Assembly (NCBI GenBank): GCA_048013815.1
Contig: CM106585.1
Span: forward strand, 17,298,001-17,362,000
Reading direction: 5' to 3'
DNA length: 64,000 nucleotides
Source of the DNA: Setoptus koraiensis
Taxonomy: Eukaryota; Animalia; Arthropoda
The notes beneath the pieces are model-generated. The model was not told where the DNA came from and ran no database searches. It was given only the letters and a program-made list of their open reading frames with translations. The translations under genes were made by a program, and so were the position numbers. Positions 1 through 64,000 of the stretch are shown here, one piece after another. The number at the start of each line of letters is the position of its first letter. Position 1 is the first letter of the stretch.

Positions 1-1
1 T

Positions 2-202
2 TTGAAAGCATCGGCTGTATTTCTAAAAGTACATACACTACAATCCCATTCACCGTCTGAGAATGAGCTTCTATTAACATGTCGGGCCCTCCTTGAAGAG
101 CTTGAGCTACAAGACGACTCACCAGGCTGCTCTTTGTCGTCGGCCATGCCTTTTAACAGTATATTGGTAATGAATCAGCAGTGGATTTGCCTGGTAAAAT
201 AA
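2..202 (+). CDS. 3' part of an unidentified gene entering from the left edge
   Basis: The frame is open from the window edge. A possible donor TTG|GTAATG (~167) and acceptor ttcag|ATC (~317) would extend it to ~500. No family recognised. Confidence 0.3.
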   Translation: MKASAVFLKVHTLQSHSPSENELLLTCRALLEELELQDDSPGCSLSSAMPFNSILVMNQQWICLVK

Positions 203-662
203 CTATAAGTGTAAATAAATAAATATATCTTTTGTGAAAAAATAAAAATACGATCCACTTGAACGCATGGTGTGTATTCGCTGAAATAATTACAAGGTGC
301 TAGAATGATTGTTCAGATCCCGTTACCGTGTAGCTTATTACAATCGCTAACATTGAGATTGTTTAAGGGAGCGAGCAGAATAAGGGAGAGCTTTAGAAGT
401 GTGTTGCTTAAACAAAGGCAAAAAAGGAGACAGCTCCTATCGCTGAACAAAAACCAACCAACTCCCTAGTTCAATCTTTGTGCGCTTGTGGGGATGAGGA
501 TTCTCTCCCATATGCATCCATCAATGGCCGCCAATTTCGAATCATATTCAATCGACTGTGACGGACATGACATATTAGATAAGAACATCCATCAAAAAGA
601 TTCAATAACACATATTGATGCTAGTTTATTAAACTATTGTATCAAAAATAATTATACAAGGT

Positions 663-1649
663 CTAGTTAAGGAGAAATGCTTGCGTCTTATCGACTGTAA
701 CTAACAAAGCGGCAGTGGCTGGAAAAGTTCTTATCAACGTAGGAGTAAGACCTCTGTAAAGGTAACCGAAACCTTCGTTTTTAACTATCTTCATTAACAT
801 TTGTCGAAGATTGAGGGAAGAGTTCTCAATCTGTATTCTAGTTTTGACTAGATCGAACGGGAAAATTGTTAACCAAAGGCAAACGCCGCCGATTCCACCA
901 GATAGAATAGAGACTAGAGAGTCATTGTGATGCTTTCTCAAGGGTGTGTGAGTATATAGTATATGCTTTGTTGCCTCGATTCCACCAAAAAATGCGAAAT
1001 AGCCGGGCATCTCACGTGCTATAGTCGATGTCAGTCCATTATAAAGTCCTGAAATACCTTGGGATTTGATAATATTCATTGTCAACTTAGAGGCAGATAT
1101 TGGCTTGGTATTCGTTTCATTTAAAGATTGCAGTTTGCACTTGATTAGTTCTGTTGGACACAAGGCAAAACTGGAGAAGAAAGCTGCAAACATTCCCGAT
1201 GAGGCTTTGTCCAAGACAGTCATGTCGTTACCATGACGCCCGGTTATTGACGAGACAATTTTTTGACAGTAACCATAAGCGCAAAATAACACTGCATTCT
1301 CAGCAACATTCGCAGCAAGTGACGGAGTTGTTCCTGCATACAATCCCTTAAATATGCCTTCATTTTTCAAAGTTTTCATGAAGCAATTAGCCATGTTTGG
1401 ATAGGAACTTGGGAAAGTTTGCATCTTAACTTTAACGGTGTCCAACGGCTGTCCAACTAGGACAGTAGCTGACCCACCTAGATTTGTTCACAAAAGAATG
1501 ATAATGAAAAGATGCTGGATATACGATTTTATTGGAATCATTGAATAGTTGATACGGCCTGCATGTGTCTTACCTAGCGACCCAGCTAGTAGGTCAACAA
1601 AACCAGTATAATACGGTCCGGATGTTTTTTCTGACGGTAAATTAGACAT
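663..1649 (-). CDS. SLC25A15: Mitochondrial ornithine/basic amino-acid carrier (SLC25 family)
   Basis: Exons 1649-1574 and 1477-663, with a 96-nt GT-AG intron. Splicing gives DLLAGSLGGSATVLVGQPLDTVKVKMQ. Three carrier signatures are present (PLDTVKVK, PTELIKCK, PFDLVKTR). Confidence 0.9.
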
Positions 1650-1927
1650 AATTATTGTCTGGATGGCATTCAACTGATTATAAACATCTTTAAGATCAAA
1701 AGATACTTTTTACTTACTAGTTTTCATCTTGAGTTGACATATGCGTAAAAATATTTTTTCCGGAAAATTATTTATTCGAATAGGGCGCCTTTACGCTCGA
1801 GATTGTTTGTTTTGTTTTGCAACTGTACTGATAGCAAGTATCTTGATAGAGCAGTCATCATGACTCCGAATTGAATCTCACAGTCACATTTTATTATCAT
1901 GTCAAACATCAAAAAAGCTAACACAAA

Positions 1928-2506
1928 ATGGAAAATTTAAATAAACGTCCCTCAAAGGGAATACTCAAATTGTCTACCAGTTTTGATGCTGAGCATGGCT
2001 CGAGACCTAGTAGAAGCAATTCAGTGGATAAGGATATTAAATGGGATGAGTCTAATATCAAGGATACTCTTCATCCAGAGGACAAGGACTATGGTAATAT
2101 GAAAATAGATGAACCTCCCACACCCTTCGAAAGAGGTAGCCCCCACACAGATGGTGCCAGCGAGGATGATGACGATGAACAGAACTATCACAATACTAAA
2201 GACTTGTTAGAGAAAGTTAAAAAGAAAATTAAAGAACCACCAGTCAATCTGGAAGACGTAGAAGATCTACTAGGTGAGGAATTATTACCAGAAGATGAAG
2301 GAGATACGTCTTGGCGAAAACCGCGTCTATCTGATAGTGACATATCCCAATCATCAACCTCTAAAGAAGGTAACGCTAGAAGTAATGAATTTGAGGCCAA
2401 AAGAAAGAAGCACTACAACGAATTCCATGCTGTCAAGCTTGCGCGGAAGTTGCTCGAGAAAGAAGAAGAGAACTTGGATAGTCTTGACGAACAAATGAAT
2501 GAGTAA
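1928..2506 (+). CDS. PPP1R2: Protein phosphatase 1 inhibitor-2
   Basis: KGILK (SILK-type), IKWDE (RVxF-like), KIDEPPTP and FEAKRKKHYNEF motifs in a single exon. Confidence 0.92.
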   Translation: MENLNKRPSKGILKLSTSFDAEHGSRPSRSNSVDKDIKWDESNIKDTLHPEDKDYGNMKIDEPPTPFERGSPHTDGASEDDDDEQNYHNTKDLLEKVKKKIKEPPVNLEDVEDLLGEELLPEDEGDTSWRKPRLSDSDISQSSTSKEGNARSNEFEAKRKKHYNEFHAVKLARKLLEKEEENLDSLDEQMNE

Positions 2507-2610
2507 TCTTCAATATCTAGCTTTCATTTATATATCATTAATATATTGCTCACTTATTACTCAAATATTCACATAAATAAATACATTGATTGAGTTGATA
2601 AATTATAAAT

Positions 2611-4214
2611 CTAATGAAACATCAACCTATCCTTCATAAATGTGTAAACTCTTTTTGAAAATATTATGCTCATCATGAGAAGATAGGTGAACATTATTAT
2701 CAAACTGTGAATTGTTGAAGCATTTCTTGTGTCAGTGCTCATAGTAACTAACCCTGTCAACACATTAGCCATGAGGAATAACGCCATAGGATTCCGACTG
2801 AATGAGGCGTAGATTGGTGATCCGAAATCCTCTACATTATAATATCTTCGTTGTAGAGAGGCGATTCCAGAATTTACTGTTACCTCGCAACCGAGTAGAT
2901 ATATGACCATAAGGGCTGACCAACATATGTATGCAGCATTAGCTACACGACGGCTGCTAGGTTGAACAAAGTTGTGCATTATAATCAATCCAATAATCGC
3001 TGGAGCTGCTAGTCTCAGGAGCGCTTTTAAAGTTTGTGTGATGCCATATCTCTTGTGAGTCTTTGATGCATCATCAATGATGACTTGAAGTCTAGTGTAA
3101 ACTAAATGAAATCCAGTCAATCCAATTATACTGAGGAACCCTTCTTTGTTTGCCATGAAGAAATTTTCTCGCGTCATGTTGTTTATTATATGCTCCATGC
3201 CGTAAAAGTTTAGGAATGCTTGATAAAAGATGATGACAGCAACACCAACATAATTCAGTTTGACTCTATTTCCTATTAAGCAATATATCAAACACGAAAA
3301 TAGCTACGAAAAAAAAAAGATTAGTATCGCTGATTGAAATGATAGGTGAGTTGTAGAATTATCGTGAGAGTTGCAACTCACCTTAACAAAAGCTAAAACA
3401 GCGAAAAAGTTCATGTGCGTCCCATATTCTTCGATGATTGCTCGGTAGCCAGAAAACTTGACAAATGCAAGTCTCAAAAATCCCAAAATTATAAGCGGTA
3501 TCGAAGATGATAAAGTGTGCTTGACTAAAGTTAGTTTTGTTTTAAGTGATCTATCAGCAGAACTTTCCAAAGCATGCCTGGATTCTGGTGACACTGCTCC
3601 CGAGAACGCGACAAATGCTCCAACACCTGAATCCATTATACTAAATCCATGTTGAAATGTCTTGGCACCTCTGCGGGGGAATACGGGAAAATCGACGGCC
3701 AGTATGCAGACAGTAACACTCAACATGAGAGTAGCCAATAGTGACGCTAAGAGACCCCTGGGCTCTAGAGCGTTTGAGACTTTTTTGTCTGCCACCAGCC
3801 TGAGGGCAGGTTCTCCAGATATGAGAAGTCTCAATAATAGAGTACAAGTAATCAAGGCCAAAATCAGCACAAGTAGATAAACATGATTTTGTAGTAAGGT
3901 GACACCCATGAGAAAGGGTGAATGTAGAATTAGAAATTCTAGAGCGGGTGGGGCACTGTTTGATGTCAGGCGATGCATATCAATAAATACGGAAAGAAGA
4001 GATGACCAGGAAGTGGTTTGTTAATTATTTATCTTATCAGTAGCTAGTATAATAGAGAAGATGAGCATAATTATTACCTGTTGAAGAAACGGAGCATGTA
4101 AACCTTTATGCAGCACCATAGGAGTCTTGAGATCGGCCATAAGGTGATCAATGCAAAAGGCTCTAAAAATGAGGATCCTTCCTCGTTGAAATAGAACGGG
4201 TCACGTTCGTCCAT
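2611..4214 (-). CDS. PIGW: GPI inositol acyltransferase PIG-W/GWT1
   Basis: Exons 4214-4078, 3955-3382 and 3303-2611 join in phase. Motifs include ILAVDFPVFPRRGAKT, SIMDSGVGAFV, EYGTHMNFF, EGFLSIIG, SRRVANAAY and SRNPMALFLMANVLTGLV. Confidence 0.9.
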
Positions 4215-5673
4215 GCTGGATTATATTCTGTGTCAGTTTATTAGTGTTTAGTATATGATATGTTTATGAATTAGTTATTTTGACTAACAAATCTGTGTCT
4301 ATCATAAGAATATTTGATCCACAGGATGTTAGTTGACTGGAGATTTTTCCAATGATTGGTGAGGAGCCTATAACTCACATGTTAGTGGCTTCGATTGGTT
4401 TTGTATATGGAGAGTGCCAGAATGAAATGTATCCGCTATGTAGTGCTCTGTGCAGCACGCAAAGCACAGAAAATGATGGTTGATCTCTGTGTGCTGCTTG
4501 CACTAGGTGTAGAGATTGTGCAGTGGAGGTCTTGTAATGAATGACGACATGTTTAGAGCGTGGGATGCCTCTACCAAACCAAGCGTTAGATGTTGACCCT
4601 ATGACGATTGGATCACAGCTCTCTCATTTAATCTAATGAGCTTACAATAAATACTAAAAAGATGATGTAATATAAATGTGAGCTCGCTCATTAGTCCCCC
4701 AAATAGCAATGGATCCCAAGCGAGCGCTAGACCTCAGAAAACATTTACGCGTACAAAGTAGAGAGTAAGACACGAAGTGAGATCCACCCGTGAATATCCC
4801 GCAATAGTTCGATAACCGAATGGTAAGCTTTCGTATGGCTGTTCTGCATTGCTTTTGAGGGGTCGACCTCTGGTGCAAGAACACCACATGCATGTAGGTT
4901 ACCTCTGTTGGGTTCTGATGCACCAGATGCCACACTCCAGTAGAACCGTTGATTATTTTTCAGTACAAATTGCGCGCTTTTGCACGATCTGTGCCGGCGT
5001 AGCATTGGCTGTTCGCTAACAAATGAAGCTCTACGGTGCAAATAGCATAATCAGTGTACTGTTATAATTTTCATTCGGACAAGCCAATAAACAATTCACA
5101 CTTGTTTGTGTACCCTGTCTCATTTATACACCGCGCGTATAAGTATCTGCGGCTAACAAGTTGTCAGTATCCTGAACGTAGTTAACTAACAAGCCGTTGT
5201 GAACCTTGTTCGATGTCGCTCCCCAAATGACGACTTTGGGCGTTGCTAATGAACTTTAGAGTTGCATTTGCGAAACCTGCTGGAAAAACCATCTTGACGA
5301 CAAGCTTCGTGCGCCCAGCTCAATAGAACCTTACCGTCACTTGTGTGCGTTCTTATCCACTTTCATACACGCGATAATGTTACGTCACAAGGAAAAAGGA
5401 ACAACATCAATTCCTTATACGTAAACTGTGAACTTTCTGTTAGAGACACTGGTTTATGCTCATCGGTGCTCTAGGCGTCACCGCCAAATAATCCAAGCGG
5501 CAAAACATCGAACTACAGTACTCGCGTTTGCAAAAACAACACACGAACCAATTATAGACAACCGTACCGTGCGGTTCACATGCACCCTCTGCATACTGTC
5601 ATATGTTTACAATAAACATTTTAACACAGCCTGTCTACTTGCTAACTAACAAGTGGAATTTTGATTGAAAAAA

Positions 5674-6021
5674 ATGGTCCCATCAACACGAGCATCACTT
5701 ATGGCTGCATCGAGGAATCCATCCTCGGCAGATCAAACAACACCGGAGACGGACAAATTAACATCAGATGCTCTGTGGACACTAGTCAAATTTACCATAC
5801 TTATGGCTACACTGCCCATGCTGTCATACTATTTAGTTAAACGAGCCTTCGATGATAATATTACTTTGGGGGCTCTGGCAGCCCTTGTCACAGTTCAAAT
5901 CATTGTGGCTGCTTACATTTACGTCGCTTTCAAAGATTCCAAACCGGATCCACAGCCGAAGGGGCAACACAGAGAGATAAATTCCACAGAATCCCTGCAA
6001 AAAGTGAAAAAGACCCAGTAG
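5674..6021 (+). CDS. VMA21: V-ATPase assembly factor VMA21
   Basis: Two TM segments (FTILMATLPMLSYY; ALAALVTVQIIVAAYIYVAF) and a C-terminal KKxx ER-retrieval signal (KKTQ). Confidence 0.85.
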   Translation: MVPSTRASLMAASRNPSSADQTTPETDKLTSDALWTLVKFTILMATLPMLSYYLVKRAFDDNITLGALAALVTVQIIVAAYIYVAFKDSKPDPQPKGQHREINSTESLQKVKKTQ

Positions 6022-6146
6022 GACAGTGTTCATGGTACAAAAATCAAGATTTGATACATATTTATTCTATTTTCGATTTTCTACAGTCAATCACCTTTGG
6101 ATATTAAAGTATGATCTCGAAGACTGGCAAAATAGTCTCCTCTCGA

Positions 6147-7105
6147 TTATATCCTGCCGAGATCCTTGAGTTTTGAAATAAGCTCATCAACGTCTTTGAC
6201 CCTCGTTCCGCCCTCTCGTTGTGGAGGGTCTTCCACTTTCGGTTGCTCAGCCTTACCGATTTCAATGCCGAAATCACTTGGTTTCTTCTCAACGATAACC
6301 TTTTTCTTGGCTTTCTGTAATTAGAGAGAAAATGAGAAGTAAGGCTTAACATTATATGATGATAGAAACGAATGTGTGTGGCACTAAATTTAAAAGTTAT
6401 GAACCATTTTGCTTACCATGATGTTTGGCAAAGTTGCGTAACGAGGCTCGTTAAGACGAAGATCGCAACTTATCACAGCCGGAAGTTTAAGCTTCAGTGT
6501 CTCTAGACCTCCATCGATCTCTCTGGTGACATGCAAGAAATCGTCCTTGGCCTCTATTTTTGACGCGAAAGATGCCTGTGACCAATCTAACAGTGAGGCC
6601 AACATTTGAGCCACCTGAGCACTGTCGTCGTCTATTGCTTGTTTACCAAGAAGGACGAGGTCAATTTTGTCGTCTTTTACAATTTGAGCTAACATTTTGG
6701 CAATATTTAATGGTTTCATATTAGCCGCAGTTTCACTATCAACATCAACAAGTATGGCCTGGTCGGCACCCATGGCCAGAGCAGTGCGCAGCACTTCTTT
6801 AGAAGCTGATGTGCCACAGCTGAATGCAGTTATTTGGGAGGCCAACTTCTTCTCTTTTAGCCTAACGGCTTCCTCTACGGCTATCTCATCAAAGGGGTTC
6901 ATGGAATGTTTTACACCCTCTGTAAGCACACCCAATTTATCGGGCCTAACGCGTACCTAGTTATCAATTGTGATACAATTATTATTATTGATAGGATGGC
7001 TTTGAGAGCGATCGATTGATGAAGGAGAGACTCATTGGCGTTCATACTAACCTTAACGGCATAGTCGATTACCCTCTTACACCCAACTAATACTCTTAGA
7101 GCCAT
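6147..7105 (-). CDS. ETFB: Electron transfer flavoprotein beta subunit
   Basis: Exons 7105-7052, 6956-6417 and 6314-6147. Motifs [58 protein letters not shown] and a C-terminal LKDLGRI. Confidence 0.96.
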
Positions 7106-8382
7106 AATATGTAAGCGTTGGAGTCGAAGAGTTTAGTTACTTATTGGGTTATTCGATTGTTTGTTTGTTTGTTTATACTGTCGTTTAGGAGGCGATCCTT
7201 TACTAATCATATGATGGAGGCACTTTAGTGATCGCACGCACACACAAAAATAGATTGTATTCTCGCACAATTTTAGTTTATACACACATGGTTGCACAGA
7301 AAACGACGAATTTATACAAGCAAAGGCATAGATATACTACAGTTTGTTGCGAGAAATCTGCACTCGAGGTCGCCCAAATTGAATCAAATATGCTCGAATT
7401 GTAAGCTGTGCGACTCAAATTTTCTTTTCTTCGAATCTAGTTACATTTGGAGCTCAAGTCCCTAGCAACTGTGCAATTGCTTTCCACTGTCCAGACTTTG
7501 ACGATAGGAAAATCTGCCCCAGCAATGTATTATATGGCCATGATGCAGCGTTTCATTGAATGTTTCTGTCTTTTTTTGATCAGTTTCCATCGCGGCCGAA
7601 CGTTGCTCTCGACTGGAGCGACCACTTCCTTTCGCTGATAAGTTTACCTGTAGATACATTCATTTTATCGACGTTCCTCACTCTGCTTGAAGAAAGCATG
7701 TTAGCGCCGCCCTAGTGGAGTTTCTCATAAACTAGACTGTTGGAGAAAACGCACACTGCAAGCTAAGGCCAAAGCTCTACTTCGTTGTAAGGTGGTGTAG
7801 TCCGACCGCTTGATATGCGTGTGTGCTATTATTCGCAACAACATCTGACTAGCATTCGTTATTTTATCTTGATTTTTATTATCATCATCACTTCTGTTAT
7901 CATTTACGCTCATCATCCTACTATTATTATCCCACTCAAATATCGCTATCGTAATGATTCTTCCAATCTTATCGATTCGATAACATTATTATTTCACTCA
8001 TTCAACTTGGAAACTATTGTATTTAAAGCAATTGTGTTAAATGAGACGATTAATATTATTACAAACAATCAGCATTACTACAAAGCACAAAATCTCTGGA
8101 GGAAAAGATAGATAGTTTCCGAGAATAATTTTTCGCTTATTATTACTATAGTAATTACAGGCTGATTTACAGATAGATCTAGATGCATTTATGCAAACTT
8201 TCGAAAAAATTACATCTAGCAGCAACACACTTAAGGATAATAGAGGACCATCACAATAATATTTCATTTGGAAGATATTTCCACAAAAACAAGCACGAAC
8301 CACGAAATTATTACTATCAATACCACTATATATAGAAATAATATATATACAGCATTTTCTCATGAGTGATTGATTTCAATCA

Positions 8383-9462
8383 ATGTTTCTTGTACAAATG
8401 TCCACTAAATTCGCAACCCCAGCTATTACCAATAGCAGAACGTTTACATCAGAGCCACCCTCCAAGAAAAAGTTGCTTCGGAACGCCAACCCCATCGCTG
8501 CCCATACAGCAACTAATGGATCTGCCTCATTGAATAAGAGTAACAGCACCAATAATAATAACACTAACAAGAATATTAATAATAATATTCACAATGGCAG
8601 CGACAACCATAACGCTACTAGTAAAGCTCAACGCCCTTCTAGTCTGGTTACGAAGAAGGCCCAAATCAATAAACAACAATTAGTGAACAATAAGCAACAA
8701 ACGGTAGATAAGCAGCAACTGGTCAATAAACAACAACTGGTCACTAAGCATCAACTGGTCAATAAACAGCAGAATCTGCAGCAACAACAACACAATAACC
8801 ATCATAACAGTCACCTGCAAAACCATCTGCACCAGACCAACAACCACCACCACCAATCACATAACAACAACCACCACCAACATAACAACAACCACCATCA
8901 ATCACAGAACAACAACCACCACCAACAACAGACCAATAATCAGCAACAACAGCAGGCTAAAAATCATCAACAACAGCAACAAAACAATCAACAGAAACAA
9001 CACCAGCATCATAAACAGAAACAGCAACAGCAACCCCCAAACCAGCCCAAGATACACCATCAGTATAGCCTCAATAGTAAAACCAGCCACAATAACAAGT
9101 TTGATAATGGTCATGTGAGGAGGTCCTTGTCACATGCTCACAACGATTCAGATATTAGCTTAGTAAAACTGACTCCAGTTAAAACTCTACCATTGTCTCT
9201 ACCTGTCAAAACATCCAGTCCATTGAAAACGCCAAATTCGGTTAGTAAGGCTCATCAAAATTTATCATTTTCAGACAAGATTCCAGCCTCAGTCAACAAA
9301 TCACAAATTACTTCTTCGCCAGCCAACAATACAAACAGTACCATAAATAATACTTCGATCAACAACAACAGCAAGAATGAAGCATATTATGCTGGAGCCA
9401 AATTCAATTGTCCACCTCCACCCTCCCTGTTACCACTACCGCCAGCACACTGGACCAATTGA
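8383..9462 (+). CDS. PNRC2: PNRC-family (proline-rich nuclear receptor coactivator / decapping adaptor) protein with N/Q/H-rich low-complexity region
   Basis: C-terminal YAGAKFNCPPPPSLLPLPPAHW matches the PNRC signature. The rest is low-complexity. Confidence 0.75.
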   Translation: MFLVQMSTKFATPAITNSRTFTSEPPSKKKLLRNANPIAAHTATNGSASLNKSNSTNNNNTNKNINNNIHNGSDNHNATSKAQRPSSLVTKKAQINKQQLVNNKQQTVDKQQLVNKQQLVTKHQLVNKQQNLQQQQHNNHHNSHLQNHLHQTNNHHHQSHNNNHHQHNNNHHQSQNNNHHQQQTNNQQQQQAKNHQQQQQNNQQKQHQHHKQKQQQQPPNQPKIHHQYSLNSKTSHNNKFDNGHVRRSLSHAHNDSDISLVKLTPVKTLPLSLPVKTSSPLKTPNSVSKAHQNLSFSDKIPASVNKSQITSSPANNTNSTINNTSINNNSKNEAYYAGAKFNCPPPPSLLPLPPAHWTN

Positions 9463-10069
9463 TGAATTTTGAACCCTCAGAAATTACACTTTCTATCTTG
9501 CTTATAAAAAACTTAATTTCAAAGCATGCTTGACCATATTATGATAATCTAAATTGTAGCTTGCCATCACAAAATCGCTCACTAACATCAAGAGTGGAAG
9601 TTCTCCGTAGTGATAGCTTATTCTGAATAAGAATTTAACACGCCGATAAAAACTATATCTCTAAGTACCACCTTCACCGTATCAAAGTAAAAGTATTATA
9701 TAATCAAAACAATCGCACTACACTATATTAAAAATGACAAAAATTCAATGCAAGCAAATGGAATTTCCAAGACATTTGATCCCTCAATATTGTATCAAAC
9801 AAATCAAAGTAGAGGCAGTGATGAAGTAGACGGACCGGCCAACATCTTTGAACTATTTCCCAGGAATCCTTCATGATTAGAACATAAGTGTGTCTAATCG
9901 CGATGAAGCAGATTCATGGGAATTCAGTATTAAAAAATAAGAAAAAAATGCATCTACTCTCCAAAGCAAGGAAACAGATGAGCAAGTATACAACTCGGAG
10001 TATTTGTCTCGGTCTAACTCCGAAGTTGTCAAGTATATAGACACAAACGATAGTTTTATAACACAAGCT

Positions 10070-11210
10070 ATCTGTATATTGAATAGATTGGATAAACTTG
10101 AAGATTTGATCAACATTTGGCCTGCGATGCTTCAAGGACATTCGATCAATTGAAAGATTCTTATCAATCAACACAATGCCATTTACTATGAGTGCCAAAG
10201 ATTTGGATTGGCTAGGATTAGGCACGAATACAAATTTCTTGAGTTTATCACTCATAATGTTGAACGAGTCAACAGGTCAAAGATAAAGTTAATAAGTGAT
10301 TTTGATAGTGTTAAAGTAGTCAAACCGAAGGATTAATCTATTGATGCTATGGAAACTAAACAACGTAGAGACTGTTTGCTACCGCAAGGACAGAAATATT
10401 CTCCTGCATGGTGATTCTCATGATTGATTTACAAAGCTTCATTATGTCTTGGAAGATGAGACAATTACTCTATTGCGTACCATTAATGATATAATAATTT
10501 TGACCGAGATTTGTTTACTCCAATCCATACTAACGGAAATTCAGCTTGTTCCCAATTAAGCTCGATTGTCCTAATCCTTCATCACACGGAGTTGCATTCA
10601 TCGTAGTATAATAAGAATCTGATTACTTCTAACTTTAAGGCCATAAACACGCGAGATCATCTCATTTTGGATTTTGCATCCAATTATCAAATGCAACAAC
10701 GGACGGTATGTGCGCAATATCTGTTGGAACTCCCGATTACATTAGCACTCACTTGATCAAAACTATAGAAGAAGTTGGGGACTCCAGTTTGCTTTACGAT
10801 GACAATGTCGATTGGTAGTCATTACGCATTGTGATATTCCAATTTCATCATTTGGAGAAGCCCCTTTTTATTCTGAATCCCAAATGAAAGCTTTCACCTA
10901 TAACCAACCATGATATTTGATCCTGATTTTTCGACGAGCCTAATATGAGCACCGAGCTCTACGATCTCATGTCTCATCTAATTTGCCACAAAAGAGATTG
11001 AGTTAGTATTCTAGGTCATAAAAAGGTTTGAAACTATAAAATGAGATAACTTAAGATATACTGAATTTCAATATGTGCTAGAACATCCAACTTTAGTTTC
11101 AATGATCTACTTCCCTTAATCACATATTATTATGGAAGAAGGTGCAAAATTTCTATGCCAAAATTAATTTAATGCTCAATCTGCATCTTTTGTTCGTTGG
11201 TTTCCTTGCG
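10070..11210 (+). pseudogene. Decayed MRCK/genghis-khan (DMPK/ROCK/Citron family) AGC kinase
   Basis: Collinear, frameshifted remnants: RLDKLEDLI..IYYEC (N-terminal dimerisation region), VKVVKPKD*SIDAM, ETVCYRKDRNILLHGDSHD*FTKLHY, IHRS, LDFAS, SVGTPDYIS (10723-10740), VDW*SL, FGEAPFYSES, DLMSHLICHK and HLLFVGF (11184-11204). Multiple stops and frameshifts. Confidence 0.78.
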
Positions 11211-13459
11211 AATTTTTCTGCGATCAAAAATGATAGATGCGATCAGAATAGCTTTAGTGAAACTTTTAAGGCAAACCTAGTCAAGAAGAACTAATCGATA
11301 GTTGGACAGTAACCGACAGTTTATCTGAGCAAAATACATACCGAGACACACAAAAGACAATTCTACTACGACTGATCTAGAAAATCCCATGACTGGCAAT
11401 CAATTCTTTTGCCATTGTAATAACCTCCTACGAAGATCGTCGTCTGTTCTCACAAATGAGTAATCATCAAGACCTATTGCTGATTTCCATCTTCATCATG
11501 TTACTACATCAGATTCCCAAATCCTAATATCAGAGCCATCTGATTTAAACACATATCTCACGGAAGACCGCACGATAACCCCTAGTCTGATTGATTTGAT
11601 TGACAAAAAAAGGTCCAGTTTAAGTCTATGGAAAAACAAATAATAGCAACAACAGTGACATCACTAATGGGCTACCTCCACTACATCATCCCTATAACAT
11701 TTCCGAAGATCCCTCTCAGCTATTCACCTTCGTACAAGTTTTGAGTTGATTCAAAATGACCTAATTTCGAACAACTATGCATACGTAAAGATTTTATGCA
11801 ACTTATTCGAAATTCAATCAAGAAAAAACTGATTTCAAGAACTACACCTCGCGTAGACGGACTTTGAATAAACTTAATACAAGAAACAGCAACTTCGTTT
11901 GACTACCTGTTCTAAGCATCTTTGACTTAATTATTTCGATGTGGTAGCTAGTGATTTGGATGTAGTGGGTCATTAATGTTTTGTTTTTCAATTGTTTTGC
12001 TCGATAATACCTACGCAGTTGAGAGATTTCAAGATCTATTCCACACTGAAACGTTCTAGAAAGTTTACTGATTTGCCCCCTTAGATACACACAGTTGTTA
12101 TAAAAGTTTTTATTGTTTCACCCTATCTTTCAATAGAGTAAAACAACCGTTGATCTACCATTGCAACATTATGGTACCTATATCCAACATAGACGGGCAC
12201 CGCCCTAAATGAGATATTATTCCTGATAGATTCCAGCTAACTGTGATGTGGAGAGCACTATACCAAAGATACAAGATACATTGCAAATAGATAATAATGG
12301 TGAAATATATTCTGCTGTGACTAATTCTGTATCATCAATATCTTCAGTGCCGATGTTAGGCTAATCTTCCAAGAGATCTTATCATTTGATCAAAACTAGC
12401 GTATGGCCTCTATTTATTGGAAATTGTATCATAACATCAGCTATAATGTGATAAAGTTAGGGAATATTTTAGCGGTTATGATCATTATCTCAACTAATCA
12501 ATCAATACATGTCCAACTACCAGACATGTGAGCATTTAGATATAAAAACAAATGTTTCCCTCGTCGAGATTCATTTGTAACCGATTCTGGCGTGCATGCA
12601 AGCTGTTGAAGTGACTGATAAACTTTAATTGTTGAACACAGTTAGTAGTTTGAATATTAATATTATATTTTTGTCTATGAAAATAGGCACAGTACATATA
12701 ATACGATTAGTGAAGGATTAATAATCACACAAGCCATTATCAATATTAGTCACTCAAAAGTATATAACTATAGTAACTATTTCAATTTTATGATTATAAT
12801 AACCTTATTATTGTCACCTGTACCTAACTTAAAATATTATAAGTGCCGTCCGTTGATTATTCATTGAATGATATAATTAAATCAACATGATGACTAAACA
12901 TAAAAGTATTTATGGACCATTAAAGTTGAGTCCTCGAGCACGTTCAATAAGGAAAGTTTACTATGTGCCAGATACAACTATTTGTAACTTTACTCGTCAA
13001 TTCAATAGTTGTTCATGATATACATATAAAGTGGACATCGATTAAATTGTTGTGAGGAATGCGTAATATTGTTCGCATATTTTTATAACTATCATCGATA
13101 TTGGCGACCTAAGATAAACCAGCAACGATTGAGTGTACGATACGACAATACAAACAATAGTTGCTAATAAAACAAACATTTCATCTTTCAAACTAGTTAC
13201 ATATAGATAGATTATTATTATTACTATTACGACAATATAAAAACAAATTGCAGCAATAACAACGATTCTGATAGATTATTGTGTGCCAATCCTACAACCA
13301 GAAGCCTATGTAACCATACATCAGAGGCTCTCTTCGAACAAGGACAGAATAGGATGCTCATTTAGCAATTAATTGATATCAATTGAAGATAATTATCGCA
13401 TAAGTATAACGAATAAAAAATATTTTAATTATTGGTCGACGAAAACAACATCAACAACA

Positions 13460-16400
13460 ATGACAAGCGAGGAATCACTAGACGATGAGGCCGATCTACC
13501 TAATTTGCTGAGCGCCGTAGACGATCGCACCGCCCAAGAGCTAAGGCTAACAAAGAATTTGTGGAAATTGAATTATCATGAGGCTTCTATATTCATTGAG
13601 GAAGGGCTGAACAACGACAAATTTGAGAATCATCCAAAGAATAGACGGACATCGTCGCAAAGAACCTCGCCACCCTATTACACTGATTTGATCCAAGACA
13701 ATCGCATAAGTAGCATGAGTAATCGGTCGCCAAAGACCGGGTTAGATAAATTGGAGATGATGCAGCAAACTAAAATAACTTTTGAAGATGACGATCGCGG
13801 CAATAACCATAGAACTGTTAGCAACGACGAACAAGATTTAAATGAGTTGATACCTCTATCACCGAAAATAAGTTTGAGCAAGCCAATGATTGAATCTGTG
13901 ATGGCCGTCGAGCCGTTATTATCTAATGTGCAACGTCACAAGACCAATCCGTTCGCTAGGCACAAGGTAAATTGAAATCGGTTGTTGTTGGTATGGTTGC
14001 GATCGTTAGACTCTATCTAAACTGTCAATATCATCTCATTTAACCTCTTCTTCTATCTGTTATCACATTATCAATATACGGGCTTTATTTTTATACATAA
14101 ATATACATAGTTATTGGGAGGCCAATACACCACCATTGAGACGTATATTCTGGTCCACAATAAGTACTTTTATCAACTGGATTTGTTGGCAAGCATAGTG
14201 TTGCTACTATTGGCATTGGTTGAGCCTCCTGCTGTGGCCGGATACAATTTGGCACCTAGCATCCATGCCTCAATAGAGATGTTTGCTTTGGCCATTGTAG
14301 GTATAGAGTTGTTGTTGAAGTTTCGTTGGATGGGCCCGAGGCAATTCTTCCGTCATGGCCGGACAGTAACAAAATTAATAGTTCTATTAACCATGATTAC
14401 AGAGGCCGTAGTGATTTTTATGCGCTACTCTACTCATGCCCGTTACTCTAGGGCACTGCGGCCAATCTTTTTGATAGACAATCATTATTGTCACGGCATT
14501 AGGAGGGCCATTAGGCAGATATTTCAATCATTACCACCGATACTGGACATGTTTACATTGATGATGTTCTTCATGTTTATATTCTCAATATTTGGCTTCT
14601 ATCTGTTAGCCAATGACGGACCCTATTTCTCCAATATGGCCTCAACAGTGGGCAATCTGTTAGTGCTAGTGACAACAGCCAATTTGCCCGACATTATGAT
14701 GCCTTCCTATGGCAAATCACGTTGGTCATCATTATTCTTTGTACTATTTCTAATAGTTCATTTATATCTATTGACCAATTTAACAATGGCTGCCGTTTAT
14801 GAGAGTTTCACGCGCAAAGAAAAAGAGAAATTCCACAAGTTGCTGTTACACAGACGAAAAGCTTGCCAGCAAGCGTTCAAATTGTTGGTGTCACGACGTG
14901 TACAGCATCGTATTCAATTCAAGCAATTCATGGGCCTAATGCGTTTCCTAAATCCACAATGTACCAGTTTCGATGCATTTCTGGTGTTTAAAGCTTTGGA
15001 TACGGACAAAAGTGGCCAGTTGTCATTACAAGAATTTTATCAAATATACGACTTCATCGATTTGAAATGGCGCTTGAAATATCCTCACATAAACTGGTAC
15101 GACAATAGTCAGTGTATACCTCAGTTTGTCAAGCAACAACTAGACAATGTTAGACACGTTGTGGAGCACAGTTACTTCGCATGGGCCACCAATTCTATAA
15201 TTGCCATCTCGGCTTTGTTACAATTTGTTGAGGCATCAACACTGGCCGGTGTGTCAACAAGTCAAGAATTACAAGACGGTGGCAGCAACAACAGCCTGAT
15301 TGTTGGTCAGCAGACCAACAGCAGTACAAACGATTTGACAGCAGCGCCCACAACTAAGTTCATCCAGCAGGTGGAAATAACGCCCGATTTCGTGTCCACG
15401 TCAGTGTTCATAGGTATATATTCGGCGGAAATTACATTGAGGGCTTTCGCTCTAGGATATCAGGAGTATTGGCGTAACTACTGGAACAGGTTTGATGCGG
15501 TGGTACTGACGATATCCATTGTGGGTCTATTCACGGGTTATGTCGGCCATCATTTGGGTTGGCTCATCGTGTTGCGAGTGGTGCGATTAATGAGATTGTT
15601 TGAATTTAAGCGACGCTACAAGGACATTTGGCAAACACTAACTTATATACTGATGAAACGGTTTGTTAGTATGACTTGTGTCATTATGATAATGTACTAC
15701 TTTTTTGGCATCATAGGCATGGAATTGTTTTCGCAATACGATCTACGAAATTGCTGTAAGAACACCTCGCTAGAGAGCCAATTTAAGTATGAGGTGGGCC
15801 CACATCAAACCAGCGATTACCCCAGCTATTATTTGAATGATTTTGGCGATGTTGTGGCCAGCTATCTGACATTGTTCAGTATGAGTAGCTCCACTTATTG
15901 GCTGGTGACCATGAATGCCTACGCTATAGTTGTTGGAACGAATTTGGTGCGAATATATTTTGCCATTTATTATTTGTGTAGCATAATAGTGACAAATATA
16001 GTGATAGCATTTATATTGGAATCATTTTTGTTTAGGATTCATTATAGAAGAAAATTGGGCGAGGCCTGCGACGATGCCAATCTATTCACCGTGGACGTGT
16101 ATTTAAGCAAGCAAGAGATGGAATATGCAAACAGGACATTGGATAGGAAAAATGAGAGCTTGAATTATGTAAAGAGAAGCTTCACAATGACACAACAACA
16201 ACAAGCAACAACCAAGGTCTCTCTCATGGACAATCAACACTACGAGGGATACCAGCAAAATCATGAACATTTACTAGGCAAAGAGCAACGACATGATAAA
16301 TTAGAAACAATCAAGCAAAAACAACAACAACAATTTGGCATCATTACTACCAACGACAAACAGCAACATGACAGCAACTACAAAAGTCCACCATCTTTGA

Positions 16401-16870
16401 CCTCGTCCCCGCCAAGCCAGCAACAGCAGCAACTGAACGGCAGTTACGCGTCGACATCGACACTAACAAACCGTTCAATTGATTCAACATCGGCGGGCTC
16501 GTCAGTGTATGCCGCCGCCAACACCACCAGCTCTATAACATCATCGGCGAATTTTACCACTAGTAGTCAACCAAAACAACAACTAAAGCAACAACAGTAT
16601 GCGCTCAAAACTAATGTTTGCCGACTCATAAGGGATGGTGAAAAATTACGCCAAGCCAGCGATCCGAATGGCTCAGTGCTTATGTATCAGGCCGAACAAA
16701 CGCGAAACAAATTCTCATTCACGATGAAAATGTACGCCGACGAAGTTAAAGAGTGGCTCCAGGAGGCCGACAGGGCCGATCGCGAGGAATTGGCCAGACA
16801 GCGTCTGTTGAACATGACAGACATACATTCTCATTTCACCGCCAGGAGGACCTACTCATGCTCGTATTGA
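13460..16870 (+). CDS. TPCN1: Two-pore channel TPC1
   Basis: Exons 13460-13966 and 14111-16870. Motifs WKLNYHEASIFIEEGLNNDKF, RALRPIFLID, GIRRAIRQIFQSLPP, TTANLPDIMMP, EF-hand-like DTDKSGQLS, RFVSMTCVIMIMYYFFGIIGMELF and MKMYADEVKEW. Confidence 0.93.
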
Positions 16871-19800
16871 GCTGGTAACAAATGCAAACAGTTGTGGCAC
16901 CTCAACTGTTTACAACATGCAGGTATGTCACCTCTATGTTATAAACAGGTGGCTTAACTTGAAAACGAAAAAGAAACAAATTAAACTAGCATGTTGTCAG
17001 GATTGGCATGACATAATGCGTGTGATGATCATAAAATAAATAAATGTACATTGTCAAAGACACTTACGCAACTTAGCGTCAACAGTAGTATAAGTGGTGG
17101 CAGTTTTAGCTTAGCAAATTCAGTTGCTCACTTGTTCGGTATATCGGTCTATCCTCATCCGCTACCATGTCAACGAGTAAACTAACAATGATGATGATGA
17201 CTAATAATGACTGACGACTAACCACTAATGCAAACAATGACACAAAAGCAATATGTGGCAATGGCCGCCAGCTTATGCAGCGGCGCCTCAACTACTGTAA
17301 TGCGTAATAATAAAGTCAATCGGTTTAAGGTTGCCCAACCTTAGTTTGTCATCTTTGTCGCTATGGCTTAATGGCGATAGAATAACGCATGCAGATTATA
17401 CCGTACAGAAAATTTTGTCCGCCAGTGTATGAACGAGATATAATTAGAGGCAAGCTTGCTGTTCCACTTACAGGTGATGCCGGCGATTGGTCTAGTTCAA
17501 ATGTACAAGCTAGCTTGTCTATTTATATCGGCTTTACACTGCTGCTCGAGTTCAATTTCTTCCCACAGGCTCGCGATGGCAGCCAGATTGGAGCCGAAAA
17601 CAACATGATGATTTATTTCCTCATTGCCACCACCTGATCCCATGCATCTATCTCTCTATTTTTGTTGCCACTCGCATCTTTTCCTCAAACAGCACGTCTC
17701 CCAAGTGGCAGGCAACAAGACGCGAAGACGCCCTCGCCCGCCTCAAGCGGACACAGTTATATTGTTGCAAATTTGAATGTTTTGCGAGTTTCCGACGTCT
17801 ATGGTGATCGTCGTCATTGTCGACGTGTATCTCATCACTCTATTACTCAATCAATCACTCAGCTTCGAATGCATTAACTCGTTTGTGTGCCAGACGTAAT
17901 CAAACCAACATGATAGCGACTATTTATAACCCGGCCGTGACAGCAGGCAATTTTCTCTACGACTATCCGATATTTTTGCAATGCACCACTAACAGCACCA
18001 ATTACAATGTCAATAACGACAGTATGCTAATATATACTACTTAAAAGATCATTCTAGATCTTTCGAGACAGTTGATGCCGTCGTTGCGACAATGATAAGA
18101 CGAGATTAATATTCAATTGGTCAGTCGTCTCATTTTCAGTGTCGCTGCAATGACGATGAGACGACTTTGGCGCATCGTACATTGTTGTCTCGATGAATTG
18201 GGCGTGTGCAACCAACTTTTCCATTTGAGACTGGAGCTATCATTTCTAGCCTGACACTTGTTGATCAAGCAAACTTGACTATTAGACAGTTTTTATGCCA
18301 AAAACAGGGTGAATCCATCATGTGTTTTTATCTAATGGAAAAACAGCTCTAAATATGAACAGATAAGATCACAATAATAGAGGGACAGACAGAGCTCGGA
18401 TGAACGAAAAAAAAAGTAATCAACTCGTGGAGACAATTTCACGATGTCTTACTCAGATAGCAATCGCTTGGATTGTCGTGAGGAGGCGCCGGTACACAAT
18501 GATAACACAGACTAGCGTTATCCTTGATATCCGGTCCTCTGACTAGCAAATCAGTTCTAGCTGAAAATAATTCCATCTGTCATTCAGTCCGACAAGAGAA
18601 CGTGTCGACGAATGTGTCGACATGTCAACAGGTTAGCATGACCCCGGGTTTTATTGCATTCTCAATAAGTGGACTAGCTAACGGGGCAAACAGTATCGCC
18701 AGAGACATTTAGCTCGCCGACGAACAGATCAATAACTATACGATGATTGATTAGTAGGCGCGCGTGAGCTTGCAACTGGCTATCAGTTGCTGCCATTTGA
18801 AACAAAATATTGAGTTTTTCTATTGTCTGCGTGAACCTGATAGCTTGACGGTTTAGCATTCAGATCAACAACGCAGCAGATGATCCTTGAGTAGATGACA
18901 ACTAGCGCTCATCATTTTTTGAGCAAAATGCTATTTTATAACAACAATTGCGATTGTAATAGAGTGTGTGTGCCGATCTCTATCTTACATCATGTACCAT
19001 CGTGATCTCAACATTTACTGCTAATTATCAACTAATCATAATGTTGATTAAGATGAGCATGTACACGAATATGTCAACAAGTGAACTGTTTATCATTATC
19101 ATGATAGCTATTAGTCACAGTCACTGTTTCTTATTTACATTTGATCCAATCATTAATTCTCACTGATGTACTAATGATTATTATTAGTAATTTACTAATG
19201 ATTCATTGGCCCTTGTGACTCGCGATTGACATTGTGAGTGAAAAAAAAACTTTTGGCTCTCAAATTCACCAACTTTAGTTGTAAACTTTTGTTGTTGTTG
19301 TTGTGGTTGTTTTTGTTGAGACCGGAACTATTGTGGAACACAGGGCGTAAATGTATCAACTTCGACGATCATCAGATCTGAAATGAATTGGCTAATGAAT
19401 TGATTGCAATTGTGGATGCTAATTTCCTTTGAAACACAATCTTTATTCAACAACAATACCAAAAGGGGATGACGTATCTAAACGACCAAAAACAACAACA
19501 ACAACAAGTAACCATACTCCATACTATGGAGTTTATAGCAAGACTAACACTTTCTATTAGACTGATTCGGCTAGCTGCCGGCAGATGATGGTGTTGTCGT
19601 AGTTGTCGGCGATGATGGTGCTGGAGAGTTCAACCCGAGGCCAACAACTGTATTAATTTATTTATTTTTAATGTACGTCGCACCACTGTGTACTAGTGTG
19701 CTAGCATGCGAGTATACATATTAGATGCTTAGAGTGTATGCTGGAGCTGTATCAAACTGACTGGCGATACTGGCGAGCTAGCTAAAACTAAAACTAGACT

Positions 19801-20843
19801 GGATGTGTATTAATTATGATCAAAATTGCAACAACAGTGAAACAGTCTGATTTGTGAGTTCATGCCCAATAAGTGGTTTTTAAAATGATGCAGTTCCACT
19901 GTGACAGAGGTAGTAGAAGTAGTAGTAGTAGTAGTAGTAGCTGACGAAATGGAGATGATTTTGATTTTTGCGAAACTTCAACTCATTCAGTTGCAGTTTA
20001 TATACGAGATGATGATACAAACAAAAATATGCAGCCAACGAAACAAATTTTAACTGTGCGCTTGTGCATGCTAATCGGCCCTTTACTTACCTAACAAGTT
20101 TTGCAGACTGGAGCCTTGACAGGACTTTCCTGCCTTATATAATATAAATGTATAACGTAATAACACTCTTTAGAGGAACAACTAGAGCAACAGCAACACT
20201 ACCAGCAACAATAATGGGAGTTGCTATCGAACGGGTCGCTGCGTCGTTGCGTAATTCGATCACAGGCCAACAAGTGCAAGTGTATCGTTATCTAGATATG
20301 ACGGTGGATGAACCGTTAGTTTGGTTGCGTCGCATCGGCTTGGCGCTGCTCAGGAATGCCCAATTATGTTTGTTATGTAATAGTCGCCGGTTGTGTTTGT
20401 TCCCTGTTGGCGCCACTGTGGTCGCACTAACTGTTAGTGCGACTAACAGCGGACACAGCATTCACTGACAGGAAAAATGGGTTTTATTTGCGCGCCAAAA
20501 CATGCTCTTCCGGTGCCGGCCATCACTGGCTGACCACAAGGCGACATTGGGACGGCATTTTCCCCGACTGCACCGTACTTTGGGCAATAACAAGTCTTGT
20601 TGTTGTTGATGCTGCAATGTTACCACCGGACAAGTGAGTTGTTGGCCTAACAAGTTGGTCAAAGTTGGCAAAAGTCGCATCATCTTGCCTTCTGATCCCT
20701 TGAATGATGCACATTTTACACGATACATGCGCACACAAATTTGGTTAAAAGTATGACGCTGACCCAGAATCTCTGGCGGCCAGCACAAATCTCTGCTGCT
20801 GCTGCCCCATCAGTGGTGCCACCATCATCAACAATGCCCTGCA

Positions 20844-20846
<3 letters not shown>

Positions 20847-20895
<49 letters not shown>

Positions 20896-20916
20896 TGAGT
20901 GAGTGAGTGTGTGTGT
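20847..20916. repeat. (GT)n microsatellite with GAGT interruptions
   Basis: Directly visible dinucleotide run. Confidence 0.95.
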
Positions 20917-21191
20917 GCGTTGTGTGGGGAAATCACGAAAGGCGCACACGCACACACATACCTTTGCCGTGTCGACATCATTCCGTTTACACACACACGC
21001 ACACACACACTAGTTCGGCGCTTTGGCTGTGGCATTATCACAGCGGTAGCGGCAGCTGGAGCAAACGCGCATTCTATGTTTTAGCATTGTGAGTGTGTGT
21101 GTGTACTAGCGAAGAATGTACCAGTGTGTGTGTGTGTGTGTGTCTTCAACAAGTTACCACTCTTTGTGCGTTCTCTCTCTCACATACACAT

Positions 21192-21267
<76 letters not shown>
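21192..21267. repeat. (CA)n microsatellite
   Basis: Directly visible dinucleotide run. Confidence 0.95.
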
Positions 21268-21268
<1 letters not shown>

Positions 21269-22430
21269 GCATGAATGGGCAATGCGCAGACAGACGCACA
21301 AGAGTCTTGTGTGCAGGCGTAGATTTGATTCGATGATGATCGAATGGGAAACTCTGTTCGATCCGGCAGCGTCAGTTCGATTCTGTTCCATTCCATTCGT
21401 TTGTTCTCCAGCACTATAGGTTCTGTTATGGTGCACATGAGTGAGCGGCAGCAGTAGCGTTGGCCACTCACAGCGCACACACCGGATCGATTGTGTGTGT
21501 GTGTGTGTGTGTTGTGCGATCCAAGAAAGTGTGTGTTGTTCGCTGTAGCACCATTATATTATAGTACGTTGGTTGTGCATTGCAACAGCGCACACCACAT
21601 TCGACAACTGTGTGGTGCGACTCGCCTAATACTCGCCATCAGCGGCAACAGCAACAACAGCGGCAGCGGCAGCAACAACAGCGGCAACAACAGCAACACA
21701 CTAGAATCGACCTTTCCCCACCACACTCGCTCGCTACCACTGTGCTGTTGTACTACCACTGCACCACTGCACCATTGCACCACTGCACCACACAGTGGTA
21801 CTGCTTATACCAGCAACACTGTGCACAGTGTAAACCATGACTGTGTAAGTTCGCTCCACGTCCACCAATTTATTTTTTGCTATTGCCACCATCACCATAC
21901 TTTCGGTTCAGCCAATACTCTTCATTTGAAAGCGAGCGAGTGTGTGAGTGTGATTCAGAATAAGACAGAGACAGACTGCATCATGTTTGTATTATTATCA
22001 TCTCGTTCTTGCTATAACAAGTGGTGACAAAAGCTATTATTCTGATAACAATTACTAACTTCATTATTCATTTATCGTCATCATCATCGCCATCGCCACT
22101 AACAGTCACATCAAGACACAACCAACAGGCGAACAAACAGACAAACGGACGCACACACACACACACACTGGCAACGTACCAAGTGATTGGTGGATTAATT
22201 ATTAATTGCGCTACATAATCAAACAATTGAACCAATATCTAATTAATTTAATCAACAATTATATTCAGAGCGTCAATATATTTAGAGCGAACACATTATT
22301 ACATTTAGACGCGTGACAAATACGAATTTCACACGTTATAGGCAGTGGACAATAAAAAAAAACGATAATAACACAGCCACATACAGAGGCAACAACAAGT
22401 GTTTGAGCGAAGAACGCAAGAGAACGAAGC

Positions 22431-23746
22431 ATGGATATATTTGGTTCTTTGCGTTCGGTGTTGAAGATCGACGCTGTTTGCGTAGACAACAACGTCTTTC
22501 GGTTACATTACAAAGCAACAGTTTTATTTTTACTCGGCTGCTCCGTGCTAGTGACCAGCAGACAGTATTTCGGAGACCCCATAGACTGTATACAACGCGA
22601 CGACATACCTGCCAATATAATAGACACCTACTGCTGGATACACGCCACCTTCACACTGCCAAGAGCCTACAACAAGACAGTCGGAGTCGAGGTAATTATT
22701 AACCACCTAATCCATCCATCGTTACACTTTGGCCTCAGACCAGCTGCCGAACGTTTCACTAACCACCCTCACTATCGTTTTCTATCACATATATCATCTC
22801 GTTACAACATTTCCATCAACAACAACACTAACAGGTACCCCATCCCGGCGTTGACAAATTCAGCCCCGGCGAGGAACGCGTCTACCACAAATACTACCAA
22901 TGGGTCTGTTTTGTATTATTCTTTCAGGCGGTTATGTTCTACATACCACGATACTTGTGGAAAATGTGGGAAGGCCAAAAACTCAGAAATTTGGTCCTCA
23001 ATTTGAGCAATCCCATTCTCAGCGACAAGGCGCGCGACGAGGAGATACATCTTGTTGTTGAATATTTAAAAAGGAACATCGGCCACCATAACACCTACAT
23101 GTATTATTTCACCTTCTGCGAGGCACTCAACTTTTTCAATGTTTGCTTTCAAATGTACCTAGTAGACGCTTTCTTGGGTGGCAGCTTCTCAACATATGGA
23201 CTAGACGTACTCAAATACTCCGAAATGGACCAGGATGATAGAAATGATCCCATGATCAGAATATTTCCGCGCATGACCAAATGCACCTTCCATAGATATG
23301 GTTCATCGGGTGACGTTCAAAGGCACGATGCCCTGTGCATATTACCATTGAATATTATCAATGAAAAAATCTACATCTTCTTATGGTTCTGGTTTGTATT
23401 CCTTGCCATACTCAGCGGAGGTCTACTAATTTACAGAATGTGCGTCTTAGGCATGGAAAAGGTACGATACAGGGTGTTGATACAACGCGCAAGACTGACA
23501 GATAAAGAGGATCTAGAAATCGTGCTGGGCGAAGGAGATGTTGGTGATTGGTTCTTATTGTATATGTTGTGCAAGAATATGGATCCATTACATTATAGGG
23601 AGCTAGTATCGAAGTATGCCAATCCGTGTGACGATAGTAAATTAAGCGAGGAGGACGATGAAAAGAAACAACTTCTGGCCCCCGGTGATCACGAGGCTTA
23701 TCCAATGGCTCCAACTTTAGGTGCCTCAGAGAAGGCCAATGCCTAA
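22431..23746 (+). CDS. inx2: Innexin-2-like gap junction protein
   Basis: Exons 22431-22691 and 22835-23746 (143-nt intron). Motifs DNNVFRLHYK, QYFGDPIDC, YCWIH, YYQWV, FPRMTKCTFHRYG and LNIINEKIY. Confidence 0.95.
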
Positions 23747-24734
23747 ATTTAACCTTATTGTCAAGTTAATTAAGAACAACACCAACACAACCACTGAGTG
23801 TATATATTTATATATATATCTAGAAAGAAAATTAGAGCTCACCATCCACAATCCAGCTGAACTATATGTATTGATATAGATATATGCATATATAATATTT
23901 TTATTTATGTATCTATATATCTATATACATATGCAACAACAAAGAACCACAGATGAATTACATATATGAATTATATTTTTGCACAAAACAAGTATATCTA
24001 TATACAAGCATATAACTATTTAGTATAAACTAGTTCGGTTCATTCATATTTGATGAACTCACTACAACAATGAATTGAATACACGCTTTTTGCCTCACTA
24101 CCAAACTAATTATCACTATGTAATAATGATCGAATATTACTCATATCTCTCCACATATCCATAGCGCTATCCCTTAATCCGGGATTTGTCCAAACTGTGA
24201 AACTTTTATGTTTCACACCAATATGCCGCGATCATGTTTACCTATGTTGCTGATTTCGTTACTCACACAGACATTATTTTATTATCTCATAATGTTATGT
24301 ACTCATCTACTATTATGTAATGTAATAAATGATATGCTTCACAAAAGATTTCTCTATATGCTTGCCATATACTACCTCTATGATTTCTGACAGCTTATAA
24401 GGTGCCTCATCGTTAGAAAAACAAGTTTTCCAATAAATAAATGTGCAAAGAGAACTTCGCAGTTAGTCTTTATTCAAGCAAAAAACTGGGCTTAATTACT
24501 CTTCCGAACTAGCACTCGATTCATACCTAGACTATATCCCATTTTTTCATAGAATGAAAATAAGGAACGGTAGCAAGTCCCGTCCCAACCACACATAGAT
24601 ACTAACTCCAAACAAATGTTTTGAACAAACTCTATATCGATTCTAATCTTATTAACTTGTTGAACAAGCGGAAGCACCAACAAGTATCAATTAGCTGTCG
24701 AACCAATCTCGCCGATTTTCGATCAAATCATATC

Positions 24735-26250
24735 ATGTTTTATTTAAATAGAATAACTTGTGTGTCGTTATTAACAGCTTTGTATTTGTGGACAACCCTA
24801 ACAGAGTTCACAAATCTGTCTGTGACCTCCTATAGCGGCCCGAAAGTGAACCGCAGTTACACAAATAGAGCAATATTTAGTGATACGAAACAACAAAGAA
24901 CAAATCTAAGTGATGATATTACTAGAGACTACCGCCACGCTAGTCGAATTAAAGTAGCCTCACCCTCTGATTATGACGATCAATCCAATCTAAAATGTGG
25001 CCTCTCTATTGCCACCATGAATACGCGAATAGTGGGCGGAAGGTCCGCATCTGCTGCAGAGTATCCGTGAGTAGTATGATGACTATAAACACGAAACTAA
25101 ACATCAAACAAGATCCTGTCCATTCAATAAATAGTAACAGTAATCATTATCAATCAAACAAATTTTAGGTGGTTGGTATCATTGCAGTTAGAGAGAAAAT
25201 ACTGGTTTGGATTCAAGGCTTATTACCATTCGTGTGGTGGTTCTTTAATTAGCCCTTCTTGGATTGTAACAGCTGCTCATTGTGTGAAGTAAGTGGTCTA
25301 TAATTAAGTTTGATCGTACAACAGTGTCTGTAGCAAAACTATTTAAATGAAATTTATCAACTAACAAATTTAATATTATTGTCAACTAATTATAAAATAC
25401 CCCAGGGACAGAGATGAGAAACGTCGAGTGGTGGCGGGAGCAGACGATCTCAATCTTCTGTATAGATCGCAATTTAGAACTGTGGTCAAGCAGGTGATCA
25501 ATCCAAATTACGATAGCATCTTATCCTATAATGATATAGCATTGTTGAAAGTGAACAGACCGTTTGAGATGACATCGACAATTAGTCACATTGGTACAAT
25601 TTGTATCGAGAAAGATATCCAAGTGCCACCCTACGATATTGTGACAGTGGCAGGATTTGGTGCACCTGCCTTTGGAGCTGTGTCGAATCTTCGCTTGTAT
25701 AGCACCGACATAGCAGTCATAGACCCATTGACGTGCAATAGGTCCTTCGATTATACAATATCACCAAATATGATTTGTGCCGGTGGAATGATACCCCATG
25801 GTAGAGATGCGTGCACAGTAAGTGATTTTTTCTATCATTTCTGATTTCGTCGTATCTCTCTCTTTGCCAAACTATCTAGCAAGACAGATGTCCGAACCAA
25901 AGTTACTTATATCTTCCATCAACTACAACTTTTATCTGTGATAATCGTGATGAACGTAGGGCGATAGTGGCGGGCCACTGCAGAAGATAGATAATGGACA
26001 TGCCACTTTGGTTGGAGTGGTCAGGTGAGTGTTGAGACTTGCTTGTTGGTTACGAAGTTTTTGTATGAAGCAAAAAAAACAATTATCATTCTTTATTCTT
26101 TTTCTACGCATCAATTCAATTTGTTGTTTTTGTAATAGTTTTGGGAACGAATGTGCGACTGGCGGATTTCCAGGAATCTACACAGCGGTCAGCCATTATT
26201 ACGACTGGATTGTACAAAATATTGATGAGAAATTGTACCCCTCATCTTAG
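24735..26250 (+). CDS. Secreted trypsin-like S1 serine protease
   Basis: Five phase-compatible exons: 24735-25066, 25169-25288, 25406-25817, 25960-26024, 26139-26250. RIVGG activation site, TAAHC, NDIAL, GRDAC (Asp S1 pocket) and GDSGGP. Confidence 0.92.
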
Positions 26251-28724
26251 ATGTTGAATTTTTCGACTGCATTAGCAACATTTAGACAACACCTTGTCCA
26301 AAGTTTAATTTTGTGTGTATGTACGTCGAGCGTTTAATAAATAATAAATTGCAAGAGTGCACTTGTTGTTCGTCGGTGATTGCGCTCTCTCTTGAGACTA
26401 AAGTCATCACCTTAAATGATCTGATCGTGTGATATCTAAGTCCATATGGGAGTTAGTTGGGACCACCACAATCAGCTAACCGATCGGCCAAACAGCTTAA
26501 TGACACCTACACTGATGAAAGGCCAAAGAGAGCGCGAGGGACAGAGAGAAGGAGAAAGGCAACAAAAAACTGTGTGGGCGTTCGTCTATTACGTAGTATA
26601 CCCATACATTGGGGTAAGTGGCTATATTATGACAACATTGCGACCAAACAAAAAAAGACAAGAGGGTTTCCTTCTCGTTTGGTTTCGTTCTTTTCTATTT
26701 GATTTATCAGCATTCTATCGGGCGAAGGAGTGCAAAGGATGTTATTGTACATCATTATCGCTTTGAATTCACTCGCAAGGTAAACCTCTTAGGGCGGACA
26801 CTCAGAACGAAGAGAAAAATGGGCACTTTGATCCCGTAAATCGTGAAATCGTCGAAATGGATATTCTTTTATACAACTTTTTTTTATCTCTCCAAACAAA
26901 AACGTGCGCACATACAATGTTAGATGACGTACATGGCGCGCATGGATTTATGAAAATTTTTCAAAAACTAGGAAAGAGTTGAATCTCCAATGGACCTTTC
27001 CTTCTTTATTTCAACCAAGGGGGTAATTTTCAGTCGGATTTTTGGGCTGATATGTGTACTCGAAAAAGACGTTTACCTTGCCATTGGTTGAGGAGCTCGG
27101 ATACTAATTCAGCAACAACTCTCATCATAGCGGACAATGTGGTATATTTCCACCGTGACAATCAGTTATTCATCGTTAAAGTATCGTGATAAAACCATGC
27201 GTATCGAGAACACTGTGTAGCTAAACCAAACGATCGAGGAAGCCCGGCGAACTTATTTTTGTTTGGACATGAAACATATACCTTAATACTGTTATGTCAT
27301 CACAACCCAGTATTATCTAGTGAATACATTATAGTGAGAACACAATCAACTTTATTCTGGTGAGTATCTATACAATGTTTAAATGTTTATGTCCTCTCTG
27401 AATTCAATAGTTTATACAGTGCATTGTTGTGTCAACCAGTGGTTGAACAAATCGCTCAGACCAGGAGAATGGTCTTGCAAATCAGCTCGCATTTAGATCT
27501 TCGCCGATCTTCAATTCTTGGACTTCCAATACTTGACCATTAACCCGAGCACTATAACAAGTTATGAGACTGCCACAGTAGTGGCCTATACACACGACCG
27601 ATTCACTGAGGAGCAATCGACCCATGACCACCAGTGTAAGGCAGAAACAAAATAAAGTAAGGGTTTAAATAACTGTTCAGAGACCCGCTAAAGCTCCTGT
27701 CTTGCTAAGTAGCAGTGATCAGTCTGCTCTCAATAGATCAGTCAAAGACAATTTGCGTGTAGATGTCGCAACTAATGAGCATTGCGAGTGACAATGAGTC
27801 TTTTGTCATTATCTAGTCGTATTGCAATTAATTCATCATTCATATCGCCATGTTATTTGGCACAAACAAATGTTACGTAATACACGCACACATATTGTGC
27901 GACAGGCCAGTTTATTCTTGTAAGTTAGTGAGTCTCCTGGGCAAATGAACTAGACTGAACAACAGTTTTGTTAGGTCGGCAGGTAATGTTAATAATTGGC
28001 CAAAGAAAAATCTTATATCAAGAGGTCAAGTGGTCAGCAGTTAGACACTCGAGAGATAAAATTGCAGAAAAAATGCACTTTGCTAGACCTATGACAACCA
28101 TGTCATATTTGCCATGAATGTGATTCAAATCTCGCGCAGAGCGGCTTGATGCAAAGTTTGCAAACAATAACCACTCACTATGATCAGTTCAGTGAACAAC
28201 ACTGACACAGTGGTGAGCTTGTGAGTCTAGTAGCTAGCCATTGTTGGCAATAACATTATCTACTATTTACCTGTTTTTCTATCCCAATCATATGATTCTA
28301 TTCATCACAATTGTTTCCTATCCTCTCCTCGTGGAATATTATTATCCATTCAATCGCTATTAAAAAATGAAAGCAAGCCAACTGGATCGCCAGAGGCACA
28401 CAAGTCAAGATAGCTCAACGAATTCGCACCTGAGACATGATCGATTGGGTCTGTCATTTATTACACAGATGAGATGCAAATCTGGACAAAAATAGACTAA
28501 AATAATCTATCACGCTTACAATTTATACATTCCAACATTCTGATATTTCCAGCTTTAGAAAACAACAAAGACAACAGAAACAAACAACAACATACCAGCA
28601 GTATTATTGCATCGAGCCAGATTGAGACGAAAAAATTCAACTAGTGGTTACTATGGTTACCGCAGCAATAACGATTCGATTTCAAATGTAAAACGCACAC
28701 GAGATATATCACAAGTCTATTAAT

Positions 28725-29633
28725 ATGAGTGTAGGAATCACTGAGATATGCGAGAACACTAAAATGGGACGCGAGTTTGCGCTCCTCGGTAATTATGAAA
28801 CTAGTCTTGTTTATTATCAAGGTTCTGTTCAGCAAATACACAAGCTTTTGGGTACCATTAATGATCCAGTTAGGAAAGAACAGTGGCAAGAGATTCAACG
28901 AATGATAGCACAAGAATACGAGTATGTAAAGGATGTACACAGTGTATTACAAGGTTTCAAGGGTGATAGTCATAATAACAGAGTCGTTGGACCTAGAGCG
29001 GCTGGATTAAATCGATCTGCCGGACTGAGTTTATCTATGGCCTCAATTGATTCGTTCGCAAGGATCGATTCAGATAATTATCACTACAATGGCAATCACG
29101 TCAAAGATCCTGATGTGTGGCCGGCGCCTCCACCTACCAACGAGTAAGTTTTTGTTGTTGTTTCCTCTTTTTTATTGAGGATCTCTTACTGTTAAACTAC
29201 AAAATCGAATGAAAAACTTATCACATGCTCCTCACCTTCTCTTTAGTTCTAGAAGCATCAAAACTAGGGCCAGCTCATCCGGCCGGCAGGCTAGATCTAC
29301 TCGCCGTGATAATCATGATGGTAGAAGCAAAGCGAATTCTACTTCGAGAAGATCATCGGATGTTTCTATAATCAAGAATCAGCCCCCCAATAATACAAGA
29401 AGAGCAAGTGACATAAATATTAGATCGGCAAACAGGAATCCTGGCTACACTACAAACAATGGACCAGCGCGTAGGACGAGCCAAACTGCATCATTAGTCA
29501 ATAATAACGGCGGTATTTTAGCTAGTATAGCAAAAGATAAGACATCTGGAGCTAAGACAAGCCAGGATGAGGATAGCCAGAGTGAAGGAAAATCCGACAA
29601 GGATGAGATGCGATTTGAAATACATGGACCAGA
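28725..29633 (+). CDS. KATNAL1: Katanin p60 (N-terminal MIT domain and linker; truncated by the gap)
   Basis: EICENTKMGREFALLGNYETSLVYYQG and DPDVWP. Exons 28725-29143 and 29247 to the gap. No AAA domain in the window. Confidence 0.88.
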
Positions 29634-30133
29634 NNNNNNNNNNNNNNNNNNNNNNNNNNNNNNNNNNNNNNNNNNNNNNNNNNNNNNNNNNNNNNNNNNN
29701 NNNNNNNNNNNNNNNNNNNNNNNNNNNNNNNNNNNNNNNNNNNNNNNNNNNNNNNNNNNNNNNNNNNNNNNNNNNNNNNNNNNNNNNNNNNNNNNNNNNN
29801 NNNNNNNNNNNNNNNNNNNNNNNNNNNNNNNNNNNNNNNNNNNNNNNNNNNNNNNNNNNNNNNNNNNNNNNNNNNNNNNNNNNNNNNNNNNNNNNNNNNN
29901 NNNNNNNNNNNNNNNNNNNNNNNNNNNNNNNNNNNNNNNNNNNNNNNNNNNNNNNNNNNNNNNNNNNNNNNNNNNNNNNNNNNNNNNNNNNNNNNNNNNN
30001 NNNNNNNNNNNNNNNNNNNNNNNNNNNNNNNNNNNNNNNNNNNNNNNNNNNNNNNNNNNNNNNNNNNNNNNNNNNNNNNNNNNNNNNNNNNNNNNNNNNN
30101 NNNNNNNNNNNNNNNNNNNNNNNNNNNNNNNNN
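29634..30133. other. Assembly gap (exactly 500 N)
   Basis: Run of N; the round length suggests a placeholder. Confidence 0.99.
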
Positions 30134-30550
30134 ATTGAATATTCGAATTTCTGTTGACAGTTTCATCTGCTCGTTCGATGGTCAGTGTTCGATGGTTGGA
30201 GCTCGAAGTTCGGTGGTCACAATTCGAACTTCGAAACTCGTAATCGATGCACTATAACAAAGCGTGCGCCATTGACTGATTGGTGTGTCTAACTGAATTA
30301 CACATTGTGGCGAGAATGACCATCAAAATCTTACTAAATTCCGCACGCAAGAAATCAACATGTGTATCATGCTGGGATAGAAATTTGGAGAACTTGTATT
30401 TATTCTGTCATCTTTTCGGCTACTCTGATTCGACAGGCATAGATGTTCAACTCCGACATGTTGTCACATACTCGCATCAATATTCCAACGATACTCATCT
30501 TTCCAAAAAATTAAGCGCTCGAGATACTGATTCAATCAGTATCACTTGTT
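30134..30550 (+). mobile_element. 3' half of HINE-like element (family 1)
   Basis: TTCGA-rich satellite, conserved block, then AAATTAAGCGCT and the GATACTGAT-tca-ATCAGTATC hairpin followed by ACTTGTT. Confidence 0.75.
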
Positions 30551-30567
30551 AATTTCGAATTTCGGTT

Positions 30568-31061
30568 GATGTAGCGATCAGTGCCCCGCTCCGATTTTGA
30601 TAAAACTTCTCGTACGGGTATGTCTTGACCCTAATAGACCGGAAAAGTTGGTCCGGAAGTGCGGAAACTTCCGGTTCCGGTTTTACATGAAATTGAAGCT
30701 AGAGGTCTGAAACTCACCAGAGAGACGTTACTGACCACGCTAAACATGATGGCATAATTTTCAGCTCTGTGCGACTTCCGGTTTTCCAGATGTTTAGATA
30801 TATTTGACGTAAGAAGACTTGAAGCGGAGAGATTGGAGCTCCGCTTTGCTCAGGGATGAGTATGTGATGGGTCTGAGAACTCGGTCTACGGCCTCGTATT
30901 CTGGAGGCCGTCACATCTCCGTCGTCGCTCCCGCGACGACTGCGTGCGACGGGAACCCTTCGGGTAGGGTTGATGAGCGCTTCGGGTACTTTTCCGAATC
31001 TTTCATCGATGACCTGAAAAATTAAGCGCTCGAAATACTGATTTGATCAGTATTACTTGTT
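30568..31061 (+). mobile_element. MITE left arm and GC hairpin core fused to a HINE 3' end
   Basis: TIR-like GTAGCGATCAGTGCCCCGCTCCGATTT, CCGGAAGTGCGGAAACTTCCGG, hairpin core at 30870-30990, and subTIR plus hairpin at 31019-31061. Confidence 0.6.
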
Positions 31062-31689
31062 TTTCAAGTTGATGATCTTAGATGTGGGGACAGTTGTGTA
31101 GAAATGAGTGGCAGACATCAAAAATCGATTAGGCTAGATTGTGTATGGCACAGTGCCAGCTGTCTCTAGAAAGTTTCAAGAAATTATCCTGGTGAGAATA
31201 ATTTTTAAAATTTCACCTACTGCACTGGGTGGAAATTTGCCATAACTTTCAGCCGAAGTTCAGGGAAAATCCGTTCGAGGTCGCCTTTTGTACAGTATTT
31301 GTTGTGTGAGTGAGATTGAGTGAGCGATGTGTGGCACATGTGCGTTATCTGCAGGCTCAGTGAGTTAGGGATCTCAGTTGTCGCTTCTTTTCACTCGGGT
31401 ACCACGGTGTACCCGACACGCGCGCGATAACCCCCGTAGAGTCATAAATTGGTTCTGGTCTCGGTACTTATCTCAGTGTTATGGCATGCAGATATAAGCT
31501 AATTTATTGTCTAACGAATCGGCATCGATTCAATCATTTCAATCTTCATAATTTGATAACAATATCACAAAACTTGCAATCAACTCAGTGTTCACAGTTT
31601 GGTAACAATAGGACGATTTGCCGAGTATCAGTAATAAGTCTATTTACAATATGTTAACAATATCACAAATTTACAAAACAACAATGAAC

Positions 31690-32159
31690 AAATTACAATT
31701 TACTAATTTACAGGAGGTGCTCAAAATGTTCGCCTTGGGCTTCGAAACATTTCTCGCAACTTTGAAATCAAGGGCATCTGATGGAAAATTAGAAGATGAC
31801 CCGGTGACCTTCCTCTTCAATAACAATAATGCTTCCCGGTCAGGCATCTCGACTAGACTTCTAGCAAGCACATCACTGAAGACATCCTTAATGAGGTGGG
31901 TCCACAAGAAGTAATCCAGGGGGTGAGATCTGGCGAGCTGGCTGGAAACTCGAACGGGTTTCGATTTGGTCGGAACGGCGTCGCTTGAGACCCTGAACCA
32001 GGGTCTCAAGCGACGCATTTGCCAAATGTGCTGGAGCCCCATCTTGTTGGAAAGTAATATCGTTGAAGGCATCATCGAGTTTATTCTTCATGGCAGGAAC
32101 AACCAGACTAGTTATGAATTCAGGATAGGATATCTTGTTAACCGTACCATGAAAAACAG
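31690..32159 (-). mobile_element. Degenerate DD41D-type Tc1/mariner transposase fragment
   Basis: FHGTVN, FQQDGAPAH and frameshifted PAR-PDLTPLDYFLW, LKRKV. Cut by a HINE end at 32160. Confidence 0.75.
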
Positions 32160-32198
32160 GTGATACTGATTCTATCAGTATCTCGAGCGCTTAATTTT

Positions 32199-33790
32199 TT
32201 AGCGCTTAATTTTAATTAAGCTGCTATTGGGGTGGTGATGATGACTAGATTTATTCACGTGACTATGTAATCCTATGGAGGTTTGACTTAGTCAAATTTG
32301 TGAGAATCCTGCTAGATATTACACATGTATTCCGATGTAGATTTGACTTGGTCTATTATCGCTTTACTCGAAAATATTTCGTATGCAATCCTATGGAGAT
32401 TTGGGGTATTCTATCTAATAGCGCCACACTCCGATTTTCATGAAACTTCTTAGATGGAGCCCACAGGGCCCCTTGACAATACTTTGAGTGGTCCGGAAGT
32501 GCGGAAACTTCCGGTTTCACAGAAAATTCAAGATACAAGCTTGAAACTCGGTATACAGCTGTATATCAACGTGCAAACCACAATGCTGCCGATTTCAGAT
32601 CACCGCCACTTCTGGTTCTTTGGATATTCACCTAAAACCGTGATTTGGGGCATGTCCGGGATGAAGCGGGGTATTCTATGGAATAGCGCCACACTCCGAT
32701 TTTCATGAAACTTCACACCTGGGGCCAGAAAGGCCTCCTGAGAACACTTCTAGTGGTCCGGACGTGCGGAAACTTCCGGTTCCGGTTTTACATAAACTTG
32801 CGGATACAGCTTAGAAACTTAACATAGAGCCTGATATGACTGTGATGACAACGTTGAAGTCATTTTGATATCTGTTGGACTCCCGGTTTTAGAGATAATG
32901 AGCGATCGTAATAGAATTTGGCAGTAGACAGTCTTTTGCACAACCTACTTTCGTGTATGGATTGCAGTCATGTGAGCGGAGGGTAGAGGGCGCAGCCCGA
33001 TACCCGAAGCGCTCATCAACCCTACCCGAAAGGGTCCCGCCGCACGCAGTCGTCGCGGGAGCGACGACGGAGATGTGACGGCCTCCAAATTACGAGGCCG
33101 TAGGCCGAGTTCTCAGAACAATCTCAGGCTTATGTTCGAGTGCAGCGAAGCTCAAATCTGCGGAAAATTTCTTGCTGGCCAAACTGTAGGCCTGTTTATT
33201 AAATATCTTCTCACCCAGATAGGTTTGGAATGAGTTTGTCTACCCGAAAATAGTGAAAATACCCTAAAAAATACCCCAGAAACCGCCAGCGGTCGTCGGG
33301 TATCAAGACACGCCTCCTGTGCAGTACCTCGGTTATCTCGGGAACTAGGAATTTCCGCACTTCCGGAATACCCATTCCGGTATCAAAGTACAATACCTTG
33401 CCCGAAAATATCCAAAATACCCCGAAAAAAGTGTGGCGCTATTAGATAGAAAGTGTTCTTATCCATGGGTCAGAGTTCGATGGTCACAATTCGAAGTTCG
33501 CTGGTGACATTGCGAAGTTCGATGGTCACAAATCGAACTTCGAAATTCGAAATTGAAAATCCGAATCTCTGATGAGAGTTCCATCTGCTCGTTCGGTGTT
33601 CCATGGTCACAGTTCGAAGTTCGGTGGTAACAATTTGAAGTTCGGAGATTGAAAATTCGAATTTCCGATACTAGTTCCAGGTGCTCGTACAGAGTTCGAT
33701 GGTCACAATTCGAAGTTCGATGGTCACATTCCGAACTTCGAAATCCGAAATTGATGCACTGTAACAAAGTGTGCGCCATTGACTAATTGG
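32199..33790 (+). mobile_element. HINE family-1 copy interrupted by a MITE
   Basis: 5' AGCGCTTAATTTTAATTAAG at 32201 and block A; it resumes with the TTCGA satellite and block B at ~33460. Confidence 0.65.
32402..33450. mobile_element. MULE-like MITE with duplicated left arm and GC hairpin core
   Basis: TIR TTCTATCTAATAGCGCCACACT / AGTGTGGCGCTATTAGATAGAA, a second left arm at ~32667, and the core at 32974-33116. Confidence 0.65.
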
Positions 33791-34778
33791 TGAGGTCAAT
33801 ATGAACCTATACCGAAAGTTTCATCAGAATCTGAGTGTGGCACTATTCGCTACAACAACCGACTTGTTTGCTTAATGATACTGAACTAAAGTTACTTTGG
33901 CGCGCATCTTACTTGATTGACATCTACCTGTCACAAAAAGTGGTTTGTTAACTAATTGATTATACCTTTGCCGTTGCCTATTTATCTTTTGTCGTTTAAA
34001 TCGCTCGCTTTACCATACCATTGTTGACGAATGTTCAAACTCTATCCTGTAAACTCATTGTCTGTTTGTGTATTGCACACATGTGACATGTGCTTAAACG
34101 CACAGATAGTGAGTTTATCTGTAGTAGAAATATATATAATGTATGTCCCATGTACTCCAATACACACATGAAAAATAAACTCTAGTTAGGCAATGACGTA
34201 CTTCGTGAAGCAGTCGATAGCGATTAGAATGTGTTTGTTGTTGTTAGTTGTTGTTGACAATGGGCCGTGAAAGTTCATTGCCAACACGGCAATTGGTTTC
34301 ATGATCTGAAATGAGGTCATGCAACCATGTTATTTAGATCTAGTCACCTTATATAATTGGCATGTGTTGCAACTTCGAACGAAGTCTTAAACATCTATGT
34401 TTATTGATGGCCAGAAGTACATGTCCTTGACCTTCTATATCGTTGGTTCAATGCCGGCATGCTCAGCAGTGTTTTGTTCGTGCTTTTCGGAGATGATCTC
34501 ATTTCTAAACTTGGAGGGGAAACATAGTCTCGAATTCTAATATAAATGGCCTCGTTTCATACAATACTCATTTTGGGTGTTCTTTCGATTAGGTCCCCAC
34601 TCAGAATTGAATGAAACTCCGCACACGAGCCCAGTAGGGGCCCCACATTGTGAATTAGGTAGTCCGGAAGTGCGGAAACTCCCGGTTCCGGAGACACAAA
34701 AATGTTGAGATAGAGCTCTGAAAATTCATAATTAGGCAGATGACAACTAGCGGAGCACGAGGAAATAAATTTTGATTT

Positions 34779-35617
34779 ATAGCGCTTAATTATAATTAAG
34801 TGGCTACCGGGGTAGTGATGTTGGATACGTTTATTCACGTGACTATGTAATCCTTTGGAGGTTTGACTTAGTCAAATTTTTGAGAATCCTGCTAGACATA
34901 ACACATGTATTCCTATGTAGATTCGACTTGGTCTATTATCGCTTCACTCGAAAATATTTCGTATGCAATCCTATGGAGATTTGACTAGGTCAAATTTGTG
35001 AGGGGTTCGGTGGTGACAAATCGAAATGCGAAAATTGAAATTTCGAATTCCTCATGAGAGTTTCAGCTGCATTGTCGGAGTTCGATGGTCAGAGTTCCGT
35101 GATCAGGGTTCGATGGTCACAATTCGTAATTCGAAATTGAAAATTCGAATTCCTGATAAAAGTTTCAGCTGCTCGTACAGAGTTCGTTGGTCAGTGTTCG
35201 TAGTTCGATGGCCGGAGCTCGATGGTCAGAGTTCGAAATTCGAATTTCTGATAAAAGTTTCGGCTGCTCAGTCAGTTCGATGGTCACAACTCGATCTCCG
35301 AAATTCGAAATTGATGCACTATAACAAAGTGTGCGCCATTGACTAATTGGTGTGTCTAACCAAACTATTCATTGTGGCGAAACTGACCATCAGAATCTTA
35401 CTAAATTTCGTAAGCAAGCAATCAACACATTTATCATGCTGCGATAGCAATTTGGAGAACTAAGATTTATTCTGTCATCTTTTCGGCTACTCTGATCTGA
35501 CAGGCTTGGATGTGTATCTCCGACGTGTTGTCACATACTCGCATCTATATTCCAACGATACTCGTCTATCCAAAAAATTAAGCGCTCGAGATACTGATTG
35601 AATCAGTATCACTCGTT
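34779..35617 (+). mobile_element. Complete HINE/DINE-1-like non-autonomous Helentron (family 1)
   Basis: 5' subTIR with palindrome (34781), central TTCGA-rich tandem repeats, 3' subTIR (35581) and a 9-bp stem-loop (35590-35610). No ORF. Confidence 0.8.
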
Positions 35618-35622
35618 ATGAT

Positions 35623-35858
35623 ACTAGTAATCGGGTGAGAGATTATCTAGAGACCAATCCATTTGCGAGTGATTTTGAAGTGCTGAGGCCTGTTTTCAAT
35701 TTAGATTGCAGTAGGTCCACTCTATCGAAACTCGATTTGGAATCGCATGTTTCCGCTTCGAAGTTTATTCTCACAAACGAGCATCGGCCTGCTAGGTTGT
35801 TGTTGTATTGTTACGAAAGAGAAGATTGGGGTATTGAGGATTGGCGGTATGTTATTTT
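35623..35858 (+). mobile_element. Tc1 transposase fragment (HTH to pre-DDE region)
   Basis: NPFAS..CSRSTLS..SKFILTNEHR.ARL..DWGIEDWRYVIF, cut just before the expected SDE by a HINE 5' end. Confidence 0.65.
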
Positions 35859-36529
35859 TTAGCGCCTTATAACTAAGTGCTTATGATGTAGTGTTGTGCG
35901 ATCCTGAAGATCATGCATGAGTATCCACGCATGATATGATGGTGGATACTAAATTCGTGCATTTCATAGATGATGCCAGTGAATATTCACGTACCGATTT
36001 ATTTGTAGATATTCACAGTTTTCGATCTTTAGAGTCACGCGCTGTGTGCTTGCAAACATTAGCACTAGTATAATCAGTGCTTAGTGAGTGTGTAGGCTGG
36101 AATGTGCTTGGGAGGTGGGGGGTACACTCAAGCTTGAGATTCAAAAGTTCATCCACCTTCCAAACACACATTCACTAGAGAGGTGGATAGGATTTTGAGT
36201 CTCGGGCTCATGCAAAGGTTCATGTAGCACTGTGCGATACACAATCTGTGCAAGTCTAATCAATCTTCTGTTTCTAGTATCGGCGGTATCTGCCATTAAC
36301 TAGCACATGTGCCTCTACAGTATGTGCGGATTTCGGAACTGTTCTCACCAGGATAATTTCCTGAAACTTCCTAGAGACTGTTAGCACTGTATCACCTACA
36401 ATCTGTGCAGGTCTGATCAATCTTTGATGTCTGCCGCTCATTACTACGCAAGAAACCATCTTCACATCTAAAATCAATAACTCGAAAAAAATTAAGCGCT
36501 CTTATAGTGGTATGATCAGTATAACTTGT
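35859..36529 (+). mobile_element. HINE family-2, short copy
   Basis: The degenerate 5' end matches the reverse complement of 53760-53808. The 3' end is AAATTAAGCGCT-CTTATAGTGGTATGATCAGTATAAC. Confidence 0.7.
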
Positions 36530-37439
36530 GATCGACTGCTGACATGACCTGTCGGTTTATAACTATTTCGTTGAGTTGGTTGTCTATCGTTTGCTACACG
36601 TTCGATGTTCGTTGTAGTGTAACTCTTCGCAGTTCGTTGTAGTGTGATTCTTCGTAGCTCGTTGTAGTGTAATTTTTCGTAGCTCTTTGTAGTGTTAGTT
36701 TCTATTTAACTTTTCGTTTACACTTATCCGCTTGATATTTCGCAATCTCGGCAGAACCTCCATGTAAAGCCGATAAAGGTCCATTCTCCATCGTTATCGC
36801 GGCACTACTGCTGATTTATTTATTATTTATTTAGGAAGTACAGTGAGCGAGGGGGAGGGGCCATATGTATTGCTTCTACGCATGACACGTGTCTTTGCGA
36901 AGCTCAACGAGTCTTGATCATTTTCAAATATAACAACAGCAACAACAACCACTAGATATAGCGACAAAGAAATTGAATTTTCTACCACCAATTATTGTAT
37001 TAATTCTATCACCTAAATGGGGTAAAACAATTTTCGACGCAGCACCCTCCGCAGACGTTCTGCTAATCGTGCAATACGCTCCCAAGCACTTTTGGTCAAG
37101 GAAATTATAGCTCACGAGTGGCGTCGCGGACTAACATTATATTATTTGATTGCATGGTCGGCCCCATAAGACTATGACGATCAAGACACATCGGAATAGC
37201 TAGCCTATAACGCTTGGCAGACGGCATGAAAGAGAACCAGCTCCACAGAAGTAAAATTCGATGGAAAAGAAACTAAAATATAAATTCCAATTCTTCTGTA
37301 CTGTACATGTATGAAGCTTTAAATAAATGAATTGAAATTTATAATTCGACTCGATCTCTCGAAAGAGATAATACGTTCTGTTATTTCTCTATAGTCACAG
37401 TCAAGACTGCGCGTCAGAATTTGATTGATTGATTCTTTA

Positions 37440-37640
37440 ACACTGCACACAATTGTCGCTAGATAGATGCAATTGAGCAAATCTAAAAATGAACCCAAGC
37501 AGATGCCGATTCTTCAAGGAGGAAGTTTTATTTCTAGGTAGGAAGATAAGATAAGGCATCGAACTCGTGCTAGACGAGATGGACTTCCTGAAGAATAGTC
37601 ATACACCAGCCATCAAAAATGAGCTTCCCCTCGAAATGGA
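37440..37640 (+). mobile_element. Gypsy-type reverse transcriptase remnant
   Basis: LDRCN*ANLKMNPSRCRFFKEEVLFLGRKI matches the LKLNPxKCxFxxxEVxFLG motif. Confidence 0.6.
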
Positions 37641-38039
37641 CTTGTAATGCATAATGTACTTCCTCGCCATCTTTTTTCAGCCCAAAAATCTCATTGCTTG
37701 CGCCAAGCATTCGCTTCACCTCAGAAAAGCAGAGTGATCAATTCCAATCACTTGAAACTAAAAGTCTCACCAACCGGGGAACTCCCTCCACCATTTAATC
37801 CCCCCATCTCTCCGTCTGCAGATGGCAAGTTTCTTGGTGACCTTTAAAGTCCCACTAGCCACTTTAGTTCGGCTATACAAATCATCGATAGGAAGATAGT
37901 GGGTACTTAATAATATGTTTATAGGTAATTAATTGAAATTAAATAGTTATCGAAATGCATATTCTATCAGTCCCACCATGTTCATCAACGAGCTACGTGC
38001 GAATAGTGATGTAATAGTTGAGTTAATTAGTAAGTAAGG

Positions 38040-38566
38040 GTACTCACCCACAACCACTAAACTTGCAGATCTGAGAAAGGAGAAGCCTTGTGGAAATACG
38101 CCAATCGCCAAAATGGAATGTGTCAACCACGCAGCTAAGAGACTAGGTACCCACTTGCGCAAGTTAAGAAACGATCCAGCTAATCGCACACTCAGGAAAA
38201 GGAATGAAGGGTCCCAACAGGTTGACATGTCGTCTGATGGACGAATTGACAGCATAGTACGGAAATGCAATTCGTGAGAATAGTGGTGATATTAGAGCAA
38301 TGCAAGATGCAATTGAGGCAATCGTCGACCACAAAAGCTCGACAGATAGTAAAATAAACCACGGCAATTGCCCTCAGGGCGAAGACAGTTGGAGTTGCTA
38401 CAATAGAGCAATAGCTATAGAAAGGAAACAACAGCCACATGCTTAAACTGCTGATCCATGCATTTGGGGGAAGGTCCGCCCAGTAATTAGAAACCTGTCA
38501 GAAGATGATCCTCTCATTAGATGTATTGGTGGTCTAACGCAGAATGCCATCGAATGTTTGAATCCA
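38040..38566 (+). mobile_element. Decayed CxxH-type DDE transposase (Mutator-like/Kolobok-type)
   Basis: KMECVNHAAKRLGTHLRKL, RLT..YGNAIR, HGNCPQGEDSW and RCIGGLTQNAIECLN, with frameshifts and stops. Superfamily uncertain. Confidence 0.7.
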
Positions 38567-39411
38567 CAAGTCATACTGATTAGGTCAGTACCTCGAGCGC
38601 TTAATTTTTTGTATAGTTATGTTGGAATAGAGAAGCCGGAAACTTCCGGTTCTGGTTTTACCTCAAGTTAGAGCTAGAGGTCTGAAAATCACCATACTAG
38701 CCTTCCAAAGGACGCTGAATACAATGGCATAATTTTCAGCTCGGCGCGACTTCCGGTTCTCGAGATATCGGCATACTTATTGGTTTGGAAGACCGGAAGT
38801 TGACGAATTTCAGCTTCGCTGCACTCGGGGATGAACCTGCGATGGGTCTGAGAACTCGGCCTGCGGCCTCGTATTCTGGAGGCCGTCACATCTCCGTCGT
38901 CGCTCCCGCGACGACTGCGTGCGACGGGAACCCTTCGGGTAGGGTTGATGAGCGCTTCGGGTATCGGGCTGCGCCCTCTACCCTCCGCTCACATGACTGC
39001 AAACCATAGACGAGAGTAAGAGACTAGAAGAAATGTTAAAAGCCTCGGAACATGATTCAAGCACAGATCTAGCGCTGTGCCATCTTGTGTGGCGACATAT
39101 CGGAGCCTCTAGGGCGCACGTATTCACTCGTGCGCGCGGATGCTTCGTCCCGAGCGGGATGCCCGCGCGGTTTTTCCTGAAAATCTCCGCAACCGGAAGC
39201 CACACACACGTAAAACGAACTCCATTGTGCTCAGAATGTTCATATCCTGCTGCATATCAAGTTCCATAGCTCTAGCTTGAAATTTGTGTAAAACCGGAAC
39301 CAGAAGTTTCCGCACTTCCGGACCAGCGAATCCGTTGTTTGGGGGCCCTGAGGGCCCCATGTGTGAAGTTTGGTGGAAATCTGAGCGTGGCACTATTCGC
39401 TACAACACCCA
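38566..39411 (-). mobile_element. HINE 3' end fused to MITE core and TIR
   Basis: Hairpin and AGCGCT at 38572-38601, GC core at 38845-38995, and TIR AAATCTGAGCGTGGCACTATTCGCTACAACACC ending at 39411. Confidence 0.6.
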
Positions 39412-39733
39412 ACAAGTCAATCTGTCAGAAATCAACCCCTTTTAATTAGAACTGTCAAGCTAATTGATTAAGCAAAAAGGTGTAATGAAGGGGGTGTTGA
39501 CAGCCAAGACAGTATGAATTAATCAAGCCGATTTTGAGAATTGTAAGTGTATAAGAACCCCTGTAATAGCATGTATCATGATCAGTCGAATGGTGAAGAA
39601 GTAGAACATATACTCTCACAGTATCTAATACATACACATGCGAATGAAAATTAAATAAAGTAAAGTAAAGTTTATAATACGCATTAGTCGCCGAACCATT
39701 TCATTTTTGCAGTAGAACAAATCAGTGCAATTT

Positions 39734-40965
39734 TTAGCGCTTAATTTTAATTAAGTAGCTATTCGTGTGGTGATGATGGATACGTTTATTCACGTGAGTA
39801 GAACAAGTCAGTGCAATTTTCTATCTAGGGAAAATTAGCACAAGGAAGGCATCGGGAAGCATCTCGCAGGTTTCATCATTCTAAATCTATCTAGTTTGTT
39901 AGTACAGAGAAAGCTAGGAGGCGGAGTCATTAGGTAACAATTCTACAGTGAAGGCTGAGATGCTTACTAGTCAAAATTGGAAGCAAGAATGCTAGCTGTT
40001 TACAAATTGGAATTATCACTAGGGAAGCTAGAAAGGCGAAAACTAGGTAGATTTAGTACAATAGAACGCTTAAATGTTGGTTTATTAAATTTAACACAGT
40101 AACAGCTAGGAGGCAGAATCACTAGAAAACATTGATTCAGAGAAGGCTGAGATGCAAACTAGGTGGATCTAGCAAAGTAGAAGGCTAGCTGTTGACAATT
40201 AAGATCTAGCGCACGGGAAGTTAGTAGTCCTGAAACTAGGAGATCACAGTACAGTAGAAGCTACTCAAGTTGACAAGTGTCTCGCAGCACAAGTTATGCT
40301 ATGATTGATCGAACTAGGTGAAAGTGACGAACTTGAAGCTGAGATGCCCACTAGAATGATTTAGCAGAGCAGAAAGCTACTGATTAATTAGGATCAAGTG
40401 CACGAGGATCGAATAACAGCTATCTTACATTATTGGGTCGTAATCAGCACTGTGAAAGGCACAGAACTCAGTCATGCTGAGTGAAAGCTGATGATGCACA
40501 TGCTCTCAGCCATAACAAACACAATTAATATTGTCAAAGGCACATAACTGTGCTGTACTGTGTGGAAGCTGAAGATGCACATGCTCTCAGCTATCACACA
40601 CACAATTAATACTGTCAAAGGCACATAACTCAGTCATGTTGAGTGAAAGCTGAGGATGCTCATGTTCTCAGCTATGACACACACAATTAGCACAGTCAAA
40701 GGCACATAACTTGACTGAACAGCGTCATAGCTGAGGATGCACAACTTCTCAGCTATGACACACACAATTAGCACAGTCGAAGGCACATAACTTGAATGAG
40801 CTGTGTCAGTTGTTCTCAGCAATGACACACACAATTAGCACAGTCAAAGGCACATAACTCAGTCATGCTGAGTGAAAGCTGATGATGCACATGCTCTCCG
40901 CTACAACAGACACAATTTATATTGTCAAAGGCACATACCTGTGCTGTACTGTGTGGAAACTGAGA
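39734..40965 (+). mobile_element. HINE-like element (family 3 body)
   Basis: 5' subTIR at 39736. The body is homologous to 45090-45500. 3' end not found. Confidence 0.6.
40445..40965. repeat. 81-bp tandem repeat, ~7 units
   Basis: AAGGCACA recurs at 40455, 40536, 40617, 40698, 40779, 40846 and 40927. Confidence 0.85.
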
Positions 40966-41959
40966 ACCAGAACACAACGGAATTATTTGTGGTGTGATTT
41001 GTTGTCGGAGCCATGAATCTCTCGCAAGTCAGACTGATAAATGAGCCAGCAAACACACCACCGCCGAGCGCCGCCATATAGACGCCCGCTGGCGAGACCG
41101 CCGCCGCCGATGTTTGCCTTGGCTGGCTCGTTAGCAGAGTGTCTTTATTGCTCGTTATCTCACTTCTGACTCTTGTGAGTCACAAGTTGGCTGACACTGC
41201 GAGCCGGTCGCCGGCAACGGGTACGAGTGTTGCGATACTCGCGCATTACGTGTATCGTGCGGCGGCGGCAGCAAGTTGCAACAACGGCAACAACAAGTTG
41301 CTCGCAAGTAATTGTTAGCCAGGCAAGGTTGCCAGCAATAGTCGGCAATGGAATTATGCAAGCGCTCGCCTCGCGGCGAGTGGCGTGCCTACATAAAACA
41401 ACGCCTGTCTCTAGTTTTGGCATAGAATTGTCAACATTAATATCTTGGTCACCACACAATCGATTCAGCCATCCAGCTAGATCCTCTTGGCATATAAATA
41501 TTCAACATAAGATTTGAATGGCCGAAATGGCCTAGGCTCAATGGAAGTCGATTGTCGGGTGTTGTTTAGATGGTTATTATTATGCACCCCCTCCTAGCCT
41601 TCATTCATCCATTCTATTCATGCTGATCATTTTGGCTCAACTTTTTCGCTGGAGAGAAAGATTGATGATGTGTGTTCAACATGAATTCTCCAAATAAATG
41701 ATATTTGTTAATGGAGTAATCAGTTTGAGATTACCTGTTGGTCGAATGGAAACAATTCAACTTACCTGAAATATTATTATTCCAATAGTCGATTATCAGT
41801 GGAGCGTAAAAAATTTTGCAATCATTGTTGAAGCATTGATTATGGGTTAACTTGAAAATTGAAGATTCTTCAAAAAGAATTGTATAATAATATCGTCCAT
41901 CTGCCAAACTCCCATGACCTAAAATATGAAAAGGTGGAACACAATTAAGAAACTCGTTT

Positions 41960-42707
41960 TCCTATGTAGATTCGACTTGGTCTATTATCGCTTCACTCGA
42001 AGATATTTCGTATGCAATCCTGAGGAGATTAGACTAGGTCAATTTGGTGAGGGATTCGGTGGTGACAAATCGAAATTCGAAATTGAAAATTCGAATTCCT
42101 GATAACAGTTCCATCTGCCCGTTCGATGTTCGATGGACAGAGTTCAATGGTCACAATTCGAACTTCGAAATTCGAAAATTTAAAATTCGATGAGAGTTTC
42201 AGGTGCTCGTTCGATGTTCGATGGTCCGAGTTCGATGTTCGATGGTCATAGTTCGATGGTAGCAATTCGAACTTCGAAAATTGAAAATTCGAATTCCTGG
42301 TGATAGTTTCATCTGCTCGTTCGATGATCGATGGTCAGTGTTCGATGGTCGGAGTTCGATGGTCACAATTCGAAGTTCGAATGAAATTCGAATTTCGATC
42401 GAGTCAGTCACAGTTCGATCACAAATTCGAAGATTGGAACAATTCGAGTTAATCGAACTCGAATGAAAATTCGAAATCCTGATAAGAGTTTCAGCTGCTC
42501 GTTCGATGTTCGATGATCAGAGTTCGATGGTGGTGGGCAATCAACATGTGTATCATGCTGCGATAGAATTTTGAAGAACTTATGTTTATTTGGTCGCTCC
42601 ACCAATTATTTGGTCCTCCTTTGGCTGCTCTGATTTGACATAGTTGTTTATCTCCGACATGTTATCACATACTCAGGTCTATATTCCAAGGATACTCGTT
42701 TATCCAA
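41960..42707 (+). mobile_element. HINE family-1 body, cut just before its 3' subTIR
   Basis: Block A, TTCGA satellite and block B, ending at GATACTCGTTTATCCAAA. Confidence 0.7.
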
Positions 42708-44574
42708 ACAAGTTATACTGATTATACCAGTATAAGAGCGCTTAATTTTACTAGTGAACGATCTTAGAGGTTTGGACAGTTTATTAAGTAGTGATAAGTG
42801 CTAGCTGTCTCTAGAAAGTTTCAAGAATTCATCCTGGTGAGAACAGTATCGAAAATCACACATACTGTATAGGCACATGTTCTCAATAATGGCCTATAGC
42901 GCTAATACTAAAAACAGAAAATTAATTAGACTTGCACAGATCGTGTATTAGACAGTGCTAGATGTCTCCAGGAAGCTTCGGGAATTTATCCGGATGAGAA
43001 CAGTTTCAAACATGCCACGTGATGTATGGGCATACCTGATCAGATAGAGAGACGGAAAATTGATTATGAGTTGACTGAATATCATCGAAACGGATAGGTG
43101 GGAACATGTTCAGAAATCGATGACTATACATGACATCCGTCATCCGAAATTTCTCTCTGTCTCGAAATCGACCAATTGATGGCTGATCATACTTGCACAG
43201 AATGTTGCGAGCAACATGCACAACACACACACAGAGTATCATCAAAACGGATAGGTGGGAACATGTTCAGAAATCACAATATTCACATGACATCCGTCAT
43301 CCGAAATTTCTCTCTGTCTCGAAATCGACCAATTGATGGCTGATCATACTTGCACAGAATGTGGCAAGCAACATGCACAACACACACACATAGTATCATC
43401 AAAACGGATAGGTGGGAACATGTTCAGAAACCGTGTGCTAGGAAGGTTGAGTGACTTAAGTTTCCACTCCACGCTATTTGAAATAGCTAAACCTATCTCG
43501 TTATAGCATCGATCCAATTCCCCACTATACATTAACCTCTGCATGAGCCCGAGACTTAAAATTCAATCCACCTCCCTAGTAAATGTATGTTTGGGAGGTG
43601 GACGAACTTTCGAGTCTACTTTCAAGCTTATTAAGTAGTGATAAGTGCTTACTGTCTCTAGAAAGTTTCAAGAATTCATCCTGGTGAGAACAGTTTCGAA
43701 AATCACACATACTGTATAGGCACATGTTCTCAATAATGGCCTATAGCGCTAATACTAAAAACAGAAAATTAATTAGACTTGCACAGATCGTGTATTAGAC
43801 AGTGCTAGCTGTCTCTAGAAAGTTTCGAGAATTTATCCTGGTGAGAACAGTTTCAAAATTGGCACATAATGTATGGGCACATGTGATCAGGAATCGCATG
43901 TATTGTATGAGCTCACATGATCCAGAATTGCCTATAGCGCCAATACTAGAAACAGAAAATTGATTAGACTTGCACAGATCGTGTATGGCACAGTGCTAGC
44001 TGTCTCTAGAAAGTTTCAAGAATCTATCCTGGTGAGAACAGTTTCGAAAATTGCACATACTGTGGAGGGACATGTGCCACAAAATGGCCTATAGCGCCAA
44101 TACTAGAAACAGAAAATTGGAAACCAGCAACAACAACCACCCGCAATAAACAACCAGCATCAACAGCAACAACAGGTGCCTCAGCAATAGCAACAACAAC
44201 AGCAGCAATTGCAACAAACAACAGCAGCAAAATGAGGCCCATAAGGCTCTATGACGTGTGCATCATTTGCCTGGGGCCTTTGACACGGCCACGGATGCTC
44301 CGGGACTGTGGGCACGTTTATTGCGCCACCTGCATCAGGCTCTGGATGGAGACCTCGCCCAACAATCCATTCAGGGTAGTGGATGAGACGGCCGAATTTG
44401 TGCCAATATTCGGCGTGTCCGGCCACATAATTGGATGGAGGGAAAAGCTCTATTGGGCTCCTTGTCCCGTCTGTAAAAAAATATAGAAAGTGGTATATGG
44501 TTTGTTCTACCCACGTGAATAAACGTATCCATCCGACCCACATCAATAGCTACTTAATTAAAATTAAGCGCTAA
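42708..44574 (-). mobile_element. Chimeric HINE (family-2 body, family-1/3 5' module) containing a RING ORF
   Basis: 3' hairpin and subTIR at 42712-42742, three 157-bp units, cargo at 44120-44502, and a 5' palindrome/subTIR at 44553-44572. Confidence 0.65.
44232..44486 (+). CDS. 84-aa C3HC4 RING-finger protein
   Basis: CIIC..DCGHVYCATC..(43 aa)..CPVC. Intact ATG to stop, no introns. Confidence 0.7.
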   Translation: MRPIRLYDVCIICLGPLTRPRMLRDCGHVYCATCIRLWMETSPNNPFRVVDETAEFVPIFGVSGHIIGWREKLYWAPCPVCKKI

Positions 44575-44576
44575 AA

Positions 44577-45052
44577 ACGGTATCATTGTTGTAATCTCCT
44601 CTATATAGACATGAGTCTGATTGTATCGGTCTGATTCCTAGATTGCAGATGATACCATCCAATTTCTTTTTCCAACACAGTGGGGCCTGCTTAATACCAT
44701 ACAAGGCTTTATTGAGTTTCAGGATCTTTCCTTTAGGGCAATTTACCCCTTCGGGCGTGTCGATATATATCGTTTCTTCGAGATCGCCGTTCAAAAACGC
44801 GGTGCGGACATCAAACTTGACCACGACTGCGAGGAATAGCCTTATTGTTCCCTGCCGAAGTACCGCGGCATAGGTCTCAAAGTAATCAATACCTTCCCTT
44901 TGAGCATATCCGCGCACAACCAACCTGGCTTTACATTTGTCCAGTGTACCATCATCAAGTACCTTCTTCTTAAATACCCAGCGGGTAGATAAAGTACTCT
45001 CTCCGCCGTTCTGTGTTACTATCGACCATGTTTTGTTATCAATCAGCGATTT
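44577..45052 (-). mobile_element. Ty1/Copia reverse transcriptase fragment
   Basis: STRWVFKKK, KARLVVRGYAQREGIDYFETYA, DVRTAFLNGDLEETIY and LNKALYGIKQAP. Confidence 0.9.
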
Positions 45053-45845
45053 CTAGCGCTTAATTTTAATTAAGTTGCTAAATCAGTGCAACCAACAAAT
45101 CAGTGCTATTTTTTTTCTAGAAAAATTGGTAGAGCGAAGGCGTCGGGAAGCATCTCGTAGGTTTCATCGTTCTAAATTTATCTAGTTTGTTAGTACAGGG
45201 AAAGCTAGGAGGCGGAGTCATTAGGTAACAATTATACAGTGAAGGCTGAGACGCTAACTAGTAAAAATTAGCATGCGATAATACTAGCTGTTTACAAATT
45301 GAATTTAGCACTAGGGAAGCTAGGAGTGCAAAAACTATTATTGTTAGTACAATGAAACGCTTGAATGTAGATTTTTAAAATCCAGCACACGTAAAGCTAG
45401 GAGGCGGAGTTATGAGAGAACAATAATACAGTAGAAGCTGAGACGCTAACTGGTAGAAATAAGCATGCGATAATGATATCTATTTACAAATTTGTCTCAT
45501 CAACACAAATAAATAGCACACCGCACACAGGTCTCGCACTATAACGCATAGTGCGCCATTGCTGACTTTTTGTGTCTCGAAAAATTATTTATTGTGACTA
45601 AATTGGGTATTATAAATCCACCAAATTTTGTACGCAAGCAGTCAACATGTTTATCTAGCTATATTGAAAATTTGAGAGACGTAGATCTTTTCTCCCAAAT
45701 CTCGCGGACTCGCTTCAAATAGCTCATACATTGAAATAGCAAACAACATAGAACATGTGCATCTTACAGCACATACTGTCCTATTGCCCCTCGATGTATT
45801 TATCTAGATGGTTATCTCCGACATGTCATTTTATACTCGCTTCTA
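45053..45845 (+). mobile_element. HINE-like element (family 3 body plus block B), terminal 3' hairpin missing
   Basis: 5' subTIR at 45055. 45535-45845 is homologous to the family-1 3' block. Confidence 0.65.
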
Positions 45846-46943
45846 TTTAAGGGTAAATTCGCATCCTGTTCGGCGTTCAACCTCACTTGAACAGAGCTTA
45901 AAGGATGGTTCATGGATAGAGACAACCTTGGCCGGGCACTAAATTTTCACAGTCCATTCATGTTCAATACAAGCTGGACTCAGATCAACCTAAACAACAT
46001 GAACACAATCAACGACATAAAGACTGACTGGTTGAATAACAACAAAAACCCCCATTCGTTCGATTTACTCGGTCGAAAACGCCTCTGCGACTCGAGTGAT
46101 GGCTGCCGTCATGCTCATCCAATTCATTGCGAGATGGATGATGAGAAGGCCATCTCCGAGTACGCCGCCCCCACATTCAACCACAACTCCCAGCTGATGA
46201 GGGCAGAATACGTTCCAACTCTTAGACAAATGGATGATGGCAGGGTCTGCAAATTGACCTACACAGGACCGTCATACATACATCACGACCATGAGAATGG
46301 ATGCAGAGTCTTTTTAGACAAATTTCCAACCAAGAACATGGGATTGGATGACGAAATCTGTGAGAGAGACTTAGTCTCGGACCAAACAGTCCCTTGGAAG
46401 ATCGACTTCTGCGTCAATAATTTGGGAGATTTCGAAAAGCTTGTCAGTGTTTAAGTGGCCGAAGAAGAGGATGAGACAATAGTTTATTGTTATCCTAGAG
46501 AGATGACAATCGATGGTCGTCCACATCCTTGTCCACCGTACCCCTTTTCCGTGAGCAAAAAACGCTTGTTGACAATCGAAGGTAAGAAATGTATCAATAG
46601 CAATGCCATACGGGGCAAATCAATGAATTCAGTTGATGTTTATTCAGCTCCAATCGATACATTTTCAACTCACATAGGTATTGATCCTATTGATAGTGGA
46701 TCGAGAGTTGTCATCACAACAAAGGATCAATTCGGCCCAACTGTCATCACAGTTGTCCTCATAGTACTATTTTCGATATTGGCTGTCGCTATCGTACTCA
46801 TCGTAAGGAATTTCAGATGGAAACTGAGAAAGGTACAAGATTCTGTGGTCAGAATGCAAAGAAGAGAGGTGGTGAGGAGGTCTATTCGATACAGCTATAT
46901 TGAAATGTACACAATAATAAGCATATTGAAAATTTTGCATTAA
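45846..46943 (+). pseudogene. Envelope-like type-I membrane glycoprotein fragment
   Basis: One frame with in-frame stops (TGA ~45886, TAA 46452-46454), 10 Cys downstream of the 45912 ATG, N-glycosylation sequons, a single TM helix (TVITVVLIVLFSILAVAIVLIV) and a basic tail. Confidence 0.55.
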
Positions 46944-46991
46944 AACTTGCTTCAGTGTCTATAGTATCTATATTTTCGTGTTGATAATTAT

Positions 46992-47070
46992 GTGCACATT
47001 GATCGTCGAAATAATTGCACATTGATCGTCGAAGGGTGTGCACATTGATCGTCGAAATATGTGCACATTA
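46992..47070. repeat. ~24-bp tandem repeat x3 (TGCACATTGATCGTCGAA core)
   Basis: Directly visible. Confidence 0.8.
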
Positions 47071-47441
47071 TTAGAATGAGCGCTCAATACGAACGTGCTC
47101 TGTGCAGTAGTGATGGGGGGAGCCCCCTCCTCCCGGCCGGGAGGAGGAAGCAAGCCCCGGGAGCTGTAGCTCCTCCTAGCTCCCCCTGGCCGATCTCGCA
47201 CACTAAAAAGTACAGGGTGCACAGAAAAGACGGTCGTAAAATCACATTAAAAGTATCGGTTTTTTATTCAAAGATTATCGCACGGCCTGTATTTTATCCT
47301 GCTCGAATCTTAAGATCAACCATGGTATCGATAAAAAATGCCAGGAACGATTTCTTATTATATCTTGATTTCAGGCAAACGATGATCGCGAGGGTTACCA
47401 TGAAGATGAGTACCAAACCAATAAAAATTATAAGTCGTGTC

Positions 47442-47700
47442 GGTTATTGTATCTAACACGTACCACGCCCAATTTGGGTATTTTGGGTATTTCTAGGTAG
47501 AGTATGATGCCTTGAGACCGGAAAAGGTATTCCGGAAGTGCGGAAATTCTTCGTTACCGAGATAGCCGAGGTACCGCATTGTGGGTATTTTAGGGTATTT
47601 GAGGGTATATTGACGGTACAATCGGTCGTACCCACCCGCACGGACATCGGGTAGGGTACTGAGGTCTCCACACCGAGGGTAGATCATTTCTATGAGCCAC
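47442..47700 (-). mobile_element. MITE arm (same family as 49593-50500)
   Basis: GGTTATTGTATCTAACACGTACC TIR. The body is the reverse complement of ~50340-50500. Confidence 0.7.
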
Positions 47701-47711
47701 AGGAAATGAAT

Positions 47712-48826
47712 ACAAGTGATACTGATTCAATCAGTATCTCGAGCGCTCAATTTTTTGGATAAACGAGTATCCTTGGAACATAGACCGGAGTATGTGATAA
47801 CATGTCGGAGATAAACAACTATGCTTGTCAGATCAGAGCAGCCGAGGAGCGATCAAATAAATACAAGTTCTTCAAATTTCTATCGCAGCATGATACACAT
47901 GTTGATTGCCCACCACTATCGAAATCTGATCATCGAACTTCAACGAAGCAGATGAAACTATCATCAGGAAATCGAATTTTCAATTTCGAATTTCGAAGTT
48001 CGAGTTGTGACCATCGAACTTCCAATTGTAACCATCGAACTTCGGACACTGAACTACGAACATTGACGGAGCAGCTGAAACTATCATCAGAAAATCGAAT
48101 TTTCAATTTCGAATTTCGGACTTCGAATTGTGACCATCGAGCTCTGACCACGGAACTCTGACCACGGAACTCTGACCATCGAACATAGAACAAGCATCTG
48201 AAACTCTCATCAGGAATTCTAATTTCGAAGTTCGAATTGTGACCATCGAATTCTGACCATCGAACTGAGAACTGTGACCATCGAACATCGAACGAGCAGA
48301 TGAAACTATCATTGGGAATTCAAATTTTCAATTTTCGAATTTTGAATTTTGAAGTTCGAAGTTCGAATTGTGACCATCGAATTGTGACTATCGAACATCA
48401 AACTCTGACCATCGAACATCGAACGAGCAGCTGTAACTCTTATCAGAAATCCGAATTTTCAATTTCGAATTTCGAAGTTCGAATTGCGACCATCGAATTG
48501 TGACCACCGAACTCTGACCATCGAACATCGAACGAGCAGGCGAAACTATCATTAGGAATTCGAATTTTCAATTTTGAAGTTCGATTTGTCACCACCGAAC
48601 TCCGCACAAATGTGACCTTGTCAAATCTCCATAGGATTGCATACAAAATATTTTCGAGTGAAGCGATAATAGACCAAGTCGAATCTACATAGGAATACAT
48701 GTGTTATGTCTAGCAGGATTCTCACAAATTTGACTAAGTCAAACCTCCATAGGATTACATAGTCACGTGAATAAACGTAGAGCCCAGAACCATCCCAATA
48801 GCTGCTTAATTAAAATTAAGCGCTAA
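47712..48826 (-). mobile_element. Complete HINE family-1 copy
   Basis: Hairpin 47718-47738, subTIR 47742, satellite, and 5' palindrome/subTIR 48804-48824. Confidence 0.8.
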
Positions 48827-48897
48827 TAAGCGCTAATAATTATTATCTTGCTGCACTTATTATTATGAAATAAAATTATTATTAACTTGGTTTAAAC

Positions 48898-51371
48898 ATG
48901 CATTATTTGTTTCTTATTTTGATATTGGCTCTGCCAAAAGCGTCTGATCCGGCTTTCACGGCCATTCAAAAGGCTAAAATATTATACATTTATTCCTTAA
49001 ATGATGAGGATATTTGTGCAACACGTGAAAATGTAAAGGAGTTACGTGATTTGGGCCAACTAGACGTAGACGACCTACCTACCCAGCGAGACCTGGATAA
49101 TTTTAAAAATTATTACTTCACCTACGGCATACAAACCCATCAGGGCCAAAAACGATCTTCTCCGTGGAGGGTGACACCTGACATTCTGGCGAAAGTGCAT
49201 GAGTTGGCGAACGACGGCCAGAGACCAAGCAGTTCAAGAACTATCGCAGATGCTGTCGGTCTTTCGCACCCTACGGTCCTCAAGATTCTAAAGAAAGAAT
49301 TAAAGCTCAAACCGTATCATTTTAGAACACTGCACTCCATCATGGATCATGAGGCCGATCGCTTGGAATTCGCTGACATTATATCAGAGAAGACCAACCG
49401 AAATCAAGACCACAGTTTTATAAACAAAATCGTATTCTCTGACGAGGCTATTTTCAGTTTGGTGGGGATTGGAAATAAGCACAATACAATATTTTGGTCG
49501 AATTCCAATCCGAACCACCAATACGACAGCAAACGACTGGGCACGAAAAAGTTGATGGTATGGTGCGGGTTCTCGGTGGATAAGAGATTTGGGGTGTTGT
49601 ATGGAACACGTACCCACCCCGATTTCCTCCAAACTCCACACATGTGCACCGAATGGGCCCCAAAGAACAAATAAATTAGTCCGGAAGTGCGGAAATTTTC
49701 ACTTCCGGAGATATCGAAAAATCAGTTTTATTGGTCTCACAGAAGTCTTATATCGTAAATTTTGGCATGAACGCGCAGCTCTCGTTGCAATATACGCGAT
49801 GGCATCATATGAAATCATATTAGACAATTCGATCCCGAGAAATTCACTGTTTTCTATATCCACCACTTCCGGTCCGAGAATTAACGCGAATTGAGGAATC
49901 TGTTTGGCGTAATTGTTCATTCAGGCTTGCAACTTGAACACAAGGCCGAACAGAACCCGGCCCGATCGCGGGCCCCGCCCACTCGACCCCCAGCCTACGG
50001 AAAACAATCCTTTCCCGGGATGCGGGACGGCCCGTAGGGCCGTCACGAGGCAGGCCGTCAATCGTCCCGCTGTCGGCCGAAGGCCGACGGCGTGGACGGT
50101 AGGCCGGCCTATGCGGGTGGGCCAAAGGCCCACCCGCACATCGTGGCACCTCCTGAGGGGCACAGCCCCGAAGTGCGTGCCCAGAATCCCCTCGATGATA
50201 CGAAGAGCCTTCCTAAGTTAAATCACTTTTATTCTGCTCCTGTGGCTGCTAGGGAGAATCTACTTTCGGTGAATGACCATCAGTACCACACCGGATGCGA
50301 ATGCGGAATGGCACTGCCTCCCGTACCCCAAATATGCCCACAATTACCTTAAAATACCCACAAGGCGGTACCTCGGGTATCTCGGGAACGAAGGATTTCC
50401 GCACTTCCGGAATACCTTTTCCAGTCTCAGGGCATCATACTCTACCCAAAAATACCCAAAATACCCAAATCGGGCTGGGTACGTGTTCCATACAATAACC
50501 GAGATTTGGCCCATATTTCTTCGACGGCCGAGTTAACAGTGACACTTACATTGCAATGTTGAAAGAAACTCTATTTAACAATCAAGAGACAGTGAATTTA
50601 TTCAAGAACGGTTCACTCATCTTCATGCAAGACGGTGCACCGCCGCACACAGCGATAAACACAAGGTCATTTCTAAATGCAAACTCCCCATATTGGATCG
50701 GCAAAAAATCGAATTTTGTCCAGTGGCCGCCCTATAGCCCAGATTTAAATCCTCTGGATTATTTTTTGTGGGGGTACATGAAGGCGCAAGTCTACAAGGA
50801 CCGTTATGTATATGGAAGTTTAGAGGAGCTCAAAAGAAAAGTAACCGATGTATTTAATTCGATACCACAGAAGATGTTAGCAGATTCTATACAATCGAGT
50901 TTCATGAGGAGAATATTCTTTGCAAAAAAGCTCGGTGGAAAACAGGTTGATTTTGCGGTAGAGAACAAGCCTGTCAACGAGTCTCTAAATTGGTTATCAC
51001 ATGACGAGGAACTTTTGCTGGCCGTTGCCTCGCTTAATCTTGACACTATTGACAATCTCAGGGCTTTCGACGAGCAAGATGAGGCCACTGAAGATGATAA
51101 TATTGACATTTGTCCCGCGGCAGGGTCTAGAAATAAAAGATCATCCGAAATTTGCAAATTAGAAGAGGAAGCCCTACGCAACGTGACCAACTACTGTGAA
51201 AGACAGAAGAATGAGGAACAGAACACCGAAGAAAAGGACAGTGAAGGACGTTGCAGGAAACGAAAATGTCCGAAATGCCCCAAGTGTCCTGCGTGCCAGC
51301 GATGCAACCAAAGTCCGAGGATAGGTGCTAGGCCAGCGCCCAAAATCCGTCTAACAGGAATCAAAGGATAG
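48898..51371 (+). CDS. DD41D Tc1/mariner transposase, 518 aa once the MITE is removed
   Basis: HTH region, FSDEA, QDGAPPH-(41 aa)-PDLNPLD. Excising 49593-50500 plus one TSD restores the frame (KRFG-PYFFDGRVN). Confidence 0.85.
49593..50500. mobile_element. 908-bp MULE-like MITE with 9-bp TSD
   Basis: TSD GAGATTTGG at 49584-49592 and 50501-50509, ~30-bp TIR (TTGTATGGAACACGTACCCAnCCCGATTT), and no transposase. Confidence 0.85.
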
Positions 51372-51378
51372 AAAACAT

Positions 51379-51458
51379 TGTTACAATAACCAATACTCTG
51401 TTACAATAACCAATACTCTGTTACAATGACCAATATTCTGTTACAATAACCAGTATTC
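51379..51458. repeat. 20-bp tandem repeat x4 (TGTTACAATAACCAATACTC)
   Basis: Directly visible just after the transposase stop, followed by AATAAA. Confidence 0.9.
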
Positions 51459-51475
51459 AATAAAGATAATAAACA

Positions 51476-53808
51476 ACAAGTTATACTGATTATACCAGTA
51501 TAAGAGCGCTTAATTTTTCCAGTGAACAATTTTAAAGGTTTGGACAGTTTATTAAGAAATGATAAGTGCTAGCTGTCTCTAGAAAGTTTTTCAAGAATTT
51601 ATCCTGGTGAGAACAGTTTCGAAAATTGCACATAATGTATGGGCACATGTGATCAGAAATCACATGTATTGAATGAGCTAACATGATCCAGAATTGCCTA
51701 TAGCGCCAATATTTGAAACAGAAAATTGATAAGACTTGCACAGATCGTGTATGGCACAGTGCTTGCTGTCTCTAGAAAGTTTCAAGAATTTATCCTGGTG
51801 AGAACAGTTTCGGAAATCGCACATAATGTAATACTTGCACAAAATGTTTCGAGCAACATGCACAACACATACACGCAGTATCATCAAAACGGATAGGTGG
51901 GAACATGTTCAGAAATCGATGACTATACATGACATCCGTCATCCGAAATTTCTTTCTGTCTCGAAAACGACCAATTGATCCCTGATCATACTTGCACATA
52001 ATGTTGCGAGCAACATGCACAACACACACACGCAGTATCATCAAAACGGATAGGTGGGAACATGTTCAGAAATCGATGACTATACATGACATCTGTCATC
52101 CGAAATTTCTCTATGTCTCGAAAACGACCAATTGATTTCTGATCATACATGCACAGAATGTAGCGAGCAACATGCACAACACATTCACGCAGTATAATCA
52201 AAACGGATAGGTGGGAACATGTTCAAATATCACGATATTCACATGACATCCGTCAGCCAAAATTTCTTTCTGTCTCGAAAACGACCAATTGATTTCTGAT
52301 CATACTTGCACATGATGTTGCGAGCAACATGCACAACACATTCACGCAGTATAATCAAAACGGATAGGTGGGAACATGTTCAGAAATCGATGACTATACA
52401 TGACATCTGTCATCCGAAATTTCTCTATGTCTCGAAAACGACCAATTGATTTCTGATCATACATGCACAGAATGTAGCGAGCAACATGCACAACACATTC
52501 ACGCAGTATAATCAAAACGGATAGGTGGGAACATGTTCAAATATCACGATATTCACATGACATCCGTCAGCCGAAATTTCTTTATGTCTCGAAAACGACC
52601 AATTGATTTCTGATCATACTTGCACATGATGTTGCGAGCAACATGCACAACACACACACGCAGTATCATCAAAACGGATAGGTGGGAACATGTTCAAATA
52701 TCACGATATTCACATGACATCCGTCAGCCAAAATTTCTTTCTGTCTCGAAAACGACCAATTGATTTCTGATCATACTTGCACATGATGTTGCGAGCAACA
52801 TGCACAACACACACACGCAGTATCATCAAAACGGATAGGTGGGAACATGTTCAAATATCACGATATTCACATGTGATCAGAAATCAGATGTATTGAATGA
52901 GCTAACATGATCCAGAATTGCCTATAGCGCCAATACTTGAAACAGAAAATCGATAAAACTTGCAAAGATCGTGTATGGCACAGTGCTTGCTGTCTCTAGA
53001 AAGTTTCGAGAATTTATCCTGGTGAGAACAGTTTCGAAAATCGCACATAATGTAGAGACACATGTGCCACAATATGGCCTATAGCGCCAATACTAGAAAC
53101 AGAAAATTGATTTGACTCGCACAGATCGTGTATAGCATCGATCCACCTCCTCACAATACATTAACCTCTGCATGAGCCCGGGACTTAAAATTCAATTCAC
53201 CTCCCTGAAATGTGTGTTTGGGAGGTGGACGAACCTTCGAGTCTTAAACTTGTATGTAGGTTGTTGCATGCTCAGGAGGTGAACTTATTGTTTGAGCTCA
53301 AGCTAGTCCACCTCCCAAGCATGAGTCGCCCCACTCTATTTTGAGTAGCTAAACCTATCTCGTTATAGCTTCGGTCCACCTCCTAACTAGACATGAGCCC
53401 GAGACTAAAAATTCAATCCACCTCCCTAGTAAATGTGTGTTTGGGAGGTGGACGAACTTTCGAATCTCAAGCTTGAGTGTACCTCCCACCTCCCAAGCAC
53501 ATTCCTGCCTACACACTCACTAAGCATTGATTATGCTAGTGCTAATGTATGCAAGCACACAGCGCGTGACTCTCAAGATCGAAAACTGTGAATATCCACA
53601 AATAAATCGGTACGTGGATATTCACTGGCATACAAAGTCGGGGTATTCACAAGCACACAGCGCGTGAATCACCATAGCACAATTGGTGAATATCCTATGA
53701 AATGCACGAATTAAGTATCCACCATCATACCGTGCGTGGATATTCATGCGTGATTTCCAGGATCCCACAGCACTACATCATAAGCCCTTAATTAAAATTA
53801 AGCGCTAA
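51476..53808 (-). mobile_element. Complete HINE family-2 copy
   Basis: TTATACTG..CAGTATAA hairpin and subTIR at 51481-51510; 5' CTTAATTAAAATTAAGCGCT at 53787-53806. Confidence 0.8.
51822..52870. repeat. 157-bp satellite, ~7 units
   Basis: AAAACGGATAGG recurs at 51886, 52043, 52200, 52357, 52514, 52671 and 52828. Confidence 0.9.
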
Positions 53809-54533
53809 AAATCAGCCCCCAAGTGCCCAGCCTCATTATTAGCGTCGTGCGAACCTGTGCGTCATCACAGTGCCGTCTGTGACGAAGCACAGGTAGAGCG
53901 CAGAAGCATTCTTTTTTGTGCGAAAGAACAGAGCGCAGAAGAAGTCATTTACCACCCTGTAAACAGATATTCACTAGTTTTATATAGATTGGCAAGTCTT
54001 TTATTATTACATAGTGGCAAACACCTACTACATTTACAAACTTTTGTATATATAGATAGATAACAAATGATACACTGTTTAATTATCATTCAGTTGGTGT
54101 CATATCAAGCACATATATTTATGTATCAATATATATATGTTGTATGTCTGTGATGTTTGTGGCGGTGGTTAGTGGTCATGGTGGTCGTTTGGCGTCGCAA
54201 CAACAATTTTGTTTCAATTGAGTGGTTGATATGATAAATGTCATCCTGATGATGATGATTATGTGAAGTGATGTGATTTGTGTCCAAAAGAGATCATTTT
54301 ATAAAGAGAAGTGCTGGCAAGATTCATGCTATAACAAGAGAGTTCAATACATAGATGAGTACAGTATGTTGATGGGATTGTAGGGGGAAGTCTATGCCGA
54401 TATAATCATAATAATAGTTACGTATATACGTGAATTGGAAATCATTTTGCTTGAATCAGTGAAAAGCAGATTTAGCATTGATCCAATGGTGTGTCTCTCA
54501 ACGGGTAGCCTTGAATATCATCCATGTCCGCCG

Positions 54534-57500
54534 TTACTCGTCACTTTTAATGAGATCCTCTTTTTTGTCTTGCTTGCTGTCATTGTTGTTGTCGCTACTG
54601 TTTGCACTTCCGTTGCCATTTAGCGCCAACGGTTGATGCCTGGGCAACATTGATTGGTTGATCTTGCCACTACCTGAATGATTGCTGCCACTATTCGGAT
54701 CGTTTGTCCTAAAGTCTATATTCCATGTTTGCGACGATTGTGGTGGTATTATGCGCCGCGGTTGATGATGTTCAGTAGAGAATTTGCATTTCAATATTCT
54801 CATATAAGTGCGACGAAATTGTGCATTGCATAAGGCATAACATAACGGATTAATCGTGCTATTTATATAGCATAGGTAATAGGCAAAATTCCAAATTTTT
54901 TCCGGCACCAAATCCTCGCCGCCTGATAATGTCTTAATTAATACTAACACATTATAGGGTAACCAGGTAACAATAAACACCAATAGCAGTGTGGACAACG
55001 TTTTGGCGGCCTTCCTTTCGCTTTTAGGCTGCTGGGGATGATGCGACGAATAGGCGCTTGTAACAGCTATCTGATTAGATTGATTGTTGTTGTTGGTGGT
55101 GGCGCCATTAGAATTACTTTTGTTGTTGCTGGTTGTTTTGGTTGTTGTTGTCGCCTCTGAAATCGAGCCGGTCGAATCCGTGGTTGATTTTGAGTTTACC
55201 ATAGCCTGTTTTCCTTTCATGCTTGTTGAATCAATTGCATCATTGTTTAGGGGCCTCTTTTTATCTTTGTGATTTACTATTTTGTTGTTGTTACAATTTG
55301 TTGTTTGTACATCACTATTGCTATTGTTGCTGCTGCTATAATCTTGCGTTATAACTGCATTGCCAAATTTAGCCTTGCTCACTGATTTGTTATCCTTGTC
55401 AGAGTTGCGCCGTTTCTTCGTTTTATTAACTCCATTGTTTGTTTGTTTATTCGCTGACTGTCTAAATAAATGGGGACACATTGAACGCCACGATGCACTC
55501 GATTTTTGACGCTGTTGCTGATGCAGCATCATGCAATCTGGGCTCGTTTGATAGTGCGACTGTGACGGGTCCAATTCAATTATGTCGCCACTATCATTGA
55601 TTGCTGGTGATTGTATATCTTTGAAGGTGAGCTTCTGATTGAGTTTCTTTCTCTTGGCCCCCAGTTGCTGTTGGTCAGTGTTGTTGTTGTTGTTGTTGCT
55701 TGCTTTATTGATTAAGGGCTCTTGTTGTTCTTGTTCCTCCATTGTTGTCAATTGATATTGATCCTTATTCAGAGATGTTCTGTTCTTGTTCTGTTGTTGC
55801 TTTTGTGTTTGCTGATTTATTTGTTCATCGAAAGAAACTGCTATCAGTTTGTCGTCTCCCTTCATCATGTCGTGGCTCGTATGTACGGCACTGGCAACGG
55901 AATTGTCGCGCAATTGACGACAGCCACTTGTTGACGTCGAATCAGCAGCAGCATTTGAACTGCAGCAACAGCAACAACAAACCGGACAATAATCTGTCAA
56001 ATTACTATTTACCGTTATGGCGTCTGCTTTGGTGTCGTAATAACAGTTAGAGCAGTCCAGTTCGTTTTGACACGAAGTGTTTTTCGTTGTTTGTTGTGCG
56101 CCTAGAATGTTGTTTTGCGCACAACATTGGGCCTCTTGAGGAGAGCAACAGTTCAAGTTGAGCTGAGATGGGCTCTTATTATCCTTTAGACTCTTTAAAT
56201 TGTCGCCGTCATCCAATAGCAACTGGTCATCGGGTGGCTGCTGCGACAATCTGTCGTTTGACCGTTGTTGTTGGGATAGCACGGTTGGACAGCAGCTACA
56301 ACCACAATTACAAGCTTTGGTCTTGCTGTCCGTCGTTGTTGTTGTTGTGGCAGCACTACAATCCACACCAGAACAGATACAAGCTGTGGTCATCTTTTTG
56401 CTTTTGCTATGCTGACTGTGGCTTCGTCTTCTTGTTTTGTCCTTGCCAACCAAGACTGAATCTTGACCAGTGTCATTGTTTTGGCCGGTTGTGTCGCACG
56501 AACTGTTGTTGTGATGGTTCCTGGTGGAGGCACAACTGTGGTGTCGTTGATGATCGACCTGCTGACAGCAGTTGCAACAATTGTCCACGCTGTGACAATG
56601 ATTACTATTGGTCATTTTGCAAGTTTTGATTTTTGATCTAGATTTGCGCGTGACGCTATGGTGATGATGGTGATGGTGTTGATCTATTTCCGGTGCACCA
56701 CTCAACTGCTGCTGCTGTTGATGATGGTGATGACTGTACTTGTTGTTGTGATGAGCGTGGTGATGATGGTGGTGGTGCAAATGCTGTTGCTGGTGCTGAT
56801 GATGATGGCTGTGATTATGATGGCCGGAATGGTGTGAGTGGTGCGAGTGATGCGAATGGTGATGCGAATGATGATGAGAATGATGATGAGTTGCGTGAGA
56901 ATGATTGTGAGAGTGATGCCGATGTCGGCCCATGTCGGACATTTTGTTGAGCTTGTGATCAGTGTGGTTGCGCAGAGTTGCATCGTCGTCCGCTAGGCCA
57001 TCATTGGCCAGATCCATCAGGGGCTCGACGGCCAGATCTTCTGGCGCGTCCAATTGAGATTGTGATTTTGAGCGCTCACTCTGTTTGTCGTCAATCATTT
57101 TAATGCAGGCGTTTTTATCACTTTCCAATTGGATCAATATGGTGTAAATGGATGAATCGAGCCGCTGATTGGGCCCTGTCGATGGGTGCTCACAAAGATC
57201 GCTTGCGTTTGTTTTATATGTGTTGTTTGTTATGAGTGAATTGGTTGTTTTTGATTCACCTGCTTGTTGAGCCGATTGCAACAGACCGTTGTTGTTATCA
57301 CAAATTGTTTGCGCCAGTTTTGTTTGTTCGAGCAGGCTCAGTTGCATTGTTGGCTTGCTCGATTGTTGTTGCTGCTGCTGACTGTTGCTGCTGTTAATGC
57401 TGTTGGCCGACGAATAGCCCAATGTGGGCACCGACGAACCCAAATCGAGACAACTCATCTGTTGTTGGTATGATTCAATGTGATCCAGTTCCGATTGAGA

Positions 57501-59267
57501 CGGATAAACTTTGCGCCATATATTACTTCCGGCGCCAGAAGCGCCGCCTACACTAGCGGAAGTCTTTTTGTTTCGATCGTTAGAGCGCGTTCGATCGGAT
57601 GTGTGAGCATTGTGCTTCGTCGAGTGGCTGCCGTTGCAAGCCACTTGGCAAGGCGACAGTGACAACGTTGAACAGGTGATCAGCTGATGGCAACCAGGCT
57701 GAGATGAGCAGCTTGTGGATAGGAGCTTGCGTTGCATCTTACAATTAGCTGACAATTGTTGCGCACTCTGACAATTCTGAGTGCTCTTTTTTGTCGTTGC
57801 TGTCTTGCCAGAGCCCAGTTTTGTGGCGACACCCGTTAGTTGGCTCGCATTTGATTTGCAATTCAACTGCCTGCATTGCGAATGCGCATTTCTCGGCTTG
57901 CTCCAATTACAATCATCACAATTGCTATCCATGACGCAACACATGGGACAACGATTGCGCAATCGCTGCCTCTTGCTGTTGCACTTGCTGTTAGGCTGAT
58001 TAAGTTGCTTTTGTGAATTGTTAACAGCGTGCTTCGGACACTTGGGACACGAACATCTAAATGGGAATGGGGGCGAGGGCAAGTTGTCGGCCATGGTGAG
58101 CGGCTTGGGGCGACATCTACAATTGGATTTCGACAAATCGCCACTGTTGTCGTCGTTACTATTACAGGTGCATTGAAGTTGGCCATATAGATCCAGAGAA
58201 CAACAAACAACGGGCGCATCGTCGGCGTTATTAATTAATTGTTGCCTCTGCCGCTGTTGTTTCTTGCTGCTGTTTGTTCCTGTTTGCTCGATAAATTGTC
58301 TGTTGCCCTGCTGTGGCTGTTGTTTTAGGTTATCATTGCTGGCCGCCATCACTAAATTATCACTCAATTTATCTTGTTTAGTGTGCTCATTCTCGTGGTT
58401 AGCTTGCGCCTGTTTAATTGATTGCGCTATTGTCACTACCTGTTGTTGTTGTTGTTGCTTGTGGTGCCATGTCAAATCATCCCTTTCGTTGGTCATCGTC
58501 GTTGGCTTCTCATCCGCGGCTGTCTTATTCGCCAGCCTAATGTTACTGTCGGCTTTTGTCTGCTGTCTCAGTGACATTTGATTGGTGGCGCTGACACTGG
58601 TCATCAGTTTGACATGTTGTTGCTGTTGTCGTTTGGATAAGGGACGTTGTTGTTGCTTCTGGCTACATTGTTGCCTTGTTTGAATGGTTGCTAATGGACG
58701 TATAGGCGCTCTATTGGGTGCGGCGGCGCCCACTCCCGACACCAAGAACAATGTTGTTAAATCGCGGTATCGTTTTTTGGTTTCGCGCCAAATGCGCCAA
58801 TATAACACGATCATTATAGTGACGGGTATGTAAAAGGCAGCGATGGCAGTGACAAACGTCAAATAACTGTTTGCCTTGACAAATTCAATTTCGCACTTGT
58901 CGTTGCCCTGAACAGTACGTTTGCCTTCAATGTAGGGCCAGGCATAACTACATTCGTGTGTGCGTCAGATAAAACCAAATAAATAGTTTGTTATTTTTTA
59001 ATATATTCAAATCATAACGAAAAATAATTTAAATTTAGCTTTTTATTTTTTTTTTCTATACTTACATCCAAGGAGGCCAGAGCACCAACGATATGAGCCA
59101 AGCGCCGGCAATCATAAGACAGGCGCGAGTTGTTGTGCGACGGGCGCGATAAGTCAAGGGTCTTGTGACAGAAAAGAACCTGTCGAATGAGATTATCAGC
59201 ATGTTGAGGACGGCAGCGTTTGAATTGAGATAGTCGAAGGCGAGCCAAGTGTCGCACATAAAAGCAC
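54534..59267 (-). CDS. mAChR-A: Muscarinic acetylcholine receptor, A-type (TM3-TM7; 5' exons outside the window)
   Basis: Exons 59267-59066 and 58947-54534. Motifs [66 protein letters not shown] and [17 protein letters not shown]. Confidence 0.92.
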
Positions 59268-61337
59268 CTGTTTAGTTTGCGGCGAGCATCGTGTTAATTG
59301 GTGATAGTAGAGTAAAAAACAATGAATTAGCAGTCAGTCAATATTCGAAGCTTGCAATTTGTTAGAAATTCGGCCAACTCATCTGACAGTGATTTCGTTG
59401 CCCGTTCGAAACTTATTATTTTGCATATCTCGCTGACAACAACGGACAGATCGACACGATTGCAACGACGCCGAGCATGAGAATATTACGCAATGATAAT
59501 GATTTAGCGTGCACAATGCTAGACATTAACGACGGATCAGTCAGAAAAATCTGTTTTGTTGCTTTATTCACTGTATTAGTATATATTCCAAAATGGCTGA
59601 TTGGCCGTTCATATTTCCGTCGTGTGCGCCATTCTTTGTGTGCCCATTATATCTGGCCGACAAAATCTGGGAGCGCTCAAAAGAAACTGTAAGCGGCAAT
59701 CAAATGGGACCAAACATGGTGCTAACTCTCTAATACTATTATCAAACGCTAACGAGAAAAGCAGCGCTGCAAAGCGATCGTGACCACAATAAAAAAGCTA
59801 TTTTCCATGCGTTCTCTCAAGACCGGGTCAGTGTATCCTTTAATTGGATCACTCACTCTCGCTAAGCTGATAAGTGACTCCCATCTGGGCCGCTGGATCT
59901 GGGTTAGGGCTTCGGCTAGCCAGCCCGTCGCTCGGCGAAAACGCGCTTCAGCGCGTGCACCAGATACACGGAAATACGGCCTTGGACGTGCAGTCTCTTT
60001 AGACATAGATCGCATGCAGATAGATAACAAACAGAAAATATGTTTAGTTTGATTTTGTGTGCCAGCAAATGGCTGGCTGGCTGGCTGGCTCTCTGGCCTG
60101 GAAATTAGATGGCAAATATTGATTCACGCGAGCTTTAATCTATGATTGTGCAACTTTTTCCATGATGCACCGACGAGTCAGCCAACGAAAAGAGATGAGA
60201 GCGCGCGAAAATCGCTATGTGATCGCATGCTGTTTGCACACCAAACATATCAAACCTAGCCACAGATTGGGCTGTGTTATGAGCGATCAGTATCGGGTCA
60301 CCAGTCAGTTTGAATAGTGATCGTCGTGACTGGCCATCGCTTAGATGCAGAAACAACGGTTTTGCGCTGTATGGTGTCAAATCCCAATACAAAAAGTGAA
60401 TTCCAAAAGTGATCATTCCATTGAATTGCCACGTGCTCTCAATATCTCCTTCCGGACGGACAGGAAGAATGCACGCGAATAACGCCTCGTTGTGAGGGCA
60501 GATCATCCTGTGTTTGCCCAGACTTGCAAACACAGGATGACGGAGTCTAGTCTAACTCTAGCTGGCTGACAAACATGGCCGCGTATGACACGAAGATACG
60601 TTGCATTAAACAGTTGATGATTTCTGGTTCAAAACAAATGTCTCACAGTGTGCAACATTTTCTCACTTTACTCATGCCACCACTCTGAACCAATATACGC
60701 TAATATATCCGCAAAATATATACGATAAAACTGTCTGAAAAATCCCCGATTGGTGATTTTCTGCCCGATTAATCCGATGAAATCTGGTCGCTAGGGTAGC
60801 TCCAATCGTAACTGGGCGACACGCGATGGTCACTCTGTAGGCCGAGTTTTCCAGCTAACTAACTAGAATTCTCGGTATAGTATCAAATAAAAAATTATTA
60901 ACAGTCCAAAGAAGAGTGGCAGAGCTTATAGATGCTTAGTAATGCCTAAATCGTTGCCAGTGAAGGATGGATGAATCTAGAAGCAGATTTTAGTATTGGA
61001 AGTTACCATGATGATGCACAAGAAAGATATTCAGCGAATATGTGATATAGAACAGAATGTGGTCTAAGTGTTGAAATTTGTGAAAATGATGTGCCAAAAA
61101 TAAACTGCCATGGAAAAAACATTGAAGCTAAGAGTCATCTCTGAGAGCTAAAATGTTCGAATGGGCCGAAAATAGTTCTTGACATGCGATGAAGACCAAC
61201 AATTCTGGAAAATTTTGTCGGTTTTCGCATGAAAATTACTGATAAAACTCATTTTAGACAAGGTGAAAAACAATTTGCTGTCAAGACAATCAATACAAAA
61301 TTAATCAATTAGACTGGTACATCGTAGATTTGTAATA

Positions 61338-62141
61338 ATGAACTCAATTAATATTATTTGTACTGTTGCTGCTGTGGTCTGCTGGGTAGTTGTGAGCCAC
61401 TCCACCGTAGTGATGAGTGATAATGAAAATTTTTCGAAGCAGGTAAAATTGATCAATGATGAAATTGGAAAATGGTACAAGAAAGAATTAAGCGTAGCGT
61501 CGCGTGTCAATCATGCTCTTCACTTAGATAGTGACGCTCGACGTCAGAGTATAAGCCATCATTGGCCTAGACAAATGATGAAAGTGTTGCAATTAGCGGC
61601 GGGATATCTGTCATCCGAAGAGGTCAACACAGAAAGACTGGCCAGGATTGTCGCTGGTTTGAAGCAAAATGATCTGTCAACACAACGAGAGTTTGTGAAT
61701 AATGTTGGTATATATATGTGGCAAGAATTCAATTCCAGAGAAAAAAACAGGGGCGATCGCAAAAAAGAAGCATTTTATGAACAACGGGATGCATTATGTG
61801 CACCGTTCAACTCAAAAAGTAAGGGATATTTCAATTTCGAAGGTGCCATAGATGATCTTCTCCAAATCAAGGTAGCGGAACAAGTCGATGATGACGAATT
61901 CAACAAACAGGTTATTTATACAGATCAACCAATTGCGATGCTATACAAGGCCGCTATGATCTGTGAGTACTTAGATGCCGTAAGAGCCAAAGTGGATAAA
62001 GATCTAAGCCATCTCAAATTGGACATTATATGCAATACTAAAACGATACTGAAAGAATGGCCTTATCCCACAAAAGATTACCCAGTGTCCGAAGATTCCG
62101 AAGAATTGAGAGCATCTGGTGATATTGAGACTAGGGTCTGA
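61338..62141 (+). CDS. Orphan secreted protein, paralog 1 (267 aa)
   Basis: Hydrophobic N-terminal signal-like segment; intronless; clearly paralogous to 62569-63363. Confidence 0.8.
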   Translation: MNSINIICTVAAVVCWVVVSHSTVVMSDNENFSKQVKLINDEIGKWYKKELSVASRVNHALHLDSDARRQSISHHWPRQMMKVLQLAAGYLSSEEVNTERLARIVAGLKQNDLSTQREFVNNVGIYMWQEFNSREKNRGDRKKEAFYEQRDALCAPFNSKSKGYFNFEGAIDDLLQIKVAEQVDDDEFNKQVIYTDQPIAMLYKAAMICEYLDAVRAKVDKDLSHLKLDIICNTKTILKEWPYPTKDYPVSEDSEELRASGDIETRV

Positions 62142-62568
62142 TTAGATTGGTCTAGAATAGTGCTGATATAAAAATAAAATACGCTGATACTAGTTGTCCA
62201 ATGTGCAAAAAAGTTGTTGGTTTGTTATGCAATGCTTGCAATGAATTTCGCTTGTGGTTGTCTGTAACATTCAGCGAATATGCGACATAGGATAGAATAC
62301 TGTTTGAGCGTTTTAAAATAGTGAAAATAATGTGCCAACAATGAACCGATATAAAAACACATGGTGAAGCTAGTCATCTATGTGGCCAAATTGGCTCAAA
62401 ATAGCTCTCGAAATGCTAAATGTGCTGTAAACAATATCGGAAAAATTCTCATAAATTTTGCATGAAAGTTACCGATATAACTCACTAGCGAGGGCAAAAT
62501 ATACAATCCGGTCTCAGGAATCAATACAAAATTGACCAATAAGATTGCTACATTATACATTTGGAATA

Positions 62569-63363
62569 ATGAACTCGATCAATAGTATTTTCGCTGCCGC
62601 TGTTGCAGTCATATTAGTTGTGAGCCACTCCTCCGAAGTGAAGAGTGACCATGAAATTTTCTCGGACCAGTTGAAATTAATCAATGATGAAATTGAAAAG
62701 TGGTACAAGCAAGAGGTGTCCTTCGCGTCGCGTTCCCTTAATGCTTTCCACTTGGATGGTGGAGCTCAGCGTCAGAGTGTGAAATATCATTGGCCTAGAC
62801 AGATGATGAGAGTGCTGCAGGTGGCTACTGGAGTTTCGGCATCAGGCAAGATAGATAGAGCGAGCGTGGGCCGTATTTCCGCTAGTTTGAAATATAATGA
62901 TCGGCCAGTGCAACGAAAGTTCTTGGATAATATTAGAGCATTTATGGGAGCGAAGTTTAAAAATCAAAAAATTGGTGATCGAAAGCAGGAAATTTTCAAT
63001 GAACAACGGGATATATTGTGTGCACCATACAGGCCCGAAAGTAATGGATACTTCAATTTCAAAGGTGCCATCAATAATCTTCTCCGAGTCAAGTCTATGG
63101 AAAAAGTCGATGACGAAGAATTCAACAGACAGGTTATCTACACAGATCAACCAATTGGACTACTGTATCCCGCCGCTATGATCTGTCAAGTAATTGATGC
63201 CATAGAAACCAAACCGGATAGATCCAACACTATGCTCAATATGATTATGCCAGGTAATACTCAAAGTATACTTGACGGATGGACCTTCCCGCGCTCATAC
63301 ATCATTGAGTCATACTTCGCCTTGGGTCTTGGGTCTGATAGTTTAGGTTCTAATCAAGATTAG
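62569..63363 (+). CDS. Orphan secreted protein, paralog 2 (264 aa)
   Basis: Shares KLINDEI.KWYK, HWPRQMM, EQRD.LCAP, GYFNF.GAI and QVIYTDQPI..LY.AAMIC with paralog 1. Confidence 0.8.
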   Translation: MNSINSIFAAAVAVILVVSHSSEVKSDHEIFSDQLKLINDEIEKWYKQEVSFASRSLNAFHLDGGAQRQSVKYHWPRQMMRVLQVATGVSASGKIDRASVGRISASLKYNDRPVQRKFLDNIRAFMGAKFKNQKIGDRKQEIFNEQRDILCAPYRPESNGYFNFKGAINNLLRVKSMEKVDDEEFNRQVIYTDQPIGLLYPAAMICQVIDAIETKPDRSNTMLNMIMPGNTQSILDGWTFPRSYIIESYFALGLGSDSLGSNQD

Positions 63364-63549
63364 AATAGCACCCAATTATATCAAAATAGTGAAAACATGT
63401 TGATACCGACCGTCGGATGAAAAAAAAAACGATCTAGAGATATGCTGATAATCATTTGCAATGTTAAGAGATTAAATAAATCACACATTTTGATTTATAA
63501 TTTTGCATCAGGTAGCTTACTCAATTCGGGGACTATTTCTCGCCGCTAA

Positions 63550-63790
63550 AGATCTAAGCCACCCTAATTTTGATGCAATACCAAAACTAGACTTGACGAA
63601 TGGCCTTGTGCCCCAATAAAATACCCGTTGCCTGAGGGTTGAAACAAATTGAATCCGCGCGTTGAGATTAAAACTAGGATCGGATTAGATTGGCCTGAAA
63701 TAGTGCTGATACATAAATAAAATATGCTGACATCACATATCGTATGCATGAAAAAGTTGTTCGTTCGTTATGCGACACCCGATAATAATT
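63550..63790 (+). pseudogene. 3'-only remnant of a third paralog
   Basis: The DNA aligns by eye to the last codons and 3' UTR of paralog 1 (GATCTAAGCCA.., GAATGGCCTT.., GATTAGATTGG..AATAGTGCTGATA). Confidence 0.65.
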
Positions 63791-64000
63791 GTTTGTATTG
63801 GAATATCGGGAGATTGAATAAGTTACTTATATCTAATGAAGGTTTTACATCACGTTGATGTTTCCATTTTGGGACGAATTATCTTTGCTCAAGCATGAGA
63901 ACGAAGAATTTCATGTTTTATCCACTAATGAACTTACTGCAACTGTATGACGGCTGATCTATTCGAGAAATCACTGACGCTATAATAATCAGAGTGGCTA

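Follow-up and report, generated by a model that had tools for sequence, protein, structure and literature searches.

Replacement of both filter II asparagines in the sole two-pore channel of the mite Setoptus koraiensis and in eriophyoid TPC1s

Can an animal two-pore channel (TPC) work with a second selectivity filter that has lost both of its asparagines, and what would such a pore conduct? This question is raised by a TPC1 gene in a stretch of 64,000 nucleotides from the Setoptus koraiensis genome (hereafter the window, from whose first letter positions are counted). In human TPC2, the filter II residues V652-N653-N654 are the reference for Na+ selectivity, and the pore is narrowest at the two N653, which are central to that selectivity (PMC6424560). 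Plant TPC1, with Gly at the N653 position, is non-selective (PMC6424560), and in simulations of TPC2, Na+ selectivity was abolished fully by V651T/V652T and nearly so by N653G/V652M (PMC11844439). In the literature, we found nothing linking eriophyoid mites with two-pore channels, and nothing on an eriophyoid-type filter among work on the evolution of the invertebrate TPC1 filter.

An intact, single-copy TPC1 gene

The gene is located on the + strand, starts with the ATG at 13460, and consists of two exons with 1088 codons (169 + 919):

13460..13966, + strand: TPC1 exon 1, 169 codons, the cytosolic N-terminal part with the conserved NYHEASIFIEEGLNNDKFENHP motif
13967..14110, + strand: TPC1 intron, 144 nt, GT..AG, phase 0, with three in-frame stops
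14111..16870, + strand: TPC1 exon 2, 919 codons plus stop, with the Ion_trans match, the match to mouse TPC1 (6c96) and the AF2 model

The two exons were searched and modelled separately, the 1088-residue product being the sum of their codons, and residue numbers (e.g., T594) follow the 918-codon ORF at 14114..16870 (+). Exon 1 was 67% identical to the N-terminus of orthologue P0002 over 58 residues, and its place was also matched by a canonical acariform TPC1 query (P0029) when S. koraiensis' own genome was searched. The splice signals read AAG/GTAAAT at the donor (13966/13967) and ATAG/TTA at the acceptor (14110/14111), and the predicted junction (...ARHK/LLGGQYTTIETY) was the same as in the uninterrupted coding sequence of the orthologues. 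Exon 2 contains both six-transmembrane (6-TM) repeats, a linker that may be EF-hand-like, a Q/S-rich tail and a conserved C-terminal helix.

The 144-nt phase-0 intron sits just before IS1 in S. koraiensis TPC1. Since eight orthologues (P0002, P0003, P0005, P0009, P0011, P0012, P0013 and P0015; contigs of 3.4-22 kb, P0002 being on 22-kb contigs) encode this junction without an intron in one ORF, the intron would either have been kept only in this early-branching lineage or have been gained there. Eriophyoid TPC1s also carry a poorly conserved insert of ~50-110 residues between the NYHEA motif and IS1 (window 13640-13966), and a Q/S/T-rich tail precedes their conserved C-terminal helix (window 16150-16620); other animal TPC1s are without both. 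At this low-complexity insert and tail, short contigs from other places of the genome matched in the read lay-out. The largest ORF of the window lies elsewhere (54534-58862, - strand) and has 1442 codons.

The window gene is an intact TPC1 orthologue and the sole TPC of the genome. Pfam PF00520 (Ion_trans) matched two stretches of the protein (E 1e-46), and the best phmmer match in the PDB was mouse TPC1 (6c96; E 2e-133, three stretches, about 36-45% identity), with further matches to zebrafish TPC3 (6e-50), human TPC2 (5e-32) and plant TPC1 (~1e-30). In the tree, the sequence nested within the acariform/arachnid TPC1 clade. Five EF-hand Pfam models matched residues 276-312 weakly, with 19-21 bits, below their gathering scores of 25-30. 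The AF2 model, a monomer of ORF residues 1-660 that carries no pore geometry, had a mean pLDDT of 81 and showed two S1-S6 sets with two pore helices in each; in pore-loop II, a helix (580-591) was followed by a break at 592 and a second helix (593-607). Compared with the PDB, the model retrieved mouse TPC1 6c96 first (E 8e-29), at a global TM-score of only 0.38, probably because the monomer model lacks the repeat arrangement of the domain-swapped dimer.

A search of the own genome (48.7 Mb, two contigs) with the window protein returned this locus only, the next matches being four-domain channels with E 1e-8 or weaker; with the window protein and canonical acariform P0029 as queries, no second TPC1 and no TPC2 or TPC3 was found in the 48.7 Mb. 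These searches with two queries settle one objection that the earlier note on this DNA had raised against its own reading, namely that another, canonical copy might exist. We also considered an alternative exon with a canonical filter and rejected it: exon 2 is uninterrupted, and the canonical query matched no other pore-loop II in the genome. Two other public runs, each from a different study, have contigs that span the whole 3.6-kb stretch with zero differences, although both may be source data of the assembly. Run X5, which has another organism label and comes from another study, reached 20 of the 30 bins and agreed there throughout, the filter bin lying outside its coverage. None of the runs carrying the stretch is recorded as RNA. 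Run X1 (guessed to be RNA) was rejected as evidence of transcription, for it yielded only two ~200-nt contigs in the Q-rich tail, with four differences. These X1 contigs (window 16159-16555) may derive from a related strain or species or represent a low-complexity match.

Replacement of filter II across eriophyoid mites

The filter region and the two residues that stand for the asparagines of other animal TPCs are the following:

15881..15901, + strand: filter II, M590-S-S-S-T594-Y595-W596, which replaces L-T-V-V-N-N-W
15893-15895, + strand: T594, standing for mouse N648 and human TPC2 N653
15896-15898, + strand: Y595, standing for mouse N649 and human TPC2 N654

The window reads ATG AGT AGC TCC ACT TAT TGG at 15881-15901, which is M-S-S-S-T-Y-W in frame with the 918-codon ORF. 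Because pore-loop II aligned to mouse TPC1 without gaps (mouse T640-L-F-E-L-T-V-V-N-N-W650 on window T586-L-F-S-M-S-S-S-T-Y-W596), both filter II asparagines and the two preceding valines are replaced (V646S, V647S, N648T and N649Y). The loss of both asparagines, which the earlier note had reported, was thus borne out by the in-frame reading and by the alignment. By its sequence, the protein is a TPC1 orthologue that lacks the V-N-N filter defining the Na+-selective functional class: S593-T594-Y595 stands in its place in filter II, and the T-A-N of filter I, the other feature of that class, is present (T188-A189-N190).

We aligned 121 sequences, i.e., 29 eriophyoid TPC1s (the window sequence and 28 orthologues, from Aceria tosichella, Fragariocoptes setiger and 26 from public sequencing runs) and 92 other animal TPC1s from spiders, a scorpion, ticks, Leptotrombidium, insects, crustaceans, a myriapod, a limpet, a brittle star and fish. 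Over the channel core, the window sequence was 57-72% identical to the 28 eriophyoid orthologues, its nearest proteins, which marks the genome as that of an eriophyoid (gall/rust) mite. The column of the first Asn (mouse N648) held Thr in 29/29 eriophyoid sequences and Asn in 92/92 others, and that of the second Asn (mouse N649) held Tyr (24) or Phe (5) in eriophyoids and Asn in 91/92 others. The first valine was Ser or Gly in eriophyoids. The second (column 593) was N, S, A, T or Q and formed the sole variable filter position, with Ser in the window sequence and Asn in 18 of the 29. Neighbors of the filter had changed in eriophyoids as well (E589S, L590M and I598A/T).

Parts of the channel outside filter II that bear on permeation and gating were located as follows:

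14501..14515, + strand: IS4-S5 linker R130-R131-x-x-R134, equivalent to mouse R220/R221/R224
14672..14686, + strand: filter I, T187-T188-A189-N190-L191, with the canonical TTAN and a clade-specific F to L change at the fifth position
14774-14776, + strand: T221 in IS6 (M221T); Met in 92/92 other TPC1s
14828-14830, + strand: K239 in IS6, equivalent to mouse K331
15575..15595, + strand: IIS4 voltage-sensor arginines R488, R491 and R494, all intact
15995..15997, + strand: N628 in IIS6, Asn in 29/29 eriophyoid sequences; mostly Thr (75/92) in other TPC1s

The IIS4 arginines were invariant or nearly so across the 121 sequences. R130, R131 and R134 occurred in every sequence (29/29 eriophyoid, 92/92 other), and K239 was found in 28/29 eriophyoid sequences, with one gap. 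Their mouse equivalents (R220/R221/R224/K331) are what we take to be the PI(3,5)P2 site; She et al., in 2018, reportedly placed the basic residues R220/R221/R224 of mouse TPC1 there. Also conserved were the cavity Asn N222, the T-T-A-N of filter I and the C-terminal helix. The alignment agreed with the earlier note that the flanking pore helices and the basic residues of the linker (R130, R131 and R134) are intact; K239 is present as well. It did not agree that filter I (TANL) is non-canonical: this filter is essentially canonical, as mouse TPC1 has TANF and the change is conservative. Further changes of the eriophyoid pore were L225M in IS6, M617G/A, T623S and M624I in IIS6, and F191L after filter I, with A617, S623 and I624 in the window sequence. 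The changes in IS6 and IIS6, together with F191L and L590M, probably represent repacking around the filter.

The distribution of these changes was scored on columns with at least 85% agreement among non-eriophyoid sequences, a column counting as changed where the eriophyoids had abandoned that residue. By this measure, 7 of the 8 conserved columns had changed within the decapeptide 589-598, compared with 29 of the 200 outside it (Fisher p = 2e-5). The P-loops and S6 helices had 18/62 changed columns, versus 18/146 elsewhere (p = 0.005). The position two before the conserved Trp is the selectivity locus in Nav and Cav too (T-x-E-x-W). As a control, we looked at Cav1 of the same genome, in which the filters of domains I and II had kept their canonical Glu. 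This L-type channel is encoded by a single ORF of >2000 codons (L018:3739-9981, - strand; G000:C1:14650000-14659999).

Coding DNA was available from eight orthologues, and dN/dS was determined for four close eriophyoid pairs; the window gene was excluded, its pS being >0.8 (saturated) versus every orthologue. For the whole gene, the ratio ranged over 0.03-0.07; in the channel core, it was 0.02-0.04, and in the P-loops and S6, 0.007-0.024. These values are rough because dS was near saturation (0.8-2.3), yet lie far below 1. This check, proposed in the earlier note, indicated strong purifying selection on eriophyoid TPC1 between close pairs within the clade. Across species, the Thr was encoded by ACA, ACC, ACG or ACT and the aromatic residue by TAT, TAC or TTT, so that the filter residues had been held despite near-saturated synonymous change.

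In a maximum-likelihood tree, the 29 eriophyoid sequences formed one clade (100% SH-aLRT) whose stem measured 1.73 changes per column and which lay inside a well-supported acariform group with Leptotrombidium, P0029 and P0040. Leptotrombidium and P0029 had kept V-N-N-W, and P0040 had A-N-D-W. The acariform comparison suggested in the earlier note thus confirmed the new filter for the eriophyoid clade but not for acariforms at large, as Leptotrombidium and two sisters are of the VNNW type. Within the eriophyoid clade, the window TPC1 and Fragariocoptes branched at the base, in an unresolved fork. Because these two branch there, the tree places the filter switch as one event, before the living eriophyoids diverged.

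The window TPC1 shared no more than 72% identity with any other sequence, and the S. koraiensis genome may belong to an eriophyoid lineage that diverged early or has been poorly sampled. P0040, a JGI sequence and sister of the eriophyoids on a branch of 1.52, has the filter II M-V-A-N-D-W, with Asp for the second Asn; no other sequence of the 92 non-eriophyoid TPC1s departs from Asn at either position.

Permeation of the altered pore

Because published work on TPC2 ties the replaced filter residues to Na+ selectivity, the filter change probably alters which ions pass, and the odds of a measurable change in ion selectivity appear slightly better than even. We favor, with a probability of roughly 0.6, the reading that the gene encodes a functional voltage- and lipid-gated TPC1 whose pore was remodelled on the Eriophyoidea stem and would have a different permeation. 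On that stem, the filter II valines would have become Ser (Gly or Asn in relatives), the constriction Asn (mouse N648) Thr, and the outer Asn (N649) Tyr or Phe, and residues packing near the filter (L590M, M221T, M617G/A, M624I, T628N and F191L) would have changed too. The new filter would afterwards have come under strong purifying selection. Filter I and the gate region are retained, as are the voltage sensor and the PI(3,5)P2 site. The protein would most likely still be an endolysosomal cation channel gated by voltage and lipid. That the pore conducts, and the manner in which its selectivity would differ, we infer from sequence and from characterized relatives; the likeliest difference would be a lost preference for Na+, i.e., a cation pore of lower selectivity through which Ca2+ and/or K+ pass more readily.

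The pore might instead still select Na+ much like that of other animal TPC1s, the filter having drifted while other residues took over; we consider this unlikely, but it is the most probable of the alternatives. The Thr594 hydroxyl, N593 (in most species), N628 in IIS6 and N190 of filter I would be the candidate substitutes. Such compensation would fit the stem of 1.73 changes per column, which points to a general acceleration, the unaltered TTAN of filter I, and the Asn present at 593 in 18/29 and gained at 628 in 29/29 sequences; either of these two asparagines could partly restore a Na+ site. However, column 593 is variable (N, S, A, T or Q) and holds Ser in the window sequence, and hence is unlikely to provide an essential ligand. 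Moreover, all four residues that experiment or simulation has linked to Na+ selectivity in TPC2 were replaced together, the change is strongly concentrated in the filter compared with the rest of the protein, and the Cav1 filter of the same genome shows no drift, all of which argues against mere compensation. Part of the change may still be drift followed by compensation, as the long stem shows fast evolution of the whole protein.

A pore that had stopped conducting altogether, its luminal mouth shut by the bulky ring of Tyr or Phe and the protein kept as a scaffold or sensor, seems improbable. An aromatic side chain does take the place of a pore-facing Asn, but constraint within the gene is strongest in the pore (dN/dS 0.007-0.024), and the conserved gate, cavity Asn N222, voltage-sensor charges and lipid site are hard to square with a channel that never opens. 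Hardly credible is an artefact or a dying gene, i.e., an error of sequencing or assembly or a pseudogene beside a canonical copy at another locus. In its favor, no run carrying the stretch is recorded as RNA, and the two perfectly matching assemblies may be the source data; against it stand the intact 1088-codon, two-exon reading frame, a genome without any other TPC, and strong purifying selection. Sequencing error, which the earlier note had named as a possible objection, is moreover ruled out by the same filter type in 28 independent orthologues from many runs.

Significance and comparison with characterized channels

If the favored reading of a functional channel with different permeation is true, an altered pore has been held throughout the history of a superfamily, and eriophyoid TPC1 would be a natural mutant for how filter II of TPCs sets selectivity. 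The chances are about equal for and against a selectivity unlike that of any characterized TPC, for example that of a non-selective or Ca2+/K+-preferring endolysosomal channel. A mite superfamily that has replaced both asparagines and both valines under tight constraint offers a natural experiment, which could show whether an animal TPC works with another selectivity, and which of the co-changes in IS6 and IIS6 a new filter needs. Since the genome has no other TPC, the gene also bears on the endolysosomal ion flux that such extremely reduced animals need.

Compared with mouse TPC1 (6c96) and other animal TPC1s, the mite protein has the same architecture of two 6-TM repeats, linker and C-terminal helix, and shares filter I TTAN, the IIS4 arginines, the equivalents of R220/R221/R224/K331, the cavity Asn and the T-L-F...W frame of pore-loop II. 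It differs in filter II (S-S-S-T-Y-W versus T-V-V-N-N-W), in M221T, M617A/G, M624I and T628N, and in its low-complexity insert before IS1, which has ~100 residues, and its Q/S-rich tail. Human TPC2 (6nq0, 8ouo) is alike in fold, in its dimeric two-repeat design and in an Asn in IIS6 (N687 in TPC2, N628 in the mite), but it is a distant paralogue (E 5e-32) that keeps both filter asparagines. Zebrafish TPC3 (6v1q), another paralogue (E 6e-50), shows that filter II of an animal TPC can deviate slightly (V-N-Q-W); unlike the mite filter, it keeps the central Asn.

An arthropod lineage in which the sole gene of a channel family has a lineage-wide non-canonical filter is also described for the aphid voltage-gated sodium channel, which carries DENS rather than DEKA and is predicted to have changed selectivity (PMC4332693). 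This is an analogy only, as the aphid protein is a four-domain Nav of another channel family. The best precedent for a TPC that is without the central Asn and is not Na+-selective is Arabidopsis TPC1 (5e1j, 5dqq), the vacuolar SV channel, which has Gly in place of the central filter II Asn and lacks Na+ selectivity (PMC6424560, PMC11844439). The plant channel is distant (E 1e-30) and differently regulated, by luminal and cytosolic Ca2+, and it has kept the outer Asn (M-G-N) where the mite filter has Thr followed by an aromatic residue.

Follow-up and report, generated by a model that had tools for sequence, protein, structure and literature searches.

What kind of element has given rise to a 24-kb gene-poor stretch in which two asymmetric end sequences recur over and over is the question raised by this locus, which lies in a window of 64 kb (the whole stretch of DNA that was analysed). 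The original prediction described it as an active, gene-shuffling system of rolling-circle elements with 17 termini. As will be argued, the stretch is probably a nest of protein-less rolling-circle transposons of Helitron2/Helentron type (HINEs, to which Drosophila DINE-1 belongs). The core of the prediction, a non-autonomous Helentron-type element of HINE/DINE-1 character with asymmetric ends, no target-site duplication (TSD) and several bodies with common ends, is thereby retained; its additions, "active" and "gene-shuffling", find no support. All copies belong to one family, which is defined by a 13-nt subterminal inverted repeat, AGCGCTTAATTTT (subTIR).

Structure of the termini

When the window is searched by motif and the matches are sorted by their flanks, eight 5' ends and nine 3' ends are obtained (Table 1); all 17 termini that had been claimed are present, with positions within 6 nt of those listed earlier. 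With up to three mismatches allowed, the 5' motif AGCGCTTAATTTTAATTAAG is matched eight times, against 0.01 expected; one of the eight, at 53783 on the + strand, mirrors the palindromic end at 53806. For the 3' motif AAATTAAGCGCT, 16 sites match with at most one mismatch, against 0.52 expected. This number covers both end types, since the first bases of the 5' motif, when reverse-complemented, give the same 12-mer. Profile HMMs made from the two end alignments match exactly the nine plus eight known sites across the 64 kb; the recovery of these 17 sites follows by construction, and the informative part is the absence of any additional terminus.

The same inverted repeat of 13 nt is present in both end types, and their asymmetry consists in a hairpin tail that is found on one side only. 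Of the 17 termini, 15 have an exact 11-nt core of the subTIR; at 47742 this core has one mismatch, and at 35861 it is degenerate. That the two "end types" have the subTIR in common is a point absent from the original prediction.

On the 5' side, 2-5 T-rich bases separate the subTIR from the terminus, and the subTIR forms pairs with an inverted repeat downstream. The terminus is here placed by flank comparison: the eight 5' ends have unrelated flanks, and their likeness starts 2-5 T-rich nucleotides before AGCGCT. DNA folds of the 5' hairpin, with the subTIR included, give -6.5 and -7.4 kcal/mol (z values of -4.3 and -5.9).

On the 3' side, the subTIR is followed by 3 nt, by a 9-bp stem with a 3-nt loop and then by ACTTGT(T), so that the stem stops 6-8 nt short of the terminus and the end of the subTIR is 30-32 nt away from it. 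The nine 3' ends stand in nine different flanks and are alike through ACTTGT plus 0-2 T. In the hairpin, 96% of the cells are paired; sliding the partner lowers this to 21-54%. The energies of its DNA folds are -4.4 to -6.8 kcal/mol (z from -2.4 to -2.9). The compensatory stem change that had been reported is real and is located at 31033-31053: the outer pair of the stem occurs as three pair types, G-C in four copies, T-A in three and A-T in one, a covariation that comes from a single base pair and from about two separate events.

Table 1. Position and strand of termini, units and fragments in the window; for 5' ends the position is that of the A of AGCGCT, and the labels A, B and D denote subfamilies or body types.
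Feature	Position	Strand	Basis
5' ends	32201, 34781, 35861 (degenerate), 39736, 45055	+	motif match and flank sorting
5' ends	44572, 48824, 53806	-	motif match and flank sorting
3' ends	30519, 31030, 35586, 36500	+	motif match and flank sorting
3' ends	32186, 38596, 42737, 47742, 51505	-	motif match and flank sorting
P1, 3' part of subfamily-A unit	30134..30550	+	left side cut by 500-N assembly gap
P2, unit lacking a 5' end, MITE-like body, GC-rich core	30551..31061	+	3' end
Solo subfamily-A 3' end (hairpin, subTIR, T-run)	32155..32200	-	motif and flanks
Subfamily-A unit, broken at ~33792	32196..33792	+	5' end and alignment
E1, complete subfamily-A unit, 842 bp	34776..35617	+	end anatomy and alignment to E4, P1
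E2, complete short subfamily-B unit, 674 bp	35856..36529	+	end anatomy and alignment to E5
Divergent A-like 3' end, degenerate stem	38566..38640	-	motif and alignment
5' end with D-type body	39731..41000	+	motif and alignment
Subfamily-A unit truncated at both sides	41956..42706	+	alignment
E3, subfamily-B 3' end and body joined to A/D-type 5' module	42707..44577	-	ends and alignment
5' end, D-type body, diverged A-like 3' module	45050..45850	+	motif and alignment
E4, complete subfamily-A unit	47712..48829	-	ends and alignment
E5, complete subfamily-B unit, 2.3 kb	51475..53811	-	ends and alignment

Modular composition of the units

Five units, E1 to E5, are complete with both ends. The copies fall into at least two subfamilies (A and B), which are distinguished by their 3' ends, and into three body types (A, B and D) with different tandem repeats. 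The central arrays detected by TRF in these bodies have periods of about 100, 157, 192 and 81 bp.

Consider, as an example of the general order, unit E1. It begins with a T-rich leader, continues with the 5' subTIR and its inverted-repeat hairpin, 5' module A and CGAA-rich tandem repeats of ~100 bp, and ends with 3' module A, the 3' subTIR, the 9-bp stem-loop and ACTCGTT. Its identity is 86% with E4 over 484 nt and 88% with P1 over 340 nt, and E4 holds about five copies of a CGAA-rich repeat of 100-130 bp. The short unit E2, with a degenerate 5' subTIR (AGCGCCTTATAAC), is 93% identical to E5 over 240 nt and is devoid of the 157-bp tandem array, which in E5 is repeated 6.6 times. In E3, the 157-bp array is repeated 2.2 times, there are core repeats of 157/191 bp, and the 5' module matches 39731-39806 with 91% identity. 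This unit encloses an antisense ORF of 84 aa on the + strand (44232-44486) with a RING finger, the sole Pfam domain within any unit; the ORFs of the region contain no Pfam Rep, helicase or endonuclease domain. Nor does the region match any Rfam family, by which a tRNA-derived or other RNA-derived element is ruled out.

The remaining copies are fragments, several of them joined to one another. In the 3' end of P2, the outer stem pair is the A-T variant, and the terminus adjoins a reversed B-type body fragment (31062-31230) at the T-run of the latter. The solo 3' end interrupts a mariner-like ORF fragment on its outer side, and its T-run is fused directly to the 5' end of the following broken unit, which consists of 5' module A, a nested MITE (32403-33455), CGAA repeats and the start of 3' module A. 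The divergent A-like 3' end has a decayed transposase-like reading frame, which it interrupts, on its outer side and MITE-like sequence inward. The 5' end at 39736, for which no matching 3' end was found, belongs to a 66-nt 5' module that is flanked by a 23-nt direct repeat, and the body behind it has two copies of a 192-bp repeat and an 81/162-bp array at 40449-40937. The unit truncated at both sides stops inside its own A-run, 3 nt short of the expected 3' subTIR, and it is there that the 3' terminus of E3 is joined; the other unit with a D-type body and a 3' module is cut ~30 nt short of its expected 3' subTIR. E4 and E5 lie in one DD41D mariner-type transposon, E4 in its 5' part and E5 in its 3' untranslated part, and the 3' end of E4 adjoins half a MITE.

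Target sites and junctions

In line with the claim that the elements lack TSDs, the five complete units have no TSD length or offset in common. A positive control is provided by a MITE in the same nest (49591-50500), which is flanked by the TSD GAGATTT(GG) and whose excision, together with one copy of the TSD, restores an ORF of 518 codons. Since the 7-9-bp TSD of this MITE is clearly seen, the method is able to detect TSDs. The assignment of the termini, of a TT target and of TSD absence rests on these five complete units and on the comparison of flanks.

Three one-sided junctions (31061, 32200 and 42707) are situated within the 4-6-nt T-run beside the 3' subTIR, as this T-run is found in uninterrupted copies. 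In all three cases of self-nesting, the other half of the interrupted host is absent, and therefore recombination or template switching at the T-run is indistinguishable from insertion. Empty sites were found neither in reads nor in contigs or paralogues, and in four public runs no joint that skips a unit at 31001-37000 is present among the 15 of 260 joints listed. Within the window, the MITE-like sequence to the left of E1 halts at the 5' end of E1 and resumes after neither E1 nor E2, the alignment scores being within the range of shuffled sequences; the other half of the cut mariner-like ORF (31671-32156) is absent from the window as well. The closest relative of the DD41D transposase has an identity of 57%, and it is therefore too distant to supply a paralogous empty site for E4 or E5.

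Abundance, divergence and cargo

In the four public runs, the summed contig depth is 10^4-10^5 over the modules and ~10^2 over unique flanks, a 100- to 1000-fold difference which points to hundreds of copies of the family genome-wide. Homologous modules are 76-94% identical, so that copies have diverged by 6-24%, and the junctions of E2 are found in all four runs, with contigs bridging its 3' junction in each of them. Neither the module identities nor these junctions give any sign of the current activity that had been proposed.

Gene shuffling fares no better, as part of the foreign sequence enclosed by the units is the ordinary nested MITE mentioned above, which belongs to the TSD-making family of the positive control. 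The RING-finger ORF has no detectable second copy or relative by a word-sharing homologue search and by exact look-up, and exact look-ups of this ORF and of both transposase pieces gave zero matches.

Relation to known elements

Canonical Helitron1 elements have 5'-TC and CTRR-3' termini, are without inverted repeats and insert between A and T. The present elements would share with them the rolling-circle class, the 3' subterminal hairpin and the lack of a TSD, but they do not have the 5'-TC...CTRR-3' termini; instead there are inverted repeats, a 5' hairpin and an apparently T-rich target. With 3' termini of the form ACTTGT(T), inverted repeats and T-rich flanks, a canonical Helitron1 is ruled out.

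HINEs, by comparison, are recognized by a 5' subTIR 2-4 nt from the 5' terminus, by insertion at TT or T-rich sites without target-site modification, as shown by empty sites, by central tandem repeats or a microsatellite, and by an autonomous Rep/helicase(/endonuclease) partner with the same termini (PMC4067079). The elements described here have in common with HINE/DINE-1 subTIRs of 12-15 bp, the 5' one a few nucleotides from the terminus and containing, as in DINE-1, one arm of a short inverted repeat; a short palindrome after the 3' subTIR; T-rich ends with no consistent TSD; tandem repeats in the centre; and a high copy number along with a lack of coding capacity (PMC4067079). They differ in that no microsatellite block was found, and in that the 3' subTIR is 30-32 nt from the terminus compared to 38-60 bp in mite HINEs (PMC4067079). 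With non-autonomous Helitron2 elements, e.g., Helitron-1N1_CQu, they share asymmetric terminal inverted repeats, a 5' hairpin formed from the 5' repeat, a 3' repeat immediately before the 3' hairpin, T at the 5' end, compensatory changes that preserve the hairpin and apparent insertion after T-runs, and the differences are limited to sequence and family identity; the 3' repeat of Helitron2 is ~20-30 bp from the end, and the present distance is at the upper edge of this range (PMC3627910).

Modular ends with exchangeable tandem-repeat cargo are already known for oyster and Drosophila HINEs (PMC7492417, PMC4067079). In Cg_HINE of the Pacific oyster, conserved left and right flanks with subTIR, inverted repeat and palindrome are likewise combined with different satellite-like central repeats, sometimes with two arrays in a row, and no partner was matched there either (Vojvoda Zeljko et al. 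2020, PMC7492417). The oyster elements come from another host phylum and differ in all their sequences, and the arrays are short here (2-7 units).

When two elements share a subTIR of at least 11 identical bp, they are assigned to the same family (Thomas et al. 2014, PMC4067079). None of the 15 subTIRs in Table S2 of that study shares 11 bp with AGCGCTTAATTTT, and by this rule the present family is separate. The subTIR string is found in the full-text literature only in unrelated primer or construct papers, and no publication on HINEs or Helentrons of gall midges came to light. In metagenomes, the 3' end pattern has no match and five matches to the 5' motif are due to chance, as they share neither the T-run nor the continuation; viral contigs have no match to the 5' motif. 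The element class is thus well known, and the end sequence appears unlike any published one with which it was compared, i.e., the 15 subTIRs and the full-text papers.

Such end anatomy could also be moved by another single-strand transposase (HUH/Y1-type) or one of unknown kind, and the likeness to Helentrons would then be convergent. The absence of a Rep/helicase partner from the 64-kb window and the other accessible data, and of a match among the 15 published Helentron/HINE subTIRs would be in line with this, but all the structural hallmarks of Helitron2/HINE are present together, and this combination is tied to a Helitron2/Helentron RepHel wherever the partner has been found (PMC4067079, PMC3627910), which makes convergence improbable. 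There is a still fainter chance that a DDE transposase has moved the copies, which would then be cut-and-paste MITEs with terminal inverted repeats of 13 bp. Short, non-coding, abundant elements whose two ends share a perfect 13-nt inverted repeat are what such a family would display; it would not display a conserved hairpin tail of 30-32 nt beyond the inverted repeat at one end only, in nine of nine copies, nor the orientation dependence of the T-run junctions, and the five complete units have no common TSD though the true MITE in their midst has one. Local segmental duplication or satellite expansion with conserved junction motifs, to which the crowding of 17 termini within 24 kb and the many truncated units might be ascribed, can practically be dismissed, as the copies occur in both orientations, in unrelated flanks and, to judge from contig depth, by the hundreds genome-wide.

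A possible mechanism

For a nest of Helentron-type elements, published families suggest the following scheme. An autonomous partner elsewhere in the genome would encode a Rep/helicase protein, possibly with an AP-endonuclease domain, which would nick the T-run of the 5' end, whereupon the helicase would peel one strand away. The 3' subTIR and hairpin would be the stop signal; in the proposal by Bao and Jurka, the 5' hairpin is opened when the 3' inverted repeat pairs with the 5' one, and the end point is thereby fixed (PMC3627910). The single strand would then go in between two Ts, and the target would not be duplicated. The element's own T-run adjoining the 3' subTIR may be such a target, and both self-nesting and the local pile-up would follow from this. 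The mosaics of 5' modules, tandem-repeat cargo and 3' modules would be due to missed or alternative terminators and to template switching.

A bolder variant, to which only a small chance is given, is that the family is still mobile and that the T-run beside its own 3' subTIR is a preferred, orientation-specific target. Through terminator bypass and template switching, copies in the nests would then exchange 5' modules, give rise to new tandem arrays (of 157 bp and others) and capture host fragments, e.g., the RING-finger ORF. If this were true, the family would be a tractable natural system for Helentron-type satellite building and gene shuffling.

Implications

Self-nesting at T-runs and mosaics of end modules and cargo make this locus a small and clean case of a behaviour known from DINE-1 and oyster HINEs, and it opens no new question. 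Its chief value is for annotation. A protein-less family with short inverted repeats and hundreds of copies is easily misfiled as an unclassified repeat or as a MITE, and its copies can be delimited by a T-run and AGCGCTTAATTTT on one side and by AAAATTAAGCGCT, the hairpin and ACTTGT on the other. Recognition of the family as Helentron-type accounts for the dispersed short satellite arrays with periods of ~100 bp and 157 bp, and it suggests that there is a Rep/helicase partner to be sought.

The repeated termini and their anatomy

The window is eukaryotic, with genes for an ion-transport protein and an innexin, a long receptor-like ORF, and a 500-N assembly gap at 29634-30133. Over its 64 kb, the 5' motif AGCGCTTAATTTTAATTAAG occurs eight times at up to three mismatches (0.01 expected) and the 3' motif AAATTAAGCGCT 16 times at up to one mismatch (0.52 expected), and every match to either lies between 30.5 and 53.8 kb. 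When all matches are compared together with their flanks, the two motifs are seen to be one 13-nt sequence, AGCGCTTAATTTT, read inward from either end. In eight places this subterminal inverted repeat (subTIR) stands between a short T-rich leader and TAATTAAG, and in nine its reverse complement precedes a stem-loop. The motif search thus recovers all 17 termini of the original prediction, eight 5' ends and nine 3' ends, and profile HMMs of both end types find no further copy in the whole 64 kb.

The nine 3' ends (alignment A1) share the order A-run, AAATTAAGCGCT, 2-3 nt, 9-bp stem, 3-nt loop, return stem, and ACTTGT with 0-2 T. Similarity ceases right after this, and the outer flanks are all different and unrelated. 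From this it follows that the 3' terminus is placed 30-32 nt past the inverted repeat. In the stem, 96% of the cells are paired, compared with 21-54% after a shift of the partner strand by 1-3 columns. The predicted compensatory change is also seen: at the outer pair, four copies have G-C, the three of B type have T-A and the one at 31030 has A-T. This makes about two independent compensatory events, modest evidence in the right direction. As single-stranded DNA, the 3' hairpins have predicted folding energies of -4.4 to -6.8 kcal/mol (z -2.4 to -2.9).

In the eight 5' ends (alignment A2), similarity begins 2-5 nt before AGCGCT, with the leaders TTTTT, TTTAT, TTTCT and TTATT. Here the inverted repeat itself pairs with the bases just downstream (GCTTAATT/AATTAAGC), in predicted folds of -6.5 and -7.4 kcal/mol (z -4.3 and -5.9).

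Units, body types and subfamilies

Five units (E1-E5) carry a 5' and a 3' end, correctly ordered and oriented, and seven more pieces have one end each. Self-comparison and TRF define three body types, A, B and D, with different tandem repeats (Table). Over the last 60 nt, the 3' ends of subfamily A are 90-93% alike (n = 3) and those of subfamily B 83-93% (n = 3), against 72-78% between A and B; the 3' ends at 31061 and 38566 fall apart from both. With the 80% rule of Thomas et al. (2014, PMC4067079) as cut-off, there are therefore at least two subfamilies. Mosaics do occur, since in E3 an A/D-type 5' module is joined to a B body and a B 3' end.

At 39708-39830, a 23-nt direct repeat, GTAGAACAA(A/G)TCAGTGCAATTTT, brackets the 66-nt 5' module 39731-39796. 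It could be either a nested start in the T-run of another D-type copy or one of the long duplications that have been reported with one-ended Helitron2 insertions.

Table. Coordinates of the termini, units and associated features
Feature	Position	Strand	Description
5' ends	32201, 34781, 35861 (degenerate), 39736, 45055	+	AGCGCTTAATTTT with flanks
5' ends	44572, 48824, 53806	-	AGCGCTTAATTTT with flanks
3' ends	30519, 31030, 35586, 36500	+	Reverse complement and stem-loop
3' ends	32186, 38596, 42737, 47742, 51505	-	Reverse complement and stem-loop
E1	34776-35617	+	Both ends
E2	35856-36529	+	Both ends
E3	42707-44577	-	Both ends
E4	47712-48829	-	Both ends
E5	51475-53811	-	Both ends
Body A	E1, E4, P1 (3' part of an A unit, 30134-30550, +), 32196-33792, 41956-42706		208-nt 5' module; CGAA-rich repeat of ~100-130 bp, 2-5 copies; 340-nt 3' module
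Body B			Own 5' module; 157/191-bp core repeats; 157-bp array (6.6 copies in E5, 2.2 in E3)
Body D	39731, 45050		192-bp repeat, two copies; 81/162-bp array
RVT_2	44564-44923	-	Copia-type reverse-transcriptase fragment (Pfam, E 1.8e-27)
DDE_3			DD41D transposase (Pfam)
RING finger	44232-44486	+	Antisense within E3 (Pfam)
MITE	49591-50500		Copy with target-site duplication
Related MITE copies	32403-33455, 30563-30990, 38620-39410, 47440-47711, 34574-34775

Target sites and junctions

No target-site duplication (TSD) is shared by the five complete units in any combination of a start 0-8 nt ahead of the 5' repeat and an end 0-6 nt past ACTTGT; there are only chance matches of 2-4 nt at inconsistent offsets. 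The MITE at 49591-50500 served as positive control: its terminal inverted repeats are 25 nt long, the TSD on its two sides is GAGATTT(GG), and its removal with one TSD copy leaves an unbroken 518-codon frame for a DD41D-type transposase.

Three junctions can be judged against HINE copies that are not interrupted. At 42706/42707, an A-type unit ends three bases into its own A-run, just short of the expected 3' repeat, and is followed by the 3' terminus of E3. At 31061, the 3' terminus of P2 (a unit without 5' end, 30551-31061, +) is succeeded by TTT and then by a B body in reverse orientation, without its repeat and hairpin. At 32200, the hairpin, repeat and TTTTTT of a reversed A-type copy pass directly into the following unit at its 5' end. 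In all three, the break falls within the 4-6-nt T-run adjoining the 3' repeat, on the T strand of the incoming element, and this fits insertion between Ts. Because the other half of the interrupted host is missing in each case, recombination or template switching at the T-run may instead have produced these junctions.

Coding content and other transposons

The Pfam scan covered most ORFs of at least 70 aa in 30-54 kb outside repeat arrays and MITE copies, and the only domains among them are RVT_2, DDE_3 and the RING finger. Since these ORFs contain no Rep, helicase or endonuclease domain, all copies here are non-autonomous, and no autonomous partner is seen among them. There is no match to Rfam families.

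The RING ORF is intact (84 aa, zf-RING_UBOX and zf-C3HC4), its frame is open upstream to at least 44100, and it has neither a word-sharing homologue nor an exact copy in a large protein collection. The Copia-type fragment sits in 44564-45054, between two outward-facing HINE 5' ends (44577 and 45050). Directly after a truncated HINE body, 45846-46943 (+) holds two successive ORFs of 180 and 162 aa, the second with a hydrophobic stretch near its end; neither has a Pfam match.

The MITE family has terminal inverted repeats of about 25 nt, an internal CCGGAAGTGCGGAAACTTCCGG motif and a GC-rich hairpin core, and several of the other copies are cut off precisely where a HINE end starts. A mariner-like transposase fragment at 31671-32156 (-), resembling the C-terminal DDE_3 portion of the DD41D element, is interrupted at TTTTT by the HINE 3' terminus at 32155, and its upstream half is absent from the window. 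At 38060-38565 (+), the HINE 3' terminus at 38566 cuts the decayed frame of another DNA transposon, which includes pieces such as ...GGLTQNAIECLN; the two ORFs scanned from this stretch, both on the minus strand, have no Pfam match.

Copy number in public sequencing runs

Contigs from four public runs were placed on 31001-37000; by their coded labels the runs represent three samples and two organisms, and the two organisms are nearly identical in the unique contigs. HINE modules reach a summed contig depth of 10^4-10^5, against about 10^2 for unique sequence (in run X4, 37,000-82,000 and 93-170), a ratio that points to hundreds of similar pieces, the summed depth itself not being a copy number. 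The 3' junction of E2 is bridged by contigs in all four runs, its 5' junction in X1 and X5, and the 5' junction of E1 in X1. Among the joints listed for this interval, none skips a whole unit. In each run, one contig of about single-copy depth joins ...ACTTGTT (31061) to TTTGGGGTATTC, the MITE start at 32400, leaving out 1338 bp; either another locus or an allele without 31062-32399 could be its source.

Relation to known elements

In the definition of Bao and Jurka (2013, PMC3627910), Helitron2 elements start with a T at the 5' end, insert after TTTT and have terminal inverted repeats that are asymmetric. The 5' repeat forms part of a 5' hairpin, the 3' repeat lies immediately ahead of the 3' hairpin, and the hairpins show compensatory changes. 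The empty-site and partner criteria aside, the present elements match every structural point of this definition and of that of Thomas et al. The end anatomy, the hairpins and the absence of a shared TSD uphold the HINE/Helentron reading, and the elements are likely of this type, an assignment well supported on structure. Homologous modules are 76-94% identical, with no near-identical pair in the self-comparison, and the proposed current activity is not borne out; neither is the proposed gene shuffling.

The subTIR AGCGCTTAATTTT matches none of the 15 subTIRs in Table S2 of Thomas et al., and its string was not found in a transposon context in the full-text literature. The modularity is not new, since common ends with interchangeable tandem-repeat cargo have been described for the oyster Cg_HINEs (PMC7492417). 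The element family is of modest general interest, and is useful for annotation of the Setoptus koraiensis genome.
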